IMG/VR virus record: IMGVR_UViG_3300042469_000981
Strand: one strand, 5' to 3'
Source of the DNA: a virus
Length of the DNA: 64,000 nucleotides
In this document: positions 1 through 64,000 of the stretch, one piece after another
How positions within the stretch are numbered: the stretch's first letter is position 1
Layout of the letters: each line of letters starts with the position of its first letter
Translations under genes and position numbers: made by a program
Notes under the pieces: generated by a model
What the model saw: only the letters and a program-made list of their open reading frames with translations
What the model was told of the DNA's origin: nothing
The model's database searches: none

Positions 1-22
1 TTTAATCTTATTTTTACTATTA

Positions 23-511
23 TTAGAAATTTAACACACAGTAATCAGGTTGAACAGTCATTGTAATGTTAACAGCAGTATCAACAGTATCCCAACTGTA
101 ATCACCGAAGTTAGCATCTGTGATTAAAGCACCTTTAATAATCCATTCTGATACGATATCGCCTACAGGTCCTAATACATCGAAAGTTAAGTCTTTCTTG
201 TAGAAATCACTATAACCATCACGACCAGTTACTGATTCGTGGTGTAAACGTACCCATTCCATTACAGCCTGAGCTCCTGAAGGAGTAATAGGATCGAATA
301 ATGTAAATTGGATAGTACCCCAAGTGGTTTTACCTTTTACAAAGCGTTGAACGTTTATATGGTTTAAAGGAACAGTACCTTGAGTTAATGTGACTGCACC
401 AACACCTTTAATCTCATACGCTGGTATACCGTCAATATACATAATGAATCGGTTTGCCTGTTTGGGTTCAAAGGCTGTGAAAAATATTTCGTTTGGATCT
501 AATACTGCCAT
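23..511 (-). CDS. gp19: Tail tube protein (T4 gp19-like)
   Basis: 162 aa; FEPKQANRFIMYIDGIP, TWGTIQFTLFDPITPSGAQAVMEW and WIIKGALITDANFGDY motifs; directly downstream of the sheath gene. Confidence 0.9.
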   Translation of the reverse strand: MAVLDPNEIFFTAFEPKQANRFIMYIDGIPAYEIKGVGAVTLTQGTVPLNHINVQRFVKGKTTWGTIQFTLFDPITPSGAQAVMEWVRLHHESVTGRDGYSDFYKKDLTFDVLGPVGDIVSEWIIKGALITDANFGDYSWDTVDTAVNITMTVQPDYCVLNF

Positions 512-532
512 TTTATTTATTTATTTGTTTTG

Positions 533-542
533 TTATAAATAT
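533..542 (-). promoter_or_regulatory. ATATTTATAA late-promoter-like motif (one of about 20 copies)
   Basis: Motif 21 nt upstream of the tube ATG; recurs before many structural genes (see findings). Confidence 0.6.
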
Positions 543-557
543 TCTGTTTTTAAAAAA

Positions 558-2315
558 TTACGCTGGGAAAGTTGCTCCAGTAGGTAAGATGTTGAAATCC
601 AAGTAAATGAATTCAGCTGTCTTAGTCGGCTGTAAGTAAATTTGACCAACCAATTGGTTTCTATCAATTACATCAGGAGTGTTATTGCTATCATCCATTA
701 CTACTTTAAAAGCATACAAACCTTGACGTTGTTGAACTGATTCCAAATATGGGTTAACTTGGTTCAAGAAACTAGTACGAGTAGCAATTGTGTTCTGTTC
801 AAATACCAAGTTTTGAGCAACTTGAGAAATGTAAGATTTAAGAGCAATTAACAAACGACGAACGTTTACACGATCCAAAGCGCTAGCTTTAGTTTGTAAT
901 GTTTTTTGTCCGTAAACTACAACTCCAGTTCCGGGGAAAGTAGCAATTGGGTTAACTTTATTTTGATATAAAGTGTCGCGTTGTGATTGAGTCAATTTCT
1001 TTTCAGCTCTTACCACTGTGCTTAAACCACCTCTGTTAATACCTGCAGGTGCAAACCAAGGCTCTGATACTGTATCATTGTAAGCATAAACACCACCAAC
1101 CATAGTTGAAGCTGGTACCCAAACCAATTGAGCAGAATCTGGATCAACTGTTTGAACCCAAGGCCAGTATGAAGCAGCGTATGAAGTATTTTTAGCGTTA
1201 GCAGCTGAGGTAGCATCATTAACACTTGAACTAAAAGGTACTAAATCAGTTACATAAATAGCATCTCCACGATTTTGAGTGTTACTAATGATTGATGTTA
1301 CTTGGGAAGCACCAATAGTAGCTGTATTAGCAAATAAACCAGGAGTTAACAATACATTGTATCTGTAGTCATCAGCATTAGCCATCAAACTAATCATATC
1401 ACTGTAATCGCTGCCTGTTAAACCTTGAGTGTTAGTTGAAGCAACATCAATGTTATTATAATAATCAGCGCCTGAACCGAATAAATCACCAACAGCACCT
1501 ATGAATGATCCACTTGCGTTAGCTGGAAGAGATCCGGTTAATGTTGATTTAGCTATACCGTTATTATCAAAATAGAATGGTGTAGGAGTTTTAACACTTT
1601 GTACATACACGTATCTTGAATTGTTAGGATAGTCTCCAGTGATTGAAATTTGGTTATCTACAGAATTGTAAGATTTTACTTGGTTACCAATTATTCTAGA
1701 TACGAAATTAGGAGCGGTTGGGTCCATTGATAAGTTAGTCCAACTTTCTAATACAGTAATGTTATTTGTAGTGTCATCACCTTGACGAATAAACAAACTA
1801 AAAGTACCGTTAGCGGTATCTTGGTTTGCAATTTGCCATCTGATATTATCAGCTGAACCTGAAGCTGTTAATGATCCACTAGCATCTAATGAGCAAGAAC
1901 TGTTCATTAATTTACCTTGTGAAATAGTATTTAATACTAAAGCTTCAGCTGCTGAGGCTGAGTTTAAAATAGATACTCCACCACCTGATCCACCAGTTAC
2001 TGAACCTGTAGCGGTTGTAGCTGAAGTGAATGAACCACTCACTACTCGTGATACCAACAATGTCTCTCCACCGTTATTAAAATAGTTGAAAGCAGCAATT
2101 GAGGTGAAATAAGTGTAAACTTGGCTAGCACTTAAAAAAGTAGTACCAAATTTATTCTGATAATCACTGTATGAAGTAACGATTGTAGGAATTTCTACAG
2201 GGCCTTTAACAGTAGGACCAATAAGAGCGGCTCCTACAGTTACTGGCTGTTGGGTGATAAATGACTGATCGTTTTCAAGTGCGAGTACGCCAGGGGATAT
2301 TAAAGTTTCTGCCAT
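558..2315 (-). CDS. gp18: Tail sheath protein (T4 gp18-like)
   Basis: 585 aa; N-terminal ISPGV, C-terminal PWFAPAGINRG, NKVNPIATFPGTGVVVYGQKTLQ and DRVNVRRLL sheath signatures. Confidence 0.95.
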   Translation of the reverse strand: MAETLISPGVLALENDQSFITQQPVTVGAALIGPTVKGPVEIPTIVTSYSDYQNKFGTTFLSASQVYTYFTSIAAFNYFNNGGETLLVSRVVSGSFTSATTATGSVTGGSGGGVSILNSASAAEALVLNTISQGKLMNSSCSLDASGSLTASGSADNIRWQIANQDTANGTFSLFIRQGDDTTNNITVLESWTNLSMDPTAPNFVSRIIGNQVKSYNSVDNQISITGDYPNNSRYVYVQSVKTPTPFYFDNNGIAKSTLTGSLPANASGSFIGAVGDLFGSGADYYNNIDVASTNTQGLTGSDYSDMISLMANADDYRYNVLLTPGLFANTATIGASQVTSIISNTQNRGDAIYVTDLVPFSSSVNDATSAANAKNTSYAASYWPWVQTVDPDSAQLVWVPASTMVGGVYAYNDTVSEPWFAPAGINRGGLSTVVRAEKKLTQSQRDTLYQNKVNPIATFPGTGVVVYGQKTLQTKASALDRVNVRRLLIALKSYISQVAQNLVFEQNTIATRTSFLNQVNPYLESVQQRQGLYAFKVVMDDSNNTPDVIDRNQLVGQIYLQPTKTAEFIYLDFNILPTGATFPA

Positions 2316-2370
2316 GTTTTAAAAATTAATGATTTTTATTCTATGATAAATATCATAGAAAAAATCAAAA

Positions 2371-2622
2371 TTAACCCACTACAGTAATTTCTCCCTTGTC
2401 CAAATCTATACTTCCGTTACCGTACTTAGATTGAAGAGTATTGTTTAATGTAGCTTCTGAGTTCATAACTTCTACTAAAAGATTAGTTAATGTTTCTTTT
2501 TGTAAAGTTAATTCTTGGATTCTTATTTCAATAAAACCAAAATCAGCCATTAACTGTTCTCTTTTCACTTTTAAATCCTTAATTGCTTGGATTTCTTCTT
2601 GTTCTAAAACTTTTGTTTCCAT
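2371..2622 (-). CDS. Small coiled-coil protein, paralogue of 23739..24017 (possible fibre-assembly chaperone)
   Basis: 83 aa; shares EI.A.K....L..(D/E)FG and L..KYG.G.I....GE(I/F) with 23739..24017. Confidence 0.6.
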   Translation of the reverse strand: METKVLEQEEIQAIKDLKVKREQLMADFGFIEIRIQELTLQKETLTNLLVEVMNSEATLNNTLQSKYGNGSIDLDKGEITVVG

Positions 2623-2632
2623 ATGTTATTTT

Positions 2633-3409
2633 TTAAATATAAGTTCCAATAAATGTAAAATCAACACCACCAGGAGCAGCACTTTCAAAAGTAATTGATG
2701 TATTATTACTTGTAAGAGCGGTCACCACTTGATTAGATTGAGATACTGCTAATCCTAAAAATAAATTTTGATTTAATGTTTTGCCAGTTAAATCAACTGG
2801 GCTTACAGTTACTACAGCCTGATATGGAGGGGTTGTTGATGTTTTACCAGCTCCAGCAAACATTTTTAATATACCAGCTACTGCTACTACTGAACCACTA
2901 GGTACATAATAACTTGTATTACCTAAAGTTGAAGTAGATGTATCTGAAGTAGCAGCTGATACAGCATTAGAGGCTGAAACAGCATAAGAAGCAGTTCCTG
3001 CTACACTACCAGATAATGAACCTGTAATAGAGGTAAATTTACCTACTGAGCCTGAAACTGTCATTCCGCCTAGTCCACCTAGCACATTAAGAGAAGGATT
3101 GTAGTAAGGACCGTTAGTACCATCCGCTGCTAATTGATAATAATCATCTAAAGCAGCTGTTGAGTTTTTAAATACTAATGTATATTCATTGTTTGTAGAA
3201 GCATTACTAGCTACAAATATTTTACTAGAAGAAACAGCATTAGTAAAAAAACCACTACCTGTAGTCGCTCCAGAGAATGCAAATGAACCAGATAATGTTA
3301 TGGCGTATCCCTCAGTACCAGTAAATGCGTCAACTGATTGAGTTACTTGTCCGGGTAATATAACATTACCGTTAGATATACCTGATGTAGAGAGGGTTTT
3401 TAATGCCAT
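2633..3409 (-). CDS. Ser/Thr/Gly-rich virion fibre-like protein
   Basis: 258 aa; beta-rich composition, six [ST]GS motifs, structural-gene context. Confidence 0.55.
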   Translation of the reverse strand: MALKTLSTSGISNGNVILPGQVTQSVDAFTGTEGYAITLSGSFAFSGATTGSGFFTNAVSSSKIFVASNASTNNEYTLVFKNSTAALDDYYQLAADGTNGPYYNPSLNVLGGLGGMTVSGSVGKFTSITGSLSGSVAGTASYAVSASNAVSAATSDTSTSTLGNTSYYVPSGSVVAVAGILKMFAGAGKTSTTPPYQAVVTVSPVDLTGKTLNQNLFLGLAVSQSNQVVTALTSNNTSITFESAAPGGVDFTFIGTYI

Positions 3410-3446
3410 ATGTTAATAAATATATGTTTTTTAGTTAAGTTTTAAA

Positions 3447-5816
3447 TTATAGTCCGAATCTTCCTTTGGTTGCATTATAGTTTTGAGCTATTTCGGTTGC
3501 AGATAATGCTCTGTTGTATATTCTAAAAGCAGCCATCTTATTAGGAGCTTTATCATAAGAGGGTGTTGTAACTGCAGAAAGCTGGTAAGCGTTTCCGGTC
3601 ATTAATTCAAATGTAGAAGCTATATTCATAGTACTTGCTTGTTGAACTCCGTTAACAAACATTTTTACAGTAGTGCCGTCATAAGTCATACTGTATAGTT
3701 TAAAAGTTGCTGAAGGATTTAGTAAGTCTGAAGTAATTTCTGAATAACCAGCTCCGGGATTAATAGCTATCCTAAATCTAGCAGAAGACGTGTTCCCTAC
3801 AAGGCCTATAAACGTGTTTCCACTCATTACCAAATGTGGATATCCTCCAGTTGAATTACCTGTTAATTTACAGTAGTATTCTAAAGTTACAGCACTGAGA
3901 ACTGGTTTATTACCAGTAACGGAGTCATCAATTCCATCAAAGTCGATACAACCACCGCTATCAATGTTAAAGCTAGGTCCATTAATTAAAGTACCGTTAT
4001 TAGCATTTCCGCTTAAATCAGTCCATGTTGTTCCTGTTCCGGGGTATGAATCTTTATTAGCTGAATCTAAATTAATTATTAATCCGTTTGTTACTATTTG
4101 TTGGCCTTGGAATTTGTCTTTAGTTGCTTGATAGTTTTGTTGGACTTCTGATGCTGTGAGTGCTTTACTATATATTCTAGTGTTTGCAATTTTTCCATTA
4201 AATTCATATCCTCCTGCTCCCGTAAATCTTGCAATATACAGAGGTACATTAGGTGTAGTGCCAGAAGATGTACCTGTTGTATTTTCCAGTACTCCATTTA
4301 CATAAACTTTAGCTTGGTAATTTACACTAGCATCTACTGTTACAATAACATGAAACCAGGTATTAGGAGCTATTTGAGTAGTTGAAGGTAAATTAGTGTA
4401 AATCCATCCACTTCCATCTCCAAAATGTGAGTTAAAAAAACCATTTGATATTTCAAATCTAATTCCTAAATTCACATCTAGGATTACTTTTTGAGCTGTA
4501 GTATAAACATTAGGATTTAACCACATTTCTGTACTCCAATTAGATAATGATGGGAAATTAGATGTTACAGCATAATCATCTACTCCATCAAAATTAATAA
4601 TACCACCGTTTATATTATTAAAAGTAGGTCCGTTAGTCAATGTAGCACTAGCTACACTACCTGTTAAGTTATACCATGCTGTTCCTGATTTAGGATATGA
4701 TACTAAATTATTAGCATCTACCATGAATACTAATCCATCTTGAACAATATTACTTTGGAAATAGTTTTGTTTAACTTCTGAAAGTGATAATGCTTTAGAA
4801 TATATTTTAGAATTATTTATATTACCCTGTCTATAAGAATTATAAATATCACTTCCTATATAAGCTTTGGTAGCATTAGATGCTGTATAAGTTGTAATAG
4901 CAGAATTTGATGAGGCGATAGAAGTTCCGTTAACATATAAAGTCCCTGTGTACGATGCACCATTTTTACTCCATGTACCCACAACATGGAAAAATTTTCC
5001 TGTAGCTATATTTGTTGAAGTATAAGTAGTAGAAGAATCAATTAAGTAACTTTGAACAGTGGTATCTATCTGCCAATAAAAACTACCATTTTGTAATCCG
5101 TTTCTCCATTGACCTAAAGTTATATGAGCATAATTGCCTGATGGATAGTTTATGTCATTTACAGACATTAATGTATGATAAGCATTATCATTAGTTGTTG
5201 TACTACATAACATTTCGAATGTAATATCCTGATTATTAAAGGTAGTAGGAGCTATATTAGTTATACTACACGTAACAAAATCATCAACACCATCTAAAAA
5301 AATAGTTCCTAAGGAAGAATTAAAAGTAGGACCGTTAATTAAAGAGCCGTTATTTCCAAAACCACTTGCGTCATACCAACTAGTTCCTGTTTGTGGATAT
5401 GATGTAGGTTGATTAGCATCAACATACAAAACTAACTCATCAGCATCAATCCTAGGAATAGGATTATCCGAGTTATTAATAAAGAAATTATTTGTTACAA
5501 CCCAGTTATAAGCACTACCTGTTGTAGTAAAGTTTCTAGGAGAACCCGGTAATGTATTAGCGGCATAAACAATATTTGCCGAACTGTTATTATAAGCCGG
5601 ATAAAATAAAGGTTTACCTGCCGGTCCTCTACCTAAACTAGTTGAATTACCTATAAAGATAACATTGTTTTCTGCCGGTACTTCACTCATCCAAGATAGT
5701 CCTCCAAAACCTCCTCTGTAGTTACGCTGTTGTCCATCAACAACATATGAGATACTGTTTTCTTGTATACTACCTGATACTGGTGTTCCGGGGTTATATG
5801 ATACTGGTTGTGGCAT
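3447..5816 (-). CDS. Multi-LamG (ConA-like lectin) receptor-binding/tail protein, 3 LamG domains
   Basis: 789 aa; three GL(V/I)xxxD(A/S)xxxxSYPxxGTxWxDxSG...NGPxF...YxxALSxxE(V/I)xQNY modules. Confidence 0.85.
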   Translation of the reverse strand: MPQPVSYNPGTPVSGSIQENSISYVVDGQQRNYRGGFGGLSWMSEVPAENNVIFIGNSTSLGRGPAGKPLFYPAYNNSSANIVYAANTLPGSPRNFTTTGSAYNWVVTNNFFINNSDNPIPRIDADELVLYVDANQPTSYPQTGTSWYDASGFGNNGSLINGPTFNSSLGTIFLDGVDDFVTCSITNIAPTTFNNQDITFEMLCSTTTNDNAYHTLMSVNDINYPSGNYAHITLGQWRNGLQNGSFYWQIDTTVQSYLIDSSTTYTSTNIATGKFFHVVGTWSKNGASYTGTLYVNGTSIASSNSAITTYTASNATKAYIGSDIYNSYRQGNINNSKIYSKALSLSEVKQNYFQSNIVQDGLVFMVDANNLVSYPKSGTAWYNLTGSVASATLTNGPTFNNINGGIINFDGVDDYAVTSNFPSLSNWSTEMWLNPNVYTTAQKVILDVNLGIRFEISNGFFNSHFGDGSGWIYTNLPSTTQIAPNTWFHVIVTVDASVNYQAKVYVNGVLENTTGTSSGTTPNVPLYIARFTGAGGYEFNGKIANTRIYSKALTASEVQQNYQATKDKFQGQQIVTNGLIINLDSANKDSYPGTGTTWTDLSGNANNGTLINGPSFNIDSGGCIDFDGIDDSVTGNKPVLSAVTLEYYCKLTGNSTGGYPHLVMSGNTFIGLVGNTSSARFRIAINPGAGYSEITSDLLNPSATFKLYSMTYDGTTVKMFVNGVQQASTMNIASTFELMTGNAYQLSAVTTPSYDKAPNKMAAFRIYNRALSATEIAQNYNATKGRFGL

Positions 5817-5822
5817 TTAGTT

Positions 5823-6074
5823 TTAGTAATATAAAGATCCAGTTATTATCCATTCTGGTTGAGAAAGAATAACTAAAGCTTCATTATAATTATAAGGACC
5901 TTGTTTGGTATTTAAAGCATTAACTGAAGAGGGTATCTCTCCAAGCCATCTGACTGTTGATAAGGATTCATTTTGAGTTTTTCTAGTAGTAGATGGTGAA
6001 ATTTCTTCTACTTGAGAATAATCAATAGTTCCTATTTCAGAAGTGTTAAATATTATATAAGTTGATTCTTCCAT
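5823..6074 (-). CDS. Small partner protein of LamG fibre gene (paralogue of 8490..8771)
   Basis: 83 aa; (Y/F)xIFNxxE...IDxxQVxE...RK...PSSVxALxTK...YxYxExLxILxxPEW shared with 8490..8771. Confidence 0.65.
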   Translation of the reverse strand: MEESTYIIFNTSEIGTIDYSQVEEISPSTTRKTQNESLSTVRWLGEIPSSVNALNTKQGPYNYNEALVILSQPEWIITGSLYY

Positions 6075-6076
6075 AA

Positions 6077-8485
6077 TTAAACTCCATATTGAGATTTAAT
6101 AGCATTATAATTTTGAGTTACTTCTGTTGATGATAAAGTTCGATTATATAACCGACATATTCCCATCTTTCCAGCCCAAGCTGGCCTATCATCTGTGATT
6201 ACTCCTCCTCCAATATCTAATCTTCCAGAACTGTATAATGTAATATTTGGAGTTGGAGAAACAGTAACATTAACTATTAAATTATTATTTAAATAACATC
6301 TTAAATTACTTGATGAAGGATTGTAAGTTTCAACATAATGAAAATTATTTCCAAATCCTACATTGCTTGAAAAATTAGGAACCATTACATAATCATTACC
6401 AAAATAATATTTATATAAACCATCAGCTCCAACATTATAATATATACCGTTAGATTGATTGGGATTTTGTTGGCCATAAGCAAATAAATGCCAGTTATTG
6501 CCATTGTTTAGCATATTAGCTACAATCTCAATACTATAATTAGGATTTCCTGTAGGTAAGCTTGTAGTAGTATCTGTTCTAAAGAAGTAGTCAGTATCAC
6601 TATTTGTAGGATTCCAATTAAACATACCTCCACCGGGTACTTGGTTCCAATTTATTTGTGAATTACCATTAGTTCCACCGACAGGATTTTGTAACCATGC
6701 TACATTATTTCCATTTCCTGAAATATCATACCATGTTGTTCCTGTTCCTGGGTATGAATCTAAATTGTCTGCTTCTAAATTAAGTACTAATCCGTTTGTT
6801 ACTGGGCCAGCTGGTGTTTCAAATCTGTATTGTTCAGCTTGATAGTTTTGGAGGATTTCGGATGCGGAGAGTGCTTTATTGTATATTTTAGTATTGGCTA
6901 CAGTACCATCAAAATATCTTCCTGAGATATTTATTCTTCCAATATCTAATTGGACTGTAGTGTTACTATTTGTATTTGCTCCAGCACCAGAGGATACTAA
7001 AACCCCATCAACATATATTTCAGCAGTTGTTGCTCCTGTTCTTTGACATGATATATGCCTCCAGGCTCCATTATTTACAGATGTTGTAGATATTAAAAAC
7101 GCACCTCCATCCCAGCCAAAACCAACATATCTATTTGTAGGACTTAATTGAATCCATAATCCTGTACCAGCTGCATCATCATATTTAGAAACAACTCCCA
7201 TATAGTCACTTGAACTTTGATTAGAAGTTTTTATCCAACAAGAAACATTAAAGTTTCCTGTTCCAAAATCTAAACCTGTAGAACCAAAATTAACATAGTC
7301 ATCTGTACCATCAAATACAATTGAACCACCATTGTTTATGTTAAAAGTAGGTCCATTAGTTAATGCACCATTACCTACACTACCTGTTAAATTATACCAC
7401 GCTGTTCCTGATTTAGGGTATGATACTATATTATTAGCATCTACAGCAAATACTAGACCGTCTGTGACTATTGGTGCTCCAAAATAGTTTTGTTTGACTT
7501 GAGCTTCTGTTAAAGCTCTAGGATAAACTTGAGTGTTTGCTATACTTCCATTAAAGTGATATCCTGTAGTTGAACCATTATACCAACTACCAATTCTTTC
7601 ACCGTTATTATTGACTTGGATTGTGGCATTATATGTTGTTGATAAAACATTAGTACCGTTGATATACATTTTTGCAACACTACCATCATAAGTAACAATA
7701 GTGTTATACCATCTATTTGCTATAAAATAAGTTGAACTACCAACTTGGAAATCTTGCATTCCAATCCCATTAAACATAAACCTTAATTTAAAAGTAGGAT
7801 TTTCAAAAAATAAAGCATATTGAGTATTCACATATCCTTTTTCAAATAAAAATCCATTTTGTGATGCTAATGCTGGAGAAAAAGTACTACTAACTGTAAT
7901 ACTGTCACTATTTAATGCTGTGTCATTAGGGAAGTTTACATAATCATCAGTACCGTCAAAAGCAAAATATCCATTTGAATTCCATGTAGGACTATTAGTT
8001 AAAGTTCCATTTGTGCCTTTCCCACTTAAATCTCTCCAGTTAGTCCCTGTTTGTGGATATGAAGACATTTTAGAAGCATCTACATCAAATGCTAAACTAT
8101 CAGCATCTACTCCCTCAAATGGATCATTTGACTCTAAAATAAAATAACCTCTAGCATTTATTAAATCGTTTAATGCAACATTGGCATCAGAATAATTACC
8201 CGGTGAACCAGGTATACGATTAGCCGTATATAAAATAGCTGCCGAACCTGTTCCATTACAAGAATAAAACAATGGTACTGCTAGACTAGGATTACCTTCA
8301 AACCCTTGAGTATAAGTGTCTGTTACAAAAACAATTGGGGCAGCACCGTCTGCCGAAGGTACCCATTTTTTAGAAGCAAAGGTAGTATAGTCCCTATTAC
8401 CACTGTCTACAGTGTAATTAACATTACCTCCCCTGATGCTTCCTGATAAAGGACCAGAAGCATTATATGCTATAGGTCTAGACAT
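6077..8485 (-). CDS. Multi-LamG receptor-binding/tail protein, 3 LamG domains
   Basis: 802 aa; same module architecture and N-terminal P(V/I)xYN...SGSI domain as 3447..5816. Confidence 0.85.
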   Translation of the reverse strand: MSRPIAYNASGPLSGSIRGGNVNYTVDSGNRDYTTFASKKWVPSADGAAPIVFVTDTYTQGFEGNPSLAVPLFYSCNGTGSAAILYTANRIPGSPGNYSDANVALNDLINARGYFILESNDPFEGVDADSLAFDVDASKMSSYPQTGTNWRDLSGKGTNGTLTNSPTWNSNGYFAFDGTDDYVNFPNDTALNSDSITVSSTFSPALASQNGFLFEKGYVNTQYALFFENPTFKLRFMFNGIGMQDFQVGSSTYFIANRWYNTIVTYDGSVAKMYINGTNVLSTTYNATIQVNNNGERIGSWYNGSTTGYHFNGSIANTQVYPRALTEAQVKQNYFGAPIVTDGLVFAVDANNIVSYPKSGTAWYNLTGSVGNGALTNGPTFNINNGGSIVFDGTDDYVNFGSTGLDFGTGNFNVSCWIKTSNQSSSDYMGVVSKYDDAAGTGLWIQLSPTNRYVGFGWDGGAFLISTTSVNNGAWRHISCQRTGATTAEIYVDGVLVSSGAGANTNSNTTVQLDIGRINISGRYFDGTVANTKIYNKALSASEILQNYQAEQYRFETPAGPVTNGLVLNLEADNLDSYPGTGTTWYDISGNGNNVAWLQNPVGGTNGNSQINWNQVPGGGMFNWNPTNSDTDYFFRTDTTTSLPTGNPNYSIEIVANMLNNGNNWHLFAYGQQNPNQSNGIYYNVGADGLYKYYFGNDYVMVPNFSSNVGFGNNFHYVETYNPSSSNLRCYLNNNLIVNVTVSPTPNITLYSSGRLDIGGGVITDDRPAWAGKMGICRLYNRTLSSTEVTQNYNAIKSQYGV

Positions 8486-8489
8486 TTAA

Positions 8490-8771
8490 TTAAGCTGCTG
8501 AACCTGAAGGGAATGGATTAGGATCTGTCCATTCTGGAGTTGCTAAAATAGTTAAAATCTCATCGTATGTGTATTCGATTGATTTTGTAGTTAAAGCAGC
8601 AACTGATGAAGGTTGAGGCATATCGTATTTAACGAATGTTTGAGTTTTATCAACTGATTTACGAACTGTATCAATTGAGGTTTCATAGACTTGATTAAAG
8701 TCGATTAAAGGAAGTTCTGTAACGTTAAAAATTACAAAGCGTCTGTTTGCGTATTCTTCTTGTGTTGTCAT
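8490..8771 (-). CDS. Small partner protein of LamG/Gly-rich fibre gene (paralogue of 5823..6074)
   Basis: 93 aa; alignment by eye to 5823..6074; own ATATTTATAA motif at 8784..8793. Confidence 0.65.
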   Translation of the reverse strand: MTTQEEYANRRFVIFNVTELPLIDFNQVYETSIDTVRKSVDKTQTFVKYDMPQPSSVAALTTKSIEYTYDEILTILATPEWTDPNPFPSGSAA

Positions 8772-8796
8772 TTTATTATTTTGTTATAAATATTAA

Positions 8797-10281
8797 TTAT
8801 AAACCAAATCTTGCTTTTTGTGCATTGTAGTTTTGAAGAACCTCAGCAGCTGATAGACCTCTACTATAGACTCTTAAAGTAGATAAATTCCCTGGAAAGG
8901 CATAAGATGAATTTGAGCTAAACCCAGGACCATCAAAACTTGAATTTGTAGATGTTGCTGATGTTGAAGTTATTAGTTGTCCATTAATATATAATGAAGC
9001 TGTGCCTCCGGTTAGATTACCGGTGTATGATAATAAAAGTTGCCTCCAGGTACTGTCCCCAAGATTAATTGTATGAGTTAAACTTACAAATGTTCTTGTC
9101 CCATTAATAAAGTTCAAACAACGTAGTGTGTTAGGTGTATAATAAACAGCGTGACATCCTGGGGTGTCAATAGTACCTGTTCCATATTTTAGTAATTCAA
9201 CTTGTTTATTGGTTGTTTGTTTGAACCACATTTCTAAAGTGCTTCCATTATTTAAAGTTCCCCCAGCTATTGTAACAAAATCATCACTACCATCAAATGT
9301 TAAAGTACCCCCATTTTGATAAGAATTAAACCCTATTCCATTAACTAACGTTCCATTATTACTATTCCCACTTACATCATTCCACAAATATGGTGTAAAC
9401 GTTCCACTAGTGGTAAATGTATGGATTGTGTATCCGTTTAGGTATGTAATTGTACCTCCGGTTGCTGCTGGGAGACCTGGGTAACGTACTATAACTATGC
9501 CTGAGCCACCGTTACCACCACTTCCACCACCACCACCAGAGTTTCCTCCTCCGCCACCACCAGTATTGGCAGTAGCAGCAAACCCATTTACATTAATTCC
9601 ACCAGCACCATTACCTCCACCACCAAGTCCTCCTGTGCCTCCTGGTGGGTTTGGGTATGTTCCACCACCTCCACCCCCTGCGTAATAAGTAGAGGTTCCT
9701 GAAATAGAATATGCATTTCCATTCCCACCATTACCAGCTGTACTCCCATTGGCATTTTGACCAGTTTGTCCAGCTCCACCACCACCACCAGCACCACCAC
9801 TAGTAGTATTTGGGTCTCCTATACCACCGTTAAATCCTTGCCCAGCCGTTCCTAAACCGAAGATTGTACGTTCACTACTAACCCAACCTCCAGCTCCTCC
9901 TCCTGAGCCACCATTCTTTACAGGACCATAAACATAAGCTCCGGATCCATTAGCTCCTCCTCCACCTCCAATAGCAGTGAGTGAACCAAATACAGAATTA
10001 TTTCCACTTGTACTTTGACCAGCAGGAGGTCCACCAGATCCACCAGCACCAACAGTTACAGTAATAGCAGCGGCATTAGTTAATTGATAAGCACTGTTAT
10101 ATATTAAACCACCAGCACCTCCGCCACCACCAAAGTCAAATCCACCTCCACCACCACCAGCAACAACTAATACCTCAACATATGGAGGTTGTGAGCGAGT
10201 GTATGAATCCGGATCGCCTGCATCTAGGTTTAATACTAAACCATTTGTTACTATACCTTGTGGACCTTCAAATCTACTCAT
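8797..10281 (-). CDS. LamG domain split by an inserted glycine-rich (polyglycine-II type) domain
   Basis: 494 aa; GLVLNLDAGDPDSY, then VEVLVVAGGGGGG...GGSGIVIVRY, then WNDVSGNSNNGTLVNG...ALSAAEVLQNY-like LamG remainder. Confidence 0.8.
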   Translation of the reverse strand: MSRFEGPQGIVTNGLVLNLDAGDPDSYTRSQPPYVEVLVVAGGGGGGFDFGGGGGAGGLIYNSAYQLTNAAAITVTVGAGGSGGPPAGQSTSGNNSVFGSLTAIGGGGGANGSGAYVYGPVKNGGSGGGAGGWVSSERTIFGLGTAGQGFNGGIGDPNTTSGGAGGGGGAGQTGQNANGSTAGNGGNGNAYSISGTSTYYAGGGGGGTYPNPPGGTGGLGGGGNGAGGINVNGFAATANTGGGGGGNSGGGGGSGGNGGSGIVIVRYPGLPAATGGTITYLNGYTIHTFTTSGTFTPYLWNDVSGNSNNGTLVNGIGFNSYQNGGTLTFDGSDDFVTIAGGTLNNGSTLEMWFKQTTNKQVELLKYGTGTIDTPGCHAVYYTPNTLRCLNFINGTRTFVSLTHTINLGDSTWRQLLLSYTGNLTGGTASLYINGQLITSTSATSTNSSFDGPGFSSNSSYAFPGNLSTLRVYSRGLSAAEVLQNYNAQKARFGL

Positions 10282-12017
10282 TATTTTGTTGCGTTATAGT
10301 TTTGTAAGACTTCGTCTGCTGTTAATCCTCTGTTATATAAGTTAACACTAGCTATGTTACCATTAAAAAATCCACCAACAGCTCCCCCAACATAAGCTCC
10401 TATTTGAACAGGAACTGTTGTTGATGTTACGGCTGTATTGAAGCTTGAATTAGTTTGTTTTAATACACCATTGATATATACCTTACCATTACCTGCACCA
10501 TCTGATGTGGCAACAACATGATTCCATTGGTTATATTGTATATTTGTAAGTGCAGGATTATTTACGTAAGTCCAATTTGAATTGAACACTCCAAACCAAA
10601 TATATGGAGTTCCTGTATCATTAGCAATGTACAATTCAAAACTTCTTTCATTAGCACCATAAGTTGCTCTAGTACATATAATTTCGTAGGTTCCATTAGG
10701 TACAATATTAGCATAAAACCATGCTTCTATTGAAAAATTAGCATTAGCAAAATCATATGCTGAATTGTATGTAGTATTTATATAATCATCAGTTCCATCA
10801 AATACAATAACACCTCCATCTTTAGGACTAAACGTAGGTCCATTAGTTAAAGTACCATTAACACTTCCTGTTAAATTGTACCATGCGGTTCCTGATTTAG
10901 GATATGATACTAAATTACCAGCATCTAAAGCAAATACTAATCCACTTGTTACTATTGGACCACCGTAGTAGTTTTGAGCTACTTCTGCTGCTGTGAGTGC
11001 TTTAGGATAAACTAAAGCTTGAGCTATATCCCCAGTTAATATTTCACTAGCTGCTGAAGGAGTATAGGAACTTAAAACATGTACTCCGTTAGTTCCTCCA
11101 TTACTTCCAATATTAACTCCCGTTTGAGTTGCTACTCCATTTAAATAAGCAGTTGCTGTTGAACCATTGTAAGTCATTGTTAAATGATAAAAACGTCCTG
11201 TAGCTATAGTGCCTCCGTTGGTGTAAAGTAATCCACCCCCACCTCCATTTCTACCATACATGAAAGCATTATTACTGTAAAATCCAATCTGAGAAAGTAA
11301 TCCTCCTGTACCTAATACTGTTTGGTAAGTACCACCACCACTAGTTCTAGCTACAGCAGTTAATGTAAAAGAAGAAGTAGTATTACTTGGTAAAGTTGTG
11401 TTAACAGCTACAGCATAATCATCTGATCCGTCAAAATTAATCCATCCGTTTGAGTTATAAGTAGGCCCGTTAATTAAATTAAATCTATTATTTTGACCAC
11501 TTATATCATACCAAGTAGATCCTGTTGTAGGGTATGAAATAATTTGATTACCATGAATATATAACCCTAAATTATCAGCATCAATTTGCTCATAATAATC
11601 AGGCCCAACAGCAAAATAATTACTAGAAGAGGCAATCCAATTCAACGCTTGTGAACCAGAGTTAAATGGAGTTTGACCTATTCTATCCGGTAAACCATTT
11701 ACAATTGTTATAACATCTAAAGAAGATGTACCTACTGTTACCCAAAACACAGGAGCTGAATATTCATCTACTGCAGGTAAACCGCCTTCAACATAAGCAC
11801 CTCCCGCGTTTGAGCGAGATACATAGTAGTTAGCTGTATAATTATCTGAAATAATTGTATAGAATTGTCCGTTATTTGGAATATCGGAATACCAATTAGT
11901 ACTGTTGTAGTTTTGCCCGTAATTTTTTCCGGCAGTTTCTACCCCGTAACTAACTCTGGATGTCTGTAAGCTTCCTGAAATTGGGGATAGGTCATTAACA
12001 GCTACTGGGTTTGGCAT
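10281..12017 (-). CDS. Multi-LamG receptor-binding/tail protein, 2 LamG domains
   Basis: 578 aa; two LamG modules, N-terminal domain related to 3447 and 6077. Confidence 0.85.
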   Translation of the reverse strand: MPNPVAVNDLSPISGSLQTSRVSYGVETAGKNYGQNYNSTNWYSDIPNNGQFYTIISDNYTANYYVSRSNAGGAYVEGGLPAVDEYSAPVFWVTVGTSSLDVITIVNGLPDRIGQTPFNSGSQALNWIASSSNYFAVGPDYYEQIDADNLGLYIHGNQIISYPTTGSTWYDISGQNNRFNLINGPTYNSNGWINFDGSDDYAVAVNTTLPSNTTSSFTLTAVARTSGGGTYQTVLGTGGLLSQIGFYSNNAFMYGRNGGGGGLLYTNGGTIATGRFYHLTMTYNGSTATAYLNGVATQTGVNIGSNGGTNGVHVLSSYTPSAASEILTGDIAQALVYPKALTAAEVAQNYYGGPIVTSGLVFALDAGNLVSYPKSGTAWYNLTGSVNGTLTNGPTFSPKDGGVIVFDGTDDYINTTYNSAYDFANANFSIEAWFYANIVPNGTYEIICTRATYGANERSFELYIANDTGTPYIWFGVFNSNWTYVNNPALTNIQYNQWNHVVATSDGAGNGKVYINGVLKQTNSSFNTAVTSTTVPVQIGAYVGGAVGGFFNGNIASVNLYNRGLTADEVLQNYNATK

Positions 12018-12026
12018 AGTGTATGA

Positions 12027-12410
12027 TTATAAATATGGAGAACCGGTAGGTGCTGAACCTGTAGGACATTCAAATCGTTCGCAATAATCTTTTTGGTAAA
12101 TAGGCATTGCATTACCAAATGTGGTTAACTCTGTACCAGGAAAAGGCCATACCTCACTTGAACTGAAATTAGGTAATGGTTCTTGATTCCATAAAATATC
12201 TACTGCTGATGCTGTAGACCAAAGTGAGCAAGACATAATAGGCATTCCCATAGGAGAGCTTGCGCTTACATACTGTTCACAAATTGGACCCATAACATAA
12301 ACTGTTTGGGTATATTGCCAAGTTGTTTCACCACCAGGTGTTGTAATGCTTTGTGTTATCTCATTTAATAGAGATAAATCATTCATTAAATATTTTCTGT
12401 ATTGATACAT
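12027..12410 (-). CDS. Hypothetical small virion-associated protein (Cys-containing)
   Basis: 127 aa ORF in tightly packed operon; ends PTGSAPTGSPYL. Confidence 0.55.
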   Translation of the reverse strand: MYQYRKYLMNDLSLLNEITQSITTPGGETTWQYTQTVYVMGPICEQYVSASSPMGMPIMSCSLWSTASAVDILWNQEPLPNFSSSEVWPFPGTELTTFGNAMPIYQKDYCERFECPTGSAPTGSPYL

Positions 12411-12411
12411 A

Positions 12412-12750
12412 TTAAATTGATCCAGTTGGCATACAAGGTACTTCTACCCAATTAATAATTGATTCATCCCAAACGTAACACTTACCATCATTTGGATAAG
12501 GCACAGGAGCTACCCAATCATAATTTGAGTCTAAAACCCAAGACGGGTAAGGTTGGGGACATATAAATACATTTGCTTCAGCATCGTAGGTATAACCTAT
12601 ACCCGCGTATTGTTTGCGGAATGAACCGTCTATTGATGTCTCTATCCAATTAGTAGGATCGCCTTCGGCGCCTGTATTGATAAATTCTTGAGTGGCTACT
12701 ATAACAGTAGTAACAACACTGTATTGGTTTATGTGTGCGAAGTATCCCAT
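12412..12750 (-). CDS. Conserved phage tail-associated small protein
   Basis: 112 aa; MGYFAHI...FRKQYAGIGYTYD...FICPQPYPSWVLD...W.APVPYP.DG..Y.WDE pattern typical of proteins adjacent to Gly-rich fibre genes. Confidence 0.65.
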   Translation of the reverse strand: MGYFAHINQYSVVTTVIVATQEFINTGAEGDPTNWIETSIDGSFRKQYAGIGYTYDAEANVFICPQPYPSWVLDSNYDWVAPVPYPNDGKCYVWDESIINWVEVPCMPTGSI

Positions 12751-12929
12751 TGTGTTTTATCTTTTTCTATTTGTTCGTTTATTTCTTCCCAAGTAGGAGG
12801 TTGTGTTCCTGTAGGATCATTCCACTTGGTAAATGTTGTATTATATAATTCAAATTGAGCATGTGGACGTAATTTTTTAACTGCTACATCTACACCCCAT
12901 AACCCTAAATATTGTTCAAAAATATCCAT
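12729..12929 (-). CDS. Small tail-associated protein (XkdW-like N-terminus)
   Basis: 66 aa; AVKKLRPHAQFEL...KWNDPTGTQPPTWEEI pattern. Confidence 0.5.
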   Translation of the reverse strand: MDIFEQYLGLWGVDVAVKKLRPHAQFELYNTTFTKWNDPTGTQPPTWEEINEQIEKDKTQWDTSHT

Positions 12930-12930
12930 A

Positions 12931-15507
12931 TTAAGTTAAATAACGTACTATTACTATACCTGAGCCACCATTTCCAGCTGTAGTAGCATTAGCACCACCA
13001 CCACCTCCTCCACCTGTATTTGAAACACCTGAAGTATTAGGGGTTAAAACTCCATTAATTAATCCAACACTATTACCTCCTCCTCCAAGTCCACCAAGAC
13101 CTGAATTAGGAATAGTTCCTGAGAAGTTATGACTACCTCCACCTCCACCTCCACCTGAGTAATAGGTAGAAAATCCAGTAATTGAATATGCTAAACCATC
13201 TCCACCGGCTGTTCCATCTAGAACACCTGAGGTATCTGTAGAGTTTTCACCAGCTTCACCAGCACCACCACCTCCACCTGCAGATCTTGAACTATTAAGA
13301 TCATCTCCTCCTTTATTACCTTGACCAGTAATACCTGCAGCACCTGCTACTCCTGAGTCACCACCAGCTCCACCACCAGATCCTCCTATACTAGGTACAT
13401 TTGGATTTTGATCAGCACCTCCTCTACCACCACCAATAGCAGTTAATCCGCCAAATACAGAATTTGACCCGTTAGTAGCATTGTTTTGATCAATAGTACC
13501 TCCACTACCACCGGCACCAATAGTTACAGTAATACCACTACCTGCGGAAACACCATAAGAAGATACATAAAGTAATCCTCCGGCACCTCCGCCTCCTCCT
13601 CCTCCACCATTAACATTAGATTCAGCTCCTCCACCTCCACCACCTCCAGCAACAACAAGTACTTCTACTTGACCTGTAAATGAAGGAGTAAAGGTTGCTG
13701 AACCTGTAAATGTATGAATAGTAAATGGTCCTGAATATGAAATTGTACCACCTGAACCTGAATTGAAATTAGTCCAAGCTTGAACTTGGGCTTGACTTAT
13801 TGAAGTATCAGGAATAGAAGCTAATGTATTTACAGCAAAATTATTACCAGGGACAGCATAAGTTTGCATATTTGTAAAATAAAGAGCATCAAAATATGTT
13901 CCTGTATATAGTAAAGATCCATTTACATACCAATATGAATTGGTATTGGTAAAATACCAAGCAGATCTATTTTTACCTTGTTTAGGAGTAAAACTCCCAG
14001 CATAAAAATATCCACCACTATTGTTTCCATCCCAATATATTTGTCCTGATCCTCCTAAATTAGCAAAATAAAAATAATCTGATCCTGCAGACGGGTTATT
14101 ATATAAAAATGTGTCGTAACGATTTCCACTTTCAAAATTATAAAAATCAAAATCATATAATATAACTCCAGGTTTAGAAGCAAATGCTTTTGTAGGACCA
14201 GGTGAATTGAAAACAACATCATTAGCAGCTCTAGTTACTGTTGCTGAAGTTGTTGGGATGTATGATGTTGCAAAATTTCCTTCTTCGCTTTGGGCTCCCC
14301 AAATATAAACATAATCCCCAACTGCGTAACCACCGGCAAAATAAGGATTAATAGATCGGTTAGCATCCATTTTAACTCCTATGCGATACCATCCATCTTT
14401 ATAAGGTTCAATTGTACCTGTTCCACTTATTATAGTTCCGTTATATAAATTAAATTCTGTACCAAAAGATGTATTTCCTCTATATAAACTTAATCTACCA
14501 ACATTTCCTGCTTTAGCGAATATAGTTGTATATCCGTCACTTACAGGAGCTGATGTTCCTATTTCTCCACTAGTAGCTGTTAATACTAGTTTAGATGCGT
14601 TCATAGTACCGTCAGGAGAGATAGCAGCACTTCCTGTTACAGTAACACTATATTTACCCCAAACAGCATTAGTAAAATCTTGACTATAAGTGTTTACATT
14701 TGTTCTTTGTGGTTCTTGTAATAATTTACCTTTACCATTTTTATAATCAATTCGAGGATAACCTAAACGGTCTGTTGTTGGTTGGTATGGTTTTACACCA
14801 CCTGTATTAAACATAGCACCCCACACAAATACACTTGTACCTGTGCCAACGTAACCGGCAGATGTAAATGTTGATTGGTTTAATAACATACATAAAAAGT
14901 ATAAGTTACCTCCAATCAATGAAGTTGCATATGTAAAAGTTCCAGTTACATAATACCAACCACCACCTACATTTGTTATTGTAGAAGTTAGAGTATCACC
15001 CCCTGTGTTTACAAAATTTTGAGTAATTGTACCATTTACTAAATCAACAACTACTTGACTTCTGTAGACACTATCATCTGTAAGACCAAAACTAAAATAT
15101 TGGTGATTATTGTATTTTACATAAAGAGAAAAAGACATTGTTTGTGGGCTTCCATACCCTGTAAATGCTCCTTGATATACTCTATGGGCGGCATTATTAC
15201 TATTATTAGCTATAGTATCTGCAGTTGTTGTTCCGTTAGGTGCTATAGTACTGTTTGCTGTTACAGATGTATCATTTAATATCCACGGACTAGATCCAAT
15301 TGCCTCACTTTGATTTATTAAATTAGCCGGTACTGTTTCAATATAACCTTGTTGGTTAACTCGAGTACCACCTCCACTATTTCCACCAACAGCACCATCA
15401 ACAGTACCATCATTAGGTAAAACAGAATATACCTTATCTTCTTGATAAGAAATTATACTACCCGCAGGATTAAAAATAAAAGAGGAATTATTGAGTATAC
15501 TCGCCAT
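12931..15507 (-). CDS. Fibre/spike protein: two carbohydrate-binding-like jelly-roll domains plus C-terminal glycine-rich domain
   Basis: 858 aa; two TN/NL...W...APxGT..A..L...GWY/R modules; TIHTFTGS...VEVLVVAGGGGGG...GGSGIVIVRY C-terminus. Confidence 0.75.
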   Translation of the reverse strand: MASILNNSSFIFNPAGSIISYQEDKVYSVLPNDGTVDGAVGGNSGGGTRVNQQGYIETVPANLINQSEAIGSSPWILNDTSVTANSTIAPNGTTTADTIANNSNNAAHRVYQGAFTGYGSPQTMSFSLYVKYNNHQYFSFGLTDDSVYRSQVVVDLVNGTITQNFVNTGGDTLTSTITNVGGGWYYVTGTFTYATSLIGGNLYFLCMLLNQSTFTSAGYVGTGTSVFVWGAMFNTGGVKPYQPTTDRLGYPRIDYKNGKGKLLQEPQRTNVNTYSQDFTNAVWGKYSVTVTGSAAISPDGTMNASKLVLTATSGEIGTSAPVSDGYTTIFAKAGNVGRLSLYRGNTSFGTEFNLYNGTIISGTGTIEPYKDGWYRIGVKMDANRSINPYFAGGYAVGDYVYIWGAQSEEGNFATSYIPTTSATVTRAANDVVFNSPGPTKAFASKPGVILYDFDFYNFESGNRYDTFLYNNPSAGSDYFYFANLGGSGQIYWDGNNSGGYFYAGSFTPKQGKNRSAWYFTNTNSYWYVNGSLLYTGTYFDALYFTNMQTYAVPGNNFAVNTLASIPDTSISQAQVQAWTNFNSGSGGTISYSGPFTIHTFTGSATFTPSFTGQVEVLVVAGGGGGGGAESNVNGGGGGGGGAGGLLYVSSYGVSAGSGITVTIGAGGSGGTIDQNNATNGSNSVFGGLTAIGGGRGGADQNPNVPSIGGSGGGAGGDSGVAGAAGITGQGNKGGDDLNSSRSAGGGGGAGEAGENSTDTSGVLDGTAGGDGLAYSITGFSTYYSGGGGGGGSHNFSGTIPNSGLGGLGGGGNSVGLINGVLTPNTSGVSNTGGGGGGGANATTAGNGGSGIVIVRYLT

Positions 15508-15524
15508 TTAGTAACAGTTATATG

Positions 15525-15534
15525 TTATAAATAT
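15525..15534 (-). promoter_or_regulatory. ATATTTATAA late-promoter-like motif
   Basis: 17 nt upstream of the 12931..15507 ATG. Confidence 0.6.
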
Positions 15535-15541
15535 TGTATCT

Positions 15542-16657
15542 TTATAAAGCAGTAATGAAGTAAGTTTCATATCCTCCATGACACCAACCGTAACCAAGTG
15601 GGAATTTCTCACTCATTAAATCATGAATAGAATTTTCCGGAATGTTACTACGTTCATCAAACTTTAGTTTAATGTGGATGCCTGGATTAGTTTGTTTTAG
15701 TTTATCTATAATGTTAGTTAGACTACTGAATGTTTGTTCGTTAAGGCAAACTATAACTTCGTCAAATTTCATATCTGAAGTACTATCAAAGTACAAATCA
15801 TGATCAAAGAATAATTCCTTTAGTAGCTGACGTTCATATACCTTAATATCTTCTTTTACATAAAGTATACTCTGTCTTGAAGATGCTGTATTAAAATCAC
15901 CCATAGCAAAATCTCTAGATTGATACTTGATAGGTAGGTAGTATAATGAGGTTGTTAGTTTGTCTGGATTGTTTAAGTAAGGGAACTTGCTTTCAATAAA
16001 TAATCTTTCTGCTTCAATCTCAGCATAAGTTTCACCTGATCTTCCTGGTTCTCTTGAAAATGTGTCTATTGAGTAGTTATACTCATATAAGGTTCTAGGA
16101 ATATACAACCATTTTCCTTTAGTTTCAACATATCTAACTATGTTAGTATCGTTTTGATACCACTTTAATTGACCCTCGTCAAAACTAGGTATAATATTTC
16201 TCCAAGCCCGTCCCATTGGGGTATAGTTAAAAGTAGATATTTCTTCATAATCATAGTGGCCTCCTCCTTGAATTTCTACAAATTCACCTTTTTCATTTAT
16301 ATTTTTTGAATAACAGCTTATACCCGCTACATCAGGATGTTTTAAAAATAAGTGATTGTAAACCTCTAAAATGCGAGGATAAGCATAATCATCACTATCA
16401 AACTGAATTACTATTTCTCCGGTTGTTCCAGATTGTGGATTATAAAAGCATTCTTTTTTTCTAGACTGCTGATAGTACTTTACTCTAGAATCTTTTTTAC
16501 AAATTTCCTTTAGTAATTCTTCAGCATTGTTATAGTCTGAAAAGTCATCAGTAACAATCCATTCCCAATCTTGATGGGTTTGGTCTAGAATTTGTTTGTA
16601 TAGTTTTTCAACTAAATGGCTTCTTCTATAGAATGATGTGCTTATACTAAATTTCAT
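15542..16657 (-). CDS. Glycosyltransferase family 2 (GT-A fold)
   Basis: MKFSISTSFY...QTHQDWEWIVTDDFS...IQFDSDD (DxD); start moved to 16657 for an ATGA overlap with the upstream stop. Confidence 0.85.
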   Translation of the reverse strand: MKFSISTSFYRRSHLVEKLYKQILDQTHQDWEWIVTDDFSDYNNAEELLKEICKKDSRVKYYQQSRKKECFYNPQSGTTGEIVIQFDSDDYAYPRILEVYNHLFLKHPDVAGISCYSKNINEKGEFVEIQGGGHYDYEEISTFNYTPMGRAWRNIIPSFDEGQLKWYQNDTNIVRYVETKGKWLYIPRTLYEYNYSIDTFSREPGRSGETYAEIEAERLFIESKFPYLNNPDKLTTSLYYLPIKYQSRDFAMGDFNTASSRQSILYVKEDIKVYERQLLKELFFDHDLYFDSTSDMKFDEVIVCLNEQTFSSLTNIIDKLKQTNPGIHIKLKFDERSNIPENSIHDLMSEKFPLGYGWCHGGYETYFITAL

Positions 16658-17268
16658 GGTTTCCAGATTCCTATCCCACCGAAGTGTTCTTTTTGTCCAA
16701 AACAAGTTGTTTTACCTGATGATTTTATAGTAACTATGTTAGTTTTAGAACCATAAGATAGGTCCTGCCAAAATTTATATACCTGTCCACCAGCACCATC
16801 TCTAAAGATATGGTCAGGATCAATATCATGAAACACAATATACCCTCTAGGTGACAATAATTCTTGATATAATTCAAAATCACGTCTTACACCTTCATAT
16901 GAATGATCTCCATCAATAAAAATTAGATCATATTCAGGGCAGAACTCTTTAACTTTATCTCTTGTTTCTTCAGTTTGTGAATCAGCTATAAATAACTTAA
17001 AGTCTTCTCCATACATCATATAGTGAGACCAAATTGTTCTACCTTTATCCTCATAATCAACAGCTGCTTTTTTACCTGTTGATAATTGAGACATAATATG
17101 AAATGAACTTCCTTTAAATCCAATTTCTAGGATATTGTTAGCTTGAAATCCTTTAAGCCAGTAACCAAATGTAGTTATCTCCTCATAAACCTGCTGGAAT
17201 AAAGTAGGTTCGATAAGGAAATCCTTAACATGATAGTCAATTAATTCCTGTATACTTATGTCTTTCAT
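16654..17268 (-). CDS. Class I SAM-dependent methyltransferase (Methyltransf_24-like, probable sugar O-methyltransferase)
   Basis: 204 aa; ILEIG motif I, YDLIFIDGDHSYEGVRRDF, GYIVFHD. Confidence 0.85.
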   Translation of the reverse strand: MKDISIQELIDYHVKDFLIEPTLFQQVYEEITTFGYWLKGFQANNILEIGFKGSSFHIMSQLSTGKKAAVDYEDKGRTIWSHYMMYGEDFKLFIADSQTEETRDKVKEFCPEYDLIFIDGDHSYEGVRRDFELYQELLSPRGYIVFHDIDPDHIFRDGAGGQVYKFWQDLSYGSKTNIVTIKSSGKTTCFGQKEHFGGIGIWKP

Positions 17269-18218
17269 TAGCTAAAAAAGAATACTGTTCCGTTTTCACT
17301 TTCAATATTACATCCATCTTCAAATTGGCATTTAAATCCTAATGAATTAAAACGTTCAACTATAGAATTTAAACGTCCTTGTGAATTGTGGTATTCTAAA
17401 AGAATTTTATCTGTTATTTCGAATATAGCATTTGATGTACTATCAATAACATTCCATTCTTCACCTTCAATATCTAATTTTAAAAGATTAATTTTATTCC
17501 AACCTAAAGTATTTACTACATTCTGCAGGGTTGTTGTTTGTACTATTTTAGTATTAGGATTATCGAAAGTAGAAAATTCACTGTGCTGAATATCTAAAGT
17601 TGAGATTAAAGGATTATCTTCCTTCCAGTATAAAGCGGTTTGTTCTTCTCGGTCAGATAGTGCTTCACCGATAATAGTTATATTAATATTATCTAAAAAA
17701 TTACTAATTAAAGCCTTGATGCTTCTATCATCACATTCTATAGCAGCTACAAGCTTGGCTCCTTTATTTAAAATGTATTGAGTAAATAAACCGACACTGG
17801 CCCCAGCGTCAATTACCTTCTCACAATTACTCAAATCAAAGTCTTTATATTTGTCATCAACAAAAAACTCTCGGTAATTAACAAATGATGGATGGTAGTA
17901 ATCGTTTATATTCTGTTTATGCTTGTATAGATTAGTGTATCTAAACCTCAAAATGATTCTGTCTAAGACTACACCTTCATCAATTAATTCTAAGGTAAAA
18001 CCTCCAAAATCCTCTCTACTAAAATCAAATCCGTGTTTAGGGGTTGGTTGGAAGAATACATAAAGACCGGGTTGTACGTCCCATATCTTCATTTTGTATA
18101 TAGTAGCATCTAAATCAATGTCTTTAGCTACTATGTAACCATTCTTAACAGGGTGATAAACACGAAGATCAATTCGCTGTTCATCAAAATTGTAATTTAT
18201 TAATTCAAAACTTTTCAT
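17268..18218 (-). CDS. FkbM-family methyltransferase with extra N-terminal domain
   Basis: 316 aa; VIDAGASVGLF, IECD, INLLKLDIEGEE, ILLEYH. Confidence 0.9.
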   Translation of the reverse strand: MKSFELINYNFDEQRIDLRVYHPVKNGYIVAKDIDLDATIYKMKIWDVQPGLYVFFQPTPKHGFDFSREDFGGFTLELIDEGVVLDRIILRFRYTNLYKHKQNINDYYHPSFVNYREFFVDDKYKDFDLSNCEKVIDAGASVGLFTQYILNKGAKLVAAIECDDRSIKALISNFLDNINITIIGEALSDREEQTALYWKEDNPLISTLDIQHSEFSTFDNPNTKIVQTTTLQNVVNTLGWNKINLLKLDIEGEEWNVIDSTSNAIFEITDKILLEYHNSQGRLNSIVERFNSLGFKCQFEDGCNIESENGTVFFFS

Positions 18219-18243
18219 TATTTATAAAACTTTTTATTTTCTT

Positions 18244-18990
18244 TTACCCTAGTAACGGGACTATCCCGGCGTAGAGTGGTTCTCCAGTTATGCTAAATGG
18301 AGTTGTGTCTCCTCCAAGTACAACTGCTCCTTTAACTAAGTTACCGGCACTCAAACCAAGTGTATTCTGTATTGTATAACTGTTTTCTGTGTAAGCTAAA
18401 ATATTTGCTACAATCCTAGCTTTGTCTCCAGGTGTAGCTAAGTTAAAGCTAAATGGTGGTTGTGTCCAAGAAATATTATTTATCAAACTTACCCAAGTTC
18501 CTTCTGATGCTAGTGGGTTAGATGAATTAGGTAATCCTCTTTGTGATTTCCATCCATTCTGAAATAAATCATCTTCGTCGGTGAAAGCGTACTGTACTAT
18601 GTGAGATCCAGCGGCGAATGTAGAATCATTCAACGAAGGTGTTACTATGTAGTAAGCATTACCTGCAGGTTCATTAAGTGAAGTAAAGGTTACTCCTGGT
18701 GCTGCTGTAGCAATAGAGGCAGAGTCTATAGTATAAGCCGATAATTGAACGAAGTATAATTTACCTCTAGTTGTTCCTACAGGATAGGGAGTATACATTT
18801 GAAAGTCTTTTAATGCATTATTTCCTCTACTTCCAGTAGGCCATGTAAATTTATTATTTGGAGTAGAGGGAGGTGTGATGCCTAAGTAAGCATAGTTGTA
18901 GTTACTAGAAGCCATTTGGCCATTCCAAAAAGTATCTAATGATCCTGTGTTATTAGCACCTACGCCGGTTGCCATCCAAATTCCTGCCAT
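18244..18990 (-). CDS. Hypothetical protein, probably structural, embedded in glycosylation cluster
   Basis: 248 aa, G/T/N/S-rich and low in charge; own ATATTTATTA motif at 18995..19004. Confidence 0.5.
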   Translation of the reverse strand: MAGIWMATGVGANNTGSLDTFWNGQMASSNYNYAYLGITPPSTPNNKFTWPTGSRGNNALKDFQMYTPYPVGTTRGKLYFVQLSAYTIDSASIATAAPGVTFTSLNEPAGNAYYIVTPSLNDSTFAAGSHIVQYAFTDEDDLFQNGWKSQRGLPNSSNPLASEGTWVSLINNISWTQPPFSFNLATPGDKARIVANILAYTENSYTIQNTLGLSAGNLVKGAVVLGGDTTPFSITGEPLYAGIVPLLG

Positions 18991-18993
18991 ATA

Positions 18994-20187
18994 TTAATAA
19001 ATATCCAAAAGTTTATTAACTGACATAATTACTTGATCTGGAGTAATAGTTTTAGTACATTCAAATTGGCGAGGGGTATCTTTATGGTCTGGACACCATT
19101 CCCAGTCGCCTGGATCTAACCATTTGCGGTTAAAACATCCTTTACATGTTTTAGGATCTTCAGGATAAACACGTTCACATTCCTGGAATTCAGTATATGG
19201 ATGGCTAAATCCTGAAATCATAATTGTAGGTGTGTTTAAAGACCAGGATAACCAACTTAATCCACTACCTACACCAATAAACATTTTAGCATCCCTAATA
19301 TCAACCATTCTGTCTTGTAATGGTAAATCTCCAGTTTTATTAATTACACCTGTTAAAGTACCTCCTAGTTTAGAGTCATGCCATTCATCACCTAAAGGCT
19401 CTTGAGTAAGCATTACTACTTTATAACCTTTATCATTTAAATAATCAATAACAGTTTGCCATCCTCCTTTATAATTCCAATACTTAGCATGGGCTGAAGC
19501 ATGAGGAGCAATAACAACATAATCACCTTTAATATCTGTTTTTGTTTTAGGTGAGTTTATAATAGGTTTAACTTCAGAGTATTTTAACCCTAAAATTTCA
19601 CTTGCTGTTTGTTGTAAAGGATATTTTTTAAAGTCAATTGGTATCTTATCAAATATAACTTTTTTATCATCATAAAACCAACCAAGATTATACATTGCAT
19701 AAAGGTTATCTACTTGAGAACCAGGTTTTACAAACTCAATATGTGGGTAATTTCCTTCAAACCATTCATTGTGGAATGTAGAACAAATTACATCACACAT
19801 AAATGTTTTTCTAAATTCTTCAATGTAAGGGAACCATGCTAAAGTATCACCCATAGCCCCAGAATCAATGTGTATATAAACGCGTTTATCTTTTACACAC
19901 CAATCATGATCAAATACTAAATTGTTGTTACTATAAACTTCTATACGCCAATTAACACAATATTTAATGTTGGTACGAGTCCACATATTGTTATTAATTG
20001 TACTTTCATGTAATACACGATTTGTTTTTTTATTAATAAATTTAACTTTATATTCTTGTTCTGATGGTCCTAAAACTTCTAAGAAAGCACCATTAACAAA
20101 ATTAACATTAAAAGTGTTTTGTGGTTTTTTGTTTTTAATATTTAATATTTTAGTATTACTATATTCTTTAACCAATATGTCTTTCAT
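18994..20187 (-). CDS. tibC: Aah/TibC-type (BAHT, autotransporter strand-loop-strand) protein O-heptosyltransferase homologue
   Basis: 397 aa; N-terminal beta domain ending KYCVNWRIEV; GAMGDTLAWFPY; FIGVGSGLSWLSWSLNTPTIMISGFSHPYTEF; CKGC-x13-C-x11-C in WCPDHKDTPRQFECTK, the Fe-binding Cys pattern of this family. Confidence 0.85.
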   Translation of the reverse strand: MKDILVKEYSNTKILNIKNKKPQNTFNVNFVNGAFLEVLGPSEQEYKVKFINKKTNRVLHESTINNNMWTRTNIKYCVNWRIEVYSNNNLVFDHDWCVKDKRVYIHIDSGAMGDTLAWFPYIEEFRKTFMCDVICSTFHNEWFEGNYPHIEFVKPGSQVDNLYAMYNLGWFYDDKKVIFDKIPIDFKKYPLQQTASEILGLKYSEVKPIINSPKTKTDIKGDYVVIAPHASAHAKYWNYKGGWQTVIDYLNDKGYKVVMLTQEPLGDEWHDSKLGGTLTGVINKTGDLPLQDRMVDIRDAKMFIGVGSGLSWLSWSLNTPTIMISGFSHPYTEFQECERVYPEDPKTCKGCFNRKWLDPGDWEWCPDHKDTPRQFECTKTITPDQVIMSVNKLLDIY

Positions 20188-21115
20188 ATAAATTTATTAA
20201 TTCAGCAGAACGATTTAACCAGGACAATTTTTCAGCGGTTTGTAAAGATAATTTCCTGTAGTCATTATATTCATTTATGATTGTATCTAACCCACGTAAC
20301 ATTTCTTGTAAATCACGAGGTGATCTCCATAACCCATGGAATGTAGTTTCTTCTTCAATCCATCCAAGTATAGGTAAACCACAAGCTGCTGCCTCTAATA
20401 TAGTTAAATTAGGATGACCTGCTTCTAATTCTGATGGGTGTAAAAAGATTGTATGTGAGTTATAAAGTTGTCTTAATTGTTCATTAGACGGCTCAGTTAA
20501 AATACTTAACTTAGGATAACCAAATATCCAAGGATTGTCATTAAACCAATTTTCATTATTTTTTGGACCAGCTATTGTGATAGGTAAATTAGAAGCCATA
20601 GCTACTTTAATACCTAATTCAAATCCTTTTCTATCATAAGAACCATATCCACCTAAACCATTATTTGCTAACATTAATAAACTATGATAAACAGGTGTTG
20701 TATCATTTGGTTTAAATGTATCTGTATTTACTCCATGAGAAAAATAATGCACATTAGGCAATTCAAAATAATCAACTAAATAACGAGCAGGTACTAAAGA
20801 AAAAATAGATTTTTCCATAGCCTTTCGATTTTGTTTATAAACATCTGAGTCTTTACCGTAATGGTAAGCATGGTGGTCATGATGCTGGAAGATATAAGGT
20901 ATGCCTTTGTCTGCTAATTCTAGGGCTAAGTTAGCAACATGAACCATTACTAAATCATAATCTCCTTTTTTAATTTCATTAGCCCATTTTATATCTACTT
21001 CATGACCTAATTCTTTTAAATTGCATGTAAATTCCCATACAATTTTTTCTATTGCTCCCCATGTGGGTGGAGGAATTGGTATTCCACATCCTGGATTTAC
21101 TTGGCAGATTTTCAT
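20168..21115 (-). CDS. Glycosyltransferase family 4 (GT-B fold)
   Basis: 315 aa; IPPPTWGAIEKIV, SHGVNTDTF, FLHPSELEAGHPNLTILEAAACGLP (E-x7-E type motif). Confidence 0.88.
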   Translation of the reverse strand: MKICQVNPGCGIPIPPPTWGAIEKIVWEFTCNLKELGHEVDIKWANEIKKGDYDLVMVHVANLALELADKGIPYIFQHHDHHAYHYGKDSDVYKQNRKAMEKSIFSLVPARYLVDYFELPNVHYFSHGVNTDTFKPNDTTPVYHSLLMLANNGLGGYGSYDRKGFELGIKVAMASNLPITIAGPKNNENWFNDNPWIFGYPKLSILTEPSNEQLRQLYNSHTIFLHPSELEAGHPNLTILEAAACGLPILGWIEEETTFHGLWRSPRDLQEMLRGLDTIINEYNDYRKLSLQTAEKLSWLNRSAELINLYERHIG

Positions 21116-21117
21116 TT

Positions 21118-21726
21118 TTAATTATGTACAAATAAACACTTATCTATAAAATATGGAATTAACTCATGTTTCATATTTTCTACTAATATTCCATCAGCTG
21201 CTGCTTCATGTTTATCTATTGAATATTTTTTTATAACTTCACTTTTTGTAGTAAATTGACCAAAATCAATATAACTATGTTGGATTTTAGGAATAAAATG
21301 TCCATAATCTTTTTTATTATGACTATGAATATTACTATATTTTCCTAAAATCATTTCCCAATATACAAAATTTACTTCAGGATTCCTAGTAATTGCTAGA
21401 TTAATTTCTTCAAGCAAAATAGGCATAAAGTAATTATCATCATTAGTATGGATAATCCAATCACCGGTTGCTAATTGGGTACCTACTTCTCTGCTATGAT
21501 GACCCCAATGGCCGTGTCTTATTTCTGTATTTGTATATTTAAATCTAGGATCTTTAAGATAATCTTCTAATTGATTTTTATGATTATTATTAAAACCATC
21601 ATGCACTAAAATAACTTCCCAATTACTATAAGTTTGACAAACAATACTTTGAAGATTACATTTAAGCAAGTGTGTTTGTTCCCAACATGGAATAATAAAA
21701 CTAAATTTTGTTTTTTCTATTTTCAT
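21118..21726 (-). CDS. Glycosyltransferase family 2 (GT-A fold)
   Basis: 202 aa; FSFIIPCW, CQTYSNWEVILVHDG, TGDWIIHTNDDNY. Confidence 0.88.
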   Translation of the reverse strand: MKIEKTKFSFIIPCWEQTHLLKCNLQSIVCQTYSNWEVILVHDGFNNNHKNQLEDYLKDPRFKYTNTEIRHGHWGHHSREVGTQLATGDWIIHTNDDNYFMPILLEEINLAITRNPEVNFVYWEMILGKYSNIHSHNKKDYGHFIPKIQHSYIDFGQFTTKSEVIKKYSIDKHEAAADGILVENMKHELIPYFIDKCLFVHN

Positions 21727-21728
21727 AG

Positions 21729-23720
21729 TTAATATAAAGTTAAGACTCCGTTTTTAGGTAATTGATTTTCAATATAATATTCATCAACTATTATTTTTTT
21801 ATTTTCTATTTGAGTTTGATCATGTATATCATAAGATGAATAAACTATAATGTATGTTTTTTTAGGATCAAACATAACTTGTCTAAACCAAGCTATTTTA
21901 TGTAAAACATTTACTGTTTCTTCAAAAAGCATATTCTCATCTTCGTAAACTGTAATGTTAATATTTCTACTATCAGTTGAATTAGCGATATTTAAAAACA
22001 CGGCAAATTGGTCTGGATGTTCTTTAATAGGTAGTACTGAAAAATATTCTACTCGGGAGTAATCTTTATGGGTAAAATTATCTTTTACTAATTTAGTAAA
22101 TTCAGATTCTTCTTCCCAATATATTTTATCAGCATCTTGATTAAAAGTATGGTATGTTAAATTTTCTAATCCGTTAGATTCACTACCCCATTTTACCATT
22201 AATGAATCATATTCTTTAGATGTTTTAATAGGTAAAAAATGATCTAAATAAAATTGAGGTTTAGTAGCTAAAAAATAAGTAATAACTGTATTGCCTTCTA
22301 GTTCTTTTCTTAAACCAACATATGCTTGTTTATTATTTAATATTAAAGATACATTGTCGATATAAGAAGCATTTTCTAAAATATAATCATAATTTAAAAA
22401 GAATATTTTTTTAATACCTAAACTATTAGCTAATGAAGCTGCATTGTAATAATTAGTATACACAGATGGTCCATGATAAACATCATTGTTTTCTCCAGAT
22501 AACATCAAATCTACTCTCCAACTACTATAATCAAACCAAGTATAACTATAGAATGTATGTTTAGTTAAAAGATTATTATTATCATAGATACAATAATCAA
22601 CTATTTCTTGCAGTTCTTTAGGAATTGGTAAGTGTGATGTTAATATAATTTTTCTACCTGTTTTCTTTAAAGACTCAATACATTCTTTAGTTGTTTCAAC
22701 TATAGAGTTTAAAATTGGGTAGGTTGAAACTACTATTGCTTCTTCTTCAGTTTTAGGTAAATTAGAATAATATAAAGTAGATTCAATTAAACTTAAATTA
22801 TAACTAAAATCAGTAAAGTCTAAGTAATTTACATTATAATCATCCCAATAATTAAGATATACAGGTAGGTTATATATTAAAACAGGTATTTGATATGAAA
22901 CTGCTTCTCTAATTACTAGAGGCATTGTTTCTTTATCATTGTTTGTGCCCCTGGATGTAAATAGGAATAGATCCATTGCTTGATAAAAAGCATCTACATC
23001 TGTTCTTTCATTCCACCAAGTTAAATTATTGGGTTTGTTTTTCATTAACGGTTCCCAATAATGTCTAAAGTTGTCGGCTTGATTACCTACACAATGGAAC
23101 TCATATTGAGGTAACGCTTTAGCATATTCAAAAAACTCAGCTTGGTTTTTACGGGGAGTAAATAATCCAATATGAAGAATATGTTTTTTATTAGGATCTA
23201 ATCCTAATTTTTGTAGTGCCCCTGTTCTATCCGGTCTTTCAATATATTCAATAGGATATTCAACTAATACTTTAGGAATGTCTATATCTTTATATTGATT
23301 AATCTGCCATTGTGATACAAACATAAACTTATCCGGGAAAAATTTCTTCTGAGTTGTGTCATAAGATGAGTCATGAGATGTTTCTACAATTTTATACTTT
23401 CTGTCTTGAGTATAAATTTGCTCAGCTATCTTACTATCCATAAAAAACTCAGGTATTTCCTCTAAATGAATAATATCGGGTTGGATATTATTAATAATAT
23501 TGATTAATTGCTGTTTATTATCGTCTAATGTGTAGAACTTTTCAGGGGCAACTAACTGCGTTATCTTATTGCGAGTCACTACTAATATACCACCAGTACA
23601 ATCAACCCATTCAACTAAATAAATATCATAACTATTTTTTAATAGTTCAATTTTTTTAGCTAAATATTGAGGTAATCCTCCTGTCGATAAATGAGGCGCT
23701 ACATATAGTAGTTTCTCCAT
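21729..23720 (-). CDS. GT4 glycosyltransferase fused to a second, probably GT-A-like, domain
   Basis: 663 aa; PHLSTGGLPQY, GLFTPRKNQ, FYQAMDLFLFTS...ETMPLVIREA; second half has AIVVSTYP...ILTSH...FFLNYDY. Confidence 0.8.
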   Translation of the reverse strand: MEKLLYVAPHLSTGGLPQYLAKKIELLKNSYDIYLVEWVDCTGGILVVTRNKITQLVAPEKFYTLDDNKQQLINIINNIQPDIIHLEEIPEFFMDSKIAEQIYTQDRKYKIVETSHDSSYDTTQKKFFPDKFMFVSQWQINQYKDIDIPKVLVEYPIEYIERPDRTGALQKLGLDPNKKHILHIGLFTPRKNQAEFFEYAKALPQYEFHCVGNQADNFRHYWEPLMKNKPNNLTWWNERTDVDAFYQAMDLFLFTSRGTNNDKETMPLVIREAVSYQIPVLIYNLPVYLNYWDDYNVNYLDFTDFSYNLSLIESTLYYSNLPKTEEEAIVVSTYPILNSIVETTKECIESLKKTGRKIILTSHLPIPKELQEIVDYCIYDNNNLLTKHTFYSYTWFDYSSWRVDLMLSGENNDVYHGPSVYTNYYNAASLANSLGIKKIFFLNYDYILENASYIDNVSLILNNKQAYVGLRKELEGNTVITYFLATKPQFYLDHFLPIKTSKEYDSLMVKWGSESNGLENLTYHTFNQDADKIYWEEESEFTKLVKDNFTHKDYSRVEYFSVLPIKEHPDQFAVFLNIANSTDSRNINITVYEDENMLFEETVNVLHKIAWFRQVMFDPKKTYIIVYSSYDIHDQTQIENKKIIVDEYYIENQLPKNGVLTLY

Positions 23721-23738
23721 AACCTTTGTTAAATAAAA

Positions 23739-24017
23739 TTAGAATGAAGCTACTTTGGTATTTTCAACTTCAGTAGGGATAAATTCACCACTTTCAATGT
23801 TGATAGTACCAGCACCATACTTGTCAGAAAGAGTTTTACCCATTTCAGATTCTTCTTCTTTTAAATCATTAAAGAATTTAACAAGTTCAGTTTCTCTAGC
23901 TTCAAGTTGCAATTTAGCAATTCTAAGATTACCAAATTCATTTACAAGAGCAGTGTTTTTTTGTTGGATTTCTTTAAGAGCGTCAATCTCTTTTTTAGTT
24001 AATTTTTTTGTAGCCAT
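23739..24017 (-). CDS. Small coiled-coil protein, paralogue of 2371..2622
   Basis: 92 aa; see 2371..2622. Confidence 0.6.
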   Translation of the reverse strand: MATKKLTKKEIDALKEIQQKNTALVNEFGNLRIAKLQLEARETELVKFFNDLKEEESEMGKTLSDKYGAGTINIESGEFIPTEVENTKVASF

Positions 24018-24046
24018 AAATTTATTTTAATAACAGTTTATATCAA

Positions 24047-24078
24047 TAAATATATGAAAAATAATTTAAATATCCAAA
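24047..24078 (-). promoter_or_regulatory. Bacteroidota-type promoter-like element TTTG-N20-TATATTTA
   Basis: Minus strand TTTG GATATTTAAATTATTTTTCA TATATTTA; resembles the TTTG(-33)/TAnnTTTG(-7) consensus. Confidence 0.45.
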
Positions 24079-24083
24079 CTATC

Positions 24084-27000
24084 TTAGAAAACACCAGTAA
24101 TTATTCCTCCTACAACATTTATGTTTTGAGTTCCTGGAGGGTTCATTGGGATGTTTATAACTCCAGTATATCCAGGAGCTGCTCCTATAGAATATCCAGT
24201 TGAAGCATTAATTTGACCAGAAACATCTAGAGGATATCCGGGAGATGCTGTACCAATTCCTAATCTACTATTTGTAACATCAGCATATAGGAAAGATACA
24301 CTTTGTATTTGAGTTGTACTTGTAGTTCTAACTAGATAATCAGGTTGATTAGTAAACGTACCACCACTAATACCAGAAGTACCATTAAATGATAAACCTG
24401 AAGTACCAGCTGAACCGCTTGTACCTGAAGTACCGCTTACTGCAGATAAACCAGCAGCCCCTGCTATACCTGAAGTACCAGAGCTACCGGATGTGCCTGA
24501 TGTGCCTGAAGTTTGAGACGCTCCTGAAGCTCCTGCCGCTCCAGAAGTACCATTTGATCCATTCGTACCTGAAGTTCCTGAAGTGTTAGAAGATCCTGAG
24601 GCTCCTGCTGTTCCGTTTGAACCTGCTGAACCTGAAGTGCCAGAAGTATTTGATAAACCACTTGCTCCTGCTAGTCCTGAAGTACCACTTGAGCCTGAAG
24701 AACCACTTGAGCCTGAAGTACCAGAAGTGTTTGAGGATCCAGAAGGACCGGCTGTACCATTTGATCCTGTTGAACCACTAGAACCAGCAGTACCTGATGT
24801 GTTTGAAGATCCTGAAGGGCCAGCGGTTCCATTAGAACCTGTTGAACCTGAAGAACCACTAGTTCCTGATGTACTTGATACACCTGAACCACCATCTACT
24901 CCTGATGTACCTGTACTTCCAGACGAACCACTTGAGCCAGATGTTCCTGAAGTATTAGATGAACCTGAAGGGCCTGCGGTTCCATTTGAACCTGTAGATC
25001 CGCTTGAACCTGAAGTGCCAGAAGTGTTAGATGAACCTGATGGACCTGCTGTACCATTTGATCCTGTTGATCCAGAAGAACCAGATGTTCCTGATGAACT
25101 TGAAGAACCAGAAGCGCCTGCTGTACCGTTAGATCCTGATGAACCTGAAGTACCAGAAGTGGCACTTACTGCTGAAAGACCAGCAGCACCTGCTATACCA
25201 GAAGTACCTGAAGAACCGGATGTACCACTTGTTCCTGAGGTTGTTGAACTTCCAGAGGCACCTGCTGTTCCATTAGAACCAGTTGAGCCAGAAGTTCCAG
25301 AAGTATTAGAAGAGCCTGAAGCTCCAGCCGTTCCATTAGAACCAGTAGAACCACTAGTACCTGATGTGTTAGATAAACCTGAGTTCCCTGCTGTACCACT
25401 TGAGCCTGTAGAACCACTAGTTCCAGAAGTGCCGGAAGTATTGGAGGATCCAGATGGACCTGCTGTACCATTAGAACCGGTTGATCCTGAAGTACCGCTT
25501 GTACCTGAAGTAGATGATGCTCCTGAATTACCTGCTGCACCTGATGATCCATTTGAACCAGCTGAACCTGAAGTTCCAGATGTATTAGATATACCACTAG
25601 CTCCTGCTAATCCGGATGTTCCGCTTGAACCAGATGATCCACTAGAACCTGAAGTGCCAGAAGTGTTAGATGAACCTGATGGACCTGCTGTACCATTTGA
25701 TCCTGTTGATCCAGAAGAACCAGATGTTCCTGATGTATTAGAAGATCCAGAAGGACCTGCAGTTCCATTAGAACCTGTTGATCCACTTGAACCTGAAGTA
25801 CCGGAAGTAAAGGATGTACCTGAAGGGCCTGCTGTTCCATTTGAACCTGTTGACCCTGATGATCCACTAGTACCAGAAGTACTTGAAACGCCTGAACCTC
25901 CATCAACACCAGAAGTACCTGTTGAACCAGAAGATCCAGAAGAACCAGATGAGCCGCTTGTTTGTGATGCTCCACTAGCTCCTGCACTACCATTTGATCC
26001 TGTAGAACCAGAAGTACCAGAAGTGCCTGAAGAATTTGATTGCCCTGAATTACCTGCTGTACCTGAACTCCCTGTTGAACCAGATGATCCGCTTGAACCT
26101 GAAGTAAAAGATTCTCCAGATGCTCCTGCGTTTCCTGAAGTACCATTTGATCCTGAAGAACCGCTTGATCCTGAAGTACCAGAAGTGCCTGAAGAAGAAG
26201 ATGATCCAGAAGCACCAGCAGTACCATTAGAACCTGAACTTCCTGAGGTACCAGAAGTAGCACTTACTGCTGAAAGACCAGCAGCGCCTGCTATACCTGA
26301 AGTACCAGATGAACCGCTTGTTCCTGAAGTACCTGAAGTATTGCTACTACCTGATACTCCTGCACTACCATTTGATCCTGTTGATCCTGAAGTTCCTGAG
26401 GTACCTGAAGTGTTGCCTGTGCCTGAAGCACCTGCTGAACCATTTGATCCAGCTGAACCAGATGTACCTGAAGTTCCACTAGTACCTGAAGAACCACTAT
26501 TTTGTGATAAACCTGAAGTACCTGTTGATCCAGAAGAACCAGAAGTACCTGAGGTTGAACTTTGTCCTGAATTACCTGCCACTCCAGAAGAACCATTTGA
26601 TCCACTTGAACCTGATGTTCCAGAACTAGCTGATTGTCCTGATGATCCATCAACACCTGATGAACCACTTGAACCTGATGAACCACTTGATCCAGAAGTA
26701 CTAGACACTCCTGAAGAACCATTTGATCCTGATGATCCAGATGAACCACTAGATCCACTTGTACCAGAAGTAGAAGAACTTCCTGAGGCACCGGCTGAAC
26801 CATTTGATCCAGCTGAACCACTAGTACCTGATGTATTTGATATACCACTAGCTCCTGCTAATCCTGATGTACCAGAAGAGCCAGAGCTACCTGACGATCC
26901 AGAAGATCCGCTTGAACCAGATGTCCCAGATGTGTTACTTTGTCCTGAAGAACCATTTGACCCTGATGAACCACTTGTTCCTGATGTACCACTAGAACTA

Positions 27001-29039
27001 CTTTCTCCTGAAGAACCATTTGACCCTGATGAACCAGAAGTACCACTAGTACCAGAAGTTCCAGCACTTCCACTTGCCTGAGAAAGACCTGAGGTACCTG
27101 TTGATCCAGAACTACCTGAAGTTCCAGAAGTTGAAGATTGTCCACTATTACCCGCTGCTCCAGAAGAACCATTTGATCCACTAGATCCAGATGTACCTGA
27201 AGTACCGCTTGTACCAGAAGAATTAGATTGTCCACTACTACCTGCTAATCCAGAAGAACCGTTTGATCCAGAGGAACCACTAGTGCCTGAAGTTGAAGAT
27301 TGACCTGATGATCCATCTAACCCGCTTGAACCAGATGAACCGCTTGAGCCAGAAGATCCGCTTGTTCCACTAGTACCTGATGATTGAGATAGACCAGAAG
27401 TACCAGTTGATCCACTTGAACCTGAAGTACCAGAAGTACTTGATTGACCACTATTGCCTGCTACTCCAGATGAACCATTTGATCCAGAACTACCTGAAGT
27501 ACCTGAAGTTGAGGATTGACCTGATGAACCATCTGCTCCTGTTGAACCTGAAGATCCAGAAGAGCCACTGGTTCCTGAAGTTGAAGATTGTCCTGATGAG
27601 CCATTAATACCTGAAGAACCATTTGATCCACTAGATCCAGATGAGCCGCTTGAACCTGATGTTCCACTTGTTGAAGATATTCCTGAGCCTCCATCAACAC
27701 CAGAAGTACCTGAGCTGCCTGAGCTGCCTGAACTACCGCTTGTACCTGATGTACCGCTTGTTTGAGATAAACCATCAGTTCCGGCTGAACCATTTGAACC
27801 TGAAGAACCACTAGTTCCACTAGTACCAGAAGATTGTGATAGACCAGAAGTACCTGTACTACCGCTTGATCCAGAAGTACCTGATGTGCTTGATTGGCCG
27901 CTATTTCCAGCTACACCTGAAGATCCATTTGAACCTGAACTGCCTGAGGTACCAGAGGTAGATGATTGTCCTGATGAGCCATCTAATCCACTTGAACCTG
28001 AAGATCCAGATGAACCACTGGTTCCACTTGAACCTGATATTCCTGATGATCCATCTACTCCGCTTGAACCAGATGAGCCATTTGAGCCTGAAGAACCACT
28101 AGTTCCACTAGTGCCTGATGATTGAGATAAACCTGAAGTGCCTGTTGATCCACTTGATCCAGAAGTACCAGAAGTAGAAGATTGACCTGAGTTACCTGCT
28201 AAACCTGAGGAACCGCTTGAACCTGAACTACCTGATGAACCTGACGTTCCAGAAGAACCATCTTGTCCACTAGAACCAGATGAACCACTTGAGCCAGAAG
28301 ATCCTGAACTACCTGATGATCCACTTGTACCACTACTGCCATCATTACCACTTGAACCAGCAGAACCACTAGATCCAGAAGATCCACTTGTACCACTGAT
28401 TCCTGAAGATTGTGATAGACCAGAAGTACCAGTTGATCCACTTGAACCTGAAGTTCCTGAAGTAGATGATTGTCCACTATTACCTCCTGCTCCTGAAGAA
28501 CCATTTGATCCTGATGAACCAGAAGTTCCACTAGTACCTGAACTTCCTGAAGAACCACTTGAGCCGGATGTACCACTAGTTCCTCCACTTGTTCCTGAAG
28601 AACCTTCTACACCACTAGTTCCTGATGAACCTGTTGAGCCTGATGATCCACTTGTGCCTGCTGTTCCACTTGTACCTGAAGAGCCAGATATTCCTGAGGT
28701 ACCAGATGAACCTCCTGAAGTACCTGAACTTCCGCTTACACCAGAAGTACCATTTGACCCTGATAAACCACTTGAACCTGCTAATCCAGAAGAACCATTT
28801 GATCCAGATGTACCTGAAGTACCTGAGGTGCCTGATGTGCCTGCTGTTCCACTTCCGCCTCCGCCTCCTTGAACTAAAGATACAACACCATCATCGTTTA
28901 TAGTTAAAACGTAACCTTCCCAACCTTCAGTTACAATAGGTAAATTAAATTTATTAAAAGCTAATGACCTATCAAAAAAACCTCTACCTTGGTTTGGGTT
29001 GTCTAAACGATTATTACCTCTGTATCTGTTTTCGGCCAT
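24084..29039 (-). CDS. Giant Gly-Xaa-Yaa (GSS/GTS/GSN) repeat fibre protein
   Basis: 1651 aa; about 1500 aa of triplet repeats; C-terminal RLGIGTASPGYPLDVSG fibre module; own ATATTTATAC motif at 29052..29061. Confidence 0.8.
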   Translation of the reverse strand: MAENRYRGNNRLDNPNQGRGFFDRSLAFNKFNLPIVTEGWEGYVLTINDDGVVSLVQGGGGGSGTAGTSGTSGTSGTSGSNGSSGLAGSSGLSGSNGTSGVSGSSGTSGGSSGTSGISGSSGTSGTAGTSGSSGSTGSSGTSGVEGSSGTSGGTSGTSGSSGSSGSSGTSGTSGSSGSNGSSGAGGNSGQSSTSGTSGSSGSTGTSGLSQSSGISGTSGSSGSSGSAGSSGNDGSSGTSGSSGSSGSSGSSGSSGSSGQDGSSGTSGSSGSSGSSGSSGLAGNSGQSSTSGTSGSSGSTGTSGLSQSSGTSGTSGSSGSNGSSGSSGVDGSSGISGSSGTSGSSGSSGSSGLDGSSGQSSTSGTSGSSGSNGSSGVAGNSGQSSTSGTSGSSGSTGTSGLSQSSGTSGTSGSSGSNGSAGTDGLSQTSGTSGTSGSSGSSGSSGTSGVDGGSGISSTSGTSGSSGSSGSSGSNGSSGINGSSGQSSTSGTSGSSGSSGSTGADGSSGQSSTSGTSGSSGSNGSSGVAGNSGQSSTSGTSGSSGSTGTSGLSQSSGTSGTSGSSGSSGSSGSSGLDGSSGQSSTSGTSGSSGSNGSSGLAGSSGQSNSSGTSGTSGTSGSSGSNGSSGAAGNSGQSSTSGTSGSSGSTGTSGLSQASGSAGTSGTSGTSGSSGSNGSSGESSSSGTSGTSGSSGSNGSSGQSNTSGTSGSSGSSGSSGSSGSSGTSGLAGASGISNTSGTSGSAGSNGSAGASGSSSTSGTSGSSGSSGSSGSNGSSGVSSTSGSSGSSGSSGSSGVDGSSGQSASSGTSGSSGSNGSSGVAGNSGQSSTSGTSGSSGSTGTSGLSQNSGSSGTSGTSGTSGSAGSNGSAGASGTGNTSGTSGTSGSTGSNGSAGVSGSSNTSGTSGTSGSSGTSGIAGAAGLSAVSATSGTSGSSGSNGTAGASGSSSSSGTSGTSGSSGSSGSNGTSGNAGASGESFTSGSSGSSGSTGSSGTAGNSGQSNSSGTSGTSGSTGSNGSAGASGASQTSGSSGSSGSSGSTGTSGVDGGSGVSSTSGTSGSSGSTGSNGTAGPSGTSFTSGTSGSSGSTGSNGTAGPSGSSNTSGTSGSSGSTGSNGTAGPSGSSNTSGTSGSSGSSGSSGTSGLAGASGISNTSGTSGSAGSNGSSGAAGNSGASSTSGTSGTSGSTGSNGTAGPSGSSNTSGTSGTSGSTGSSGTAGNSGLSNTSGTSGSTGSNGTAGASGSSNTSGTSGSTGSNGTAGASGSSTTSGTSGTSGSSGTSGIAGAAGLSAVSATSGTSGSSGSNGTAGASGSSSSSGTSGSSGSTGSNGTAGPSGSSNTSGTSGSSGSTGSNGTAGPSGSSNTSGTSGSSGSSGSTGTSGVDGGSGVSSTSGTSGSSGSTGSNGTAGPSGSSNTSGTAGSSGSTGSNGTAGPSGSSNTSGTSGSSGSSGSSGTSGLAGASGLSNTSGTSGSAGSNGTAGASGSSNTSGTSGTNGSNGTSGAAGASGASQTSGTSGTSGSSGTSGIAGAAGLSAVSGTSGTSGSAGTSGLSFNGTSGISGGTFTNQPDYLVRTTSTTQIQSVSFLYADVTNSRLGIGTASPGYPLDVSGQINASTGYSIGAAPGYTGVINIPMNPPGTQNINVVGGIITGVF
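24360..28860 (-). repeat. 9-bp/tripeptide low-complexity repeat with higher-order units (e.g. 24-aa GSTGSNGTAGPSGSSNTSGTSGSS)
   Basis: Direct reading of translation and DNA (cctgaagtac/cctgatgaac-type units). Confidence 0.95.
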
Positions 29040-29087
29040 TCCTGTGTTTACGTATAAATATTAAAACTCTAGAGTTAATTTTTAACT

Positions 29088-29960
29088 TTAGTTAGTACTT
29101 GGTAGGTTTGAAGGAGGAATAGTAGTTTCTGTAGAGATAAATATTTGAGTTTTATTTGAAAATTTCTGTAATGCAGTTATATCTTTTTGTAATAGTTCTG
29201 GGATTATATATCCATTAATTTTAATACTAAATGTACTTCTTACTATACGTTCATCATCTTGAGATAATTCGGTTTGGAAGCCAAACGAATCAATCATTGC
29301 TTTAAATTGATAACGTTGAGGATCACCCCAGTAAGCATCTGAGGCATATTCCATTGATTCAACTATTTTATTTAGTTGTTCCACATAATAAGTAAATACA
29401 GCACATTCATATGTTACTGTTAAATAATCAGGCATTACAACAGCATAATATTCTTTTTGAGGAACACGATTGTTTAATACCTTAAAATTATCATAAGCAT
29501 TTTGTTGACTGTAACGTTTAGTAAACACACCAAAGTTATTTGGATTGTTAGCATCTAACTTATTAGCAATAGCTCTATTTTTAGTTATGTCTGTTCTTTT
29601 AAACATAATCAAAGGAGCCATAATTTTACCTTTTTGATCCCTGTAGTAACCATCTTTTTGATATGATTTCCACTTTTCAGGTGAACCATAGATTACAGGA
29701 ACAGGCAAACGAGAACCATTTTGTGTTACTGATGGTTGGATTACATTTTCAAAGTAATAGAATATAGCCTCATCAATATCTTGAATTCCAACACTAAATG
29801 GTTTAGTTGTATCACCTTTAAAAGTTGTATTTAAAGCTCTATTGTTAGTAGGGGTTGGGTTAAAATCATTAGGATTACCTGACTGTGAATAGGTAGGCAC
29901 ATGCTGCTCTTTTGAAAGCTGCTTTTGAGTTTTTGGTATGGGTTTTCTAACTTGAGCCAT
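29088..29960 (-). CDS. gp15: Tail terminator / sheath stabiliser (T4 gp15-like)
   Basis: 290 aa; VPVIYGSPEKW, PLIMFKRT, MPDYLTVTYECAVFTYYVEQLNKIVE; follows gp13/gp14. Confidence 0.7.
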   Translation of the reverse strand: MAQVRKPIPKTQKQLSKEQHVPTYSQSGNPNDFNPTPTNNRALNTTFKGDTTKPFSVGIQDIDEAIFYYFENVIQPSVTQNGSRLPVPVIYGSPEKWKSYQKDGYYRDQKGKIMAPLIMFKRTDITKNRAIANKLDANNPNNFGVFTKRYSQQNAYDNFKVLNNRVPQKEYYAVVMPDYLTVTYECAVFTYYVEQLNKIVESMEYASDAYWGDPQRYQFKAMIDSFGFQTELSQDDERIVRSTFSIKINGYIIPELLQKDITALQKFSNKTQIFISTETTIPPSNLPSTN

Positions 29961-30481
29961 TATAATCTTGATAATTCAATGTTAACTTTATCAGACGGAG
30001 TGTAGTGGGCGTTACATATAACAGAAACACTATAACCAAATTCGTTTAAGTCTGTTTCATATGGATTATTTCCATTACCATCTGTATAAGGATATTCAGG
30101 GTCTTTACCTACAAAGAATTGAGCTGTACTAACATTATCTATTTCCCAATATCCATTTTGGAACATAATAATATCTCCTATGTCTGGATAAACATTAGCG
30201 TCAACTAAATCATCTCGTAAAAATTTATAAGTAACATTCCATTTAAAATCAGCTCCAAAATCACTTACAGGATATTCAAACTGACTTGTAGCGATTAAAG
30301 CATATAATAAAACAGGGTCAGCGAAATTTCTTCCAGTAGATGCTTCACCATACATGTTTACTTTAGTAGTAGTACTATTGTATTTATAGAATACACACTG
30401 TTGTGAAATAATGTTCTGCATCAACTCTCGGTTGATGTATCTAAACATTGAAATATCTCTAGCCTGTCCAAATAATGCCAT
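29960..30481 (-). CDS. gp14: Neck/head-completion protein (T4 gp14-like)
   Basis: 173 aa; NMYGEA, YPDIGDIIMFQNGYWEIDNV; position between gp13-like and gp15-like genes. Confidence 0.65.
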   Translation of the reverse strand: MALFGQARDISMFRYINRELMQNIISQQCVFYKYNSTTTKVNMYGEASTGRNFADPVLLYALIATSQFEYPVSDFGADFKWNVTYKFLRDDLVDANVYPDIGDIIMFQNGYWEIDNVSTAQFFVGKDPEYPYTDGNGNNPYETDLNEFGYSVSVICNAHYTPSDKVNIELSRL

Positions 30482-31671
30482 TATCCTATAAAAATTGTCA
30501 TTGGTACATTACTAATTTCAGCTACTCGAGCTACTGATTCTGCTTGCCTTCTTTCAAGCAATGCTTGACGAGATGTTGAATCAAAGTATTCTCTTAACCG
30601 TGTTACTAAATTATCTTTTTCTGAAGTAGCAGCTGCTACTAAGGTATCACCATTTAATGTTACTTCAGCTCCTGGAATAGGGATTTGTGAGTATTTGTTA
30701 CGAGTATAGCCTAACATTTCTTTAGATAATGCTAAAGTATATTCAAATATCCAACTTCTACCTACAGAGTTAATATCATTATAGTTAGGGTTAGTATATG
30801 GTACATTTGAGGAATTAGAAATTTTACCAATACCATTTGTTACCGCTGAATCTAGCCTATCTTTTAACTTAATAAACTTAAATACTAAGTATTGACCATA
30901 GTATAAATCATCTTCACCACTAAATTCTCCACTAAAACCAGTACCAGGTACTGGGAATACCGAGATAATATTGTTTACAATATTAAAGCTATAGTTAGAT
31001 AAAGTTACAGTGTTTTGCATTTCAATTGCTTGAATGTTCTGTATAGTGTAACTTGTAGGCATCATTAAGTAGTTAGCATATCCATATCCAAACCCATAAA
31101 CACCAGCTGCTGGTACACCACCTAAACCTGCTCCACCCTGTCCAGACATGTATGGAGAGTACAATTGACTAATTGCTGGAGGTGATTCATAAAATACTTC
31201 TTTAATTTCAATACCACCTGTGATACTTTGAGATATAGCCCAATCTGCTAAATCATAAGATTGAACTCCTGGAATTAAGTCTAATCGGCCTTTAAACCAA
31301 GTTACATTACCGCCAGCTCCTGCTTCTTCACCATATTGTTGAGACAATCTAACAATATTAGCCATTGAAGGAGTAATAATACTATCGTTAATATCAATAG
31401 CTTGTGTCACACCTTCTAAAGATAAATAGTTATCTCTTAATTGGTATGCATATAATTCGTTACCATAAACTGTAGTTGCTTCTTCAAAAGCAGTGTAAAA
31501 GTTTATAGCTTGTAATTCTACGTTTTCGATAGGATAACCTAAACGAATAGCGCAAAACTTAGCTACTTTATCAGCATCAACTTGGAAATCATATTGATTA
31601 TCGTAAAAGCCAAAAGGTGTATCTCCAGGGAAAAATGATGATGAACCAGGCCAAATAGGAACGTTTGCCAT
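30481..31671 (-). CDS. gp13: Neck/head-tail adaptor (T4 gp13-like)
   Basis: 396 aa; RLGYPIENVEL, WIFEYTLALSKEMLGYTRNKYSQIPIPGAEVTLNGD, PMTIFIG end. Confidence 0.8.
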   Translation of the reverse strand: MANVPIWPGSSSFFPGDTPFGFYDNQYDFQVDADKVAKFCAIRLGYPIENVELQAINFYTAFEEATTVYGNELYAYQLRDNYLSLEGVTQAIDINDSIITPSMANIVRLSQQYGEEAGAGGNVTWFKGRLDLIPGVQSYDLADWAISQSITGGIEIKEVFYESPPAISQLYSPYMSGQGGAGLGGVPAAGVYGFGYGYANYLMMPTSYTIQNIQAIEMQNTVTLSNYSFNIVNNIISVFPVPGTGFSGEFSGEDDLYYGQYLVFKFIKLKDRLDSAVTNGIGKISNSSNVPYTNPNYNDINSVGRSWIFEYTLALSKEMLGYTRNKYSQIPIPGAEVTLNGDTLVAAATSEKDNLVTRLREYFDSTSRQALLERRQAESVARVAEISNVPMTIFIG

Positions 31672-31710
31672 ATTTTTTATTTATAAATATTAAAAAAGAA
31701 AGCAATAATT

Positions 31711-31890
31711 CTATCCTATCTGTTCTACTTTGTATTGTCTTCCTGTTGGGTCGTTTAATTGTAATTCAGCGGCTTTTAATTCTGCTTCTTTTAGATTATC
31801 ATAATCATAAATTGGATCGTCTGATTCTAGTTGGGCAACCCAGATATCATCTAGTCCAGGGATAAATTGCATAAATATTCTATAGATCAT
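31711..31890 (-). CDS. Small hypothetical protein absent from the ORF track (59 aa)
   Basis: MIYRIFMQFIPGLDDIWVAQLESDDPIYDYDNLKEAELKAAELQLNDPTGRQYKVEQIG*; fills the gap, starts 2 nt after the upstream stop. Confidence 0.75.
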   Translation of the reverse strand: MIYRIFMQFIPGLDDIWVAQLESDDPIYDYDNLKEAELKAAELQLNDPTGRQYKVEQIG

Positions 31891-31892
31891 AA

Positions 31893-32447
31893 TTAAACTT
31901 GATATGTTATATATCCTGAGAGTATACCACCTGTTGTGTTATTGTATAAAGATCTACCATTTAACCCAAAACCATTAGCACCTGAATTATAGTAATCTAA
32001 AGTAATTCTATCTTCACTACTAGCTACATACCCTTTAACTTGGGTACCTGCCGCACCTACACCTAATAAACTTCCTTCAGTAATTACTAAAGAAGAAAAT
32101 ACAGCAATACCGTTACTTGATGTATAAGGTAAATCATCAACAGTTCCTGTACCTGTGTTTGCTCCTGGAGTGTAGCCGGTTATTTCAATATCAAACCAAG
32201 CATGAATTACATTACCAACTCGAGTATAAACTCCTGTTTGAGTGATGTAGTTTACAGAGCCTAAATCATTGTTAGTAGTATCAAGGGTAGGAGTCCATGT
32301 ACCTTCTTCATAAAAATTTAAAGTAGTTTGTCCAAAATTAATTGATGAACCGGAAATTGCTCCGGATACATGAAGTTTAGTTCCGGGAGTTGCTGTACCA
32401 ACCCCTAAATTTCCTTTTCTGATTATAAAATCGTAATCTGTTGCCAT
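31893..32447 (-). CDS. Short tail-fibre-like protein
   Basis: 184 aa; GNLGVGTATPGTKLHVSG module plus FYEEGTWTPTL...GVYTRVGNVIHAWF fibre tip domain. Confidence 0.7.
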   Translation of the reverse strand: MATDYDFIIRKGNLGVGTATPGTKLHVSGAISGSSINFGQTTLNFYEEGTWTPTLDTTNNDLGSVNYITQTGVYTRVGNVIHAWFDIEITGYTPGANTGTGTVDDLPYTSSNGIAVFSSLVITEGSLLGVGAAGTQVKGYVASSEDRITLDYYNSGANGFGLNGRSLYNNTTGGILSGYITYQV

Positions 32448-32459
32448 AACTGTGTTTTA

Positions 32460-35400
32460 TTATAATGCTCTATATGCTGTTTTAATTTCCCAAGTTCCAC
32501 TTGCGATGTTTGCTGTTAATACTAAATTACCCCCTACAACAGAAGTTGAAAAATCTACGGGGGCTGTATTACCGATGTCAGCTGTGCTGGTGTCTGTATA
32601 TCGTGAGGTTGAATTATTTTGAACCGCCATTATTGTTCCCGCTCTCATACTTATTGACCCTGAGGCTACATAGTAATCAAAGAATGCTGCCTTAAATGAA
32701 CCTGTAGGTACAAAAGCAATGTTTGTATTTCCAGTAAGTGAACCTGAGAATGTTGTTGATTCAATGGTTGTTGTACCTTGGTTCTCTATTGCAATTGATC
32801 CTGAAACTTGAAGGTTATAGGATGGTGATGTAGTACCAATACCTATGTTACCTGCTGAGGTAATACGCATTCTTTCGGTCATTGCTCCTCCATTAGGTCT
32901 GGTATCTAAGGCCAAATAACTTGCAAAGTTCCCTGAGGTATTATTTTCTTTACCGCTTCTAACTCTTGCACCTGTAGCTGTTGTAGTACCACTATATGCT
33001 TGACCAAGAACTAATGCTGCTCCTGTATCTTGAGCAAAAGATGAATTTCCATATAAAGACAAAGTACCACCATCTCCATCAGTATTAGATACAGATGTTT
33101 GCACCACTTCTAGTTTTGGAACTACTCCTCCGTACCCTGCTTGAGATGTTGTATTTATTAATAATGACCCACCACTAGTAATACGCATTCTTTCGGTATT
33201 AGAAGTTTCAAATGACATATTTCCAGCAGCTGTATTAACTACAGATATGGAATTAGCAAGCGTTGTATTTCTGTTTAATAATATTTTGAAATCAGCTAAA
33301 GCACCATCTGTAGCTCTAAATATTTCAGCAATATTACTAGCCGCTGATGGTATATCTAAATGTAGTTTAGCAGCTGGAGTATTAGTACCAATACCTACAT
33401 TACCTCCATTGATAATATACATTGATCCGGTAAAATTACCTCCAGAATTAGATGAGAAACTATCACCAACTCCAAAAGCTAAGGTTCTGTTACCTGATGT
33501 AATAACGTTAGGACCCGCTATTCCTGCGCTATCATTATTTCCCATAATGATATATGAAGGACAACCACCACCAGCTGCTGGTGCTGCTAAAGATAAAGCT
33601 CCACTACTTCCAGGACCACAAACTCCATTAATATGAAGATTTGTTACAGGAGAAGCAATACCAATACCTACTCTACCTGATCCAGAAACAACTAAGTGGG
33701 CTGCTCCTTCAGAAGCACCGTTTGCTAAAATTTCAACTCCAACACCACTAGATCCCCTAACAATTAAATTATTACCGCTAGTGTCTGTAAATATATCAGA
33801 AACAATTGTTCCACTTTGTCTAAATCTAAGATATGGGTCTGAAGGATTATTAATGGCAATTCCACCACCTTCTACTTCTAATTTATCATCTGGACTAGTA
33901 GTACCAATACCTACGTTTCCTGAGTTAGTAACATAAAATAAACTACTAAAATTTTTATATACTGCAAAGGGAACACCTGTTGAACTTGCTCCGATATTAA
34001 CATACATACCATTTGCATTGGTAGTACCTAAATTATCTACACTAACTGCCCAATCTGAATTTAATGTGCCGCCTAAAATAGAAGCCCCATTGACTTGTAA
34101 TTTAGCACTAGGATTAGTAGTACCAATACCTACGTTACCTACATCGGTAATGCGCATACGTTCGGTAGCAGTTGAATTATTGTAAAACCGTAAAGCACCG
34201 CTTTCCCATAAAATAGTTGGATTAGCACTCCATAATTGAATATCATCCGTTAAACGAATTTTGCCTGCAACTTCAAGTTTTTGTGTTGGACTAGTAGTTC
34301 CAATACCTACGTTACCATTAGATCTAGCTACATATAATGAAGCTGAATTAGCTGTGTCAAAGTTAGGAGCAACTACAAAACCGGATTGTGTAGATGATGT
34401 AACGTGACCAAACCACATTAAATCATTAAAGCTTGGATCCTGTGCTCTAAAGCCCCAATACCCGTTGCTTCCGTCTCCAGCAGCTGGGGCTACTAAATTT
34501 ACAATAGCATAGTCACTACCTTTAAAGGTAGACATACCTTGTCCTGATACGTGAGAACCAGAAACAACTAATTTAGTAGATGGGGTAGTAGTACCAATAC
34601 CTACGTTACCGTTACCTAAAACTATAAATCTGGTTGTTCCACTATCTGTTGCAAATCCAGAGGATAAAGTTACTTCTGATCTAACTTGGAATGCTGTACC
34701 ATCGCCTCTAGTAGTTCCTACGGTAACACCAGAATTTGCACTTGAACCCCAACCATTAATAATACTAGTATAACTTGCATCTTGTTGGTCTGTAACTATT
34801 CTTAAACTTGGATTACCATTAATATCAGGCATCCATATACCAGGACTAGTTCCTGGATCAGAGTCAATTAAAAGAGTACCATTTCTTAAATGTAATTTTT
34901 CAGTTGGACTATCTGTTCCTATACCAACTCTTTGACTATTATCAATAGTCATAGCTGTTGTAGCACCATTGGTTTTAACTTGGAATTTTAAACCTCCAAT
35001 TGTAGGCCCTACACCACTTTGGTTCCAAAAATATGCGGCAGAAGCGTCTGCTGTAACTGAAGGATTTGAAGTTAATTTTAAAGCTCCGTCTACTTCAAGT
35101 TTTTGAGATGGACTAGTAGTACCAATACCTACACTACCGTTAGCATTGACTACAAATGCAGGGGTTGAATATGTTGTTCCTCCTATTGTTGTTGAAGGAG
35201 TAATTTCAAAAGTATTTGCTACATTGTACTGAGCTCCTAAAAGCCAGTTATAGAAAGTACCAGTACTAACATAGTATTCTAATCCAGCGTTTGAATTAGA
35301 ACTGTTATCCATTCTAATTCCTATATTAGATGATTTTACAGTTAGTGGTCTTGTTGGGCTAGTAGTACCAATACCTACGTTCCCACTAGCACTAATATAT

Positions 35401-38400
35401 AATGGATATGAAGAAGCTACATCGCTGTATAATCCAAAATCACCAGAAACATATCCAATGTATCTGTACTTATTAGTACCATTTAAATTAAATGATTGAT
35501 ATGTATAGTTTCCAACAGAAGCAGCGAAATCTAATATTAACTGTTCATTTGTTGAACCTGATACTCTTAAGTTACCGTTCCATACATCTAGTTTGGTAGA
35601 TGGACTAGTAGTCCCAATCCCGACATTCCCTAACAAATAATGTGAACTACCAGTTGCCTGAATTGAACCAGTAAATGTCTGTGTATTAGCTAAACTATTA
35701 CCAAATATATTTGAACCTGAAGAATAAATAACAGATGAGGTAATTTGTTGTACGTTTAGCTTTTGTGCTGTGATTGTACCTGCTACTGTTAAGCTGCCGG
35801 AAATGTATCCGCTGCCTGAAACCTCGAGGTTGTAGGTTGGGTTAGATACACCAATACCTACGTTACCTCCAGAGGTAATACGCATACGTTCAGTAAATCC
35901 GGCTTGTGTACCTGGATTTGTTGATGTACCAATTACTAATGGTGAATTAGAATCATAACTAATTGAAGTTTGTGAATCTGATTCAACATTTATATTAAAT
36001 TGTTTAGAGTTTGAAGCGTTAGTTCTAGTTATTGTAAATTGGGTATTTCCGTCACTAGCTATATTTAATGATGCTGATGGACTAGTAGTACCTATACCAA
36101 CTCTACTTAAAAAATAACTAGGTGTTCCTGAATATCCGGATAGTTTTGAAATAATATCATTATTACCTGTTCTAACTTCTAAATACCCGTCTGCACCCGA
36201 CTCGTATATTCTAACTAGTTTAGCTGAGTTTGCGTTTCGTTCTAATACAAATCCATCACCGTAACTACTAACCTCACCCGGAGATTTTACTGTTAATTTA
36301 CCTGCAGGACTTGTAGTACCAATACCTACATTACCACCTCCGGTAATACGCATGCGTTCAGTAGGTGTAAAAGCATCTCCTGCGGTTTTAGAAGCAGCAT
36401 CATCAGCAAAGAATTTAAGTACTCCATTTAATCCACCACCAGTACCACTAACAGAGATACCAGCTGCACCATAAGTAGCTGTTATAGATGTTTTATATCC
36501 ACTTGAACCGGAAACACCATAAAAATTAGACGATAACCATAAATCACCACTGCTATATTCACTAAATATATTACTGTAATCTTCCCATGTTATTCTTTGT
36601 CCTTGTGAAGCTGCACCTAAACTTAATCTAGCAGATGGACTAGTAGTACCAATACCTACGTTACCGGAAGTATTAATATACATTCTATTTGTATTATTAG
36701 TATAAAATCCTAAAGGCGTAGCGTTGGTTGATCCTATGTAACCTTCGTTAGAAACAAGACCTGCATACATTAAATATGTACCTGAGTTCTCAATCTTTAT
36801 AATTTGGTCACCGGTACCGTATATGTGAAGATTATTAGCAGGACTAGTAGTACCAATACCAACCCTACTTCCACTATACACCAATCCACTATCGGCTGCT
36901 AATGCACCACCGCTATTGTATACAATTTGTGTTGTTGAACCTGGAGCTGATACTGAACCTGAGAATGAACCTGTGAATGAGGTTGCTGTTACACCACCTG
37001 CTACTTGAAGTGTGTTAGATGGGGTGGTAGTCCCTATTCCGACATTGCCGTTAGCAGCCAATCTCATTGTTGTCAACAAAGTAGCTGCAGTACCTGCAGC
37101 GCCCGTTGCAACCCTATTGAAATCTATTGTCCCATCCTGCATATACATTTGCGTAGCAAATCCAGTATTCCTTAGTCGCCAGGTTGCTCCGTTAAAGTAT
37201 AAGTTCTCTGCATACCAGCCATTATTGACCGCGTAAGATTGCATCTCTAGTCCACCTGTCCTAATTGATGAATTACTTGGAGATGATTCTACTTCTAATT
37301 TAGTAGATGGACTAGTTATGCCAATACCTACGTTACCTGCGTAGGTAACGGTTAATCGGTCTGCATTTGCTGTGCCAAGTTTTAGTGAACCCGTTGGGTT
37401 AGATGCATCACCATATATGTAGGTAGTTCCATCACCATAACCCCATTGAAGGAGCGTAGTGTTATCAATAAGAATATTTCCACCACGCACGTTCAGTTTT
37501 GCTCCTGGACTGCTAGTCCCGATACCTACACTACCTCCAGCAGCGATTCTAACTCTTTCGCTTGCTCCTTCGTGGAATTCAAAAGATGAATTGTTTGTAT
37601 AAACAATTTGGTTTCTTGTTGTACTATTATAATAAGTGTGGACGGTTGTTGCTCCAGAAACTCCTACACTAATATCACCTTGAACGTCTAGTTTTTGTGA
37701 TGGCGTAGTAGTACCAATACCTATGTTACCTGAAGATGATATAAATAATCTAGTAGTACTAGCACCAGTTAAAAACGATAAATTCTCATTAGTTTGAGAA
37801 ATAGCTGCTATAGTACCGTTAGTTGTATCACCTAATGTTAATTGGTTTGTATTAGCAACTGTAGCAAAATAACCTTGTCCTCTTACATCAAATTTGTAGA
37901 CAGGACTTGTAGTACCAATACCTACATTACTCCCGCTAAATACAAAATTAGAAGCGGCTGCTAATGCACCGCCACTATTAAAGAGTACCTGAGTAGTAGA
38001 ACCAGGTGCTGCAATACTACCGGAAAATGAACCTGTGAATGAGGTTGCAGTTATATTTCCTTTTACCTGGAAGGTAGCTCCGTCATCATTAGATCCTCCA
38101 ACAATAACATTACCTCCCTGTAAGTAAGAAACTCCGTTTGTATTTAATACTATATTTACAGTACCAGAGGCATTTGCCCCATATATAGATGGGTGGTTAT
38201 TAGAATCTTGATAAATACTAATAGCACCTGAACCGGCACTTGGAGTAAATGATGTAAAGAATGAGTTACTTGCTCCCGATTTTACTTCTAGTCTATAGCC
38301 TGGTGTAGTGGTCCCGATCCCCACGTTACCTGAACCGGAAATATAAATTCTTGATAAGCCGGCGCTTCCATCGTAAATATTTAACGCGTCTGATGTACCT

Positions 38401-39215
38401 ATTAATTCAAATAATCTACCGTTAGAAATTTGAAGTTTAGTTCTTGTAAGGATATAGCTGTCTACATCTAAACCACTAGCAAATCTACCAGTGCCGTTAA
38501 CATCTAATTTATAAGCAGGTGTAGTAGTACCAATACCAACCAACCCACCAAACGAGGCCGTTGAAGCATTTTGTGTAATTGAACCTGTAAATACTGCAGG
38601 TCCGATGTTTGTGAATGTCGAAGAACCGGAAACAGTAAGTGAACCTGAGATAAGAACGCTACCGCTGACGTCAAGTTTAGCGTTAGGAGAGGTTGTACCA
38701 ATACCTACATTATCAGAACTATTTATAGTTAAAGTTGCAGCTGAACTTGCTCCTAAGTGTAAATAGTTAGCTGCTCTTAAAGCAGTACTATCGGTTTGAG
38801 CATTTTGAAATATATTTCCAGCGTTACCATACCCTAAGATAGTTCTGAATGTAGTATTTTCATTAATAACTAAACCACCATATTGAGTTGTAGAATCTAT
38901 TCTAATGTTAGCAGCATCAGAACTAGCAGCTCCTGATATATGTAGATTGTTTTGAGGACTAGCAGTACCAATACCTACGTTACTTCCGCTAAATACAAAA
39001 TTGGATGCTGCACCGAATGCACCTCCGTTATTATAAATGATTTGAGTATCTGAACCCGGTACTGTGACAGTAACCGAGGAGGTGGACATGTAGTATACCT
39101 GTTTAGTACTGTCGTCAAATGAAAGAATATATCCTTTTGAAGCTGATGTAGCTGAAGGTAAATATGTACTTCCTGAAACTATTAAACCTGTTCTTGTTAC
39201 AAACTCGTTAGCCAT
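32460..39215 (-). CDS. Long tail fibre with about 25 GNVGIGTTxP modules
   Basis: 2251 aa; 25 (V/I)GIG-containing repeats counted by eye, each followed by KLxV and a variable spacer. Confidence 0.85.
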   Translation of the reverse strand: MANEFVTRTGLIVSGSTYLPSATSASKGYILSFDDSTKQVYYMSTSSVTVTVPGSDTQIIYNNGGAFGAASNFVFSGSNVGIGTASPQNNLHISGAASSDAANIRIDSTTQYGGLVINENTTFRTILGYGNAGNIFQNAQTDSTALRAANYLHLGASSAATLTINSSDNVGIGTTSPNAKLDVSGSVLISGSLTVSGSSTFTNIGPAVFTGSITQNASTASFGGLVGIGTTTPAYKLDVNGTGRFASGLDVDSYILTRTKLQISNGRLFELIGTSDALNIYDGSAGLSRIYISGSGNVGIGTTTPGYRLEVKSGASNSFFTSFTPSAGSGAISIYQDSNNHPSIYGANASGTVNIVLNTNGVSYLQGGNVIVGGSNDDGATFQVKGNITATSFTGSFSGSIAAPGSTTQVLFNSGGALAAASNFVFSGSNVGIGTTSPVYKFDVRGQGYFATVANTNQLTLGDTTNGTIAAISQTNENLSFLTGASTTRLFISSSGNIGIGTTTPSQKLDVQGDISVGVSGATTVHTYYNSTTRNQIVYTNNSSFEFHEGASERVRIAAGGSVGIGTSSPGAKLNVRGGNILIDNTTLLQWGYGDGTTYIYGDASNPTGSLKLGTANADRLTVTYAGNVGIGITSPSTKLEVESSPSNSSIRTGGLEMQSYAVNNGWYAENLYFNGATWRLRNTGFATQMYMQDGTIDFNRVATGAAGTAATLLTTMRLAANGNVGIGTTTPSNTLQVAGGVTATSFTGSFSGSVSAPGSTTQIVYNSGGALAADSGLVYSGSRVGIGTTSPANNLHIYGTGDQIIKIENSGTYLMYAGLVSNEGYIGSTNATPLGFYTNNTNRMYINTSGNVGIGTTSPSARLSLGAASQGQRITWEDYSNIFSEYSSGDLWLSSNFYGVSGSSGYKTSITATYGAAGISVSGTGGGLNGVLKFFADDAASKTAGDAFTPTERMRITGGGNVGIGTTSPAGKLTVKSPGEVSSYGDGFVLERNANSAKLVRIYESGADGYLEVRTGNNDIISKLSGYSGTPSYFLSRVGIGTTSPSASLNIASDGNTQFTITRTNASNSKQFNINVESDSQTSISYDSNSPLVIGTSTNPGTQAGFTERMRITSGGNVGIGVSNPTYNLEVSGSGYISGSLTVAGTITAQKLNVQQITSSVIYSSGSNIFGNSLANTQTFTGSIQATGSSHYLLGNVGIGTTSPSTKLDVWNGNLRVSGSTNEQLILDFAASVGNYTYQSFNLNGTNKYRYIGYVSGDFGLYSDVASSYPLYISASGNVGIGTTSPTRPLTVKSSNIGIRMDNSSNSNAGLEYYVSTGTFYNWLLGAQYNVANTFEITPSTTIGGTTYSTPAFVVNANGSVGIGTTSPSQKLEVDGALKLTSNPSVTADASAAYFWNQSGVGPTIGGLKFQVKTNGATTAMTIDNSQRVGIGTDSPTEKLHLRNGTLLIDSDPGTSPGIWMPDINGNPSLRIVTDQQDASYTSIINGWGSSANSGVTVGTTRGDGTAFQVRSEVTLSSGFATDSGTTRFIVLGNGNVGIGTTTPSTKLVVSGSHVSGQGMSTFKGSDYAIVNLVAPAAGDGSNGYWGFRAQDPSFNDLMWFGHVTSSTQSGFVVAPNFDTANSASLYVARSNGNVGIGTTSPTQKLEVAGKIRLTDDIQLWSANPTILWESGALRFYNNSTATERMRITDVGNVGIGTTNPSAKLQVNGASILGGTLNSDWAVSVDNLGTTNANGMYVNIGASSTGVPFAVYKNFSSLFYVTNSGNVGIGTTSPDDKLEVEGGGIAINNPSDPYLRFRQSGTIVSDIFTDTSGNNLIVRGSSGVGVEILANGASEGAAHLVVSGSGRVGIGIASPVTNLHINGVCGPGSSGALSLAAPAAGGGCPSYIIMGNNDSAGIAGPNVITSGNRTLAFGVGDSFSSNSGGNFTGSMYIINGGNVGIGTNTPAAKLHLDIPSAASNIAEIFRATDGALADFKILLNRNTTLANSISVVNTAAGNMSFETSNTERMRITSGGSLLINTTSQAGYGGVVPKLEVVQTSVSNTDGDGGTLSLYGNSSFAQDTGAALVLGQAYSGTTTATGARVRSGKENNTSGNFASYLALDTRPNGGAMTERMRITSAGNIGIGTTSPSYNLQVSGSIAIENQGTTTIESTTFSGSLTGNTNIAFVPTGSFKAAFFDYYVASGSISMRAGTIMAVQNNSTSRYTDTSTADIGNTAPVDFSTSVVGGNLVLTANIASGTWEIKTAYRAL

Positions 39216-39237
39216 TCTTTATTATTTGTTATAAATA

Positions 39238-42129
39238 TTAAAATATTTTAAGTAGTGCTTTTAATTGCCATCCTGAAGTTGGTGTCTCTAATACAATCAC
39301 AGTATTGCTACCACTATAGTTTGCTGTGAAGTATACATTGTTAGTGTTTCCAATATCGACTGTACTAACATCATAATGGACTGGCGTAATTGAACCGTCC
39401 CACGCAACATAGAAATCTCCTGTACGTACATTAGAGTTAGATCTTACCATATATTCCATATGGGCTGTATAAGCATATCCAAAAGGAATTGTTACAATTA
39501 AATTACTACCTGAACCTATTAAATCATTTTCTACTACATCAAACGTTACTGTGTTAAGTACAAAGTTTGATGAGTACATACCATTTACTAAACTTGAAGT
39601 GATCATAAAATCACTACCAGTTAATTGTAATAATGTGTTGTCGTATGTAAATCCTACACTAGTTACTACTCCATTTGCTGTTCCGTCTGAAACTAAAACA
39701 GCGTATTGTGATGGGTTAGATACAGATAAACTAGTACCTGAAGATCCAGCTGTGCCTGAAGAGCCTGAAGTACCAGCGGTACCCGCTGCTCCTGAACTGC
39801 CTGAGCTACCTGAGGTGCCTGATAAACCAGAGGTACCACTTGTACCTGAGGATCCTGATTCGCCTGAACTACCTGAACTACCTGAACTACCTGCAACTCC
39901 AGAAGTACCACTTGAACCACTAGCTCCGGCTGCGCCTGATGTACCTGAAGTACCTGAACTACCTGAAGATCCAGAACTACCACTAGTTCCTGATGAACCA
40001 GAAGAACCACTTGAACCAGATGAACCAGCTGTACCACTTTCTCCTGAAGTACCTGATGAGCCTGAAGTTCCTGATTGTCCTGAGGAGCCAGCACTGCCTG
40101 AGGTACCTGAGGTACCTGAAGAGCCAGCACTGCCTGATGAACCGCTTAAACCACTTGATCCACTTTCGCCTGAAGTTCCAGATGAGCCTGAAGTTCCAGA
40201 TTCACCAGAACTACCACTTGAACCTGAACTACCGCTTAAACCAGATGAACCTGAGCTACCGCTTAAACCACTAGATCCTGCTGTCCCACTTAAACCAGAA
40301 GAACCACTTGTACCACTTTCGCCTGAAGTACCACTTGAACCGCTTGTACCACTTTCACCTGATGTTCCACTTGAACCTGAAGTACCTGATTGTCCTGAAG
40401 TACCGCTTGAACCTGAAGTACCTGATTCGCCTGATGACCCTGAAGTGCCTGATGAACCAGCAACACCTGAAGTGCCTGAGCTACCAGAAGATCCTGAGCT
40501 ACCGGCTGTACCTGAACTACCGTCTCCACCAGATGCTCCATCTAGGTTTGTAGTCCAAGAAGAATATGTTGCTGTACCCTCAACACTAGATATTTTTATT
40601 GTTAATGATCCTGTGCCTGAATTGTATGAAACTACATCCCCGTGAATTTCTTCACCAACAGCATGAGCTACAATTACGTGTTGAGATACTGTATATGATA
40701 ATCCTGTACTTGTAGTTATGGTTAAATTATTTCCAACTACAAGTGTACTTAAATTAATTGAATCAGTTGATGTACCAATATAGGAAGCACTTTGACCTGA
40801 TGAGCCTGAAGTTCCATTAGCCCCTGAAGTACCGCTTGAGCCTGTCGCACCTGAAGAACCACTAGATCCTGAAGTGCCTGCTTCTCCTGAGGTTCCACTT
40901 GAACCACTTGTTCCTGATAAACCTGAGCTACCTGAAGTGCCAGATTCACCTGAGGTGCCTGAACTGCCTGATGTACCACTTAAACCTGAGCTTCCACTAG
41001 TTCCTGAAGAACCAGAAGAACCACTAGTACCTGTTGTACCAGAAGTACCAGATAAACCTGAACTGCCTGAACTACCACTTGTTCCTGAAGTACCACTTGC
41101 ACCAGAAGTACCTGATGAGCCTGAAGTTCCTGATTGTCCAGAAGATCCAGAAGAACCATCAGCGCCTGAGCTGCCTGAAGTACCATCAACTCCTGAGCTG
41201 CCGCTTGAACCACCAGATCCTGAAGTACCAGATAAGCCTGAAGTACCTGAAGAACCAGAAGTACCTGATTGTCCTGAAGAACCAGAAGAACCATCTATAC
41301 CTGAACTACCAGAACTACCATTTTGTCCTGATGTGCCTGAGCTTCCTGTTAATCCTGAAGAACCTGAAGTGCCTGAAGTGCCTGTTGTACCTGAAGAACC
41401 AGAACTGCCTGAAGTACCAGCGCTACCTGAAGTACCTGCTGACCCTGAAGTACCATTTGAACCAGAAGTACCAGATGAACCATCTATACCGCTTGATCCA
41501 GATGAACCTGAAGTACCATCTATACCTGAAGTACCTGAAGTTCCACTTGAACCAGAAGAACCTGAAGAACCTGAAGTACCACTTGTACCAGAAGATCCAG
41601 ATGTACCAGGAGCACCTGGTAAACCAGATACGCCTGAAGAACCTGAAGTACCATCAGTACCTGATGTACCACTTGTACCTGCTGTACCTGGAGAGCCAGT
41701 ACCTGAAGTACCGGCTGTACCAGCAGTACCTGAAGTACCGGTTGTACCAGAACTACCTGATGAACCTGCTGAACCTGAGCTACCAGATGAACCTGAAGTA
41801 CCAGTTGTACCTGAGGTACCTGAAGCTCCAGATGTACCAGATGAACCTCTAGGTCCTACTTGTCCAACTTCAATTACAGCGGATATAGGTTGAGCTACTT
41901 CTACAACATTATCAGGAAGTTGAGTATTTACTACCGTAACAGTGTTAGGTAGATTATCTAAATTTAATGTTAAAGTTGTTTGTACTACTGTTGTAGGACT
42001 AAAAACAGTACTTTGAGTTGTTACTGAACTGGAGTCAGGGTTTTGAACAACTGTAATAGTATTACCTGTCGGTTCTACAACGACTATAGTATTTTGGCTT
42101 TGTATTACATTAATTGAGTTTGACTCCAT
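39238..42129 (-). CDS. Second Gly-X-Y (GSS/GTS) repeat fibre protein with internal globular domain
   Basis: 963 aa; two repeat blocks (about 41855-40790 and 40545-39735) separated by YIGTSTDSI...SSWTTNLDG; C-terminal domain shared with 32460..39215. Confidence 0.8.
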   Translation of the reverse strand: MESNSINVIQSQNTIVVVEPTGNTITVVQNPDSSSVTTQSTVFSPTTVVQTTLTLNLDNLPNTVTVVNTQLPDNVVEVAQPISAVIEVGQVGPRGSSGTSGASGTSGTTGTSGSSGSSGSAGSSGSSGTTGTSGTAGTAGTSGTGSPGTAGTSGTSGTDGTSGSSGVSGLPGAPGTSGSSGTSGTSGSSGSSGSSGTSGTSGIDGTSGSSGSSGIDGSSGTSGSNGTSGSAGTSGSAGTSGSSGSSGTTGTSGTSGSSGLTGSSGTSGQNGSSGSSGIDGSSGSSGQSGTSGSSGTSGLSGTSGSGGSSGSSGVDGTSGSSGADGSSGSSGQSGTSGSSGTSGASGTSGTSGSSGSSGLSGTSGTTGTSGSSGSSGTSGSSGLSGTSGSSGTSGESGTSGSSGLSGTSGSSGTSGEAGTSGSSGSSGATGSSGTSGANGTSGSSGQSASYIGTSTDSINLSTLVVGNNLTITTSTGLSYTVSQHVIVAHAVGEEIHGDVVSYNSGTGSLTIKISSVEGTATYSSWTTNLDGASGGDGSSGTAGSSGSSGSSGTSGVAGSSGTSGSSGESGTSGSSGTSGQSGTSGSSGTSGESGTSGSSGTSGESGTSGSSGLSGTAGSSGLSGSSGSSGLSGSSGSSGSSGESGTSGSSGTSGESGSSGLSGSSGSAGSSGTSGTSGSAGSSGQSGTSGSSGTSGESGTAGSSGSSGSSGSSGTSGSSGSSGSSGTSGTSGAAGASGSSGTSGVAGSSGSSGSSGESGSSGTSGTSGLSGTSGSSGSSGAAGTAGTSGSSGTAGSSGTSLSVSNPSQYAVLVSDGTANGVVTSVGFTYDNTLLQLTGSDFMITSSLVNGMYSSNFVLNTVTFDVVENDLIGSGSNLIVTIPFGYAYTAHMEYMVRSNSNVRTGDFYVAWDGSITPVHYDVSTVDIGNTNNVYFTANYSGSNTVIVLETPTSGWQLKALLKIF

Positions 42130-42140
42130 TACAAACTCGT

Positions 42141-42557
42141 TTAGGCAGGATTAACTTCAGTAACTTGTTTGCTTAATTGTACTTGACCTTCGAGCAATCT
42201 AATTTTTTCACTTCCAGAAGTTAGTTCAATATCATAATAAGCGTTACCTGTAAAGACTAAATCTTGTGTTGTTGCCCATCCGGCGTATATTCCTATACTG
42301 CCTGATGTTACAGATGTAGTACCATTACTACCTGAAAAACTTAAAAAAGCACTACTGCTATTAAAATTATAAGTGTCTCCTAAACTAGAAGTTAAAGTTA
42401 AATAGGTTTGACCACTACCGCTATAAGCTGAACGAATTTGCATAGCACCTTCATAACCAGCCAAACTTATAGGTTCACCAACCGAGTCTTTATATTGTAA
42501 TTCTAAATTTAGAGTAGCACCTTGTTCAATGATAAAAGAATATTTTCCAGCAGCCAT
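42141..42557 (-). CDS. Beta-sandwich virion adaptor (BppU-N/baseplate-upper-like)
   Basis: 138 aa; IEQGATLNLELQYKDSVGEPISLAGYEGAMQIR...YYDIELTSG..KIRLLEGQV. Confidence 0.6.
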   Translation of the reverse strand: MAAGKYSFIIEQGATLNLELQYKDSVGEPISLAGYEGAMQIRSAYSGSGQTYLTLTSSLGDTYNFNSSSAFLSFSGSNGTTSVTSGSIGIYAGWATTQDLVFTGNAYYDIELTSGSEKIRLLEGQVQLSKQVTEVNPA

Positions 42558-42598
42558 ATTTTTTATATATAAATATTAAGAAATAATGGAAATATTTA

Positions 42599-43336
42599 TT
42601 ATCTTTTAGAGTTCCCGTTACTTCCTGAGGTGCCTAATGTAATTCCTTTTTCATACGCGTCATTATATAGATTAATTAAATCTTCTACAATAGGATCTCT
42701 ATGGTTTTGTTTTAAAGATATAGCGCAAAGATTTTTTATCTTTTTAGCAGCTGAGTATAAGAATTTAAATCCTGAATCGCGTTTTTGTTTTAAGTCTACT
42801 TGGGCATCATCTCCACAAACAATCATTTTAGATCCTTTACCAATGCGGGTAACGATCATTTCCATTTGTTCATGAGTAACGTTTTGGGCTTCATCTACAA
42901 TTACTACAGAGTTTACAAATGTTCTACCTCTCATAAATGAAACAGGTACAATTTCTATTTTATCTTCCTTAATAAGTTCTTCAATTTTAGTTTTATCATA
43001 AAGTAAGAACATGTTTTGGTAGATTGGTTGTACCCAAGGATCCATTTTTTCTCTTAAATCGCCTGGTAAGAATCCAATTTCTTCTTTAGATACTGTTGGT
43101 CGAGTAATGATTACTTTTTCAACATCTCTCATAAATAATTTTTCTAAACCAATTTGGCAAGCAAGTAATGTTTTGCCTGAACCAGCCGCTCCAGCTAATA
43201 AAGTAATAGTACTTTCTAATATTTTAGCTTTAGCTGACTTTTGTTCCTCGTTTAATTGTAACTTAAACTTAATAGGGTTTTTAGGCTTACGCTTTTCTTT
43301 GAAGATATCATCTTCATGGGTGGGGTGATTATTCAT
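42599..43336 (-). CDS. phoH: PhoH-like ATPase
   Basis: 245 aa; GAAGSGKT Walker A, IGFLPGDLREKM, MRGRTF, IVDEAQN, GDDAQVDL. Confidence 0.95.
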   Translation of the reverse strand: MNNHPTHEDDIFKEKRKPKNPIKFKLQLNEEQKSAKAKILESTITLLAGAAGSGKTLLACQIGLEKLFMRDVEKVIITRPTVSKEEIGFLPGDLREKMDPWVQPIYQNMFLLYDKTKIEELIKEDKIEIVPVSFMRGRTFVNSVVIVDEAQNVTHEQMEMIVTRIGKGSKMIVCGDDAQVDLKQKRDSGFKFLYSAAKKIKNLCAISLKQNHRDPIVEDLINLYNDAYEKGITLGTSGSNGNSKR

Positions 43337-43869
43337 TTTTTGTTAGGGCTTATTCTTCCTTTTAAAGCTTGACTAATAGCTTTTTTATGTTCTTCACTTA
43401 TTGATTTTCCTTTACGATTAGAAGATTTTCCTATTTTGGCTAATCTCATTTTTTCTAGAGTTTCGGGAGAATATTTTCTATTTTTTAATTTTTCAGCAAA
43501 TCCCTCTGGTTTAGGTTTTCCTTTAGTTGATTCGCTTCTTTTATTACATGTTTCTTGGGTTTGTTTAGATCCAGTTTGTCTTTTAATTTGATTATCTATA
43601 AATTCTTTAGTTCTATAAGCAGGACCACCACCTCCTGTATTTTTATTTAGTACAAAAAATCCCCAAACTTTAAATTGTTCTATCCAATAAGATTCTATAG
43701 GAGTCCAATCGTTTTTATTATTACTATTTATTTCATCAATTATAGTATAAGTAATTTGTTTTCCAAATTTTTGCTTGTGGTCATTTTTTCTGCAGTTTTT
43801 GGTTTTACCTATATAAACCCAATTAGGATTATCATAACAATTTTCAACTAAATATATTTTAGTAAACAT
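43333..43869 (-). mobile_element. Free-standing homing endonuclease (GIY-YIG-like N-terminus plus NUMOD3-type repeats)
   Basis: 178 aa; KIYLVE...VYIGKT, ESYWI, VLNKNTGGGG, SPETLEKMRLAKIGK and SEEHKKAISQALKG repeats. Confidence 0.8.
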
Positions 43870-43872
43870 TTA

Positions 43873-44601
43873 TTATAAATATTCATTAAAGTTAATCTTT
43901 ACCAATGCATCTATACCAGCATTCACATGCATGGCATCATCTAAACATAACTCGAAATCATATCTATCATCTAATGGTAACACTAAATCAACTTGTGAAC
44001 CCCATCTTATTAAAGAAAATCTCTCATTTTGAGCAAAAATATCATTTTGATCCATAGTAAATGGAGCAATTACATTCACATCCTCATCAGCTATCTGGAT
44101 TAGATAGTAAGTATAGTTAAGAGAAGGTGAATAGATTTTATTCCACATACGCTCATTATACTTTAAATATTCCATGTTAGCAGGATTAATCTTTTTATTA
44201 AGAATATCCTTTTCTACGGCTAACATAGGCTTATTAGTTGACTGTATCGCGTCTAGTGGTTTATATTGCAACGTACCTCCGTAAGGTATACGATTGATGT
44301 GAACATCATAGAACGACATGAATATACCAATAACTAAAGACGGTCTATTGTACTCATCATCACCTACTACATCTTGTAAGGTGTAATTCATACCCTTAAT
44401 CTCAACTATAGGTTCAGAAGGATCTTTAATAAACTTTTGATATAAAATAGTTCCATCAGCAGGACTATAAAAATGTTCATAGTCTATAAAATTAGGACGG
44501 ATTGGATCTCTAAAGAAAAAAGTATTAGATAATTCACCTACAGGTAATTTTTGTAACTGTTTTACCTCACCATTCAACCACTCTGTTAACGTTTGTGCCA
44601 T
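43873..44601 (-). CDS. psd: Phosphatidylserine decarboxylase-family (pyruvoyl-dependent) protein
   Basis: FFFRDPIR, SPADG, IGIFMSFYDVHINRIP, and IRWGSQVDL autocleavage-type site; start moved to 44601 (TAATG overlap). Confidence 0.8.
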   Translation of the reverse strand: MAQTLTEWLNGEVKQLQKLPVGELSNTFFFRDPIRPNFIDYEHFYSPADGTILYQKFIKDPSEPIVEIKGMNYTLQDVVGDDEYNRPSLVIGIFMSFYDVHINRIPYGGTLQYKPLDAIQSTNKPMLAVEKDILNKKINPANMEYLKYNERMWNKIYSPSLNYTYYLIQIADEDVNVIAPFTMDQNDIFAQNERFSLIRWGSQVDLVLPLDDRYDFELCLDDAMHVNAGIDALVKINFNEYL

Positions 44602-45515
44602 TATAGTAACGTTTTTAAATGATCTACTCGGTTTAAATGCATAACCATGCAAGACAACATAGCACCCGATTTCATATACTCAGACAAGTTAAAGATAACA
44701 GGTTCCATACCAGCATCACCACAAATCTTTTCTAATGTTTTAAGTTTATGAACCTCACCTTCATAGTATTCATGTGACTTTTTCATTTCTGAGATATTAG
44801 AGGCACATAAAATCATATTACCATACTTAACTGAATTAGTTAATCCACCTAAAGCATCATCAACATCAATATTAATAATATCAGTATGTTTTTCTAGTTC
44901 AGCAATTTCTTCAGGGTCAAATAGTTCAGTACAAATCAAAGTTTGGTCTTGATTTAAAGCAAAGATAGAACAGTCTAAGTGATACAAGTACTCATCAACC
45001 ATAGCTACTTTAATAATATCCATGTTGTATTGTTCCTCCATCCACTCATAGGCTTTAATGTTTGAACGGATACCATAACCACCAATGTATTTGTTACCAT
45101 AAAGATATTTCAAATCAGCCTCACCTTCCCACTTGTAAGGAGAAATAGCTGTCTTATAACCCATCATGTTAAAGAACTTTTCACCAACTAACTCTTCACC
45201 TTTACGAGGGTCAGAAGTAAAGTTAGATAAAATAATATGGTTCTCATTTTTAATATGAGGTAAAGAAATACCCAAATTAGCTACATAAACTTGGTCCTGG
45301 AATTTGCCTTCTGAAGGCAATAAATGAACTAAAGATCCACCAGCCATAAACTGATATAGATCCATAAATTGTTTATAAGCTTTAGGCTTGTTAACTGTTA
45401 ATTCCTCATCTGTTAATTCTTGCATCCAAATATTATTTGGATCAGATGTTGATAAGGTAAAAGGGAAGTTCATTACATAACTTTGAAATGGCAACTGACT
45501 TGGGGTTTCTTTCAT
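44601..45515 (-). CDS. Amidinotransferase / DDAH-like (guanidino-modifying enzyme superfamily) protein
   Basis: 304 aa; DQVYVAN, WEGEAD, YLYHLDC, SEYMKSGAMLSCMV (catalytic Cys position). Confidence 0.85.
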   Translation of the reverse strand: MKETPSQLPFQSYVMNFPFTLSTSDPNNIWMQELTDEELTVNKPKAYKQFMDLYQFMAGGSLVHLLPSEGKFQDQVYVANLGISLPHIKNENHIILSNFTSDPRKGEELVGEKFFNMMGYKTAISPYKWEGEADLKYLYGNKYIGGYGIRSNIKAYEWMEEQYNMDIIKVAMVDEYLYHLDCSIFALNQDQTLICTELFDPEEIAELEKHTDIINIDVDDALGGLTNSVKYGNMILCASNISEMKKSHEYYEGEVHKLKTLEKICGDAGMEPVIFNLSEYMKSGAMLSCMVMHLNRVDHLKTLL

Positions 45516-45565
45516 AAAATATACTTTATAACTGTTACGTATAAATATTAGCTAGGTGCCTATAA

Positions 45566-45594
45566 GTAAAAAAGGCCTAGAAAACTCTAGGCCT
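45566..45594 (-). terminator. Rho-independent terminator
   Basis: Minus strand AGGCCTAGA-GTTT-TCTAGGCCT followed by T-run. Confidence 0.8.
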
Positions 45595-45614
45595 CTCTTT
45601 AAAGTATTTTATTT

Positions 45615-46394
45615 TTATGCTATTCTTCCTACTGTTAATATAACTGAAGGGACATTTGGTCCTATGACAGCTGATGTATTGTAATGGATTCGGAAATTAG
45701 TTTGAGTAGCTCCATATCTTAATTCATAATAATCCCCAGCAGAGGCAGACACATAAAAATTCCAAGCTGCTACTTGAGCATCGTTTGCTCCTCCTGCTAA
45801 AGTAATTTGTGTATTAGAATCAGGAACATCTTCTCCATTTTTTGCTAACCATATATAACTACTTACTGTAGTACCACTTGTTTTATCTATTTGAGCTGAA
45901 AATTGAATATCATAAACACCAGCATTAGCTATCTGAATTTGATTTCTAATAGGTCCTCCTATAGTTATCCCATTAGAAAAATCGGTTGTGCTAAAAGACA
46001 TTGAATACGGAGTATTCTGAACAGAAGCTGTTAACGATGCTGTATGATAAGCAGATAAGTAATAGGATTGGATTGAACTAGTATAAGTGTTAAAACTAGA
46101 AGTTGTTACAAATGAACTAGTTTGAGAGTTTGTTATAAAAGATCCTGTTTGAGAATTTGTTACAAAAGATCCTGTTTGAGAATTTGTTACAAACGAACTA
46201 GTTTGAGAATTTGTTACAAAAGATCCTGTTTGAGAATTTGTTACAAACGAACTAGTTTGAGAATTTGTTACAAAGTTACTTGTTAAATTGCTATAAGTAA
46301 TTTGACTAGTAATACCTCCTTGTACAATAGGTAATACATCTACTCCTGTAGGAACAGATGCTGAAGGTAATCCGGATATTGGTAAATTAGGCAT
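45615..46394 (-). CDS. Virion protein with 9-aa tandem repeats and C-terminal C1q/TNF-like (BclA-CTD-like) domain
   Basis: 259 aa; ISGLPSA...LPIVQGG N-terminus; (FVTNSQT[SG]S) repeats; ANAGVYDIQFSAQI...YELRY...VILTV. Confidence 0.65.
   Translation of the reverse strand: MPNLPISGLPSASVPTGVDVLPIVQGGITSQITYSNLTSNFVTNSQTSSFVTNSQTGSFVTNSQTSSFVTNSQTGSFVTNSQTGSFITNSQTSSFVTTSSFNTYTSSIQSYYLSAYHTASLTASVQNTPYSMSFSTTDFSNGITIGGPIRNQIQIANAGVYDIQFSAQIDKTSGTTVSSYIWLAKNGEDVPDSNTQITLAGGANDAQVAAWNFYVSASAGDYYELRYGATQTNFRIHYNTSAVIGPNVPSVILTVGRIA
46105..46275 (-). repeat. 27-bp coding tandem repeat, 6 full plus 1 partial copy
   Basis: gtttgagaatttgttacaaa(a/c)ga units encoding F(V/I)TNSQT(S/G)S. Confidence 0.95.
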
Positions 46395-46396
46395 AG

Positions 46397-46660
46397 TTAA
46401 GGTAGTGTAGTGATTATAATATTACTTCCATCTTCTTGTAATAAATCAAATAAATCTTCTTGTAATAAAAATCCTGATTCAATAGGTGTAGGTGGAGGAA
46501 TTGGTCCTTTATTTTGATATGATAACCAATTTGTTCGTGCTTCAGATAGTTCAAATAAATATTGATTATAGTATTGAACTTGTTCGTTTAGAGGTAACCT
46601 TGCTACATTAGGTAATTGAACAAATTGTGGCCAAGATATCTCTTCAAAAATATTGAACAT
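46397..46660 (-). CDS. Small hypothetical virion-associated protein
   Basis: 87 aa; C-terminal FLLQEDLFDLLQEDGSNIII motif; ATATTTATCA motif upstream. Confidence 0.55.
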   Translation of the reverse strand: MFNIFEEISWPQFVQLPNVARLPLNEQVQYYNQYLFELSEARTNWLSYQNKGPIPPPTPIESGFLLQEDLFDLLQEDGSNIIITTLP

Positions 46661-46685
46661 ATAATGATAAATATTGATAATAAAA

Positions 46686-46711
46686 TAAAAAGCCCCACTT
46701 TCGTGGGGCTC
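46686..46711 (-). terminator. Rho-independent terminator after major capsid gene
   Basis: Minus strand AGCCCCAC-GAAA-GTGGGGCT followed by TTTTATTT. Confidence 0.9.
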
Positions 46712-46742
46712 TTTAATTAATGTTTATCCTATTGGGTAAATA

Positions 46743-48524
46743 TTAGATGGTGTTCAAACCATTAATATAGATCTTACCGTAGAATTCAGGACGCAACATC
46801 TTCTTAGCGTAGCGAGTCAAAAGACCTTTACGTGGAGTGAAGGTATCAGGATCGTACACCAAAGGAGTCATGATCAAAGGAATGTATGGAGAGAATACAG
46901 CACCTGTTTCCAAGAACTGAGAACCTCTGTAACCCATCAAGATCAAGTTTTCAGTCATGTAAGGGTTTTTGTAAACCTTGTAACGACCGTTAACTGAACC
47001 TACCTTTTGTACACCGAAAGCGTACTCCATTTGATCAGCTTCACCGTTTGAAGTAGAAGCAAATCCTGGGATTGATTCCAAGATAGTAGCTACTGTTGGA
47101 GAAGTAACCAAGAAGTTAGCACCTCCACGTAAAGTCAACTGGTGGATCTTGTTAGATACTTTTTGGATTTTAGTACCTAAAGTTTGGAACCACTGACCTT
47201 GAGTGTTGTAGTAACCTGAAGATAAAGTAGATAAAGTTGGAGTTGAACCTGTGATAACAGTGTTATTAATAGCTGACCAGTACTCAGTAGCAGCAGCAGC
47301 ATCTTCGATCAACATATCCAAGATTTCCAAATCAATTTCCATTGAAATGTACTCACTCATAATGTTAGTCAATTCAGCTTCAGCATCAATGTTCTGGTAA
47401 GCAGCCAAATCTTGAGCAAATTCAGGAGTCCATACTGCTTTCAATTTCTTGGTTTTAGCAGTGATAGGCTGTGATTGCATCTTAACGTTAATTTCAGGGA
47501 TAACGATCTGAGCAGCGTTAGCAGCGTTAGGAACTGAGAAAGAACCTGAAGCTTCGAAATCACCACGACCTGAGTAGTTACCTGAAGTTACGTTGTCACC
47601 TGAAGTACCAGCACCAGTGAAACCAGCGTTAATACCATCTTGAGAACCTACTTTTTCATAGTAAACTGTGAAAATAGATCCTGATTGAGGAGTAGAAGCA
47701 AAGTTTGCAGAAGCAGTAAAGAAGAAAGCAATAGTACCAGCAGTGTAGTTAAAGTTAGTGAACGCAGGCAACAAAGTAGTAGCTGTGAAGTTTGAACCTG
47801 AAGTAGGAACGAAACCACGAACGGCATTCATATCGAAGCTTGGTAAAGCAGCGTTAGAAGCAGTCATAGTTACTTTGTAGATACGACCAGCAGCTACAGA
47901 AGCTGAGTAGTCAGAATCGAAATTCAATTCAGCCCATGAAGCAGAAACGATAGAACCAGTACCAGCACCAACTGTAGTTAAAGCGTTAGCTATAGAAGCA
48001 GTAGCTTGGAAAGAAGCTGAGAATTGGTTAGTAGCGTAAGTGAAACGACCTTCAGGACCACCATACAAACCACCTTCAGCGGCAGGAGTAGAGAATGGGA
48101 ACTGAGAAGCAGTGTTACGGTTACCGTACAAAGACTGACCAGTAGTGTAAGGATTCTTAGTGTTACCATATTGGAAATCCAAGAAGAACACAAGACCAGA
48201 AGGCATGTTCATAGGTTGAACTGAAACGAATTCTTTAGCAACGATAGTTCCGAATACTTTACGAACTAAAGGCAAAGCAATACCAGCCCAGTTTTCACCT
48301 TGACCACCTGATGTGAAATAAGAGTTAGAAGCGATTTGGTTAGATTCAGTTACCAATTGCTTGGCCTGGTTTTCTAACAAGATTGACATATTATTTTTGT
48401 CAACTTCTACTAATCCTTCCAACAATCCAGTTTTTGACCATTTGCCGGCCAATTTAGCAGCGTCACTTTGGAAATTCTTCCAAGAACCAGCTGCGCTTTC
48501 GAGTAATTGTTGTACGTTTGACAT
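46743..48524 (-). CDS. gp23: Major capsid protein (T4 gp23-like) with Ser/Thr/Ala-rich insertion
   Basis: 593 aa; VSVQPMNMPSGLVFFLD, AKTKKLKAVWTPEFAQDL, YIPL...DPDTFTPRKGLLTRY. Confidence 0.95.
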   Translation of the reverse strand: MSNVQQLLESAAGSWKNFQSDAAKLAGKWSKTGLLEGLVEVDKNNMSILLENQAKQLVTESNQIASNSYFTSGGQGENWAGIALPLVRKVFGTIVAKEFVSVQPMNMPSGLVFFLDFQYGNTKNPYTTGQSLYGNRNTASQFPFSTPAAEGGLYGGPEGRFTYATNQFSASFQATASIANALTTVGAGTGSIVSASWAELNFDSDYSASVAAGRIYKVTMTASNAALPSFDMNAVRGFVPTSGSNFTATTLLPAFTNFNYTAGTIAFFFTASANFASTPQSGSIFTVYYEKVGSQDGINAGFTGAGTSGDNVTSGNYSGRGDFEASGSFSVPNAANAAQIVIPEINVKMQSQPITAKTKKLKAVWTPEFAQDLAAYQNIDAEAELTNIMSEYISMEIDLEILDMLIEDAAAATEYWSAINNTVITGSTPTLSTLSSGYYNTQGQWFQTLGTKIQKVSNKIHQLTLRGGANFLVTSPTVATILESIPGFASTSNGEADQMEYAFGVQKVGSVNGRYKVYKNPYMTENLILMGYRGSQFLETGAVFSPYIPLIMTPLVYDPDTFTPRKGLLTRYAKKMLRPEFYGKIYINGLNTI

Positions 48525-48564
48525 TTTTTTAAATTGTTTTTTTTTTTGTTTTTTGTTTTGTTTT

Positions 48565-49800
48565 TTACTTAATACCTGCTAATTTTTGCCAGCGGGTAAA
48601 TTGATCATTTACTTCCATGATTGGTTTCTTTTCAACAACACCAGTTACTTTAGAAGCAGATCCTCTTAACATTGATTCGTTAACAGAAGATTTCTTTTCT
48701 TTAAATCCTTCAGATAAGGTTTCAAATACTAATTTAGCTTCATTTACACTAGCAGCTTTGTCAAAAGCAGCCAATACTTTTACTTTTTGACTTTCAGTCA
48801 AGTTTTTAGCTTTGAAGATTTTATTGGTGTAAAGTAATTTAGCGTTGAACAAGTTAACTTCTTGAAGCTCAGTTTTAATGGTTTTGATAGTGCTATAAGC
48901 TTCTTCAAGTTCACCTTTCATTTCTTCCATTTCAGATTCAGCAAAAGCAGATCCAGCATTGCCAGCAGCTTTAGTGCCAGTACCATATGCTTTACTACCT
49001 TTTTCCTTAACGGAAGCAATAGCCATTGTAGCAGCATCCTCAGCAGTTTTTCCAGTTTTAACTAATCTTTCAGCTTCAGCTTCAATGTCTTTCTTTTCAT
49101 CAGAAGATGCTTTAACAAGTCCCATAGAAAAAACAGCGGCAATAATACCACTAGTTATAGCCATAGCAGAAACCATATCAACTTCATTTATTGGTTTTTT
49201 TTCCATTTTGTAGTTTTCTTCCATTTTCTTGTAGTCTTCAACTTCTTCTTCATCTTCTTCACCTTCTTCTTCATCGCCTTCTTCACCGTCAATTTCACCT
49301 TCTAGTTCCCCAGCGGCTACCATATCAGCGATTACACTTTCAATGAATTTTTTAAGGTCATCCTCACTCATGTTTTCAAGGTCGATTTCTTCTTCTTCCT
49401 CTTCAAGGAAACCTAAAGGTTCACCTTCAGGAACTTGGGCACCAATGTTACCATGGGGCTCTGAAGTTTCTTCTGTGATTGATTCTTCCATTTCTAATTC
49501 ATCTAATTCACGAAGGAGTTCTTCAAGATCTACTTCATCACTTTTTTCAGCTTCTTCCATGTTGTCCATGTCCATAGCTTCTTCAGTAGTGTCGTACATT
49601 TCTTCAAGACCTTCTTCCATTTTTTCTTCGGCTTCTTCTAAATCTTCTTCTTTGTCCATTTCTGAAATTCTGCGTGATAACAGGTCTTTCATACGGGAGT
49701 CAAAAGCTTCTTCAAGAGCAGCCTTTGCATTGGCGATGGCAGTTTCCTTAACTGCTTTAGCATCGGCAATGGCTTCTTTTAATAAGTCTCTGTTTGCCAT
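48565..49800 (-). CDS. gp22: Prohead core/scaffold protein (T4 gp22-like)
   Basis: 411 aa acidic coiled coil; DLLKEAIADAKAVKETAIANAK and EVNLFNAKLLYTNK...FDKA motifs; lies between gp21 and gp23. Confidence 0.8.
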   Translation of the reverse strand: MANRDLLKEAIADAKAVKETAIANAKAALEEAFDSRMKDLLSRRISEMDKEEDLEEAEEKMEEGLEEMYDTTEEAMDMDNMEEAEKSDEVDLEELLRELDELEMEESITEETSEPHGNIGAQVPEGEPLGFLEEEEEEIDLENMSEDDLKKFIESVIADMVAAGELEGEIDGEEGDEEEGEEDEEEVEDYKKMEENYKMEKKPINEVDMVSAMAITSGIIAAVFSMGLVKASSDEKKDIEAEAERLVKTGKTAEDAATMAIASVKEKGSKAYGTGTKAAGNAGSAFAESEMEEMKGELEEAYSTIKTIKTELQEVNLFNAKLLYTNKIFKAKNLTESQKVKVLAAFDKAASVNEAKLVFETLSEGFKEKKSSVNESMLRGSASKVTGVVEKKPIMEVNDQFTRWQKLAGIK

Positions 49801-49945
49801 TTGTTTTTTGTCCTCAAATAATTTTTTTTTGTTGGAAATACGCTTATTGTTGATTGCTCGAAGCGTAATAGATATTAAAAATCTAGATGCTATATAGAAA
49901 TAGCATATTTGTCGGGTATACGTATATCAAAATATTTTAAAATGT

Positions 49946-49976
49946 AAAAAGAAACCCTCCTTTTTTAAGGGAGGGT
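49946..49976 (-). terminator. Rho-independent terminator after prohead protease
   Basis: Minus strand ACCCTCC(C)TT-AAAA-AAGGAGGGT followed by TTCTTTTT. Confidence 0.75.
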
Positions 49977-50004
49977 CAATCAAGGGATACTATCCCAAGA
50001 GGGG

Positions 50005-50610
50005 TTAAAATATAGGGCAAGATCCGTTAGCGCATAGTATTTCTGTTAATAAAGAATTCACTTTACCATATGAATATGTTTTATGTTCTTTACCTTCTTT
50101 TACTAACTGCATATATGATCCTGGATTTGAAGGTGTTGATACAAAGTCCCAACATAGTAATTCAAAATCATCTTGAACTTCTAATGTACCTTCATTAATT
50201 TCTTTTAATGATCCCATTCCACGAGATGATACACCTACCATAACATTATTTTCAATAAGTGCTTTTAGGATGTTACCAGACACTGTGGGTAGGATTTCTA
50301 TTTTTCCTATTACTTTATCTCCTTCCCAGTAAGTTTCTCTAATAATATGGGATACATTTTTTAATGATATGATTGAAGAATCAGGGTGATCTAACTCACC
50401 TGTGGCTCTATTTTCTCTAATCATTTCATTGTACTTATCAATTTCACGTTCCCACAATTCTTTAGGATAATATCTACCATTACCATTTTTTACTTCAGCA
50501 GTTGCTAAAATACCAACAACCATAGGATTACCAGAAGGTGCTTTTAAACCTTCAGTAAGTTGTATAGGGGCAACTTTAAATGGTATAGTTTCAATTAATA
50601 CCTGTTTCAT
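50005..50610 (-). CDS. gp21: Prohead maturation protease (T4 gp21-like)
   Basis: 201 aa; NGNGRYYP, GELDHP, VSHII, VGVSSRGMGS, WDFVSTPS. Confidence 0.95.
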   Translation of the reverse strand: MKQVLIETIPFKVAPIQLTEGLKAPSGNPMVVGILATAEVKNGNGRYYPKELWEREIDKYNEMIRENRATGELDHPDSSIISLKNVSHIIRETYWEGDKVIGKIEILPTVSGNILKALIENNVMVGVSSRGMGSLKEINEGTLEVQDDFELLCWDFVSTPSNPGSYMQLVKEGKEHKTYSYGKVNSLLTEILCANGSCPIF

Positions 50611-51227
50611 TATTTTTTCTTAGGTAAATCTCCGTATCCGCTAGCTTTCCATTTGCCTTTAGGCGCTACTGGTTCACCACCGCCGATTACGTCAGTCTTA
50701 TAACCAATACCTTTAACACCAAATGAAGCTTCTTTATGATAGTAACTGATGTCTTTAGCCATGTTTTTAGCAACAATAGCTTTTAACTCATCAACTGTTT
50801 TATCTTTATTTTTAGGATCTTTCATTTCCGTGTAGTAACCCATTAAGAATGACTGACCGTAAAGGTTATCAATGTTTTTAGGATCTTTATTATCAAATTG
50901 GTTGTCTAAATCTTTTTGAACATCAGTATCAATTTTTTCAAATTCATTTTGATCACCATATTCTTTTTTATCTTTAACACCTACTGCCTCAGCAATATTA
51001 TCATTAAAGATTTTAAACCAATCTTGTTGAAAAGGTTTTAATGTAACTACACCACCGACTGCTTCAGATAAAATACTTTTACCTTTTAAGATATTAACAG
51101 CGGTTTTATAATCAGTTAAAGGGGCAATAAACTCAGGAAATACACGACGAGCACTTTTTAAAAAGTCGTCTTTACTTCCTTTACCTTCTTTAATAAGGTT
51201 GTATTGTTGTTGTAAGGTCTTTTCCAT
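50610..51227 (-). CDS. Hypothetical head-associated protein
   Basis: 205 aa; LIKE, LSEA and IAEA putative processing sites. Confidence 0.55.
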   Translation of the reverse strand: MEKTLQQQYNLIKEGKGSKDDFLKSARRVFPEFIAPLTDYKTAVNILKGKSILSEAVGGVVTLKPFQQDWFKIFNDNIAEAVGVKDKKEYGDQNEFEKIDTDVQKDLDNQFDNKDPKNIDNLYGQSFLMGYYTEMKDPKNKDKTVDELKAIVAKNMAKDISYYHKEASFGVKGIGYKTDVIGGGEPVAPKGKWKASGYGDLPKKK

Positions 51228-51239
51228 TTGTTATAAATA

Positions 51240-51467
51240 TTATGGGTAAAGTAATATTGCTCCTGATGATAAAGAAGCGCTTGTTACATAGATAGGAATA
51301 GTAAATCCAGCTGGGATAATCCAGTCTGTTGTAGTTAATTCAGATCCATTAGCGTCTTTTAAACCGGTGATAGTAGCTGAACCAGATACTACGGTAAATC
51401 CGGCAAAACTTCCTGTTGCTGTTGTTGTGGTTACTATTCCGGTGGGGTTTACTGGTATTGTTGCCAT
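51240..51467 (-). CDS. Small beta-rich hypothetical protein (candidate capsid decoration)
   Basis: 75 aa; T/S/G-rich, two [ST]GS motifs. Confidence 0.5.
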   Translation of the reverse strand: MATIPVNPTGIVTTTTATGSFAGFTVVSGSATITGLKDANGSELTTTDWIIPAGFTIPIYVTSASLSSGAILLYP

Positions 51468-51470
51468 GTT

Positions 51471-51989
51471 TTAGTTTTTAAATAGTTCTATTATATCGTT
51501 TAAGTAATCTTGGGCTAAATCAGTACCATACAATACACTATATGAATCTGGTTTGCTTCTATAATAATCAATTGTTTTACTTTTAGCTTGTTGCAATAAA
51601 GGAACTAATTGATTTAATTGGTCTTCTATACTATCAAAAGCCCTTAATCGACTTCCAATAAATTCTCTTCTAGATGGATCATTAATTTGCATATCATCTA
51701 AAAAAGTATCAACATCTTCAGCTTCTTTGATTGGTGTTTTTACTAATTTGTATTTAAACTTAGTAACATACATATTATCCTTAACACCAGTTGGACCTGC
51801 CTTAGGACCAGGTCCTAAAGTAGCTCCAGGACCTTCATTCACTTTTTTAAATCCTGCTTGTGTATAGGCACCGTAAGTAGACTTACGAGGTGAAGGACCA
51901 GTATGGTTTTCACCCTCGCCGAATGAAGTGAAACCTGAATCAGAGGCTATTGTTGAATCTTCTTTTATTTTGTATTTAAAGTTAGCCAT
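51471..51989 (-). CDS. Hypothetical head-associated protein
   Basis: 172 aa; IKED, VNEG and IKEA putative processing sites. Confidence 0.55.
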   Translation of the reverse strand: MANFKYKIKEDSTIASDSGFTSFGEGENHTGPSPRKSTYGAYTQAGFKKVNEGPGATLGPGPKAGPTGVKDNMYVTKFKYKLVKTPIKEAEDVDTFLDDMQINDPSRREFIGSRLRAFDSIEDQLNQLVPLLQQAKSKTIDYYRSKPDSYSVLYGTDLAQDYLNDIIELFKN

Positions 51990-52839
51990 TAGCAGTTACA
52001 AGTTCATCTAAAAGTTCATAGTATTGTAATAAATTAACTAAGTCATCATTACCCACACCAGCATTTTTACTTAGTGGAGACAACATATTAGTTACTTCAT
52101 TTAATTTAATTTGAATTGCTTTATCTGTAACTTTTTTAGAAACACTCTTTAATTCTTCTTTAATTTCTCCAACTTTAGTGTTGTAAAATTCTTTTAATTT
52201 TGGAGCTGAATCAACTGAATTAATGAATTCTTTTAATACTGTTTTTTGGTTATCATTTAAATTAGCATACTTGCCATTAAATTTTTCTAACATTACTCGG
52301 TAAGTTAAAATACGTAAGTCTTTATCATACGATTTAAATTCCTCAAGTAAATTATCTTCTACTTTCTGTTTAGTAACAGATGATGAAGATAAATGTTCTA
52401 ATAATGTTAATTTATTTGAAATGATTTGGTCAGGGTTAGACAAATTCTCGCTATTATATATCTCTATTAACGTATATAATGATGCGAATGCTTTATAATT
52501 AGGCAATTTAGTTTTAAAAAATTCCTCTAAGTTATAATGCTTTTGAACTTCATTAATTAGATTATATTTTTGTCTTTTTAACGCTCCTCTGTTTAAATCT
52601 TTAGATGATTCAATTAAAGTATTAACAATAGTTTCAGCTTTAGCTTCAGTTGTACTTTTGTATTTTGAAAGAGTTTCATACAATTTGTATTCTCTACCCA
52701 ATTCAGTCTTTACAAAATATTTATTAAGTATACCTATAGCTTTAGAGTTTTTTCCAGATAAGGTATCCGCCGTTATTTGTCTAACTAAAAGTTCAAACAA
52801 AAGGCCCGTATTCTTATACTTAGAATGTTTAATGTTCAT
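51982..52839 (-). CDS. Helical head-assembly-region protein (possible prohead core initiation protein)
   Basis: 285 aa; IKHSKYKNTGLLFELLVRQIT; directly after portal; ATATTTATAA upstream. Confidence 0.55.
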   Translation of the reverse strand: MNIKHSKYKNTGLLFELLVRQITADTLSGKNSKAIGILNKYFVKTELGREYKLYETLSKYKSTTEAKAETIVNTLIESSKDLNRGALKRQKYNLINEVQKHYNLEEFFKTKLPNYKAFASLYTLIEIYNSENLSNPDQIISNKLTLLEHLSSSSVTKQKVEDNLLEEFKSYDKDLRILTYRVMLEKFNGKYANLNDNQKTVLKEFINSVDSAPKLKEFYNTKVGEIKEELKSVSKKVTDKAIQIKLNEVTNMLSPLSKNAGVGNDDLVNLLQYYELLDELVTANG

Positions 52840-52872
52840 TCTTGAGATTTTGTTATAAATATATAAGGATTT

Positions 52873-54765
52873 TTATTTCTTTAATTTAGATTCATCAAGT
52901 AGTGATTCTTCAACAACAGATTTATTTTTAAATAAATTCTCAATTAAAGATTTGTTTTTTAAATATACTTGTTTAGCTTCTAAAGCTAAAGGTGAACCAC
53001 CTTTATAATTAGCTCTAATACCTCCAGATTCATTTTCATTGTCTGGATCCTTCATACCAGCAGCACCTAATCTGTCTTTACCAAAAGGACTGTCTTGTGT
53101 GTTTCTGTTTGTTGGATTTTCTTCAGGACGACCTAATTTAACATCATCACCATATCCTACAGGTACATTTTCAGGATTAGAATACATTCTTCCTTTACCA
53201 TATAATGAAGCTAAGTCATGTGGTGTACCATATGATTTGCCTGATACTTTAGGATCATTTCCTTCTTCTGAGATTTGTTTTTGTCTGAATGAACGTTTTT
53301 GGTCTTCAACAATCAAATCTCTATACTCATCATATTGGTCTTCGCTAAAGTGGAAAATGTTATCATAGATCCAATCAGAAGGTAATATTTTAAGATCCAT
53401 AATCTTTTGAGCTAAGTCTACCTTTTGAGTTAACAAGGCAATCTTTTCTTGATCATAGATAATAGAAGGTGTAGTTAAATCTAACTCAAAGTTAGTTAAT
53501 TGTTCACCTGTATAACCTTGAGAATATAAGTGTACTAAAGCAATCTTATATAATTCAGATAATGCAATACGTTGAATACGATTAATAGTACGAGCGAAAC
53601 GAATATCTTCTGCTGCTAATGTTGCTTTACCTGTTAAATCTTTTTCATAACCCATAAATGCTTTAGGCACTTTAAGGGCAGCAAACAATTTATCTCTTAA
53701 GTAAGTAACATCTTGAATACCATCATATTGTAAACCAGGTGTAGTTTCAATCTTAGTTGTTGTATCATTTCCACGAATTGGAATATAAAAATCTTCCAAT
53801 AAGTTTTGCTGGTTGTATTTTAAGTTATATTCACCTGTTTGATTATCCATTAATGGAGTACGCTTCATAGTAGAAATAGTTTTCTGCATAAAGTTTTCTA
53901 CTTCATTTGGAGGAATAGAACCAACATTAATATAAAATATACGACGATCTGGACTACGTGAGATTCTATGAATCAACATAGCATCTTCCATCAACACATA
54001 TTGTTTAAAAATACGACGAGCTGGTTCCAAATATGAACGACCATAAGGCAAATAGTTAACGTCTGTTAACAACCTAAAGTGAGCCATTTCATAATTATCA
54101 AAATGGATACCTGGTTGGTTATCAAACGTTCCTAGATTGGGTGTACCGTAATAACCAGAACCACCAGCGAAAATACCTTCAGGTGAGTATTTAAATCTTA
54201 CAGCATTTGGGTGATCTTTGTCATAATTTTCTTGACGTTCAATATGGTAAGCAGTATAAGGAATAACATTATACACACCATATTTTTCAGCAATTTCTAA
54301 CTTTAAGAAAAAGTCACCATACTTACACATTTGACGAATCCAACTCCATAAGTTAAATTCAATATTCAATACATCATAAAACAAGTTATAAAGAATTTGC
54401 TGAATATCATCATCACTTGATTTAATATGAAGCACTTCTCCCATATCATTTTTTAAAGTACTTTCATCTGAAATAATATCTAAGGCAGAAGCAACAATGG
54501 CATCATAATCCATATTATCATAGTCAGAGTAGACCATGGTTCTAAGGTATTGCCAGTTAATATTAATCTGTGATCCTAAAAGTGATGTTGATGATGGAGA
54601 GTATAAACGATTATATCTATCTATTAATGAATTAGTAGCTATATCTCCGGATTGTTGAATGGAATCAACATCCATTACTTTTAATGTGTTGCCACCCGTA
54701 TTTCTTATAATAACATCTGTTGAAAACAGTCGTTGGAGTCGGGTGAATAAACTTTTATCTGCCAT
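52873..54765 (-). CDS. gp20: Portal protein (T4 gp20-like)
   Basis: 630 aa; PYGRSYLEPARR, LMEDAMLIHRISRSPDRRIFYINVG, EDFYIP, LFAALKVPKAF. Confidence 0.95.
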   Translation of the reverse strand: MADKSLFTRLQRLFSTDVIIRNTGGNTLKVMDVDSIQQSGDIATNSLIDRYNRLYSPSSTSLLGSQININWQYLRTMVYSDYDNMDYDAIVASALDIISDESTLKNDMGEVLHIKSSDDDIQQILYNLFYDVLNIEFNLWSWIRQMCKYGDFFLKLEIAEKYGVYNVIPYTAYHIERQENYDKDHPNAVRFKYSPEGIFAGGSGYYGTPNLGTFDNQPGIHFDNYEMAHFRLLTDVNYLPYGRSYLEPARRIFKQYVLMEDAMLIHRISRSPDRRIFYINVGSIPPNEVENFMQKTISTMKRTPLMDNQTGEYNLKYNQQNLLEDFYIPIRGNDTTTKIETTPGLQYDGIQDVTYLRDKLFAALKVPKAFMGYEKDLTGKATLAAEDIRFARTINRIQRIALSELYKIALVHLYSQGYTGEQLTNFELDLTTPSIIYDQEKIALLTQKVDLAQKIMDLKILPSDWIYDNIFHFSEDQYDEYRDLIVEDQKRSFRQKQISEEGNDPKVSGKSYGTPHDLASLYGKGRMYSNPENVPVGYGDDVKLGRPEENPTNRNTQDSPFGKDRLGAAGMKDPDNENESGGIRANYKGGSPLALEAKQVYLKNKSLIENLFKNKSVVEESLLDESKLKK

Positions 54766-54793
54766 TTTTATATTTTATTATATCTTATAAATA

Positions 54794-56359
54794 TTACAAT
54801 AACCATTTAATGTCCTCTTGTCCGTGATCTGTTTGAATAGAATATGGATTTTGGACTTGATTACTATTATATCCACCAATATAATTAGTCTTACTCATAC
54901 TGCCAAGTGTAGCACGAGTCATGTCATGAGACATTTGTTGAAATTTTAAAGAAGTATCTCTTAAAAACATAGCTATACCAAAAGCCATCACCAAATCATC
55001 ATTATAACCTGATTGTGCTTCTGGTCTACCGTTTTTCCATACAAATACTTTCATTTCCTCTAATAATCGTTTTGAACGAATATTAACAGAACGATCACCA
55101 ACATACTCTCTAAATTTATTTACAACTAAAGGTCTAGTTCTTAATGACATGGTAAATCCAGGTGTCATATCTGAGCTGCCTTCAAATACTCGTAAGTATG
55201 AATCAGCGGTTAATTGGTCTGATTTGGGAGAATGATAAAGATTACGATAACCTCTTTCAATGATAGCGTCTAATGTTGCCCAACCAATTGAGGCATTTTC
55301 TACTACTAACATCGCATTATTATATTCAGAAGCTAAACCAACTAAAAAATAACCATATTCTTTAGGTGGAAGCTGTCCTCGATACTCAGCAACTTGTGTA
55401 TTAGTTGCAATATCAATTACATGACAAGCGGAAGAGTCTTTACCATCACCTCTAGCTACGTCTGCTACTACTATATACTCACGTGTATAGTCTGCAGGTT
55501 CCCATATCCATAAATTTTGGTCAGCACCTCTTCGCTCTACAGGGTCTTTAACTGTTGTTTCTTTTAAAAATTCTACCCATTCAGGATAAAATACCACATC
55601 ACCTGATGTACTAAAATCACAGTCACATTCTTGGGCGGCTAATCTAGGATCACCTAGTAATTCATCTTGTCTTTTTCTCCAATCCTCATTTCGTTCTGGG
55701 TGGACATACCAAGGTAATTTAATTGGCAAGAAGTCATTTTCAGCATTTTCAGCTGATACCCATGTTTTATGAAACCAGTTTCCAGTACCATAAGGAGTAG
55801 ACAACACAATAGCACCACCACCAGTTGCTAACGTTTGTTGAGCAGAAGCCCAAATCTCACCGATTTGTTCAATAAACGCTGCCTCATCGACAATTAGCAA
55901 AGATACTGCTTCTGATCGACCAGCATCACTACTTGCTGAAGTGGCTTTAATTTGAGATCCATTACTTAATCGTAATGTTAGTTTGTTATTTTCTTCAGCT
56001 TCAATTTTTAACCATGAAGGTAAGTTATCAAACATAAACTTAACCTTGGTTACCATGTTTTTAGCTGTTTCTTGCTTAGTTGCAATACACAACACGTTTT
56101 TATCTTTATGGAATAACATTAACCATAAAGAATAACCAGCAGCTAAAGTTGATATACCTAACTGACGAGACTTAAGTACAATTGAATATGGATTATCTCT
56201 CCATAAGTGTAATACCTTATCTTGGAAAGGATACAAATTGAATATCACTCGACCTCTTTGTGGGTGCTGGATATTACAATATTTTTTCATAAAGTGGGCT
56301 GGATCTTGGGCACACTTTAAGTATTCTTCTCTGATTATTTGTCTTAAATCCTGACTCAT
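54794..56359 (-). CDS. gp17: Terminase large subunit (T4 gp17-like)
   Basis: 521 aa; LKSRQLGIST Walker A-type, LLIVDEAAF Walker B, LSTPYG, VADVARGDG, GYNDDLVMA. Confidence 0.95.
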   Translation of the reverse strand: MSQDLRQIIREEYLKCAQDPAHFMKKYCNIQHPQRGRVIFNLYPFQDKVLHLWRDNPYSIVLKSRQLGISTLAAGYSLWLMLFHKDKNVLCIATKQETAKNMVTKVKFMFDNLPSWLKIEAEENNKLTLRLSNGSQIKATSASSDAGRSEAVSLLIVDEAAFIEQIGEIWASAQQTLATGGGAIVLSTPYGTGNWFHKTWVSAENAENDFLPIKLPWYVHPERNEDWRKRQDELLGDPRLAAQECDCDFSTSGDVVFYPEWVEFLKETTVKDPVERRGADQNLWIWEPADYTREYIVVADVARGDGKDSSACHVIDIATNTQVAEYRGQLPPKEYGYFLVGLASEYNNAMLVVENASIGWATLDAIIERGYRNLYHSPKSDQLTADSYLRVFEGSSDMTPGFTMSLRTRPLVVNKFREYVGDRSVNIRSKRLLEEMKVFVWKNGRPEAQSGYNDDLVMAFGIAMFLRDTSLKFQQMSHDMTRATLGSMSKTNYIGGYNSNQVQNPYSIQTDHGQEDIKWLL

Positions 56360-56763
56360 AAAAGAGCTACTAGAAAACCAATTGTTGTTATAAAGAAAGC
56401 ACCTACAATACCTCTAAATTTAGATTCAAGGTCAGTTATCTTTTTATTTCTTTCTTCAATCTGTCCGTCTTTAGCTTTAATAATGCCCTTTTGATCTTCT
56501 ATTTTACCTTCTAAAACTATTCTTGTAGTATCACAAATAAATAAGGCACTATCTTGTCTAAGGATAATTGTACTCATAGTAGAGATAGAGTCACGAGAAA
56601 TTACTAATTCTTTTTTAAGATTATCTCTATCAGCTTTAACTAATAAAGCATTTTTTAAGGATTTAATGGGAACTATTACCGTTGAATCACTTAAACGCTG
56701 TTGTGAACTGGCTGATGATATCATCATCAGACATACTATTAAGGCGATCGCGTTCTTTTTCAT
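56356..56763 (-). CDS. Secreted/membrane coiled-coil protein (signal peptide plus C-terminal TM)
   Basis: MKKNAIALIVCLMMISSASSQ signal-like start at 56763; coiled coil; GIVGAFFITTIGFLVALL end. Confidence 0.55.
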   Translation of the reverse strand: MKKNAIALIVCLMMISSASSQQRLSDSTVIVPIKSLKNALLVKADRDNLKKELVISRDSISTMSTIILRQDSALFICDTTRIVLEGKIEDQKGIIKAKDGQIEERNKKITDLESKFRGIVGAFFITTIGFLVALL

Positions 56764-57028
56764 ATTGGTCTTTGTATTGTTGAGCTTTTTTAGCAATACC
56801 AGCTAATTTAGCTTTGTCTATTTCAATTAATGAGTCTAAAATTTTCCTAGTAGAATCTAAAGATGAAATAATTGTGTCTTTTTTACTAATTTCAAGCGCT
56901 AAAGAATCTATAGTTTTTTGGTATTGTTTGTCTTTGTCTGAGGAATAACCTTGTTTATAAGTAAATAACCCATAGATTATTACACCTAATAAACAAACTA
57001 AAACCAATTGTAAAACAAATTTTTTCAT
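56687..57028 (-). CDS. N-terminally anchored coiled-coil membrane protein (i-spanin-like topology)
   Basis: 113 aa; MKKFVLQLVLVCLLGVIIYGLF TM then coiled coil. Confidence 0.55.
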   Translation of the reverse strand: MKKFVLQLVLVCLLGVIIYGLFTYKQGYSSDKDKQYQKTIDSLALEISKKDTIISSLDSTRKILDSLIEIDKAKLAGIAKKAQQYKDQYEKERDRLNSMSDDDIISQFTTAFK

Positions 57029-57029
57029 A

Positions 57030-57470
57030 TTAATCTTCTTCAGAAGAAGGAAGAATAATTTTTTCTAATGCTTTTTTATCAGCAGTTAATTTTTTTAATT
57101 CATCCTTAATTTTTTCTTTTTTATCACCTTTAGCTTCAGTGTATTCTTTAGCTAATTCTTTCATTTTAGTTACAAGTTTTTGTAATTTATTTGAAGCAGT
57201 AGTGATTGAATCTTTTTTTTCTAATTCTGCTTTTGATGGTTCTTGGTCTTCATCATCTGATTCAAATACAGGAAAACCAAATAAAACAGCAGCTATTGTT
57301 TGCTCATCTGTTCCTAATTTTTTAGCTACATCATTAAAGGTAGTAGATGGATTTTTACCAAACATTTCATTATATGTTTTTTTAATTACATCAGATGTTG
57401 GTTTAGTATCTTCAGATAAAAGTTCGTATATGTTATCTTTAATTTGCTTCTTTAATTCAGACAATTTCAT
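57030..57470 (-). CDS. Putative internal head protein
   Basis: MKLSELKKQIKDNIYELLSE N-terminus; start at 57470 supported by ATATTTATTA at 57473..57482. Confidence 0.55.
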   Translation of the reverse strand: MKLSELKKQIKDNIYELLSEDTKPTSDVIKKTYNEMFGKNPSTTFNDVAKKLGTDEQTIAAVLFGFPVFESDDEDQEPSKAELEKKDSITTASNKLQKLVTKMKELAKEYTEAKGDKKEKIKDELKKLTADKKALEKIILPSSEED

Positions 57471-57481
57471 GATAATAAATA

Positions 57482-58012
57482 TCAACCAAAGATTGTTTCT
57501 TTAATTTTTGCAATACGTTCTTCAGTAGTACCTGAAAGTTCAACTAGTTTTTTAATTTTATGACTACTTCTATATAAAATCAAATGAATAATACTGTCAA
57601 TAGTTTCTCTATATTTCAAATCAGTAGTTCTAACTCCATTATCTTCCATTTCAACACCAACAGGAGATACATAAAAAATATAATCATATTCTTCAACTAA
57701 TTTATAAGCAGCATCACAAAACGCTTCAGCCTCATAATAATCAATTGATTTAGCTGCTTTAGTAAACGCCATAACATCAATTACAGTACGATCTGTAATA
57801 ATATTTTCATACATTAACTCAGCACAACGTTCAGCTAAAAATATAAATTGACCTTTTAATGTTGAATCAGTATTCAATGGAATACCTAAATCACGCAAGT
57901 ACTTAGAACGTTCAGTAGCAAAATTATAATCTGCAAATTCAGGTAATTCTTTCAAAGCATTTACCAATGTAGTTTTACCTACACTCATTGTTCCACACAA
58001 TCCTATCTTCAT
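57482..58012 (-). CDS. NadR/AAA_28-like P-loop nucleoside/nucleotide kinase-ATPase
   Basis: MKIGLCGTMSVGKTT, IITDRTVID, YDYIFYV, EDNGVR; start moved to 58012. Confidence 0.75.
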   Translation of the reverse strand: MKIGLCGTMSVGKTTLVNALKELPEFADYNFATERSKYLRDLGIPLNTDSTLKGQFIFLAERCAELMYENIITDRTVIDVMAFTKAAKSIDYYEAEAFCDAAYKLVEEYDYIFYVSPVGVEMEDNGVRTTDLKYRETIDSIIHLILYRSSHKIKKLVELSGTTEERIAKIKETIFG

Positions 58013-58013
58013 A

Positions 58014-58262
58014 TTAGTTTCTATTTTGACCTGCCTGACCCATTGCTGTTTTGTACCAAGGTAAACCTTCACGATTGCGTCTTCTTTCTTTCCAATCATC
58101 ATGACTATATTGAATACCATGAATATGATATTCTTTTTTACCATTTGGATGGATTAAAGCTGCTTCTTCCATATTGTGCAATTTCCCTTCCCAAACCCAA
58201 GCAATAGTACCATCAGCTTTTACTAATTTTTTACTTGGTTGAAATTTATTTTTATCACTCAT
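58014..58262 (-). CDS. Small protein with one LH(R/N)xxxPA...G.KEY...G type beta-repeat
   Basis: 82 aa; WEGKLHNMEEAALIHPNGKKEYHIHG. Confidence 0.55.
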   Translation of the reverse strand: MSDKNKFQPSKKLVKADGTIAWVWEGKLHNMEEAALIHPNGKKEYHIHGIQYSHDDWKERRRNREGLPWYKTAMGQAGQNRN

Positions 58263-58266
58263 AATA

Positions 58267-58298
58267 TTAATATAACATATTTTTTACAAAAAGCCAAA
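58267..58298 (-). promoter_or_regulatory. Bacteroidota-type promoter-like element
   Basis: Minus strand TTTGGCTTTTTGTAAAAAATATGTTATATTAA; aligns without gaps to 59663..59694. Confidence 0.6.
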
Positions 58299-58300
58299 CA

Positions 58301-59659
58301 TTATTTCCAGCTAATAATATCACCATGCAAATTATCCCACTCGCATCCTTTATTAATTAATTTAGATACAGCTAAAATACCTTGAGCACCTGATACTGTA
58401 ATACCACGAGCTGATAAAGCATCTCCTACAAAGTGAACATTCTGGTATTCAACTAAAGCTAAATCACTATGATAAACAAGTGGTTCAGGTGAAAGATATT
58501 TTACTTCAGGAACATAAACACCCCAATCATCTTGTAATGTTGGAAATACTTTTTTCATATCTTCAATAAAGTCTTCAATATAATCCCAATACTCACCCAT
58601 TCCCTGTCTTACAATACTTAAATTATCAATTTGAACAGAACTAACTCTTTCACCTTCTGATGTTGTTGATGGTTTACGAGATGGACTATAATATAAACCT
58701 GTTCCAGCAAACTGTAATTCATTTACTACTTTACGAGACCAAGCAAATGGATCTTCAATGTTATTAATTTCCATAATAATACCAAAGTTAGTCATGTTGT
58801 TTCTATAACGTTCATCTTTTTTAGCATGACCATTATATGAATGATTACCGTAAGTGTCTTCTACAGCAACATAAGCGGCATTATTATTAGTACAAAACGA
58901 ACGTAATGAAACACCTTTATCTTCAAACTTACGATACAATTTAAAATCATAACTAATGTCAATTAGTTTCTGAAAGTGTTTTTGTGGTGCTTCAAATCGA
59001 ACTCCAATTTGTACTGATTTAGGTTCAGTTTCTAGTTGATATTCGTCTTGAATACTTTGAGCAAAGTCAATACCTGATTTACCTACTCCAAAAATCAATT
59101 CATTATATTCAATAGCATATTGTCCTTCTTTGCCTTTAACAGTTACATAAACTAAATTAGATTCAAAGTCAACTTTAAACACACGTTCATTCCAAACAAA
59201 CTTAACACCTTTAGACACTAAATAATCATACCAATTCTTACCAATTTCATGAAGATAATCTGTACCAACATGCCATACAGGAAATAAACGAAGACCAAAA
59301 TATGGTTTAATAAAGTCTGGTTCTTCTACTGGATTTGAACATTGTACTTCTTCAGGTTTAGGGTGAAATCGTTTAAAGTTATTAATAACTTCATCCATTA
59401 ATTCCATTGCTTTCTTTTCACCAACATACTTTGAAAGTTGACCTCCAATTGCTGTATGGTAAGTCAATTTACCATCAGACCAACCTCCAGCACCTAGAAA
59501 ACCTGTCATTACTTCTTCTGGTTTTCGGTTGTAAGGATCATTACCCATGTCAATGATAGTAATGTTTTTGCCTGGATAACCATTGTCAACTAATTTAGTA
59601 GCGGCATTAACACCTGCTACACCTGCTCCTACAATTACAATTTTCTTATTCATGTTCAT
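58301..59659 (-). CDS. FAD/NAD(P)-dependent oxidoreductase
   Basis: 452 aa; IVIVGAGVAG Rossmann motif, GAGGWSDGKL, RSFCTNN, HFVGDA...GITVSGAQG. Confidence 0.85.
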   Translation of the reverse strand: MNMNKKIVIVGAGVAGVNAATKLVDNGYPGKNITIIDMGNDPYNRKPEEVMTGFLGAGGWSDGKLTYHTAIGGQLSKYVGEKKAMELMDEVINNFKRFHPKPEEVQCSNPVEEPDFIKPYFGLRLFPVWHVGTDYLHEIGKNWYDYLVSKGVKFVWNERVFKVDFESNLVYVTVKGKEGQYAIEYNELIFGVGKSGIDFAQSIQDEYQLETEPKSVQIGVRFEAPQKHFQKLIDISYDFKLYRKFEDKGVSLRSFCTNNNAAYVAVEDTYGNHSYNGHAKKDERYRNNMTNFGIIMEINNIEDPFAWSRKVVNELQFAGTGLYYSPSRKPSTTSEGERVSSVQIDNLSIVRQGMGEYWDYIEDFIEDMKKVFPTLQDDWGVYVPEVKYLSPEPLVYHSDLALVEYQNVHFVGDALSARGITVSGAQGILAVSKLINKGCEWDNLHGDIISWK

Positions 59660-59662
59660 TTG

Positions 59663-59694
59663 TTAATATATCATACTTTACACTAAAAGCCAAA
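59663..59694 (-). promoter_or_regulatory. Bacteroidota-type promoter-like element
   Basis: Minus strand TTTGGCTTTTAGTGTAAAGTATGATATATTAA. Confidence 0.6.
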
Positions 59695-59765
59695 TTAAAG
59701 ATGGCACCTTTTTAGGGGCGCCACAGCTGCCATATATTAGACTCTTGCGAGCGACTGGCTATGAA

Positions 59766-60053
59766 TCAGTCTTTATTTATTTTAATTACAAGTTTTCCTT
59801 CGCCTTTTATAACTCGGTGCCACTCATGTCTTAATATACATATCAAAAGGTTAGGTTCCAAATTCCAAGGTAATTCATTTTCAAACTGGAATTTCCATCC
59901 TTTACCTGGTTCAATAATTTCAATTGTTCTATCTTCATCATCACGATGCCACATTAGCTCTATAGGGTCAATGTTTTCATCAAATTCCCTAATAATGTAT
60001 TTGTCTGTAACCTCTAAATCTTTATACGGCTTTGTCATTTGTGATAGGACCAC
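59766..60053 (-). CDS. Small cupin-fold protein
   Basis: 95 aa; LMWHRDDEDRTI...ILRHEWHRVIKG. Confidence 0.7.
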   Translation of the reverse strand: MVLSQMTKPYKDLEVTDKYIIREFDENIDPIELMWHRDDEDRTIEIIEPGKGWKFQFENELPWNLEPNLLICILRHEWHRVIKGEGKLVIKINKD

Positions 60054-60447
60054 CTACAACCCAAGCATCACAAGTTCGAGCCGCAGCACATTTAAATTTT
60101 AAAAACCTGCAGTATCCTAATTGGCCTGCTTCAATAACATCAAATGGATCTTCAGTACCTTCATCATCACCAATCCCTTTAGCTATACAATCTAATGTTT
60201 TAGTTGTAACATCAAAAGCAGCGCAATTACCACAACGAGATGTTTTAGCTTCTTTTACAGAATCAAGCTTCCACATATCTGCTTTAGCCTGCCAGAATTT
60301 ATTATTTGGTTGATTAGGATTTAAGGGACCATATCCATACTCATTAATTGCCTTCTGTCTATTCTGGAGATTAAGTTCAATATTTTGAGTTGGTGCAGGG
60401 CATTTTGCTACCTCTGCCTCACTTAGTATATCTAATAAATTGATCAT
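60022..60447 (-). CDS. Cys-rich hypothetical protein with N-terminal LLDILSE motif
   Basis: 141 aa; CGNCAAF...GYCRFLKFKCAAARTCDAW. Confidence 0.6.
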   Translation of the reverse strand: MINLLDILSEAEVAKCPAPTQNIELNLQNRQKAINEYGYGPLNPNQPNNKFWQAKADMWKLDSVKEAKTSRCGNCAAFDVTTKTLDCIAKGIGDDEGTEDPFDVIEAGQLGYCRFLKFKCAAARTCDAWVVGGPITNDKAV

Positions 60448-60773
60448 TTTTTATTTCTAATTAAAAGTTCACCTAAAACCTCTAAACGACCAACTTCTCT
60501 TTGAAAATCTACAGGAGACATATTAAGAGATATTTTTCCTAAGGTTTGATTAAATTCTTGTTTAGCCTTTTTTTCATCAAATTTACCTTTTGATGCTTTA
60601 TCATAGTAAGGAGCTTTAACTTTAAAATGATTATAAGTTAACATAGCTAAACCACCTTTTGATTGAGCTGTATCTGCTATTTTAGATGCACCTTCACCTC
60701 TAGTTTTAGCAAACTCTTCAAAAGTTTCTTTAACTTTTTTTGCTTCGTTTAATATATCTTGAAATTTAATCAT
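60444..60773 (-). CDS. Putative internal head protein
   Basis: 109 aa; MIKFQDILNEA N-terminus. Confidence 0.55.
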   Translation of the reverse strand: MIKFQDILNEAKKVKETFEEFAKTRGEGASKIADTAQSKGGLAMLTYNHFKVKAPYYDKASKGKFDEKKAKQEFNQTLGKISLNMSPVDFQREVGRLEVLGELLIRNKK

Positions 60774-60778
60774 TTGGC

Positions 60779-61216
60779 TTATTGTGCTTTTTTAGTATTT
60801 TTCACAAATTGTTTTCCTTTTTTACCCCCAGCTATCTTTTTAGCAACTGTTGATCTTCTTTCAGATTGGGATAAAGATTGAGCTTTTGCTTGGGGTAAAC
60901 AACGAGTTGTAGCTTTACCTTTTTTCATAGTACCACAATCACCAGTTATATTACCTTGTGTATCTATACGAACCCATTTTTCCTTAAACCAATCACGAAG
61001 ACTTTCTTGAATTATTTTTTTTAATTGTTCTTCATCAATTTGTCCCTTACATACTTTAGCGGCTCTACCTGAAAGATAAGCTGAATGTTTTTCACCTCCG
61101 CCTCCTTTAGATTTAGGTTTCATTCTTCTTTGACGATATGCTTCGCCTTTTTTACAAAGTTTTTTTTCAGTAATTATTTCTTTAATAAGTTTTTTTAATT
61201 TATCTTCCATTACCAA
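60779..61216 (-). CDS. Basic conserved phage protein (DUF5872-like, tentative)
   Basis: 145 aa; SAYLSGRAAKVCKG and SLRDWFKEKWVRI motifs; IITE and IQES sites. Confidence 0.5.
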   Translation of the reverse strand: MVMEDKLKKLIKEIITEKKLCKKGEAYRQRRMKPKSKGGGGEKHSAYLSGRAAKVCKGQIDEEQLKKIIQESLRDWFKEKWVRIDTQGNITGDCGTMKKGKATTRCLPQAKAQSLSQSERRSTVAKKIAGGKKGKQFVKNTKKAQ

Positions 61217-61842
61217 AATCCTGAAAAGTTTGACTTTAATCCTAATAATTTAGCGTAGCGAGGTAAACGACAAGACCAATAAGATGCTTTAGTTCTATCT
61301 TTTTTGTTAGGACAATCATGTCTTTTAGAAAAAGCAGCTCTTGCTTTTGAATTATTTATTTTAGCTGATAAGCCTGAAGTATCACCAAAGGATACTTTTT
61401 TAATTTTACCTTTATCTTTTACATAAACATAAAACTTTTTAGCTCCACCACGTTTTGGTTTACCAATTGGTGGGTCTTTTTTTTCTTCTTCTAGTTCCAT
61501 ATCTTCCATTATGAAATCTAATGGAACTTTTTTATCTTCATAAATACCAAATTCACCTAAATGTGTTTCGGTTAATATAGCTAAATCATCACCTGAAAAA
61601 TCTAAAATACCACGAGTGTATAATGTTCTCGCTTCAGCCCATAAATTAAAATAATTTGATGAACCAGCGCGGTATACATGCTCAGTAAGCGGTTTTTTAT
61701 TGTCTATATGGTACTTTAATCCCTCAGACAATATCTCTCGCGGAGCAACACTTTCGTTTAATATAGGCGCTTTAGTTGGCTTTGTCGCTGTACAACAATC
61801 CTTATTTTCTAAAGTTTCCCTAATTAACTGTTTTAAATTCAT
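61210..61842 (-). CDS. Putative internal head protein with basic C-terminal domain
   Basis: 210 aa; MNLKQLIRE, PILNES, KKVSFGD...FSKRHDC...SYWSC. Confidence 0.55.
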   Translation of the reverse strand: MNLKQLIRETLENKDCCTATKPTKAPILNESVAPREILSEGLKYHIDNKKPLTEHVYRAGSSNYFNLWAEARTLYTRGILDFSGDDLAILTETHLGEFGIYEDKKVPLDFIMEDMELEEEKKDPPIGKPKRGGAKKFYVYVKDKGKIKKVSFGDTSGLSAKINNSKARAAFSKRHDCPNKKDRTKASYWSCRLPRYAKLLGLKSNFSGFW

Positions 61843-61853
61843 AGTTATAAATA

Positions 61854-62828
61854 TTACTTAAATAATTTAGGAAAATTCATTCCTAACTCTGATGAAGAAA
61901 CATAAACACCATTTAATATTCTTTCATCATCTATAGCATCCACTATAGCATCATTTATAGTATAAAATTTACCTTGTCCTGTTTCACTTACGTTTAATAT
62001 AAATCCTATTTCTTTACCCATTCTTGGTTTTTTAAGAAGTTTAGTTTTTAGTATTCTTTTTAAAAGTTTAGCAGCACCTTCTTCAGCAGTAGCATCAGAT
62101 GATAAACCTAATTTAGCATATAATGAATCAATACGAGAATATAAAGGTTTAAACATTTCTACATCTCTTAATGCTTTATTTTTTTCAAGACTAGCCATAA
62201 TAGAAAAAGCAGGAACAATATCTCTAGCTTTAAAGTTACCTGGATTGATTGTGATTTGTTTTGTTTCATCAAACTCACTAAATAATGTTAAAATACCAAA
62301 TACTTTATTTAGTAAAGCTACATTTTCTTTATCATTAGCAAATTTACCTAAAGTAATATTTGATGTATCATATGATTTAATTTCACATCCATACCCATCA
62401 ATAGTTAAATCCGGGTCTTCACCTTTTCTTGAGTCAGTTACAGTGTGTGGTTTAGCATTATATTCAAAAGCCCAATAAGTAGCTATTTCTCCTTTACCAG
62501 CTCCCGCTGTTGGAACATCACTGTCTTTTTTTAATGGTAAAATAGGATATAATTTAGACCAAATACCTTCATCTTCACCTTCTAAATTAAAATCAGTACC
62601 TAAAGTTAAAGAAGTTTTACAAGTTGGAATTGATTCATTTTCTTGTAAACCTAAAGCTTTACGTATCCTTTGATCATAATCAGATTGAGCTTCATTAATA
62701 TTTTTATCACCAGTAATATTTCCTATTAATTCAAACAATAATCTTTTGTCCTTAGGATTACTGATATCAGGATATCCCTTATCAAATTTGTAACTGTATT
62801 TTTTAAAAAACAGATCTAGGGCATCCAT
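61854..62828 (-). CDS. Hypothetical protein with PD-(D/E)xK-like motif
   Basis: 324 aa; GAGKGE...EDPDLTIDGYGCEIKS. Confidence 0.5.
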   Translation of the reverse strand: MDALDLFFKKYSYKFDKGYPDISNPKDKRLLFELIGNITGDKNINEAQSDYDQRIRKALGLQENESIPTCKTSLTLGTDFNLEGEDEGIWSKLYPILPLKKDSDVPTAGAGKGEIATYWAFEYNAKPHTVTDSRKGEDPDLTIDGYGCEIKSYDTSNITLGKFANDKENVALLNKVFGILTLFSEFDETKQITINPGNFKARDIVPAFSIMASLEKNKALRDVEMFKPLYSRIDSLYAKLGLSSDATAEEGAAKLLKRILKTKLLKKPRMGKEIGFILNVSETGQGKFYTINDAIVDAIDDERILNGVYVSSSELGMNFPKLFK

Positions 62829-62829
62829 T

Positions 62830-63756
62830 TTATTTGAATTTTGTTTTAAGTTTATTTAAAAGTGGAGTTAATTTAGAACTAGATTTTAAAGTAGTATTCA
62901 TACCATCAAAAATCATGTTTAAAACAGATTCTAATTCATTGATATCATTTATACTACTTAAAGCAGTTTTACCAGCTGTGGCTAAATATTTACTTAAAGT
63001 AACTACTTCAGGTTTCCCAGTTTCTAACTCGTTTAATATTTGTTCTTTAATTAATTTTTTTAAGTCTGATTTTTTCATTTTGTTTTCTTTTATTAATTTT
63101 GTTGCTAATTTCCCTCCAGATTTAAGAGCGACAGCAAATGCTTCTATTAATGGTTTTAAAAAATTAAATATAATTTCAACTCCTTTTACAATAGGTTGTA
63201 AAAATCCTAAATACGATTGAAAATCTGTTAATTTCCCTAAAACGTCTGTTACGAATGTAGGTGAAAAGTATTTTGTTAAAAAATCTTTAACAGCATCAGG
63301 AGCTAAAGATTTTAATTTTTCTATAATAAAAGTTATTATACTTCCTGCTGTAACTAAGGCCATAAATTTTTTCCAACCTTGTAAGGATTTAATTTTATCT
63401 ATAAATTGTTTAATTTTTTCAATAAAAGAATCTAATTTAATTTTTTTAAGAAAATCTGTAAGTGGTTGAATTAATTTTTCTACTCTTCTTTCTAATGGTT
63501 TTAAAAAATCATTTAGTAAATCTCCATTAGACAATACCTTACCCATAACAACAGCTGCGTCTTTCCAATCTTTAATAGTTGTTATTACTTGATTAAATTT
63601 TTCTTTAGCAAAGGTTTTAATTGAATCTAAAAATGATTCATATATTAATTGTTCGTGAATAATACGTAATCTTAAAGATTCATTTACATTAACTGATTCA
63701 TTAAGAGGAATAGGAATACCTAAAGTAAAAGCAATATGTTCTCTAGATATATTCAT
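62830..63756 (-). CDS. Helical, partly hydrophobic putative internal/ejection protein
   Basis: 308 aa; PLNES, VNES and ILNE sites; FMALVTAGSIITFII hydrophobic stretch. Confidence 0.5.
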   Translation of the reverse strand: MNISREHIAFTLGIPIPLNESVNVNESLRLRIIHEQLIYESFLDSIKTFAKEKFNQVITTIKDWKDAAVVMGKVLSNGDLLNDFLKPLERRVEKLIQPLTDFLKKIKLDSFIEKIKQFIDKIKSLQGWKKFMALVTAGSIITFIIEKLKSLAPDAVKDFLTKYFSPTFVTDVLGKLTDFQSYLGFLQPIVKGVEIIFNFLKPLIEAFAVALKSGGKLATKLIKENKMKKSDLKKLIKEQILNELETGKPEVVTLSKYLATAGKTALSSINDINELESVLNMIFDGMNTTLKSSSKLTPLLNKLKTKFK

Positions 63757-63758
63757 AA

Positions 63759-64000
63759 TTAAGCTTCAGCTGTTGTATCTTCTTCTGCTGCTGGTTCTTC
63801 GGTAGGTGTTTCTGCTGTTTCACCTTCAGCTCCTGGTTCTGTTTTTTCTTCAGTCATACCATAAGCTAAAACACGAGCAATAGCTTCTGTAGCTGATTCT
63901 TCTTCACTTAAATTTAATAAGTAATATTTTTTACCTTCAATTTGTGCTACCCAACTTCTTGGAGAATAAGTTAACATAAAAGGTTCTCCATTTCCAAGTA
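63759..64000 (-). CDS. Partial hypothetical protein (frame open to window edge)
   Basis: Frame upstream of the 63977 ATG reads LGNGEPF without a stop up to 64000; acidic C-terminal tail. Confidence 0.55.
   Translation of the reverse strand, partial: LGNGEPFMLTYSPRSWVAQIEGKKYYLLNLSEEESATEAIARVLAYGMTEEKTEPGAEGETAETPTEEPAAEEDTTAEA

Follow-up and report, generated by a model that had tools for sequence, protein, structure and literature searches.

A Ser/Thr-Gly-Ser tripeptide in outward-facing virion segments of immuto-like phages, and a TibC/Aah-type cassette that travels with collagen-like fibres

Known glycosylation systems and the phage locus

To our knowledge, chemical proof of virion glycosylation exists for only a few groups of phages. 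The described systems closest to the locus analysed here, a window of 64,000 nucleotides of viral DNA, are the E. coli pairs TibC-TibA and Aah-AIDA-I (bacterial autotransporter heptosyltransferases, BAHT; TIGR04414; PDB 4rap and 4rb4; PMC4358343). The BAHT of the phage is likewise cytoplasmic, and its known relatives hyper-modify serines in the Ser-Gly loops of long repetitive substrates. In mycobacteriophages, the virion proteins are modified by glycosyltransferases (GTs) whose genes lie with the structural genes of the same phage (Freeman et al. 2023, as summarised in PMC12619734). The glycans described in that summary lie at the C-termini of capsid and tail-tube proteins, whereas the candidate sites here are internal loops of sheath, capsid insertion and fibres; the enzymes it describes are unrelated to those of this phage, whose glycosylation is predicted from sequence alone. 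Chloroviruses also glycosylate their capsid with their own cytoplasmic GTs and methyltransferases (PMC5408694), and chlorovirus B736L (3oy2) is the closest solved relative of a 477-aa GT of this phage (E = 4e-7, a weak match to part of the GT-B fold only), but these are eukaryotic viruses with N-linked glycans at atypical sites. GtfA/GtfB, the O-GlcNAc transferases of serine-rich repeat adhesins, share with the phage a cytoplasmic tandem GT-B pair of ~450-500 aa and Ser-small-Ser repeats, although the sequence match is marginal (Gtf1, E = 3e-4, ~60 residues) and the phage enzymes are only putative members.

The BAHT cassette and the collagen-like fibres

The following genes of the window form the cassette, its accessory genes and the collagen-like fibres:

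18994..20187, minus strand: BAHT, a TibC/Aah-type strand-loop-strand O-heptosyltransferase homologue (397 aa; TIGR04414, PDB 4rap)
20168..23720, minus strand: GT4 (315 aa), GT2 (202 aa) and GT1 (663 aa) (Pfam)
15542..18990, minus strand: accessory GT2 (387 aa), Methyltransf_24, FkbM methyltransferase and an unknown 248-aa ORF (Pfam)
24084..29039, minus strand: 1651-aa proline-poor collagen-like (Gly-Ser/Thr-Ser/Thr) fibre (Pfam Collagen, PF01391, E = 2e-151)
39238..42129, minus strand: 963-aa collagen-like fibre (Pfam Collagen, PF01391, E = 3e-88)

The product of 18994..20187 scored 319.8 bits against TIGR04414 (hepto_Aah_TibC; curated equivalog cutoff 200), covering model positions 12-373 of 374. 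Its residues 22-393 align with TibC 21-386 (PDB 4rap, E = 9e-57), a full-length match that includes the N-terminal beta-barrel, and there is a weak TibC_1st Pfam match. Comparison with the published residue list (PMC4358343) shows that the catalytic base Asp-110 and the sugar-binding Lys-230, Arg-286 and Trp-305 of TibC are identical, T226 is Ser, and all four iron-finger cysteines (339, 342, 358 and 370) are aligned (C-x2-C ... WCP ... FEC). The protein is a genuine BAHT family member, as the earlier note on this DNA had claimed, with a predicted transfer of heptose from ADP-heptose to Ser. That note also described BAHT targets as serines in Gly-containing loops, which agrees with the natural substrates, where a Ser-Gly loop lies between short strands (AIDA-I carries [VI]xSGG 28 times).

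The phage system differs from its E. coli counterparts in several respects. The TibC dodecamer needs the hydrophobic tip F265/V266 of a beta-hairpin thumb (PMC4358343); the phage enzyme has D-E at the tip of a hairpin that is longer by five residues, so that its oligomeric state is uncertain. The stereoselectivity position is Gly, compared with Pro in TibC and Ser in Aah. No autotransporter is present as an adjacent substrate: the BAHT gene is surrounded by genes for GTs, for collagen-like fibres and for the sheath, and its repetitive co-travellers are the viral Gly-[ST]-[ST] fibres. The phage has no heptose-nucleotide genes; a GmhA-type gene is absent from the genome, and the cytidylyltransferase match stays below threshold. 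The BAHT is also linked to additional GTs and methyltransferases.

The gene order GT1(663), GT4, BAHT, small protein, sheath, tube is kept in ~80 relatives, and GT1-GT4-BAHT is the conserved three-enzyme core of a module inserted directly upstream of the sheath gene. The accessory genes at 15542..18990 lie between BAHT and the fibre genes only in this phage and are missing from the common architecture. The core cassette co-occurs with giant collagen-like fibres of a proline-poor Gly-[ST]-[ST] type: giants matching Pfam Collagen were found in 7 of 7 BAHT-positive and 0 of 4 BAHT-negative genomes, a small and partly related set in which G009 and G010 hardly differ. A BAHT was present at each of the 12 loci that have a Ser-rich GXY ORF. 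Where 9 kb or more of upstream sequence was available, 11 of 17 unique BAHT loci had such an ORF upstream on the same strand; LR756504 has a BAHT and no GXY ORF within 20 kb.

This co-occurrence makes the collagen-like fibres the likelier BAHT substrate than [ST]GS, the 1651-aa fibre being probably the main one. Most likely, the cassette would hyper-O-glycosylate the fibres in the cytoplasm during late expression, BAHT placing the first sugar on Ser, after which the remaining GTs and the methyltransferases would extend and cap the glycan. Because BAHT acts on Ser-Gly loops, some S-G-S loops of sheath and capsid may also be targets. The pairing of BAHT with these fibres suggests a way in which they could be made stable without proline.

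Distribution of [ST]GS in the virion proteins

The carriers of the tripeptide in the structural block, other than the collagen-like fibres, are:

558..2315, minus strand: tail sheath (585 aa; phrog_23, E = 3e-75; T4 gp18 is among the sheaths that its AF2 model matches)
2633..3409, minus strand: 258-aa short-fibre-like protein, 6 [ST]GS (motif counts, family alignment)
3447..12017, minus strand: LamG-type fibre proteins of 789, 802 and 578 aa that are paralogues of one another and of a 494-aa protein, with small partner proteins (paralogy)
32460..39215, minus strand: 2251-aa fibre, 28 [ST]GS, 9.5 expected (motif count, repeat inspection)
42141..42557, minus strand: 138-aa virion-module protein, the 'adaptor' of the earlier note, 4 [ST]GS (phrog_1084, unknown function)
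45615..46394, minus strand: 259-aa protein with an 'NSQTGSFVT' repeat, 3 [ST]GS (motif count)
46743..48524, minus strand: major capsid protein (MCP, 593 aa), 5 [ST]GS (T4 gp23 alignment)
51240..51467, minus strand: 75-aa protein, 2 [ST]GS ten residues apart, 0.25 expected (motif count)

All per-protein counts of the earlier note were reproduced (sheath, MCP, 138-aa, 258-aa and 75-aa proteins, 2251-aa fibre), as was the absence of [ST]GS from portal, terminase and tube. Its expectation of an enrichment beyond Ser/Thr/Gly composition was also borne out: shuffling within blocks of 10-50 residues gave ~30 expected sites against 78 observed in the structural block without the two collagen-like fibres (z≈9), and z≈6 was obtained in 10-residue blocks with the giant fibre excluded as well. 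The [ST]AS variants, for which a similar bias had been noted, were about twofold over-represented. The wider context of the sites is hydrophobic-[ST]-G-S-hydrophobic. Elsewhere in the genome there were 2 sites against 11.9 expected, only marginally below the background ratios of T4 (0.32), immuto (0.53) and G001 (0.63). The 245-aa carrier of the motif is a PhoH homologue and no virion protein.

The sheath carries seven sites at residues 93-300 (0.95 expected), together with SAS at 62 and 119 and TAS at 150. The seven sites had been placed at residues 93-302 with a C-terminal half free of the motif, and the pattern holds in 108 non-redundant orthologues, in which every site lies within residues 62-301. 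Conserved columns hold most of the excess (152 in 89%, 268 in 72% and 93 in 68% of orthologues), with sporadic sites near chance level, and about eight sheath motif positions are under purifying selection. Sites 93, 152 and 226 have SGS in some orthologues and NGT, which is a classic turn, in others. Ala or Ser freely takes the place of the Gly at sites 62, 140 and 260, both hydroxyls being kept.

In the MCP (five sites, 0.9 expected), T4 gp23 aligns to residues 82-129 and 344-573 only, and four of the sites, as well as the [ST]AS (residues 138-270), fall inside the unaligned region 130-343, in agreement with the earlier placement of four sites in or near an insertion. Site 242 is common to G001 and immuto and site 189 to G001, whereas sites 281, 326 and 425 occur in this phage only among the three. 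The over-representation, which exceeds local composition, thus lies in variable, outward-facing segments as had been claimed, exposure being inferred from sheath and gp23 architecture.

The 258-aa protein (1.15 sites expected) has no Pfam or PHROG family match and a confident fold only for its C-terminal beta domain, residues 180-258; S40-G41-S42 is invariant across its family. The 138-aa protein (0.5 expected) retains three or four of its sites in the G001 and immuto orthologues. In the 2251-aa fibre the tripeptide is embedded in larger structural repeats (FTGS-x-x-x-SGS; SGSNVGIGT), a repeat type that recurs in a 508-aa structural protein of Mel-JY01. The LamG-type fibres have N-terminal x13-SGS-[IL] and NLTGSV sites in common; the [VLI]SGS[IL] noted at three N-termini is shared by paralogy. 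The C-terminal [ST]GS tags of the small proteins are real in this phage but absent in five orthologues of the 93-aa protein.

Relatives and readings of the motif

Flavobacterium phage immuto (complete genome), G001 (95%-complete), Mel-JY01, T4 and the outgroup LR756508 were compared. [ST]GS was enriched in the structural regions of immuto (46 versus 20.5 and 35 versus 9.1 expected; sheath 7 versus 1.7) and in G001 (121 versus 29). The sheath middle domain of Mel-JY01 is non-homologous and yet enriched ([ST]GS 4 versus 0.74; [ST][GAS][ST] 17 versus 7.2). No enrichment was observed in the T4 structural module (4 versus 12.6), in LR756508 (13 versus 10.8) or in the S-PRM1 sheath. The tripeptide, more precisely hydroxyl-small-hydroxyl between hydrophobics, is a clade-wide feature of outward-facing, beta-rich virion segments. 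The clade comprises aquatic T4-related phages that resemble immuto, with this phage, G001, immuto itself and, in part, Mel-JY01 as members.

Could the excess be an artefact of Ser/Thr/Gly-rich composition, paralogy or a DNA repeat? The carriers are rich in these residues, paralogy accounts for the LamG sites and the s83/s93 pair, and a Gly-X-Y repeat automatically yields the motif in the collagen-like fibres. However, z≈9 was reached in 10-residue blocks without those fibres, and the excess persisted without the giant fibre; the permutations GS[ST], G[ST]S and S[ST]G had ratios of 0.65-0.86, so that only the ordered tripeptide is enriched; no homology was found among the non-fibre carriers; and the sites use a mixture of TCN and AGY codons, which rules out a DNA repeat. 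These observations refute the artefact, to which we give almost no credence. The earlier note had instead read the motif as a sequon written for the phage's own BAHT cluster, which would coat the whole virion. The enzyme is genuine, with relatives acting on Ser-Gly loops, the sheath gene adjoins it in most relatives, sheaths with BAHT upstream are slightly richer (mean 6.1, n=74, versus 5.3, n=15; p = 0.06), and three MCP sites here are not found in G001. Equal enrichment in relatives without the cluster had been named beforehand as the result that would speak against this proposal, and it is the result obtained: G001 lacks BAHT and the rest of the cluster, immuto lacks BAHT and any BLAST homologue of the cluster's enzymes, and both are enriched as strongly as this phage or more so, partly at identical sheath and capsid positions. 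The sheath means with and without an upstream BAHT also lie close together. The motif is therefore independent of the BAHT cluster, BAHT co-varies with the collagen-like fibres instead, and a BAHT sequon is improbable.

Two readings of the motif are then left, a structural turn and a target of some other set of transferases specific to the clade. A candidate for the latter is:

genome 13.5-21.2 kb, outside the window: tandem GT-B pair (477 and 473 aa), 202-aa GT2, 151-aa protein and variable GT/methyltransferase genes

That such enzymes read the motif as an O-glycosylation acceptor, giving sheath, capsid and fibres a sugar coat throughout the clade, is possible but somewhat unlikely. The cluster is common to this phage, G001 and immuto; GT473 and the 202-aa GT2 also occur in Mel-JY01, with its enriched sheath domain, and are absent from the equally distant, non-enriched LR756508. 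Among 50,697 phage records GT473 was found in immuto and Mel-JY01 only. The best solved relatives of GT477 are the chlorovirus GT and, weakly, Gtf1, the carriers are non-homologous, and substitutions preserve hydroxyl-small-hydroxyl. Against this, only about six genomes underlie the correlation, and phylogeny confounds it. GT477 also occurs in RM378 and in LR756508, the latter without enrichment, and its Mel-JY01 homologue is broken by a TGA. The cluster sits among nuclease and DNA-metabolism genes outside the late operon, so that DNA or other glycan targets are equally possible. Only tentatively, then, might the tripeptide be a sequon for the 477/473 pair and the GT2, with the BAHT cassette a second, separately acquired system for proline-free collagen-like fibres.

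The best explanation, at about even odds, is a clade-wide structural motif independent of BAHT alongside a BAHT cassette serving the collagen-like fibres. On balance the simplest reading makes [ST]GS a strand-turn-strand element, specific to the lineage, that belongs to surface domains and fibre repeats. The alternation with NGT at sheath 93, 152 and 226, and fibre sites inside longer repeats shared with Mel-JY01, point to such a structural role. The ordered tripeptide in at least seven non-homologous proteins of the clade, and not in T4, the S-PRM1 sheath or LR756508, argues against a purely structural role, and the replaceable Gly at 62, 140 and 260 resembles a recognition pattern more than a turn that depends on Gly. 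Further points weigh against the best explanation: every motif-rich phage carries a GT cluster other than that of BAHT, BAHT adjoins the sheath gene in most relatives, and the collagen link draws on few, partly related genomes, with LR756504 as an exception.

If the motif were a sequon, sheath, capsid and fibres would be sugar-coated across a widespread group of aquatic T4-related phages to which the cultured immuto and Mel-JY01 belong; a defined acceptor motif on contractile sheath and capsid would make glycan-shielded phages predictable from sequence, and such shielding could affect host range, particle stability and immune recognition. Should it prove structural, a phage-borne adhesin-type heptosyltransferase cassette with proline-free collagen-like fibres still stands as a separate, better-supported system. 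Cultured immuto (no BAHT) and Mel-JY01 (BAHT) make both ideas directly testable. In Mel-JY01 an FkbM-annotated protein is fused to BAHT; LR756501 also has a BAHT fusion, and a GXY ORF lies nearby in each.

Enrichment of an ordered [ST]GS tripeptide in structural proteins

The window covers positions 60167-124166 of one viral contig of 135,792 bp, and its genes, all on the minus strand, make up a T4-like late region (terminase, portal, major capsid protein (MCP), fibres, sheath and tube). Among isolates, the closest relatives are Flavobacterium phage immuto (identity of 53% in the MCP and 51% in the sheath) and Microcystis phage Mel-JY01 (47% in the MCP). [ST]GS was counted in 58 translated tiling ORFs of the window, with expectations taken from whole-protein shuffles. 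The recount reproduced each number given in the earlier note, and its observation of a virion-wide tripeptide is confirmed. No [ST]GS was present in the translated portal, terminase and tube ORFs.

Observed and expected [ST]GS in carrier proteins of the window (all minus strand)
558..2315, sheath, 585 aa: 7 (residues 93-300); 0.95 expected
258-aa short-fibre-like protein: 6; 1.15 expected
138-aa protein: 4; 0.5 expected
46743..48524, MCP, 593 aa: 5; 0.9 expected
51240..51467, 75-aa protein: 2; 0.25 expected
32460..39215, 2251-aa fibre: 28; 9.5 expected

Because the carriers have Ser/Thr/Gly-rich patches, the test was rerun with shuffles restricted to blocks of 10-50 residues, excluding the two Ser/Gly-rich collagen-like fibres. 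The excess persisted under these composition-preserving shuffles (78 observed against about 30 expected, z≈9 whatever the block size), and also when the 2251-aa fibre was excluded (50 against 20, z≈6). The permuted tripeptides GS[ST], G[ST]S and S[ST]G had observed/expected ratios of 0.65-0.86. The signal is thus specific to the ordered tripeptide, and the block shuffles and permutation controls together rule out a composition artefact. SGS and TGS were among the most over-represented of all tripeptides, and [ST]AS was enriched about twofold. Serine codons at the sites were a mixture of TCN and AGY, which rules out a DNA-level repeat and indicates that the constraint acts at the protein level. 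The typical context was hydrophobic-[ST]-G-S-hydrophobic, with a hydrophobic residue before 58% and after 54% of sites (background 31%).

No mutual similarity was detectable among the non-fibre carriers, and a common homologous domain was rejected for the sheath, the MCP and the 258-, 138-, 259-, 75- and 248-aa proteins. There are two sets of paralogues, the three LamG proteins with a 494-aa protein and the 83-aa with the 93-aa protein, and the sites common to each set are therefore not independent. Across 108 non-redundant sheath orthologues (54-93% identity), all [ST]GS fell between positions 62 and 301 of the reference, leaving the conserved C-terminal half free of them. Columns 152, 268 and 93 were kept in 89%, 72% and 68% of orthologues, while sporadic sites occurred at about chance frequency. 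Replacements at the conserved sites were SAS, SSS, TSS and TAS, indicating that a hydroxyl-small-hydroxyl pattern is kept. The best structural matches of the AlphaFold sheath model (mean pLDDT 70.7) were T4 gp18 and other sheaths; site 93 lay between strands 86-90 and 95-97 in a strand-loop-strand element, and sites 146-154 in a long low-confidence loop. The MCP could be aligned to T4 gp23 only at residues 82-129 and 344-573, and the intervening insertion (130-343) holds four of the five [ST]GS sites, as well as the [ST]AS sites, which span residues 138-270. MCP site 242 was present in three phages. The AlphaFold model of the 258-aa protein was uninformative, with pLDDT under 50 across residues 1-178.

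The [ST]GS tags that the earlier note had pointed out at the C-termini of small proteins are present in this phage, but five orthologues of the 93-aa protein lack them, and a 245-aa carrier is a homologue of PhoH, a non-virion protein. The tags were therefore dropped as a functional signal. The PhoH-like gene (window 42599-43336, minus strand; 60% identical to immuto PhoH) lies within the structural gene block, a placement also seen in immuto and Mel-JY01.

Pairs of the form [ST]GS-x7-[ST]GS, spaced by exactly 10 residues, were observed at sheath 93/103, 258-aa protein 40/50 and 119/129, 75-aa protein 18/28 and 138-aa protein 75/85. The recurrence of this spacing in four unrelated proteins may point to a seven-residue strand, shared by all of them, that connects two turns. 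The 258-aa family (window 2633-3409, minus strand; retrieved loci L042:11209-12204 and L101:28-969) is mosaic, in that some members have their C-terminal beta domain replaced by one like the C-terminus of the 259-aa protein (window 45615-46394, minus strand), with its 'AWNF...GDY.EL' stretch. This suggests that receptor-binding heads have been swapped.

Distribution of the motif in relatives with and without a BAHT

The enrichment is not a general property of myovirus virions. The 50-kb structural module of T4 contained 4 [ST]GS against 12.6 expected, with none in the sheath; the sheath of cyanophage S-PRM1 contained 1 against 2.3, and a 50-kb structural stretch of LR756508 (MCP 46% identical) 13 against 10.8. 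Outside its structural block, the present genome had 2 against 11.9. Ratios well below 1 were ordinary in the controls (T4 0.32, immuto 0.53, G001, a metagenomic relative, 0.63), making this figure poor evidence of avoidance, and avoidance as a sign of a cytoplasmic enzyme was discarded.

The earlier note had proposed that the tripeptide is a glycosylation sequon written for the phage's own BAHT, a TibC/Aah-type heptosyltransferase, and the glycosyltransferase (GT) and methyltransferase genes around it, an idea that equal enrichment in relatives without the cluster was to refute; this outcome was observed. In immuto there is no BAHT, and BLAST detected no homologue of the cluster's enzymes, yet enrichment was equal there: 7 against 1.7 expected in the sheath, 4 against 0.5 in the orthologue of the 138-aa protein, 12 against 1.3 in a 373-aa protein and 35 against 9.1 in the baseplate and fibre block, with 8 against 15.1 in non-structural proteins. 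G001 (a 155-kb, 95%-complete contig, the source of locus L111) also has no BAHT, and had 121 against 29 in structural regions and 8 against 12.6 in the remainder. Among metagenomic relatives, sheaths with a BAHT module upstream averaged 6.12 sites (n=74) and those lacking a BAHT in an available upstream stretch of 6 kb or more averaged 5.27 (n=15; Mann-Whitney p=0.06, ignoring phylogeny). Given the positional conservation and the chance-level frequency of sporadic sites, the motif is best described as an inherited clade trait, not one written for the BAHT. It is a real, clade-wide, predicted-surface feature, and the data do not support linking it to the BAHT cluster of this phage.

The BAHT and the collagen-like fibres

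The assignment of the enzyme itself held. The 397-aa product of 18994..20187 (minus strand) matched TIGR04414 with 319.8 bits (cutoff 200), aligned end to end with TibC (E = 9e-57) and kept the residues listed for TibC (catalytic Asp-110, Lys-230, Arg-286, Trp-305 and four iron-binding cysteines; PMC4358343). Its stereoselectivity position is Gly. The TibC dodecamer requires a hydrophobic thumb tip, F265/V266 (PMC4358343), whereas the phage enzyme has D-E on a longer hairpin. A phage-encoded ADP-heptose pathway was looked for, and no heptose-nucleotide genes were found in the contig. To our knowledge, BAHTs are known solely alongside bacterial autotransporters, and literature searches returned no paper describing a BAHT in phages or a sequon in a sheath or capsid.

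Both fibres described in the earlier note as GSS-repeat fibres gave strong Pfam Collagen matches:
24084..29039, minus strand, 1651-aa collagen-like fibre, E = 2e-151
39238..42129, minus strand, 963-aa collagen-like fibre, E = 3e-88

Giant Pfam Collagen proteins were present in 7/7 BAHT-positive genomes tested (this one, G006-G010 and Mel-JY01) and in 0/4 BAHT-negative genomes (G001, immuto, G002 and G003). A BAHT was present at each of the 12 loci that have a giant, Ser-rich Gly-X-Y ORF, and a proline-poor, Ser-rich Gly-X-Y ORF lay upstream on the same strand in 11 of the 17 unique BAHT loci having at least 9 kb upstream. In Mel-JY01 (L158:4750-8430; 1226 aa) and megaphage LR756501 (L179:18975-21191; 738 aa) the BAHT domain sits at the C-terminus of a larger fusion protein with a Gly-X-Y ORF nearby, which in Mel-JY01 is a collagen ORF directly upstream. 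The Mel-JY01 fusion, annotated solely as 'methyltransferase FkbM', contains a stretch similar to the 663-aa GT1 of the window, tying these enzymes to a single pathway. BAHT-bearing LR756504 had no Gly-X-Y ORF within 20 kb. The pattern, in which numbers are small and partly non-independent, fits the known habit of BAHTs of hyper-modifying long repetitive substrates, and the collagen segment seems to be gained and lost together with the BAHT. In G001, the protein best matching the 963-aa fibre (53.8-58.7 kb, L111 region) is without Collagen-family repeats.

Gene order in about 80 relatives was GT1 (663 aa), GT4, BAHT, small protein, sheath, tube; additional fibre, GT2 and methyltransferase genes between BAHT and sheath were seen only in this window. 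The interval from p290 to the sheath (window 558-24017) is an insertion hot spot, holding in relatives nothing, a collagen+GT+BAHT cassette, a 258-aa fibre or LamG fibres. The window holds all of these insert types plus the additional GT2 and methyltransferase genes.

A second glycosyltransferase cluster and the nature of the motif

A second cluster lies outside the window:
L174:4567-12192 (genome 13.5-21.2 kb), GT/methyltransferase cluster next to a PD-(D/E)XK nuclease

It comprises GT2, Methyltransf_24, a weak GT10-like gene, another GT2, a 151-aa protein and a tandem GT-B pair of 473 and 477 aa (GT473 and GT477). Its core is common to this phage, G001 and immuto, and in part to Mel-JY01 (GT473 and the 202-aa GT2).

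As an explanation of the motif, we would give a purely structural turn a little less than an even chance. SGS also alternates with NGT, a classic turn, and that alternation counts against a sugar site for an enzyme other than the BAHT, which is somewhat less likely. Such a site would draw on the second cluster: GT473 and the 202-aa GT2 occur in Mel-JY01, a phage enriched in its non-homologous middle domain of the sheath (4 sites, 0.74 expected), and are absent from non-enriched LR756508; among 50,697 phage records GT473 was found only in immuto and Mel-JY01; and the hydroxyls are retained at conserved sheath sites. However, this correlation is inseparable from phylogeny, the cluster sits among DNA-metabolism genes, and GT477, also present in LR756508 and RM378, was rejected as a motif-tracking enzyme. 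A sequon for the BAHT is improbable given the enriched relatives that have none, although [VI]-x-S-G-G occurs 28 times in the natural BAHT substrate AIDA-I, as encoded on a porcine E. coli plasmid, and so the phage motif has a Ser-Gly core and strand-loop-strand setting in common with it. In mycobacteriophages, phage-encoded virion glycosylation is established, with capsid and tail-tube proteins modified at their C-termini, as summarised in PMC12619734, and virus-encoded glycosylation also in chlorovirus capsids (PMC5408694). The cultured relatives make the clade-wide motif testable.

In the Mel-JY01 record (83444-84929), an in-frame TGA interrupts the homologue of the conserved 477-aa GT. This could mean that the gene is a pseudogene, that it is recoded or that the sequence contains an error. 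Close to the end of the present contig, a 274-aa Zeta-toxin/AAA_33 kinase-like protein (L178:10591-11415, minus strand; genome about 134.8-135.6 kb) adjoins an 832-aa ORF whose N-terminus is cytidylyltransferase-like at a sub-threshold level.

What the first reader, a model, noticed from the sequence alone, without database searches (positions are those of the whole stretch)
15542..23720. Complete glycan build-and-cap cluster placed inside the tail operon
Seen: GT4 fusion, GT2, GT4, BAHT-like, a probable structural ORF, FkbM MTase, Methyltransf_24-like MTase and GT2 are contiguous, several with overlapping stop/start codons. They lie between gp15 and gp18, which are much closer in T4. No nucleotide-sugar biosynthesis genes are visible in this window. 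Established: FkbM and related class I MTases O-methylate sugars, and some phages glycosylate virion proteins. Inference: an initiating protein O-transferase, 4-5 elongating GT domains and two capping methyltransferases that build a methylated oligosaccharide on virion proteins from host-supplied donors.
Basis: partly seen in the sequence, partly recalled or inferred. Interest (0 to 1): 0.85.

Follow-up and report, generated by a model that had tools for sequence, protein, structure and literature searches.

The report
Phage fibre sugar-coating gene cluster
An uncultured aquatic phage carries, just after the gene for a very long serine-rich collagen-like fibre, eight tightly packed genes dominated by sugar-adding and methyl-adding enzymes, one a true relative of the enzyme E. 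coli uses to sugar-coat its adhesins; the phage probably coats its own fibre with methylated sugars, but no sugar has been seen.

Summary
Window 15542-23720 (- strand) has eight contiguous genes: GT4 fused to an unknown domain (A), GT2 (B), GT4 (C), a TibC/Aah-type heptosyltransferase (D), an unknown 248-aa protein (E), an FkbM methyltransferase (F), a Methyltransf_24 methyltransferase (G) and GT2 (H).

D passes the curated TibC/Aah model and keeps the catalytic Asp, three of the four sugar-binding residues (the fourth is Thr->Ser) and the four iron-finger Cys.

The cluster is not one fixed unit. Only fibre-A-C-D, placed ahead of the tail sheath gene, is conserved:
- 78 of 78 distinct related loci have C and D.
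- 41 of 48 have a proline-poor Gly-Ser/Thr collagen-like gene upstream.

B, E, F, G and H are absent from the first 80 TibC-bearing viral loci; only H-like GT2 genes turn up in a few loci of a later scan. In relatives, E, F, G and H homologues lie elsewhere in the genome. Only one metagenome contig shares the extended layout.

Proteins elsewhere fuse GT4, GT2, both methyltransferase types and A's unknown domain in one chain. This argues that these enzyme types form one pathway.

"Complete" is not supported, because a second GT/MTase cluster lies outside the window. No evidence makes E structural.

This scan has already noted the TibC-plus-collagen-fibre system on at least 127 other genomes. 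I found no paper describing it. Everything here is inferred from sequence.

The parts
24084..29039 (-). 1651-aa collagen-like fibre, the proposed sugar acceptor. It has 442 Gly-X-Y triplets in runs (residues 58-1550), mostly GSS and GTS, and is 37% Ser, 12.5% Thr and 1% Pro.
   Evidence: PHROG tail fibre / collagen-like families; composition; same position in relatives
39238..42129 (-). Second collagen-like protein, 963 aa, with 209 triplets (GSS/GTS). A possible further acceptor.
23739..24017 (-). 92-aa small protein of unknown role. It is a paralogue of the 83-aa ORF at 2371-2622, which sits directly before the sheath gene in all relatives.
21729..23720 (-). A: residues 1-320 are a GT-B/GT4 glycosyltransferase. 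Residues 321-663 are a conserved alpha/beta plus beta-sandwich domain with no named family.
21118..21726 (-). B: 202-aa GT2 glycosyltransferase. It is absent from all related loci examined.
20168..21115 (-). C: 315-aa GT4-type glycosyltransferase, part of the conserved core.
   Evidence: Pfam borderline; present in 78 of 78 related loci
18994..20187 (-). D: TibC/Aah-type (BAHT) protein O-glycosyltransferase, part of the conserved core and the proposed initiating enzyme.
   Evidence: PDB 4rap E 9e-57; TIGR04414 319.8 bits against cut-off 200; catalytic, sugar-binding and iron-finger residues conserved in 56 of 56 homologues
18244..18990 (-). E: 248-aa protein of a conserved family (47 homologues) with unknown function. 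In relatives it is encoded about 30 kb away, next to homologues of window 60022-60447 and 58301-59659.
17268..18218 (-). F: FkbM-family SAM methyltransferase (domain at residues 135-295). The N-terminal 120 aa are unassigned.
16654..17268 (-). G: Methyltransf_24 SAM methyltransferase, with weak matches to rhamnosyl O-methyltransferase/CmcI.
15542..16657 (-). H: 371-aa protein with GT2 at the N-terminus and about 220 aa unassigned. The corrected start is ATG 16657.
558..2315 (-). Tail sheath gene. In relatives it follows D directly, after one small ORF. Here it lies 16.7 kb downstream of D.

Best explanation
This is a phage-encoded, cytoplasmic system that O-glycosylates the phage's own Ser/Thr-rich collagen-like fibre or fibres.

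Proposed mechanism:
- The TibC/Aah-type enzyme D puts a first sugar on Ser/Thr of the Gly-Ser/Thr-Ser repeats of the 1651-aa protein encoded just upstream, and perhaps of the 963-aa paralogue. The sugar may be a heptose from host ADP-heptose, but the donor is uncertain.
- The soluble GT4 and GT2 enzymes (A, C, B, H, and possibly A's unnamed C-terminal domain) extend the glycan.
- The FkbM and Methyltransf_24 enzymes (F, G) O-methylate sugars.
- All donors come from the host.

The ancestral, conserved module is fibre + A + C + D, sitting between neck-region genes and the tail sheath gene. In this phage, and in one close relative from a metagenome contig, four further genes (E, F, G, H) lie directly behind D. 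In other relatives these lie in a different part of the genome. A fifth gene, B, sits between A and C here only. The result is an unusually long cluster.

Shown: gene content, D's family membership and residues, synteny, and domain fusions.
Inferred: the acceptor, the donor, the order of steps, the methylation target, and the presence of any glycan at all.
For: 1. D belongs to the BAHT family by sequence.
- It matches TibC at E 9e-57 over nearly its full length.
- It scores 319.8 bits on TIGR04414, whose cut-off is 200.
- The catalytic Asp110, sugar-binding Lys230, Arg286 and Trp305, and iron-finger Cys339/342/358/370 named in PMC4358343 are conserved here. Across 56 distinct phage homologues all are invariant except Arg286 (55 of 56). 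Thr226 is Ser in 55 of them.
- BAHTs are the only characterised members of this family, and they glycosylate Ser in repetitive proteins in the cytoplasm.

2. Synteny.
- Among 80 distinct loci carrying an A homologue, 78 of 78 with enough downstream sequence have C and D.
- 41 of 48 with at least 3 kb upstream have a collagen-like ORF (20 or more triplets in runs, 29-53% Ser+Thr, 0-3.8% Pro) before A.
- The pairing also holds in the distantly related, cultured Microcystis phage Mel-JY01, whose capsid protein is 47% identical.

3. Domain fusions.
- Mel-JY01 fuses GT4, A's C-domain and TibC in one 1226-aa protein.
- L115 fuses FkbM, GT4 and the C-domain.
- L129 and L162 appear to fuse C and D: their 700- and 923-aa C-like ORFs take the D match (inferred).
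- Unrelated 1183-2145-aa proteins combine GT4, Methyltransf_24, GT2, A's C-domain and FkbM in one chain.

4. Enzyme properties and gene neighbourhood.
- All eight proteins lack membrane segments.
- No initiating lipid-carrier transferase, flippase or polymerase is present.
- The genes are packed with overlaps inside the late structural gene block.

5. Donor supply.
- No nucleotide-sugar synthesis families occur in the record.
- The probable host order is Flavobacteriales. ADP-heptose adenylyltransferase (TIGR02199) scores above its cut-off in 47 of 121 genomes sampled from that order.
Against: - No experiment exists, so the glycan is hypothetical.
- Adjacency to the fibre does not prove the fibre is the substrate.
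- Seven of 48 loci lack a collagen-like gene upstream. One of these (L121) is only a short contig. L128, L129 and L162 have a recombination nuclease gene there instead. L041 and L044 have a different Gly-rich repeat fibre.
- Known BAHT substrates are beta-helical autotransporter passengers, not collagen-like tracts. None is present here.
- The residue that sets heptose stereoselectivity in TibC (Pro300; Ser in Aah) is Gly in all 56 phage enzymes. The donor may therefore not be ADP-heptose.
- Homologues of E, F, G and H lie far from the core in relatives, in a region of small ORFs. They may serve another target.
- A second GT/MTase cluster exists elsewhere in the genome.
Confidence: 0.55

Rival explanations
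1. Two systems lie side by side. The conserved A-C-D core glycosylates the collagen-like fibre. E, F, G, H (and perhaps B), which lie elsewhere in relatives, act on a different target. That target could be the Gly-rich/LamG fibre proteins encoded just downstream (12931-15507 and beyond), or a host molecule.
For: - B, E, F, G and H are absent from all 80 TibC-bearing viral loci first examined.
- In relatives, F, G and H homologues lie among small ORFs tens of kb from the core, next to another GT4-like gene (L098 and L037 come from the same contig).
- E homologues lie about 30 kb away.
- In this window and in L093, E-H are flanked downstream by the 858-aa Gly-rich fibre gene, which is also missing from that position in other relatives.
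Against: - The same enzyme types are fused with the A-type GT4 and C-domain in single proteins.
- FkbM methyltransferases are inserted between C and D, or fused to A, in several relatives.
- H-like GT2 genes lie inside the core cluster in L117, L121 and L180.
Confidence: 0.2
2. The enzymes remodel host envelope glycans (LPS core, capsule or S-layer glycoprotein) during infection, for example to block superinfection or to release progeny. They do not modify the virion.
For: - GT9, GT2, GT4 and GT25 families are best known from LPS and polysaccharide synthesis.
- PHROGs files the GT4 family under 'moron, auxiliary metabolic gene and host takeover'.
Against: - D scores 319.8 bits on the TibC/Aah model but only 20-40 bits on the LPS heptosyltransferase models.
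- There are no membrane segments and no lipid-carrier, flippase or ligase genes.
- The genes sit in the late structural block with conserved linkage to a fibre gene.
Confidence: 0.12
3. The enzymes glycosylate other virion proteins (capsid, sheath or tube), as in mycobacteriophages. The neighbouring fibre is coincidental.
For: - Virion glycosylation of capsid and tail tube C-termini by phage-encoded GTs is reported for mycobacteriophages (Freeman et al. 2023, as cited in PMC12619734).
- In relatives the cluster directly precedes the sheath and tube genes.
Against: - BAHTs act on highly repetitive Ser-rich substrates.
- The fibre offers 825 Ser/Thr in repeats.
- The fibre-cluster linkage is kept across distant phages, while the downstream neighbour differs in this window.
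Confidence: 0.08
4. The enzymes hypermodify phage DNA with sugars.
For: Phage GT-B enzymes can glycosylate hydroxymethylated bases (papers listed).
Against: - D is a protein glycosyltransferase by family.
- The genes are in the late structural block.
- No base-hydroxymethylation genes were seen near the cluster. The rest of the genome was not searched for them.
Confidence: 0.02

Closest known systems
TibC-TibA and Aah-AIDA-I of E. coli (bacterial autotransporter heptosyltransferases, BAHT; TIGR04414; PDB 4RAP/4RB4; PMC4358343)
   Same: D is a full-length sequence member. It has the N-terminal barrel region, GT-B catalytic domain, catalytic Asp, sugar-binding Lys/Arg/Trp and the four-Cys iron finger. 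It is encoded next to a very repetitive Ser-rich protein, and it is a soluble enzyme.
   Different: - It is encoded by a phage.
- The neighbouring repeat protein is a proline-poor collagen-like fibre, not an autotransporter.
- The stereoselectivity residue is Gly.
- It is accompanied by several further GTs and methyltransferases, whereas TibC and Aah add single heptoses.
Virion glycosylation in mycobacteriophages (Freeman et al. 2023, Cell Host Microbe; known to me through PMC12619734, because the paper itself is not held)
   Same: Phage-encoded glycosyltransferases lie beside structural genes and modify the phage's own virion proteins.
   Different: - There the targets are the C-termini of the capsid and tail tube subunits.
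- The enzymes are not BAHT-type.
- Here the presumed target is a repeat fibre, and nothing has been shown experimentally.
Serine-rich-repeat adhesin glycosylation in Gram-positive bacteria (GtfA/GtfB plus accessory GTs) and SdgA/SdgB of Staphylococcus (own knowledge; GtfA 4pqg and SdgB 7ec1 appear among the fold matches of A)
   Same: Soluble GT4 enzymes glycosylate long Ser-rich repeats in the cytoplasm, step by step. A variable set of extra GTs diversifies the glycan.
BclA exosporium glycoprotein of Bacillus anthracis/cereus (own knowledge)
   Same: A collagen-like Gly-X-Thr repeat filament carries many O-linked oligosaccharides that contain methylated sugars.
   Different: BclA is a bacterial spore protein that is proline-containing (GPT). 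Its enzymes are unrelated to BAHT.
Chlorovirus PBCV-1 A064R and Geobacillus WsaE (multi-domain glycosyltransferase-methyltransferase enzymes; own knowledge)
   Same: GT and sugar O-methyltransferase domains are combined in one chain and cap a protein-linked glycan. This matches the 1183-2145-aa fusions found.
   Different: The folds and families were not compared here. The targets are a capsid protein N-glycan and an S-layer glycan.

Membership tests
BAHT (TibC/Aah; TIGR04414) | Full-length sequence match above the curated equivalog cut-off | tested here: met
   TIGR04414 scores 319.8 bits against a cut-off of 200, covering profile positions 12-373 of 374. TibC (4rap) matches at E 9e-57, residues 22-393 against 21-386.
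BAHT (TibC/Aah; TIGR04414) | Catalytic base Asp110 and sugar-binding Thr226, Lys230, Arg286 and Trp305 (PMC4358343) | tested here: met
   The equivalents D114, K235, R293 and W312 are conserved, and Thr226 is replaced by S231. Among 56 distinct phage homologues: D 56, K 56, R 55, W 56, S 55 plus T 1.
BAHT (TibC/Aah; TIGR04414) | Four-Cys iron finger (Cys339, 342, 358, 370) | tested here: met
   C348, C351, C365 and C377 are present, and invariant in 56 of 56 homologues. Iron binding itself was not tested.
BAHT (TibC/Aah; TIGR04414) | Uses ADP-heptose as donor | not testable with these tools
   The stereoselectivity position (Pro300 in TibC, Ser in Aah) is Gly in all 56 homologues. The phage record has no heptose-pathway families. 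TIGR02199 scores above its cut-off in 47 of 121 sampled genomes of the probable host order.
BAHT (TibC/Aah; TIGR04414) | Acceptor is an autotransporter passenger encoded nearby | tested here: not met
   No Autotransporter domain occurs in the 135.8-kb record. The neighbour is a collagen-like fibre. This lowers 'same substrate class', not enzyme-family membership.
BAHT (TibC/Aah; TIGR04414) | Ring-shaped dodecamer | not tested
   No multimer model was made. The thumb hairpin region differs and carries a 5-residue insertion.
GT4 / GT-B glycosyltransferase (A residues 1-320; C) | Pfam match over the cut-off and a GT-B two-Rossmann fold | tested here: met
GT2 / GT-A glycosyltransferase (B, H) | Pfam Glycos_transf_2 over the cut-off | tested here: met
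   53.1 and 49 bits against a cut-off of 23.3. The DxD motif was not examined.
FkbM-family methyltransferase (F) | Match over the curated cut-offs | tested here: met
   PF05050 at 40.1 bits (cut-off 22.7). TIGR01444 at 70.3 bits (cut-off 37.7). That its substrate is a sugar is inferred from fusions with GT domains.
Methyltransf_24 (G) | Match over the Pfam cut-off | tested here: met
   53.4 bits against a cut-off of 26.3. The rhamnosyl O-methyltransferase/CmcI match is below its cut-off.
Glycosyltransferase (A residues 321-663) | Recognisable GT fold or family | tested here: inconclusive
   - No Pfam match at E up to 1 and no PDB sequence match.
- The secondary structure is Rossmann-like followed by a beta-sandwich.
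- The Atlas gives only weak leads to GT25 and WavE.
Phage virion glycosylation system (as in mycobacteriophages) | Glycan shown on a virion protein and dependent on phage GTs | not testable with these tools
   This needs virions or co-expression followed by mass spectrometry.

The most novel reading that the evidence does not exclude
Glycosylation is what lets this fibre exist. Dense O-glycans on the Ser/Thr of Gly-Ser/Thr-Ser triplets would stabilise a nearly proline-free collagen triple helix about 0.4 micrometres long, as galactosylated Thr does in Riftia cuticle collagen. The swappable GT/MTase cassettes around the fixed TibC-type initiator would then give each phage lineage its own glycan coat, tuning adsorption or protecting against proteases and grazers. 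This would make a phage-borne BAHT pathway a widespread, unrecognised determinant of virion architecture in aquatic phages.
Probability: 0.25. Interest if true: 0.85.

Novelty: new variant of a known kind. Interest (0 to 1): 0.62.

Why it matters
Protein glycosylation by phage-encoded enzymes has been shown only for a few mycobacteriophage capsid and tail proteins. BAHT enzymes are known only as adhesin modifiers, mostly of pathogens.

If the reading is right:
- A BAHT-centred pathway is common in aquatic myophages. At least 322 IMG/VR contigs encode a relative of D.
- It acts on a new substrate class, collagen-like repeats.
- It comes with a modular, fast-changing set of extension and methylation enzymes.

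That would:
- explain how proline-free 'collagens' of 1000-2400 residues can be stable;
- add glycans to the factors that shape phage adsorption and persistence in water;
- supply a ready toolbox of soluble enzymes for decorating repeat proteins.

A cultured carrier exists (Microcystis phage Mel-JY01), so the idea can be tested directly.

Tried and rejected
- Megablast of the 8.2-kb cluster against GenBank phages found no match.
I used the search for related loci instead.
- A single-sequence pattern scan for E in viral contigs found nothing. An alignment-based scan found 10 loci.
- E has no Pfam, PHROG or NCBIfam family.
- A's C-terminal domain was searched against PDB sequences with a profile. 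The only result was a chance 34-residue match.
- I considered that the 832-aa ORF with a CTP_transf_like N-terminus (G000 131873-134371), and its Mel-JY01 counterpart, might be an HldE-like heptose-activating enzyme. I rejected this: the matches are short and weak (16.6-22.9 and 21 bits), and no PfkB or SIS domain occurs anywhere in the record.
- The promoter/terminator scan was uninformative. It found fewer sites than in shuffled sequence, and sigma-70 consensus may not apply to the host.
- The literature search 'TibC + phage' returned only unrelated hits.
- Freeman et al. 2023 is not held.
- Nothing was found on Mel-JY01.

Full report
**What is there.**
The window is part of a 135.8-kb IMG/VR virus record, 83% complete by CheckV. 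Almost every gene in it is on the - strand. Its major capsid protein is closest to Flavobacterium phage immuto (53% identity), Microcystis phage Mel-JY01 (47%) and Rhodothermus phage RM378 (34%). It is therefore a distant T4-like myophage. Two related contigs sit in Flavobacteriales MAGs, which hints at the host order.

Between 23720 and 15542 lie eight back-to-back genes:
- A, 663 aa, GT4 at the N-terminus.
- B, 202 aa, GT2.
- C, 315 aa, GT4-type (borderline score).
- D, 397 aa, GT9/TibC-like.
- E, 248 aa, no family.
- F, 316 aa, FkbM methyltransferase.
- G, 204 aa, Methyltransf_24.
- H, GT2 at the N-terminus.

Several stop and start codons overlap. The G/H overlap (ATGA) moves H's start to 16657, giving 371 aa.

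**The key enzyme.**
D is a true BAHT.
- It aligns with TibC (PDB 4rap) from residue 22 to 393 at E 9e-57.
- It passes NCBI's equivalog model TIGR04414 with 319.8 bits against a cut-off of 200. LPS heptosyltransferase models give only 20-40 bits.

The TibC paper (PMC4358343) names the defining residues: catalytic base Asp110; sugar-binding Thr226, Lys230, Arg286 and Trp305; and iron-finger Cys339, 342, 358 and 370. By alignment these are D114, S231, K235, R293, W312 and C348, C351, C365, C377 in D. Across 56 distinct phage homologues, including the Mel-JY01 fusion, they are invariant except for one Arg and the uniform Thr-to-Ser change. The residue that selects the heptose stereoisomer (Pro300 in TibC, Ser in Aah) is Gly in all 56. 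The donor may therefore differ.

**The neighbour.**
Directly upstream lies a 1651-aa protein (24084-29039).
- It has 442 Gly-X-Y triplets in runs, mainly GSS (133) and GTS (105).
- It is 37% Ser, 12.5% Thr and 1% Pro.
- PHROGs matches it to tail-fibre and collagen-like families.

A 963-aa paralogue lies at 39238-42129.

**What is conserved.**
A pattern scan found 322 IMG/VR contigs encoding a relative of D. The recurrent gene order in them is:
- neck-region genes;
- a collagen-like fibre;
- a small ORF or ORFs;
- A;
- C;
- sometimes a 228-aa FkbM methyltransferase;
- D;
- an 82-aa ORF;
- tail sheath;
- tail tube.

The sheath and tube were identified. After a second scan seeded with an A-type protein I counted 80 distinct A-bearing loci.
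- All 78 with enough downstream sequence have C and D.
- 41 of 48 with at least 3 kb upstream have a collagen-like ORF before A.

The seven exceptions break down as follows.
- One (L121) is a short contig.
- One (L009) has a short Gly-Thr-Ser tract.
- Two (L041, L044) have a different Gly-rich repeat fibre with a Peptidase_S74 chaperone domain.
- Three (L128, L129, L162) have a nuclease gene there.

Mel-JY01 shows the same pairing. An unannotated collagen-like frame and a Ser-rich 'structural protein' precede a 1226-aa protein that fuses GT4, A's C-terminal domain and TibC.

**What is not conserved.**
B, E, F, G and H have no homologue in any of the first 80 loci.
- E belongs to a conserved family of 47 homologues. 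In relatives it lies about 30 kb away, between homologues of window 60022-60447 and 58301-59659. In two cases this is on the same contigs that carry the core. That slot is empty in this window.
- F, G and H homologues in relatives lie among small ORFs in another part of the genome, beside a further GT4-like gene.
- Only metagenome contig Ga0181348_1000495 (L093) has the same extended order. It lacks B.

Compared with relatives, this phage has 16.7 kb inserted between D and the sheath gene: E-H plus Gly-rich and LamG-type fibre genes. The 'cluster' is therefore a conserved three-enzyme core plus lineage-specific additions.

**Are the additions part of the same pathway?**
Domain fusions say the enzyme types work together.

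A's C-terminal domain (residues 321-663) is modelled with pLDDT above 90 as a Rossmann-like unit plus a beta-sandwich. It defines a family of 781 clusters. Large members combine it with the other cluster domains in one chain:
- a 1714-aa protein has GT4, two Methyltransf_24 domains, GT2 and the C-domain;
- a 2145-aa protein has GT4, Methyltransf_24, the C-domain and FkbM;
- a 1183-aa protein has Methyltransf_24, GT2, the C-domain and FkbM.

Such giant forms also occur in viral contigs at the A position. Other fusions seen:
- FkbM + A in L115;
- A plus a GT25-like domain in L065 and L081;
- C + D, inferred, in L129 and L162.

H-like GT2 genes sit inside the core cluster in L117, L121 and L180. 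This supports one glycan-building pathway with methylation. It does not prove that E-H act on the same acceptor here.

**Nature of the pathway.**
- None of the eight proteins has a hydrophobic segment (highest 19-residue Kyte-Doolittle mean 1.26).
- There is no lipid-carrier transferase, flippase, polymerase or ligase.
- No autotransporter is present.
- No Epimerase, NTP_transferase, SIS_2, PfkB or GDP_Man_Dehyd family occurs in the record, so donors must come from the host.
- ADP-heptose adenylyltransferase scores above its cut-off in 47 of 121 sampled genomes of the likely host order. Heptose is therefore possible but not assured.

- 'Complete' is not justified. A second block at 13.5-21.2 kb of the genome holds two GT2 genes, a Methyltransf_24 gene and at least one GT1-type gene.
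- E has a confident alpha/beta model (pLDDT 84, pTM 0.88) without any fold match. Nothing marks it as structural.
- 'gp15' rests on a weak PHROG match.

**Prior knowledge.**
- I found no paper that describes a phage BAHT or glycosylated collagen-like phage fibres.
- Virion glycosylation is reported for mycobacteriophages (cited in PMC12619734).
- This scan has already recorded the TibC-plus-collagen-fibre pairing on at least 127 other genomes. Those notes agree with what I found independently, and they gave me the lead to test TIGR04414.

**Verdict.**
The core interpretation, a phage system that glycosylates its own Ser/Thr-rich fibre, is the best-supported reading (about 0.55). The main rival is that the added genes serve another target. 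What this locus adds is the long, methyltransferase-rich version of the system and the fusion evidence tying the enzyme types together.

Noticed in passing
G000:C1:13567-21192 (outside the window; locus L188): A second glyco-enzyme block on the same genome holds GT2 (301 aa), Methyltransf_24 (229 aa), GT2 (202 aa), a GT1-type gene (477 aa) and several unassigned ORFs. It lies in the region where relatives keep their F, G and H homologues.
   Followed up: partly
window 59660-60021: In relatives the E-family gene sits between homologues of 60022-60447 and 58301-59659. L086 is 99% identical in the flanking genes and still has one there (46% identical to E). In this window the slot is empty, and the only E-family gene lies inside the glyco cluster.
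   Followed up: partly
window 2371-2622 and 23739-24017: Two paralogous small proteins (83 and 92 aa, helix-rich by sequence). One always lies directly before the sheath gene. The second lies between fibre and A in this phage and its closest relatives. Function unknown.
   Followed up: partly
window 2633-15507: Relative to most related contigs, about 13 kb of Gly-rich and LamG-type fibre genes (858, 578, 494, 802, 789 and 258 aa) is inserted between the glyco cluster and the sheath gene. The 858-aa protein is only 39% identical in the closest relative L093, while the flanking enzymes are 85-94% identical.
   Followed up: partly
L001 (Microcystis phage Mel-JY01, PP395634.1) 2-3052: A + strand frame with 202 Gly-X-Y triplets runs off the start of the record. 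GenBank instead annotates two hypothetical CDSs on the opposite strand there. The collagen-like gene is probably split by the record's arbitrary start and missed by the annotation.
   Followed up: no
L041 2-2296 and L044 1-4293: In this sub-lineage the gene before A-C-D is not collagen-like. It is a 1430-aa Gly/Ser/Asn-rich protein with repeats of about 15 residues and a Peptidase_S74 chaperone domain at its end. It is a different repeat fibre in the same position.
   Followed up: partly
G000:C1:131873-134371 and L001 11243-13162: A large protein (832 aa here, 639 aa in Mel-JY01) has a weak cytidylyltransferase-like N-terminus. Both are annotation-poor, and the role is unknown.
   Followed up: partly
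L093 7758-8704: In the closest relative with the extended cluster, the C gene is split into two ORFs (180 and 143 aa). This is either a frameshift or a sequencing error.
   Followed up: no
window 58301-59659: A 452-aa protein with an FAD/NAD-binding N-terminus (Pyr_redox_2, residues 6-45) is 70-99% identical across relatives. It sits a few genes upstream of the terminase gene, an unusual neighbour for packaging genes.
   Followed up: no

What the first reader, a model, noticed from the sequence alone, without database searches (positions are those of the whole stretch)
18994..20187. Phage-encoded Aah/TibC-type protein O-heptosyltransferase homologue with intact catalytic and iron-binding motifs
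Seen: GDTLAWF, SGLSWLSW...ISGFS..YTEF and C-x2-C-x13-C-x11-C. Established: Aah/TibC are Fe-containing dodecameric enzymes that hyper-heptosylate Ser residues of repetitive autotransporter passengers (AIDA-I, TibA) using ADP-heptose. Seen: no autotransporter is present here, but 4 kb upstream lies a 1651-aa Ser-rich repeat protein. Inference: the enzyme has been repurposed for phage fibres. The donor may differ from heptose because many Bacteroidota lack heptose in LPS.
Basis: partly seen in the sequence, partly recalled or inferred. Interest (0 to 1): 0.88.

Follow-up and report, generated by a model that had tools for sequence, protein, structure and literature searches.

The report
Phage TibC-like enzyme beside collagen-like fibre
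A large uncultured phage carries a true relative of the E. coli adhesin-glycosylating enzyme TibC, and it belongs to a separate branch of that family that sits next to Gly-Ser/Thr-Ser repeat proteins, not autotransporters, in both phages and bacteria, so it most likely sugar-coats the phage's own collagen-like fibres, though no experiment has tested this.

Summary
ORF 18994-20187 (minus strand, 397 aa) is a full-length TibC/Aah homologue. It scores 319.8 bits on TIGR04414 (cut-off 200). Its predicted fold matches TibC at TM 0.81-0.85, against 0.4-0.5 for LPS heptosyltransferases. The catalytic Asp, the four ADP-heptose contact residues and the four iron-finger Cys are all kept.

It is not a canonical autotransporter enzyme. 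A 99-row tree splits the family in two with full support. Clade B holds the E. coli, Citrobacter and Burkholderia enzymes. AIDA-like neighbours occur in 34 of 50 clade B genome loci, and Gly-Ser/Thr tracts in none. Clade A holds every phage copy plus bacterial copies. Gly-Ser/Thr tracts occur in 18 of 30 clade A genome loci, and autotransporters in none.

In related phages the order fibre, GT1, GT4, TibC-like, sheath is conserved. Elsewhere the island's GT4, GT2, FkbM and Methyltransf_24 domains are fused to TibC-like domains in single proteins.

The best reading is that the enzyme starts O-glycosylation of the 1651-aa (and probably the 963-aa) collagen-like fibre, probably from host ADP-heptose. 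The dodecamer-forming thumb motif is not conserved. Nothing here is biochemically shown.

This scan has flagged the same pairing before on other DNA (86 notes, at least 62 genomes), and follow-ups reached the same reading. I found no paper describing it.

The parts
18994..20187 (-). TibC/Aah-family (clade A) GT9 protein O-glycosyltransferase, 397 aa. It has an N-terminal beta-barrel, a GT-B core with D114, S231, K235, R293 and W312, and four Cys at 348, 351, 365 and 377.
   Evidence: TIGR04414 319.8 bits. TibC alignment. AlphaFold pLDDT 91.6 and Foldseek TM 0.81-0.85 to 4RAP. Key residues.
20168..21115 (-). GT4/GT1-group glycosyltransferase, 315 aa. Its end overlaps the TibC-like start by 20 nt. 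It is conserved directly upstream of the TibC-like gene in related phages and is fused to it in other phages and bacteria.
   Evidence: Pfam. tblastn matched it in 73 of 80 related viral loci; the loci printed show it directly upstream of the TibC-like gene. GT4-TibC fusions.
21118..21726 (-). GT2 glycosyltransferase, 202 aa. This is a variable member of the island and was not found in the 80 related viral loci.
   Evidence: Pfam PF00535 53 bits. 0 tblastn hits in relatives.
21729..23720 (-). GT1-group glycosyltransferase, 663 aa, with a C-terminal half of about 330 aa of unknown family. It is the conserved first gene after the fibre.
   Evidence: Pfam. Present in 58 of 80 related loci, always upstream of GT4 and TibC-like.
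24084..29039 (-). 1651-aa collagen-like fibre, almost entirely Gly-Ser/Thr-Ser/Asn triplets, with a globular C-terminal region. It is the proposed main acceptor.
   Evidence: Translation. PHROG tail-fibre and collagen-like families. Its N- and C-terminal ends are conserved upstream of the GT cassette in relatives.
39238..42129 (-). 963-aa second collagen-like Gly-Ser/Thr-Ser fibre. It is a probable second acceptor.
   Evidence: Translation. PHROG tail-fibre families.
18244..18990 (-). 248-aa ORF of unknown family directly after the TibC-like gene.
   Evidence: No Pfam, NCBIfam or PHROG hit. The protein atlas gave only unnamed clusters. A 248-aa gene sits at the same position in the 95%-identical relative.
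17268..18218 (-). FkbM-family methyltransferase, 316 aa, proposed to O-methylate the glycan.
   Evidence: TIGR01444 70 bits and PF05050. FkbM domains are fused to TibC-like domains in P0139, P0173 and P0204. The Mel-JY01 fusion protein is annotated as FkbM in its record, but Pfam did not report that domain there.
16654..17268 (-). Methyltransf_24 (CmcI/rhamnosyl-O-methyltransferase-like) methyltransferase, 204 aa.
   Evidence: Pfam PF13578 53 bits. The same domain is fused to TibC-like domains in P0139, P0144 and P0173.
15542..16705 (-). GT2 glycosyltransferase, 387 aa, the last gene of the island.
   Evidence: Pfam PF00535 49 bits. A GT2 gene sits at the same position in the 95%-identical relative.

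Best explanation
The gene encodes a soluble, cytoplasmic TibC-like GT-B glycosyltransferase made with the virion proteins late in infection. It most likely transfers a heptose from host-made ADP-heptose onto Ser/Thr hydroxyls in the (Gly-Ser/Thr-Ser)n tracts of the phage's own collagen-like fibres: the 1651-aa protein encoded just upstream, and probably the 963-aa one. Asp114 would act as the catalytic base and Lys235 and Ser231 would hold the beta-phosphate. The neighbouring GT4, GT1 and GT2 enzymes would then extend this first sugar, and the FkbM and Methyltransf_24 enzymes would methylate it, giving densely O-glycosylated fibres.

Shown: family membership, fold, retention of the catalytic and donor-contact residues, gene order, and the clade-wide pairing with Gly-Ser/Thr repeat genes. 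Inferred: the acceptor, the donor, the order of the enzymatic steps, and any effect on fibre folding or host recognition.
For: Family and fold:
- TIGR04414 scores 319.8 bits against a cut-off of 200.
- The alignment to TibC is full-length, E 9e-57.
- The model has pLDDT 91.6, and TibC is the best PDB match at TM 0.81-0.85, against 0.4-0.5 for WaaC and WaaF.

Active site, using the residue roles given in PMC4358343:
- D110, K230 and W305 equivalents are invariant in 144 family domains.
- The adenine-contact Arg is kept here as R293.
- All ten key residues are invariant in 53 distinct phage homologues at 63-90% identity.

Acceptor:
- Related phages keep the order fibre, GT1, GT4, TibC-like, sheath.
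- Most loci with enough upstream sequence show a Gly-X-Y Ser/Thr-rich ORF there.
- In Microcystis phage Mel-JY01, every match to the Gly-Ser-Ser query in its 190 kb lies within a few kb of its GT4-TibC fusion gene.
- In bacterial chromosomes, clade A genes lie 0.1-1.2 kb from signal-peptide or lipoprotein genes with (Gly-Thr-Ser)n tracts, among housekeeping genes.
- The tree splits with 100% SH-aLRT support. Tracts occur in 18 of 30 clade A genome loci and 0 of 50 clade B loci (Fisher p 2e-10, not corrected for relatedness). AIDA-like neighbours occur in 0 of 30 and 34 of 50.

Pathway: GT4, GT2, FkbM and Methyltransf_24 domains are fused to TibC-like domains in single proteins.

Donor supply: RfaE-I-like and GmhA-like genes are present in the Flavobacteriales MAG that holds a 58%-identical relative. 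The RfaE-I-like gene is in 42 of 101 sampled genomes of that order.
Against: - There is no biochemical or mass-spectrometric evidence for any sugar on any protein here.
- The phage loci are related to each other, so conserved gene order may partly reflect shared ancestry.
- In two close relatives (L041, L044) the fibre in that slot is not collagen-like, yet the cassette stays.
- The huge phage LR756504 has a TibC-like gene and no Gly-Ser-Ser match.
- Five clade A bacterial loci with full or near-full flanks show no tract.
- The huge phage LR756501 has many such fibres, so proximity there is weak evidence.
- No heptose-pathway gene is on the 135.8-kb contig, and the host is not identified.
- The adenine-contact Arg is kept in only 49 of 144 family domains, so donor choice may vary across the family.
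- TibC's known acceptor is a Ser in a beta-helix loop, a very different structure from a Gly-X-Y tract.
Confidence: 0.6

Rival explanations
1. The acceptor is the same (the Gly-Ser/Thr-Ser fibres), but the sugar is not heptose. The enzyme would use another nucleotide sugar that the host supplies.
For: No heptose-pathway gene is on the contig. The host is unknown. The adenine-contact Arg varies across the wider family, being kept in 49 of 144 domains. The residue at the TibC P300 position, which sets C6 stereoselectivity, is Gly here.
Against: R293, W312, K235 and S231, the four ADP-heptose contacts of TibC, are all kept and are invariant in 53 phage homologues. Every characterised GT9 enzyme among the structural matches that has a named donor uses ADP-heptose. 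RfaE-I-like genes are common in the order of the Flavobacteriales MAG that carries the 58%-identical relative.
Confidence: 0.25
2. The enzyme glycosylates other or additional virion proteins, such as the sheath, capsid, the 2251-aa protein or other tail proteins. The adjacency to the fibre only reflects the hypervariable fibre region.
For: The cassette lies between fibre and sheath genes. It stays in relatives whose fibre slot holds a different repeat protein. An unchecked first-reader note reports Ser/Thr-Gly-Ser tripeptides in exposed parts of several virion proteins.
Against: The bacterial two-gene modules pair the enzyme specifically with (Gly-Thr-Ser)n proteins, with no phage structural genes nearby. 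The replacement fibres in L041 and L044 are also short-period Gly- and Ser/Thr-rich repeats.
Confidence: 0.15
3. The island modifies the host envelope (LPS core, O-chain or a host surface protein) to block superinfection. This is how glycosyltransferases in the tail-fibre regions of aquatic myophages are usually read.
For: This is the published interpretation for pelagimyophage hypervariable regions (PMC7029224). GT9 is best known from LPS-core heptosyltransferases.
Against: LPS heptosyltransferase models score far below their cut-offs, for example RfaQ at 39.7 bits against 467, and their folds match poorly at TM 0.4-0.5. The protein has the TibC-specific beta-barrel and four-Cys insert. The clade's conserved partner is a repeat protein in both phages and bacteria. 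The genes sit in a tight late structural operon.
Confidence: 0.08

Closest known systems
TibC-TibA and Aah-AIDA-I of E. coli: bacterial autotransporter heptosyltransferases (BAHT family; TIGR04414; PDB 4RAP and 4RB4; PMC4358343)
   Same: The architecture is the same: an N-terminal beta-barrel, a GT-B core and a four-Cys insert. The catalytic Asp and the Arg, Trp, Thr/Ser and Lys donor contacts are kept. Identity is 33-37% over the full length. The gene is paired with a gene for a long, Ser-rich, short-period repeat protein.
   Different: It belongs to a separate, fully supported sister clade. Its partner is a Gly-Ser/Thr-Ser collagen-like protein and not an AIDA-type beta-helical autotransporter. 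The hydrophobic beta-hairpin thumb that builds the dodecamer is replaced or deleted. It is phage-encoded, in a structural operon, and embedded in a multi-enzyme glycan island. Relatives are often fused to GT4, GT2 and methyltransferase domains.
LPS-core heptosyltransferases WaaC, WaaF and WaaQ (GT9)
   Same: They share the GT9 GT-B core and the Pfam PF01075 match (42 bits), and probably the ADP-heptose donor.
   Different: They lack the beta-barrel and the four-Cys insert. Their HMM scores are far below cut-off and their fold match is TM 0.4-0.5. Their acceptor is lipid-linked Kdo or heptose, not protein.
Mycobacteriophage virion glycosylation (Che8 and relatives; Freeman et al. 2023, as cited in PMC11256854)
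   Same: Phage-encoded glycosyltransferases that decorate the phage's own virion proteins.
   Different: The enzyme families, hosts and acceptors differ. Those glycans are on the major capsid protein (my recollection adds the tail tube), not on collagen-like fibres. In that system glycans were detected experimentally; here nothing has been measured.
Glycosylated collagen-like proteins: Bacillus anthracis BclA (Gly-Pro-Thr repeats carrying O-linked rhamnose oligosaccharides) and Riftia cuticle collagen (galactosylated Thr). Both are cited from my own knowledge, not checked here.
   Same: Ser/Thr in Gly-X-Y repeats serve as dense O-glycosylation sites on a surface fibre. In Riftia the glycan stabilises a triple helix that lacks hydroxyproline.
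   Different: The transferases are unrelated. Here the repeats are almost free of Pro and the proposed first sugar is heptose.

Membership tests
BAHT / TIGR04414 (Aah/TibC O-heptosyltransferases) | Scores above the curated cut-off of the family HMM over its full length | tested here: met
   319.8 bits against a cut-off of 200, model positions 12-373 of 374.
BAHT / TIGR04414 | TibC fold: an N-terminal flattened beta-barrel packed on a GT-B catalytic domain | tested here: met
   The model has strands at residues 25-95 followed by two Rossmann-like lobes, pLDDT 91.6. The best PDB matches are 4RAP and 4RB4 at TM 0.81-0.85 over 378-392 columns.
BAHT / TIGR04414 | Catalytic base Asp110 and donor contacts Thr226, Lys230, Arg286 and Trp305 (PMC4358343) | tested here: met
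   The equivalents are D114, S231, K235, R293 and W312. All are invariant in 53 phage homologues.
BAHT / TIGR04414 | Four-Cys iron-finger insert (Cys339, 342, 358 and 370 of TibC) | tested here: met
   C348, C351, C365 and C377 align with the TibC cysteines. Iron binding itself cannot be tested here.
BAHT / TIGR04414 | Beta-hairpin thumb with two successive hydrophobic tip residues (Phe265, Val266) that mediates ring assembly | tested here: not met
   The aligned residues are Asp-Glu within a longer insert that the model folds as a helix at 268-274. The G-F-V-W-N-H-I-P motif is conserved in clade B but is altered or deleted across clade A.
BAHT / TIGR04414 | Dodecameric ring | not testable with these tools
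   This needs SEC-MALS or cryo-EM. The loss of the thumb motif makes a TibC-type ring doubtful but does not exclude other oligomers.
BAHT / TIGR04414 | Partner gene is an AIDA/TibA-type autotransporter | tested here: not met
   There is no PF03797 match in the viral contig. 0 of 30 clade A genome loci have an AIDA-like neighbour, against 34 of 50 clade B loci.
BAHT / TIGR04414 | Transfers heptose from ADP-heptose to Ser of a protein | not testable with these tools
   This needs an enzyme assay or mass spectrometry.
GT9 LPS-core heptosyltransferases (WaaC/WaaF/WaaQ) | Scores above the family cut-offs and has a two-lobe fold without extra domains | tested here: not met
   RfaQ scores 39.7 bits against 467, heptosyltransferase III 32.3 against 170, and heptosyltransferase I 26.7 against 185. 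The fold match is TM 0.4-0.5.
Phage virion glycosylation systems | Glycan shown on a virion protein and dependent on phage glycosyltransferases | not testable with these tools
   Only gene context is available: a structural operon next to fibre genes.

The most novel reading that the evidence does not exclude
Dense O-heptosylation by this clade is what lets a virtually proline-free (Gly-Ser/Thr-Ser)n chain form a stable triple helix or stiff rod. The sugar would stand in for hydroxyproline. Clade A TibC-like enzymes and their repeat partners would then define a widespread, undescribed class of 'glyco-collagens', used by phages as fibres and by bacteria as secreted or lipid-anchored surface proteins.
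Probability: 0.2. Interest if true: 0.85.

Novelty: new variant of a known kind. Interest (0 to 1): 0.63.

Why it matters
TibC and Aah are treated as enzymes dedicated to proteobacterial autotransporter adhesins. The data here show a sister branch that is at least as diverse. The whole-library search found 1645 cluster representatives at 50% identity for the family as a whole, and most of the best 150 are multi-enzyme fusions. The partner of this branch is a different kind of repeat protein, and the branch is common in aquatic phages.

If the reading holds, many large freshwater and marine phages coat their fibres with methylated heptose-based glycans. That would change how glycosyltransferase islands in phage tail-fibre regions are read, since they are now usually assigned to host LPS modification. 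It would also bear on host recognition, fibre stability and resistance to proteases. It would supply a simple enzyme-plus-tag pair for glycoengineering, and it would point to unstudied glycoproteins in methanotrophs and other bacteria.

The idea can be tested directly, because a cultured carrier (Microcystis phage Mel-JY01) exists.

Tried and rejected
- Homodimer prediction with two copies and alignment A1 gave no verdict. It says nothing either way.
- PHROGs has no family for the TibC-like protein.
- Searches of the viral contig for gmhA, rfaE domain I and NAD-dependent epimerases found nothing.
- A weak CTP_transf_like match in an 832-aa ORF near the contig end was not confirmed by a Pfam scan of the whole protein. 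There is therefore no evidence for phage-encoded sugar activation.
- The protein-atlas look-up of the 248-aa ORF gave only unnamed clusters.
- Literature searches for phage or collagen-linked TibC-type enzymes, for Mel-JY01, and for non-autotransporter BAHT substrates found nothing relevant.
- Megablast of 20 kb against cultured and deposited phages found only low-complexity repeat matches.
- One call failed on a parameter and was corrected.
- A DNA-glucosylation role was considered and rejected without a specific test, because all homology is to protein and LPS heptosyltransferases.
- A pseudogene was considered and rejected, because the frame is intact and conserved in 322 viral stretches.
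Full report
**What is there**

- It scores 319.8 bits (E 2e-95) on NCBIfam TIGR04414, the Aah/TibC equivalog, whose cut-off is 200. The match runs nearly end to end.
- LPS heptosyltransferase models score only 20-40 bits against cut-offs of 170-467. Pfam sees only the generic GT9 domain and a sub-threshold TibC N-terminal domain.
- phmmer aligns residues 22-393 with TibC residues 21-386 (PDB 4RAP, E 9e-57).
- An AlphaFold model built on a 28-sequence alignment has mean pLDDT 91.6. Its best PDB matches are the TibC chains (TM 0.81-0.85, E about 1e-36). The GT9 enzymes WaaC and WaaF and a Veillonella GT9 reach only TM 0.4-0.57.
That is not what is seen.

**Setting**

The window is part of a 135.8-kb IMG/VR viral contig. 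All long genes run on the minus strand and form a myovirus structural module:
- large terminase, portal, major head protein and tail sheath;
- two collagen-like fibre proteins of 963 and 1651 residues, made almost wholly of Gly-Ser/Thr-Ser triplets.

The TibC-like gene is the fourth gene of a tightly packed island that follows the 1651-aa fibre. In order, the island is:
- GT1-group transferase (663 aa);
- GT2 (202 aa);
- GT4 (315 aa, overlapping the TibC-like start by 20 nt);
- TibC-like (397 aa);
- an ORF of unknown family (248 aa);
- FkbM methyltransferase;
- Methyltransf_24 methyltransferase;
- GT2 (387 aa).

The nearest cultured phages are Flavobacterium phage immuto (major head 53%, terminase 59% identity) and Microcystis phage Mel-JY01 (47% and 51%). 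A 58%-identical TibC-like gene lies on a contig binned with a Flavobacteriales MAG. A Bacteroidota host is therefore plausible but not shown.

**Active site**

The TibC structure paper (PMC4358343) names these residues:
- Asp110 as the catalytic base;
- Thr226 and Lys230 on the beta-phosphate;
- Arg286 on adenine N1;
- Trp305 on heptose O4;
- Pro300 as the C6 stereoselectivity determinant;
- Cys339, 342, 358 and 370 as the iron ligands;
- Phe265, Val266 and Phe368 as the thumb contact that builds the dodecamer.

Here the equivalents are D114, S231, K235, R293, W312, G307, C348, C351, C365, C377 and F375.
- Across 144 diverse family domains the Asp and Trp are invariant, the Lys is in 143, and the four Cys are each present in 134-135. 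The Arg is kept in only 49.
- Within 53 distinct phage homologues at 63-90% identity, all ten residues are invariant.
- There is therefore no sign that the donor pocket has changed.

The thumb is different.
- TibC's Phe-Val tip aligns with Asp-Glu inside a longer insert, which the model folds as a short helix.
- The conserved clade B hairpin motif is altered or deleted throughout the phage-containing clade.
- A TibC-type dodecamer should not be assumed.

**Who carries it, and next to what**

The family is common in viral contigs. 322 stretches encode a relative.
- tblastn matched the sheath gene in all 80 retained viral loci, the GT4 gene in 73 and the GT1 gene in 58. In every locus printed the order is GT1, GT4, TibC-like, sheath.
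- Most loci with several kb of upstream sequence show a 1100-2100-residue Gly-X-Y ORF with 35-57% Ser/Thr on the same strand just before the cassette.
- In this window, about 16.7 kb of extra genes sit between the TibC-like gene and the sheath.
- There are exceptions. In L041 and L044 the fibre slot holds a Gly-Gly-x-x-Asn-Thr-Ala-Ser-Gly repeat protein. L009 has another Ser-rich protein there.

More distant phages show the same pairing.
- In Mel-JY01 the TibC-like domain is the C-terminal part of a 1226-residue protein that also has a GT4 domain.
- An unannotated open frame of at least 1016 residues, made of Gly-Thr/Ser-Ser triplets, ends 1.7 kb upstream of it.
- Every match to a Gly-Ser-Ser query in that 190-kb genome lies within a few kb of this gene.
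- The 735-kb phage LR756501 has a GT4-TibC fusion 5 kb from a collagen-like ORF. It also has at least ten such ORFs genome-wide, so proximity there is weak evidence.
- LR756504 has a TibC-like gene and no such match.

**Bacteria**

A scan of one genome per prokaryotic species found 556 relatives.
- In the 80 best loci, tracts of at least seven Gly-(Ser/Thr/Ala/Gly/Asn)-(Ser/Thr) triplets lie within 3 kb of the gene in 14 loci. Only three loci have tracts farther away; one of them also has a near tract, and all three are phage-like contigs whose fibre lies upstream of the cassette.
- The bacterial neighbours are small proteins with a signal peptide or a lipoprotein box, followed by a long (Gly-Thr-Ser)n or (Gly-Ser-Ser)n tract. 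They occur in Methylococcales, Arenicellales, other Gammaproteobacteria, a Burkholderiaceae MAG and a Pseudobdellovibrionaceae MAG.
- These pairs sit among ORFs that, from their first residues, look like housekeeping genes and not prophage genes (read by eye, not tested).

**Tree**

A 99-row maximum-likelihood tree (quick IQ-TREE search) splits the family across a long branch with 100% SH-aLRT support.
- Clade B has 53 rows. It holds the plasmid-borne E. coli and Citrobacter rodentium enzymes, a Burkholderia enzyme next to an annotated autotransporter, other Proteobacteria and Negativicutes.
- Clade A has 46 rows. It holds every phage copy and every bacterial copy with a Gly-Ser/Thr neighbour.
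- With a looser tract detector, 18 of 30 clade A genome loci hold a tract and 0 of 50 clade B loci do (751 kb searched). Fisher p is 2e-10, uncorrected for relatedness.
- Conversely, 34 of 50 clade B loci and 0 of 30 clade A loci hold an AIDA-like passenger or beta-domain.
- About half of the clade A loci without a tract are short contigs.
- The partner class therefore switches cleanly between the two clades. The phage enzyme is not an autotransporter enzyme borrowed by a phage. It is a member of a clade whose usual partner is a Gly-Ser/Thr repeat protein.

**One pathway**

A whole-library HMMER search found 1645 cluster representatives at 50% identity with E up to 0.001, and 771 with E up to 1e-30.
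- Of the best 150, only 23 are stand-alone proteins of 450 residues or fewer.
- All eight long ones scanned by Pfam carry a GT9 domain, and seven of them also carry GT4, GT2, FkbM or Methyltransf_24 domains in varied order. These are the same domains that this window encodes as separate neighbouring genes.
- This supports a single pathway that builds and methylates a short glycan.
- A 95%-identical relative on a 307-kb contig adds a sulfotransferase, another GT and another methyltransferase to the island.

**Donor supply**

- The contig has no gmhA, rfaE or epimerase gene. A weak cytidylyltransferase-like match was not confirmed. The donor must therefore come from the host.
- The Flavobacteriales MAG that carries a relative has a full-length RfaE-domain-I-like gene (294 bits) and a GmhA-like gene (194 bits). 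Both are just under the strict equivalog cut-offs.
- 42 of 101 sampled genomes of that order have an RfaE-I-like gene at E 1e-77 or better.
- At the E limit of 1e-40 used for that scan, the control genomes that matched were E. coli, Caulobacter and Synechococcus. Bacteroides thetaiotaomicron did not.
- Heptose is therefore plausible in the likely host group, but the host itself is unknown.

**Reading**

The enzyme most likely starts O-glycosylation of the Gly-Ser/Thr-Ser tracts of the phage's collagen-like fibres, probably with heptose from host ADP-heptose. Its neighbours would extend and methylate the glycan. I put this at about 0.6.

The rivals are:
- the same acceptor with another sugar (0.25);
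- other or additional virion acceptors (0.15);
- host-envelope modification, which is the usual reading of such islands (PMC7029224) (0.08).

No step has been shown biochemically.

**Novelty**

- Automated pipelines already name these genes as autotransporter O-heptosyltransferases.
- I found no paper that describes phage copies, the sister clade or the collagen-like partner.
- Phage virion glycosylation as such is known from mycobacteriophages (Freeman et al. 2023, cited in PMC11256854).
- This scan has noted the same pairing on other DNA: 86 notes in at least 62 genomes, with follow-ups reaching the same reading. I consulted the notes on other genomes after my own analysis. Notes on this genome, including the fibre-glycosylation idea, were seen earlier.
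- I class it as a new variant of a known kind.

Noticed in passing
L083:2-3049 (+), Microcystis phage Mel-JY01, PP395634.1: An open frame of at least 1016 residues made of Gly-Thr/Ser-Ser triplets runs off the start of the record and is not annotated. The record instead annotates hypothetical genes on the opposite strand (1-651, 739-2298) and a short same-strand gene (2519-3052) inside the frame. These are probably artefacts of the repeat. The TibC-like fusion protein (4750-8430) is annotated only as 'methyltransferase FkbM'.
   Followed up: partly
L044:1-7078 and L041:2-5081 (viral contigs): In two close relatives the collagen-like fibre is replaced by a protein with a Gly-Gly-x-x-Asn-Thr-Ala-Ser-Gly repeat. 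By eye, its C-terminus resembles the self-cleaving chaperone domain of tail spikes. By eye, the ORFs that follow look like a GT9-like gene (303 aa) and a sulfotransferase-like gene (273 aa). None of this was tested with profiles.
   Followed up: no
L086 (JGI contig of 307,424 bp, 95%-identical TibC-like gene): A very close relative lies on a 307-kb contig, and its island has an extra GT, FkbM, sulfotransferase and other genes. The window's phage may therefore be much larger than the 135.8-kb contig and its 83% completeness estimate suggest.
   Followed up: no
L097:10157-12050, L101:8868-11107, L108 and L119 (bacterial genomes): These are chromosomal two-gene modules: a clade A TibC-like gene next to a signal-peptide or lipoprotein gene with a long (Gly-Thr-Ser)n or (Gly-Ser-Ser)n tract. 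By eye they sit among housekeeping genes. They occur in Methylococcales, Arenicellales and other Proteobacteria. They are candidate unstudied bacterial glycoproteins.
   Followed up: partly
window 3447-15507 (-): A run of large tail proteins (858, 578, 494, 802 and 789 aa) lies between the island and the sheath. Pfam finds Gly_rich_2 and/or Laminin_G_3 (concanavalin-like) domains in the 858-, 578- and 494-aa proteins. The 802- and 789-aa proteins share PHROG virion-structural families with them. In the related viral loci examined in detail, the sheath gene follows the TibC-like gene within about 0.3-3.5 kb, so this block is an insertion or expansion here.
   Followed up: partly
LR756501.1 (735-kb phage), e.g. 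400-418 kb and 103-124 kb: This huge phage encodes at least ten Gly-Ser-Ser collagen-like open frames, several of 1665-3488 residues. Pieces of one share about 90% DNA identity with the window's fibre gene, probably through repeat similarity.
   Followed up: no
window 24583-27081 (+) and several ORFs of 100-220 aa inside 24084-29039 and 39238-42129: The repeat DNA of the two fibre genes stays open in other frames and on the opposite strand (for example an 832-aa frame). These are almost certainly not genes, but gene callers could pick them up.
   Followed up: no
L020:1745-2986 (viral contig): In one relative, two ORFs before the GT1 gene look by eye like 2-oxoglutarate/Fe(II) oxygenases of the prolyl-hydroxylase type, next to a GT2-methyltransferase fusion. 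This was not tested with profiles.
   Followed up: no
G001-G103 (order of the Flavobacteriales MAG behind L090): 42 of 101 sampled genomes carry a full-length RfaE-domain-I-like kinase scoring 257-334 bits, just under the 345-bit equivalog cut-off. A heptose or related pathway may be commoner in this group than is usually assumed.
   Followed up: partly
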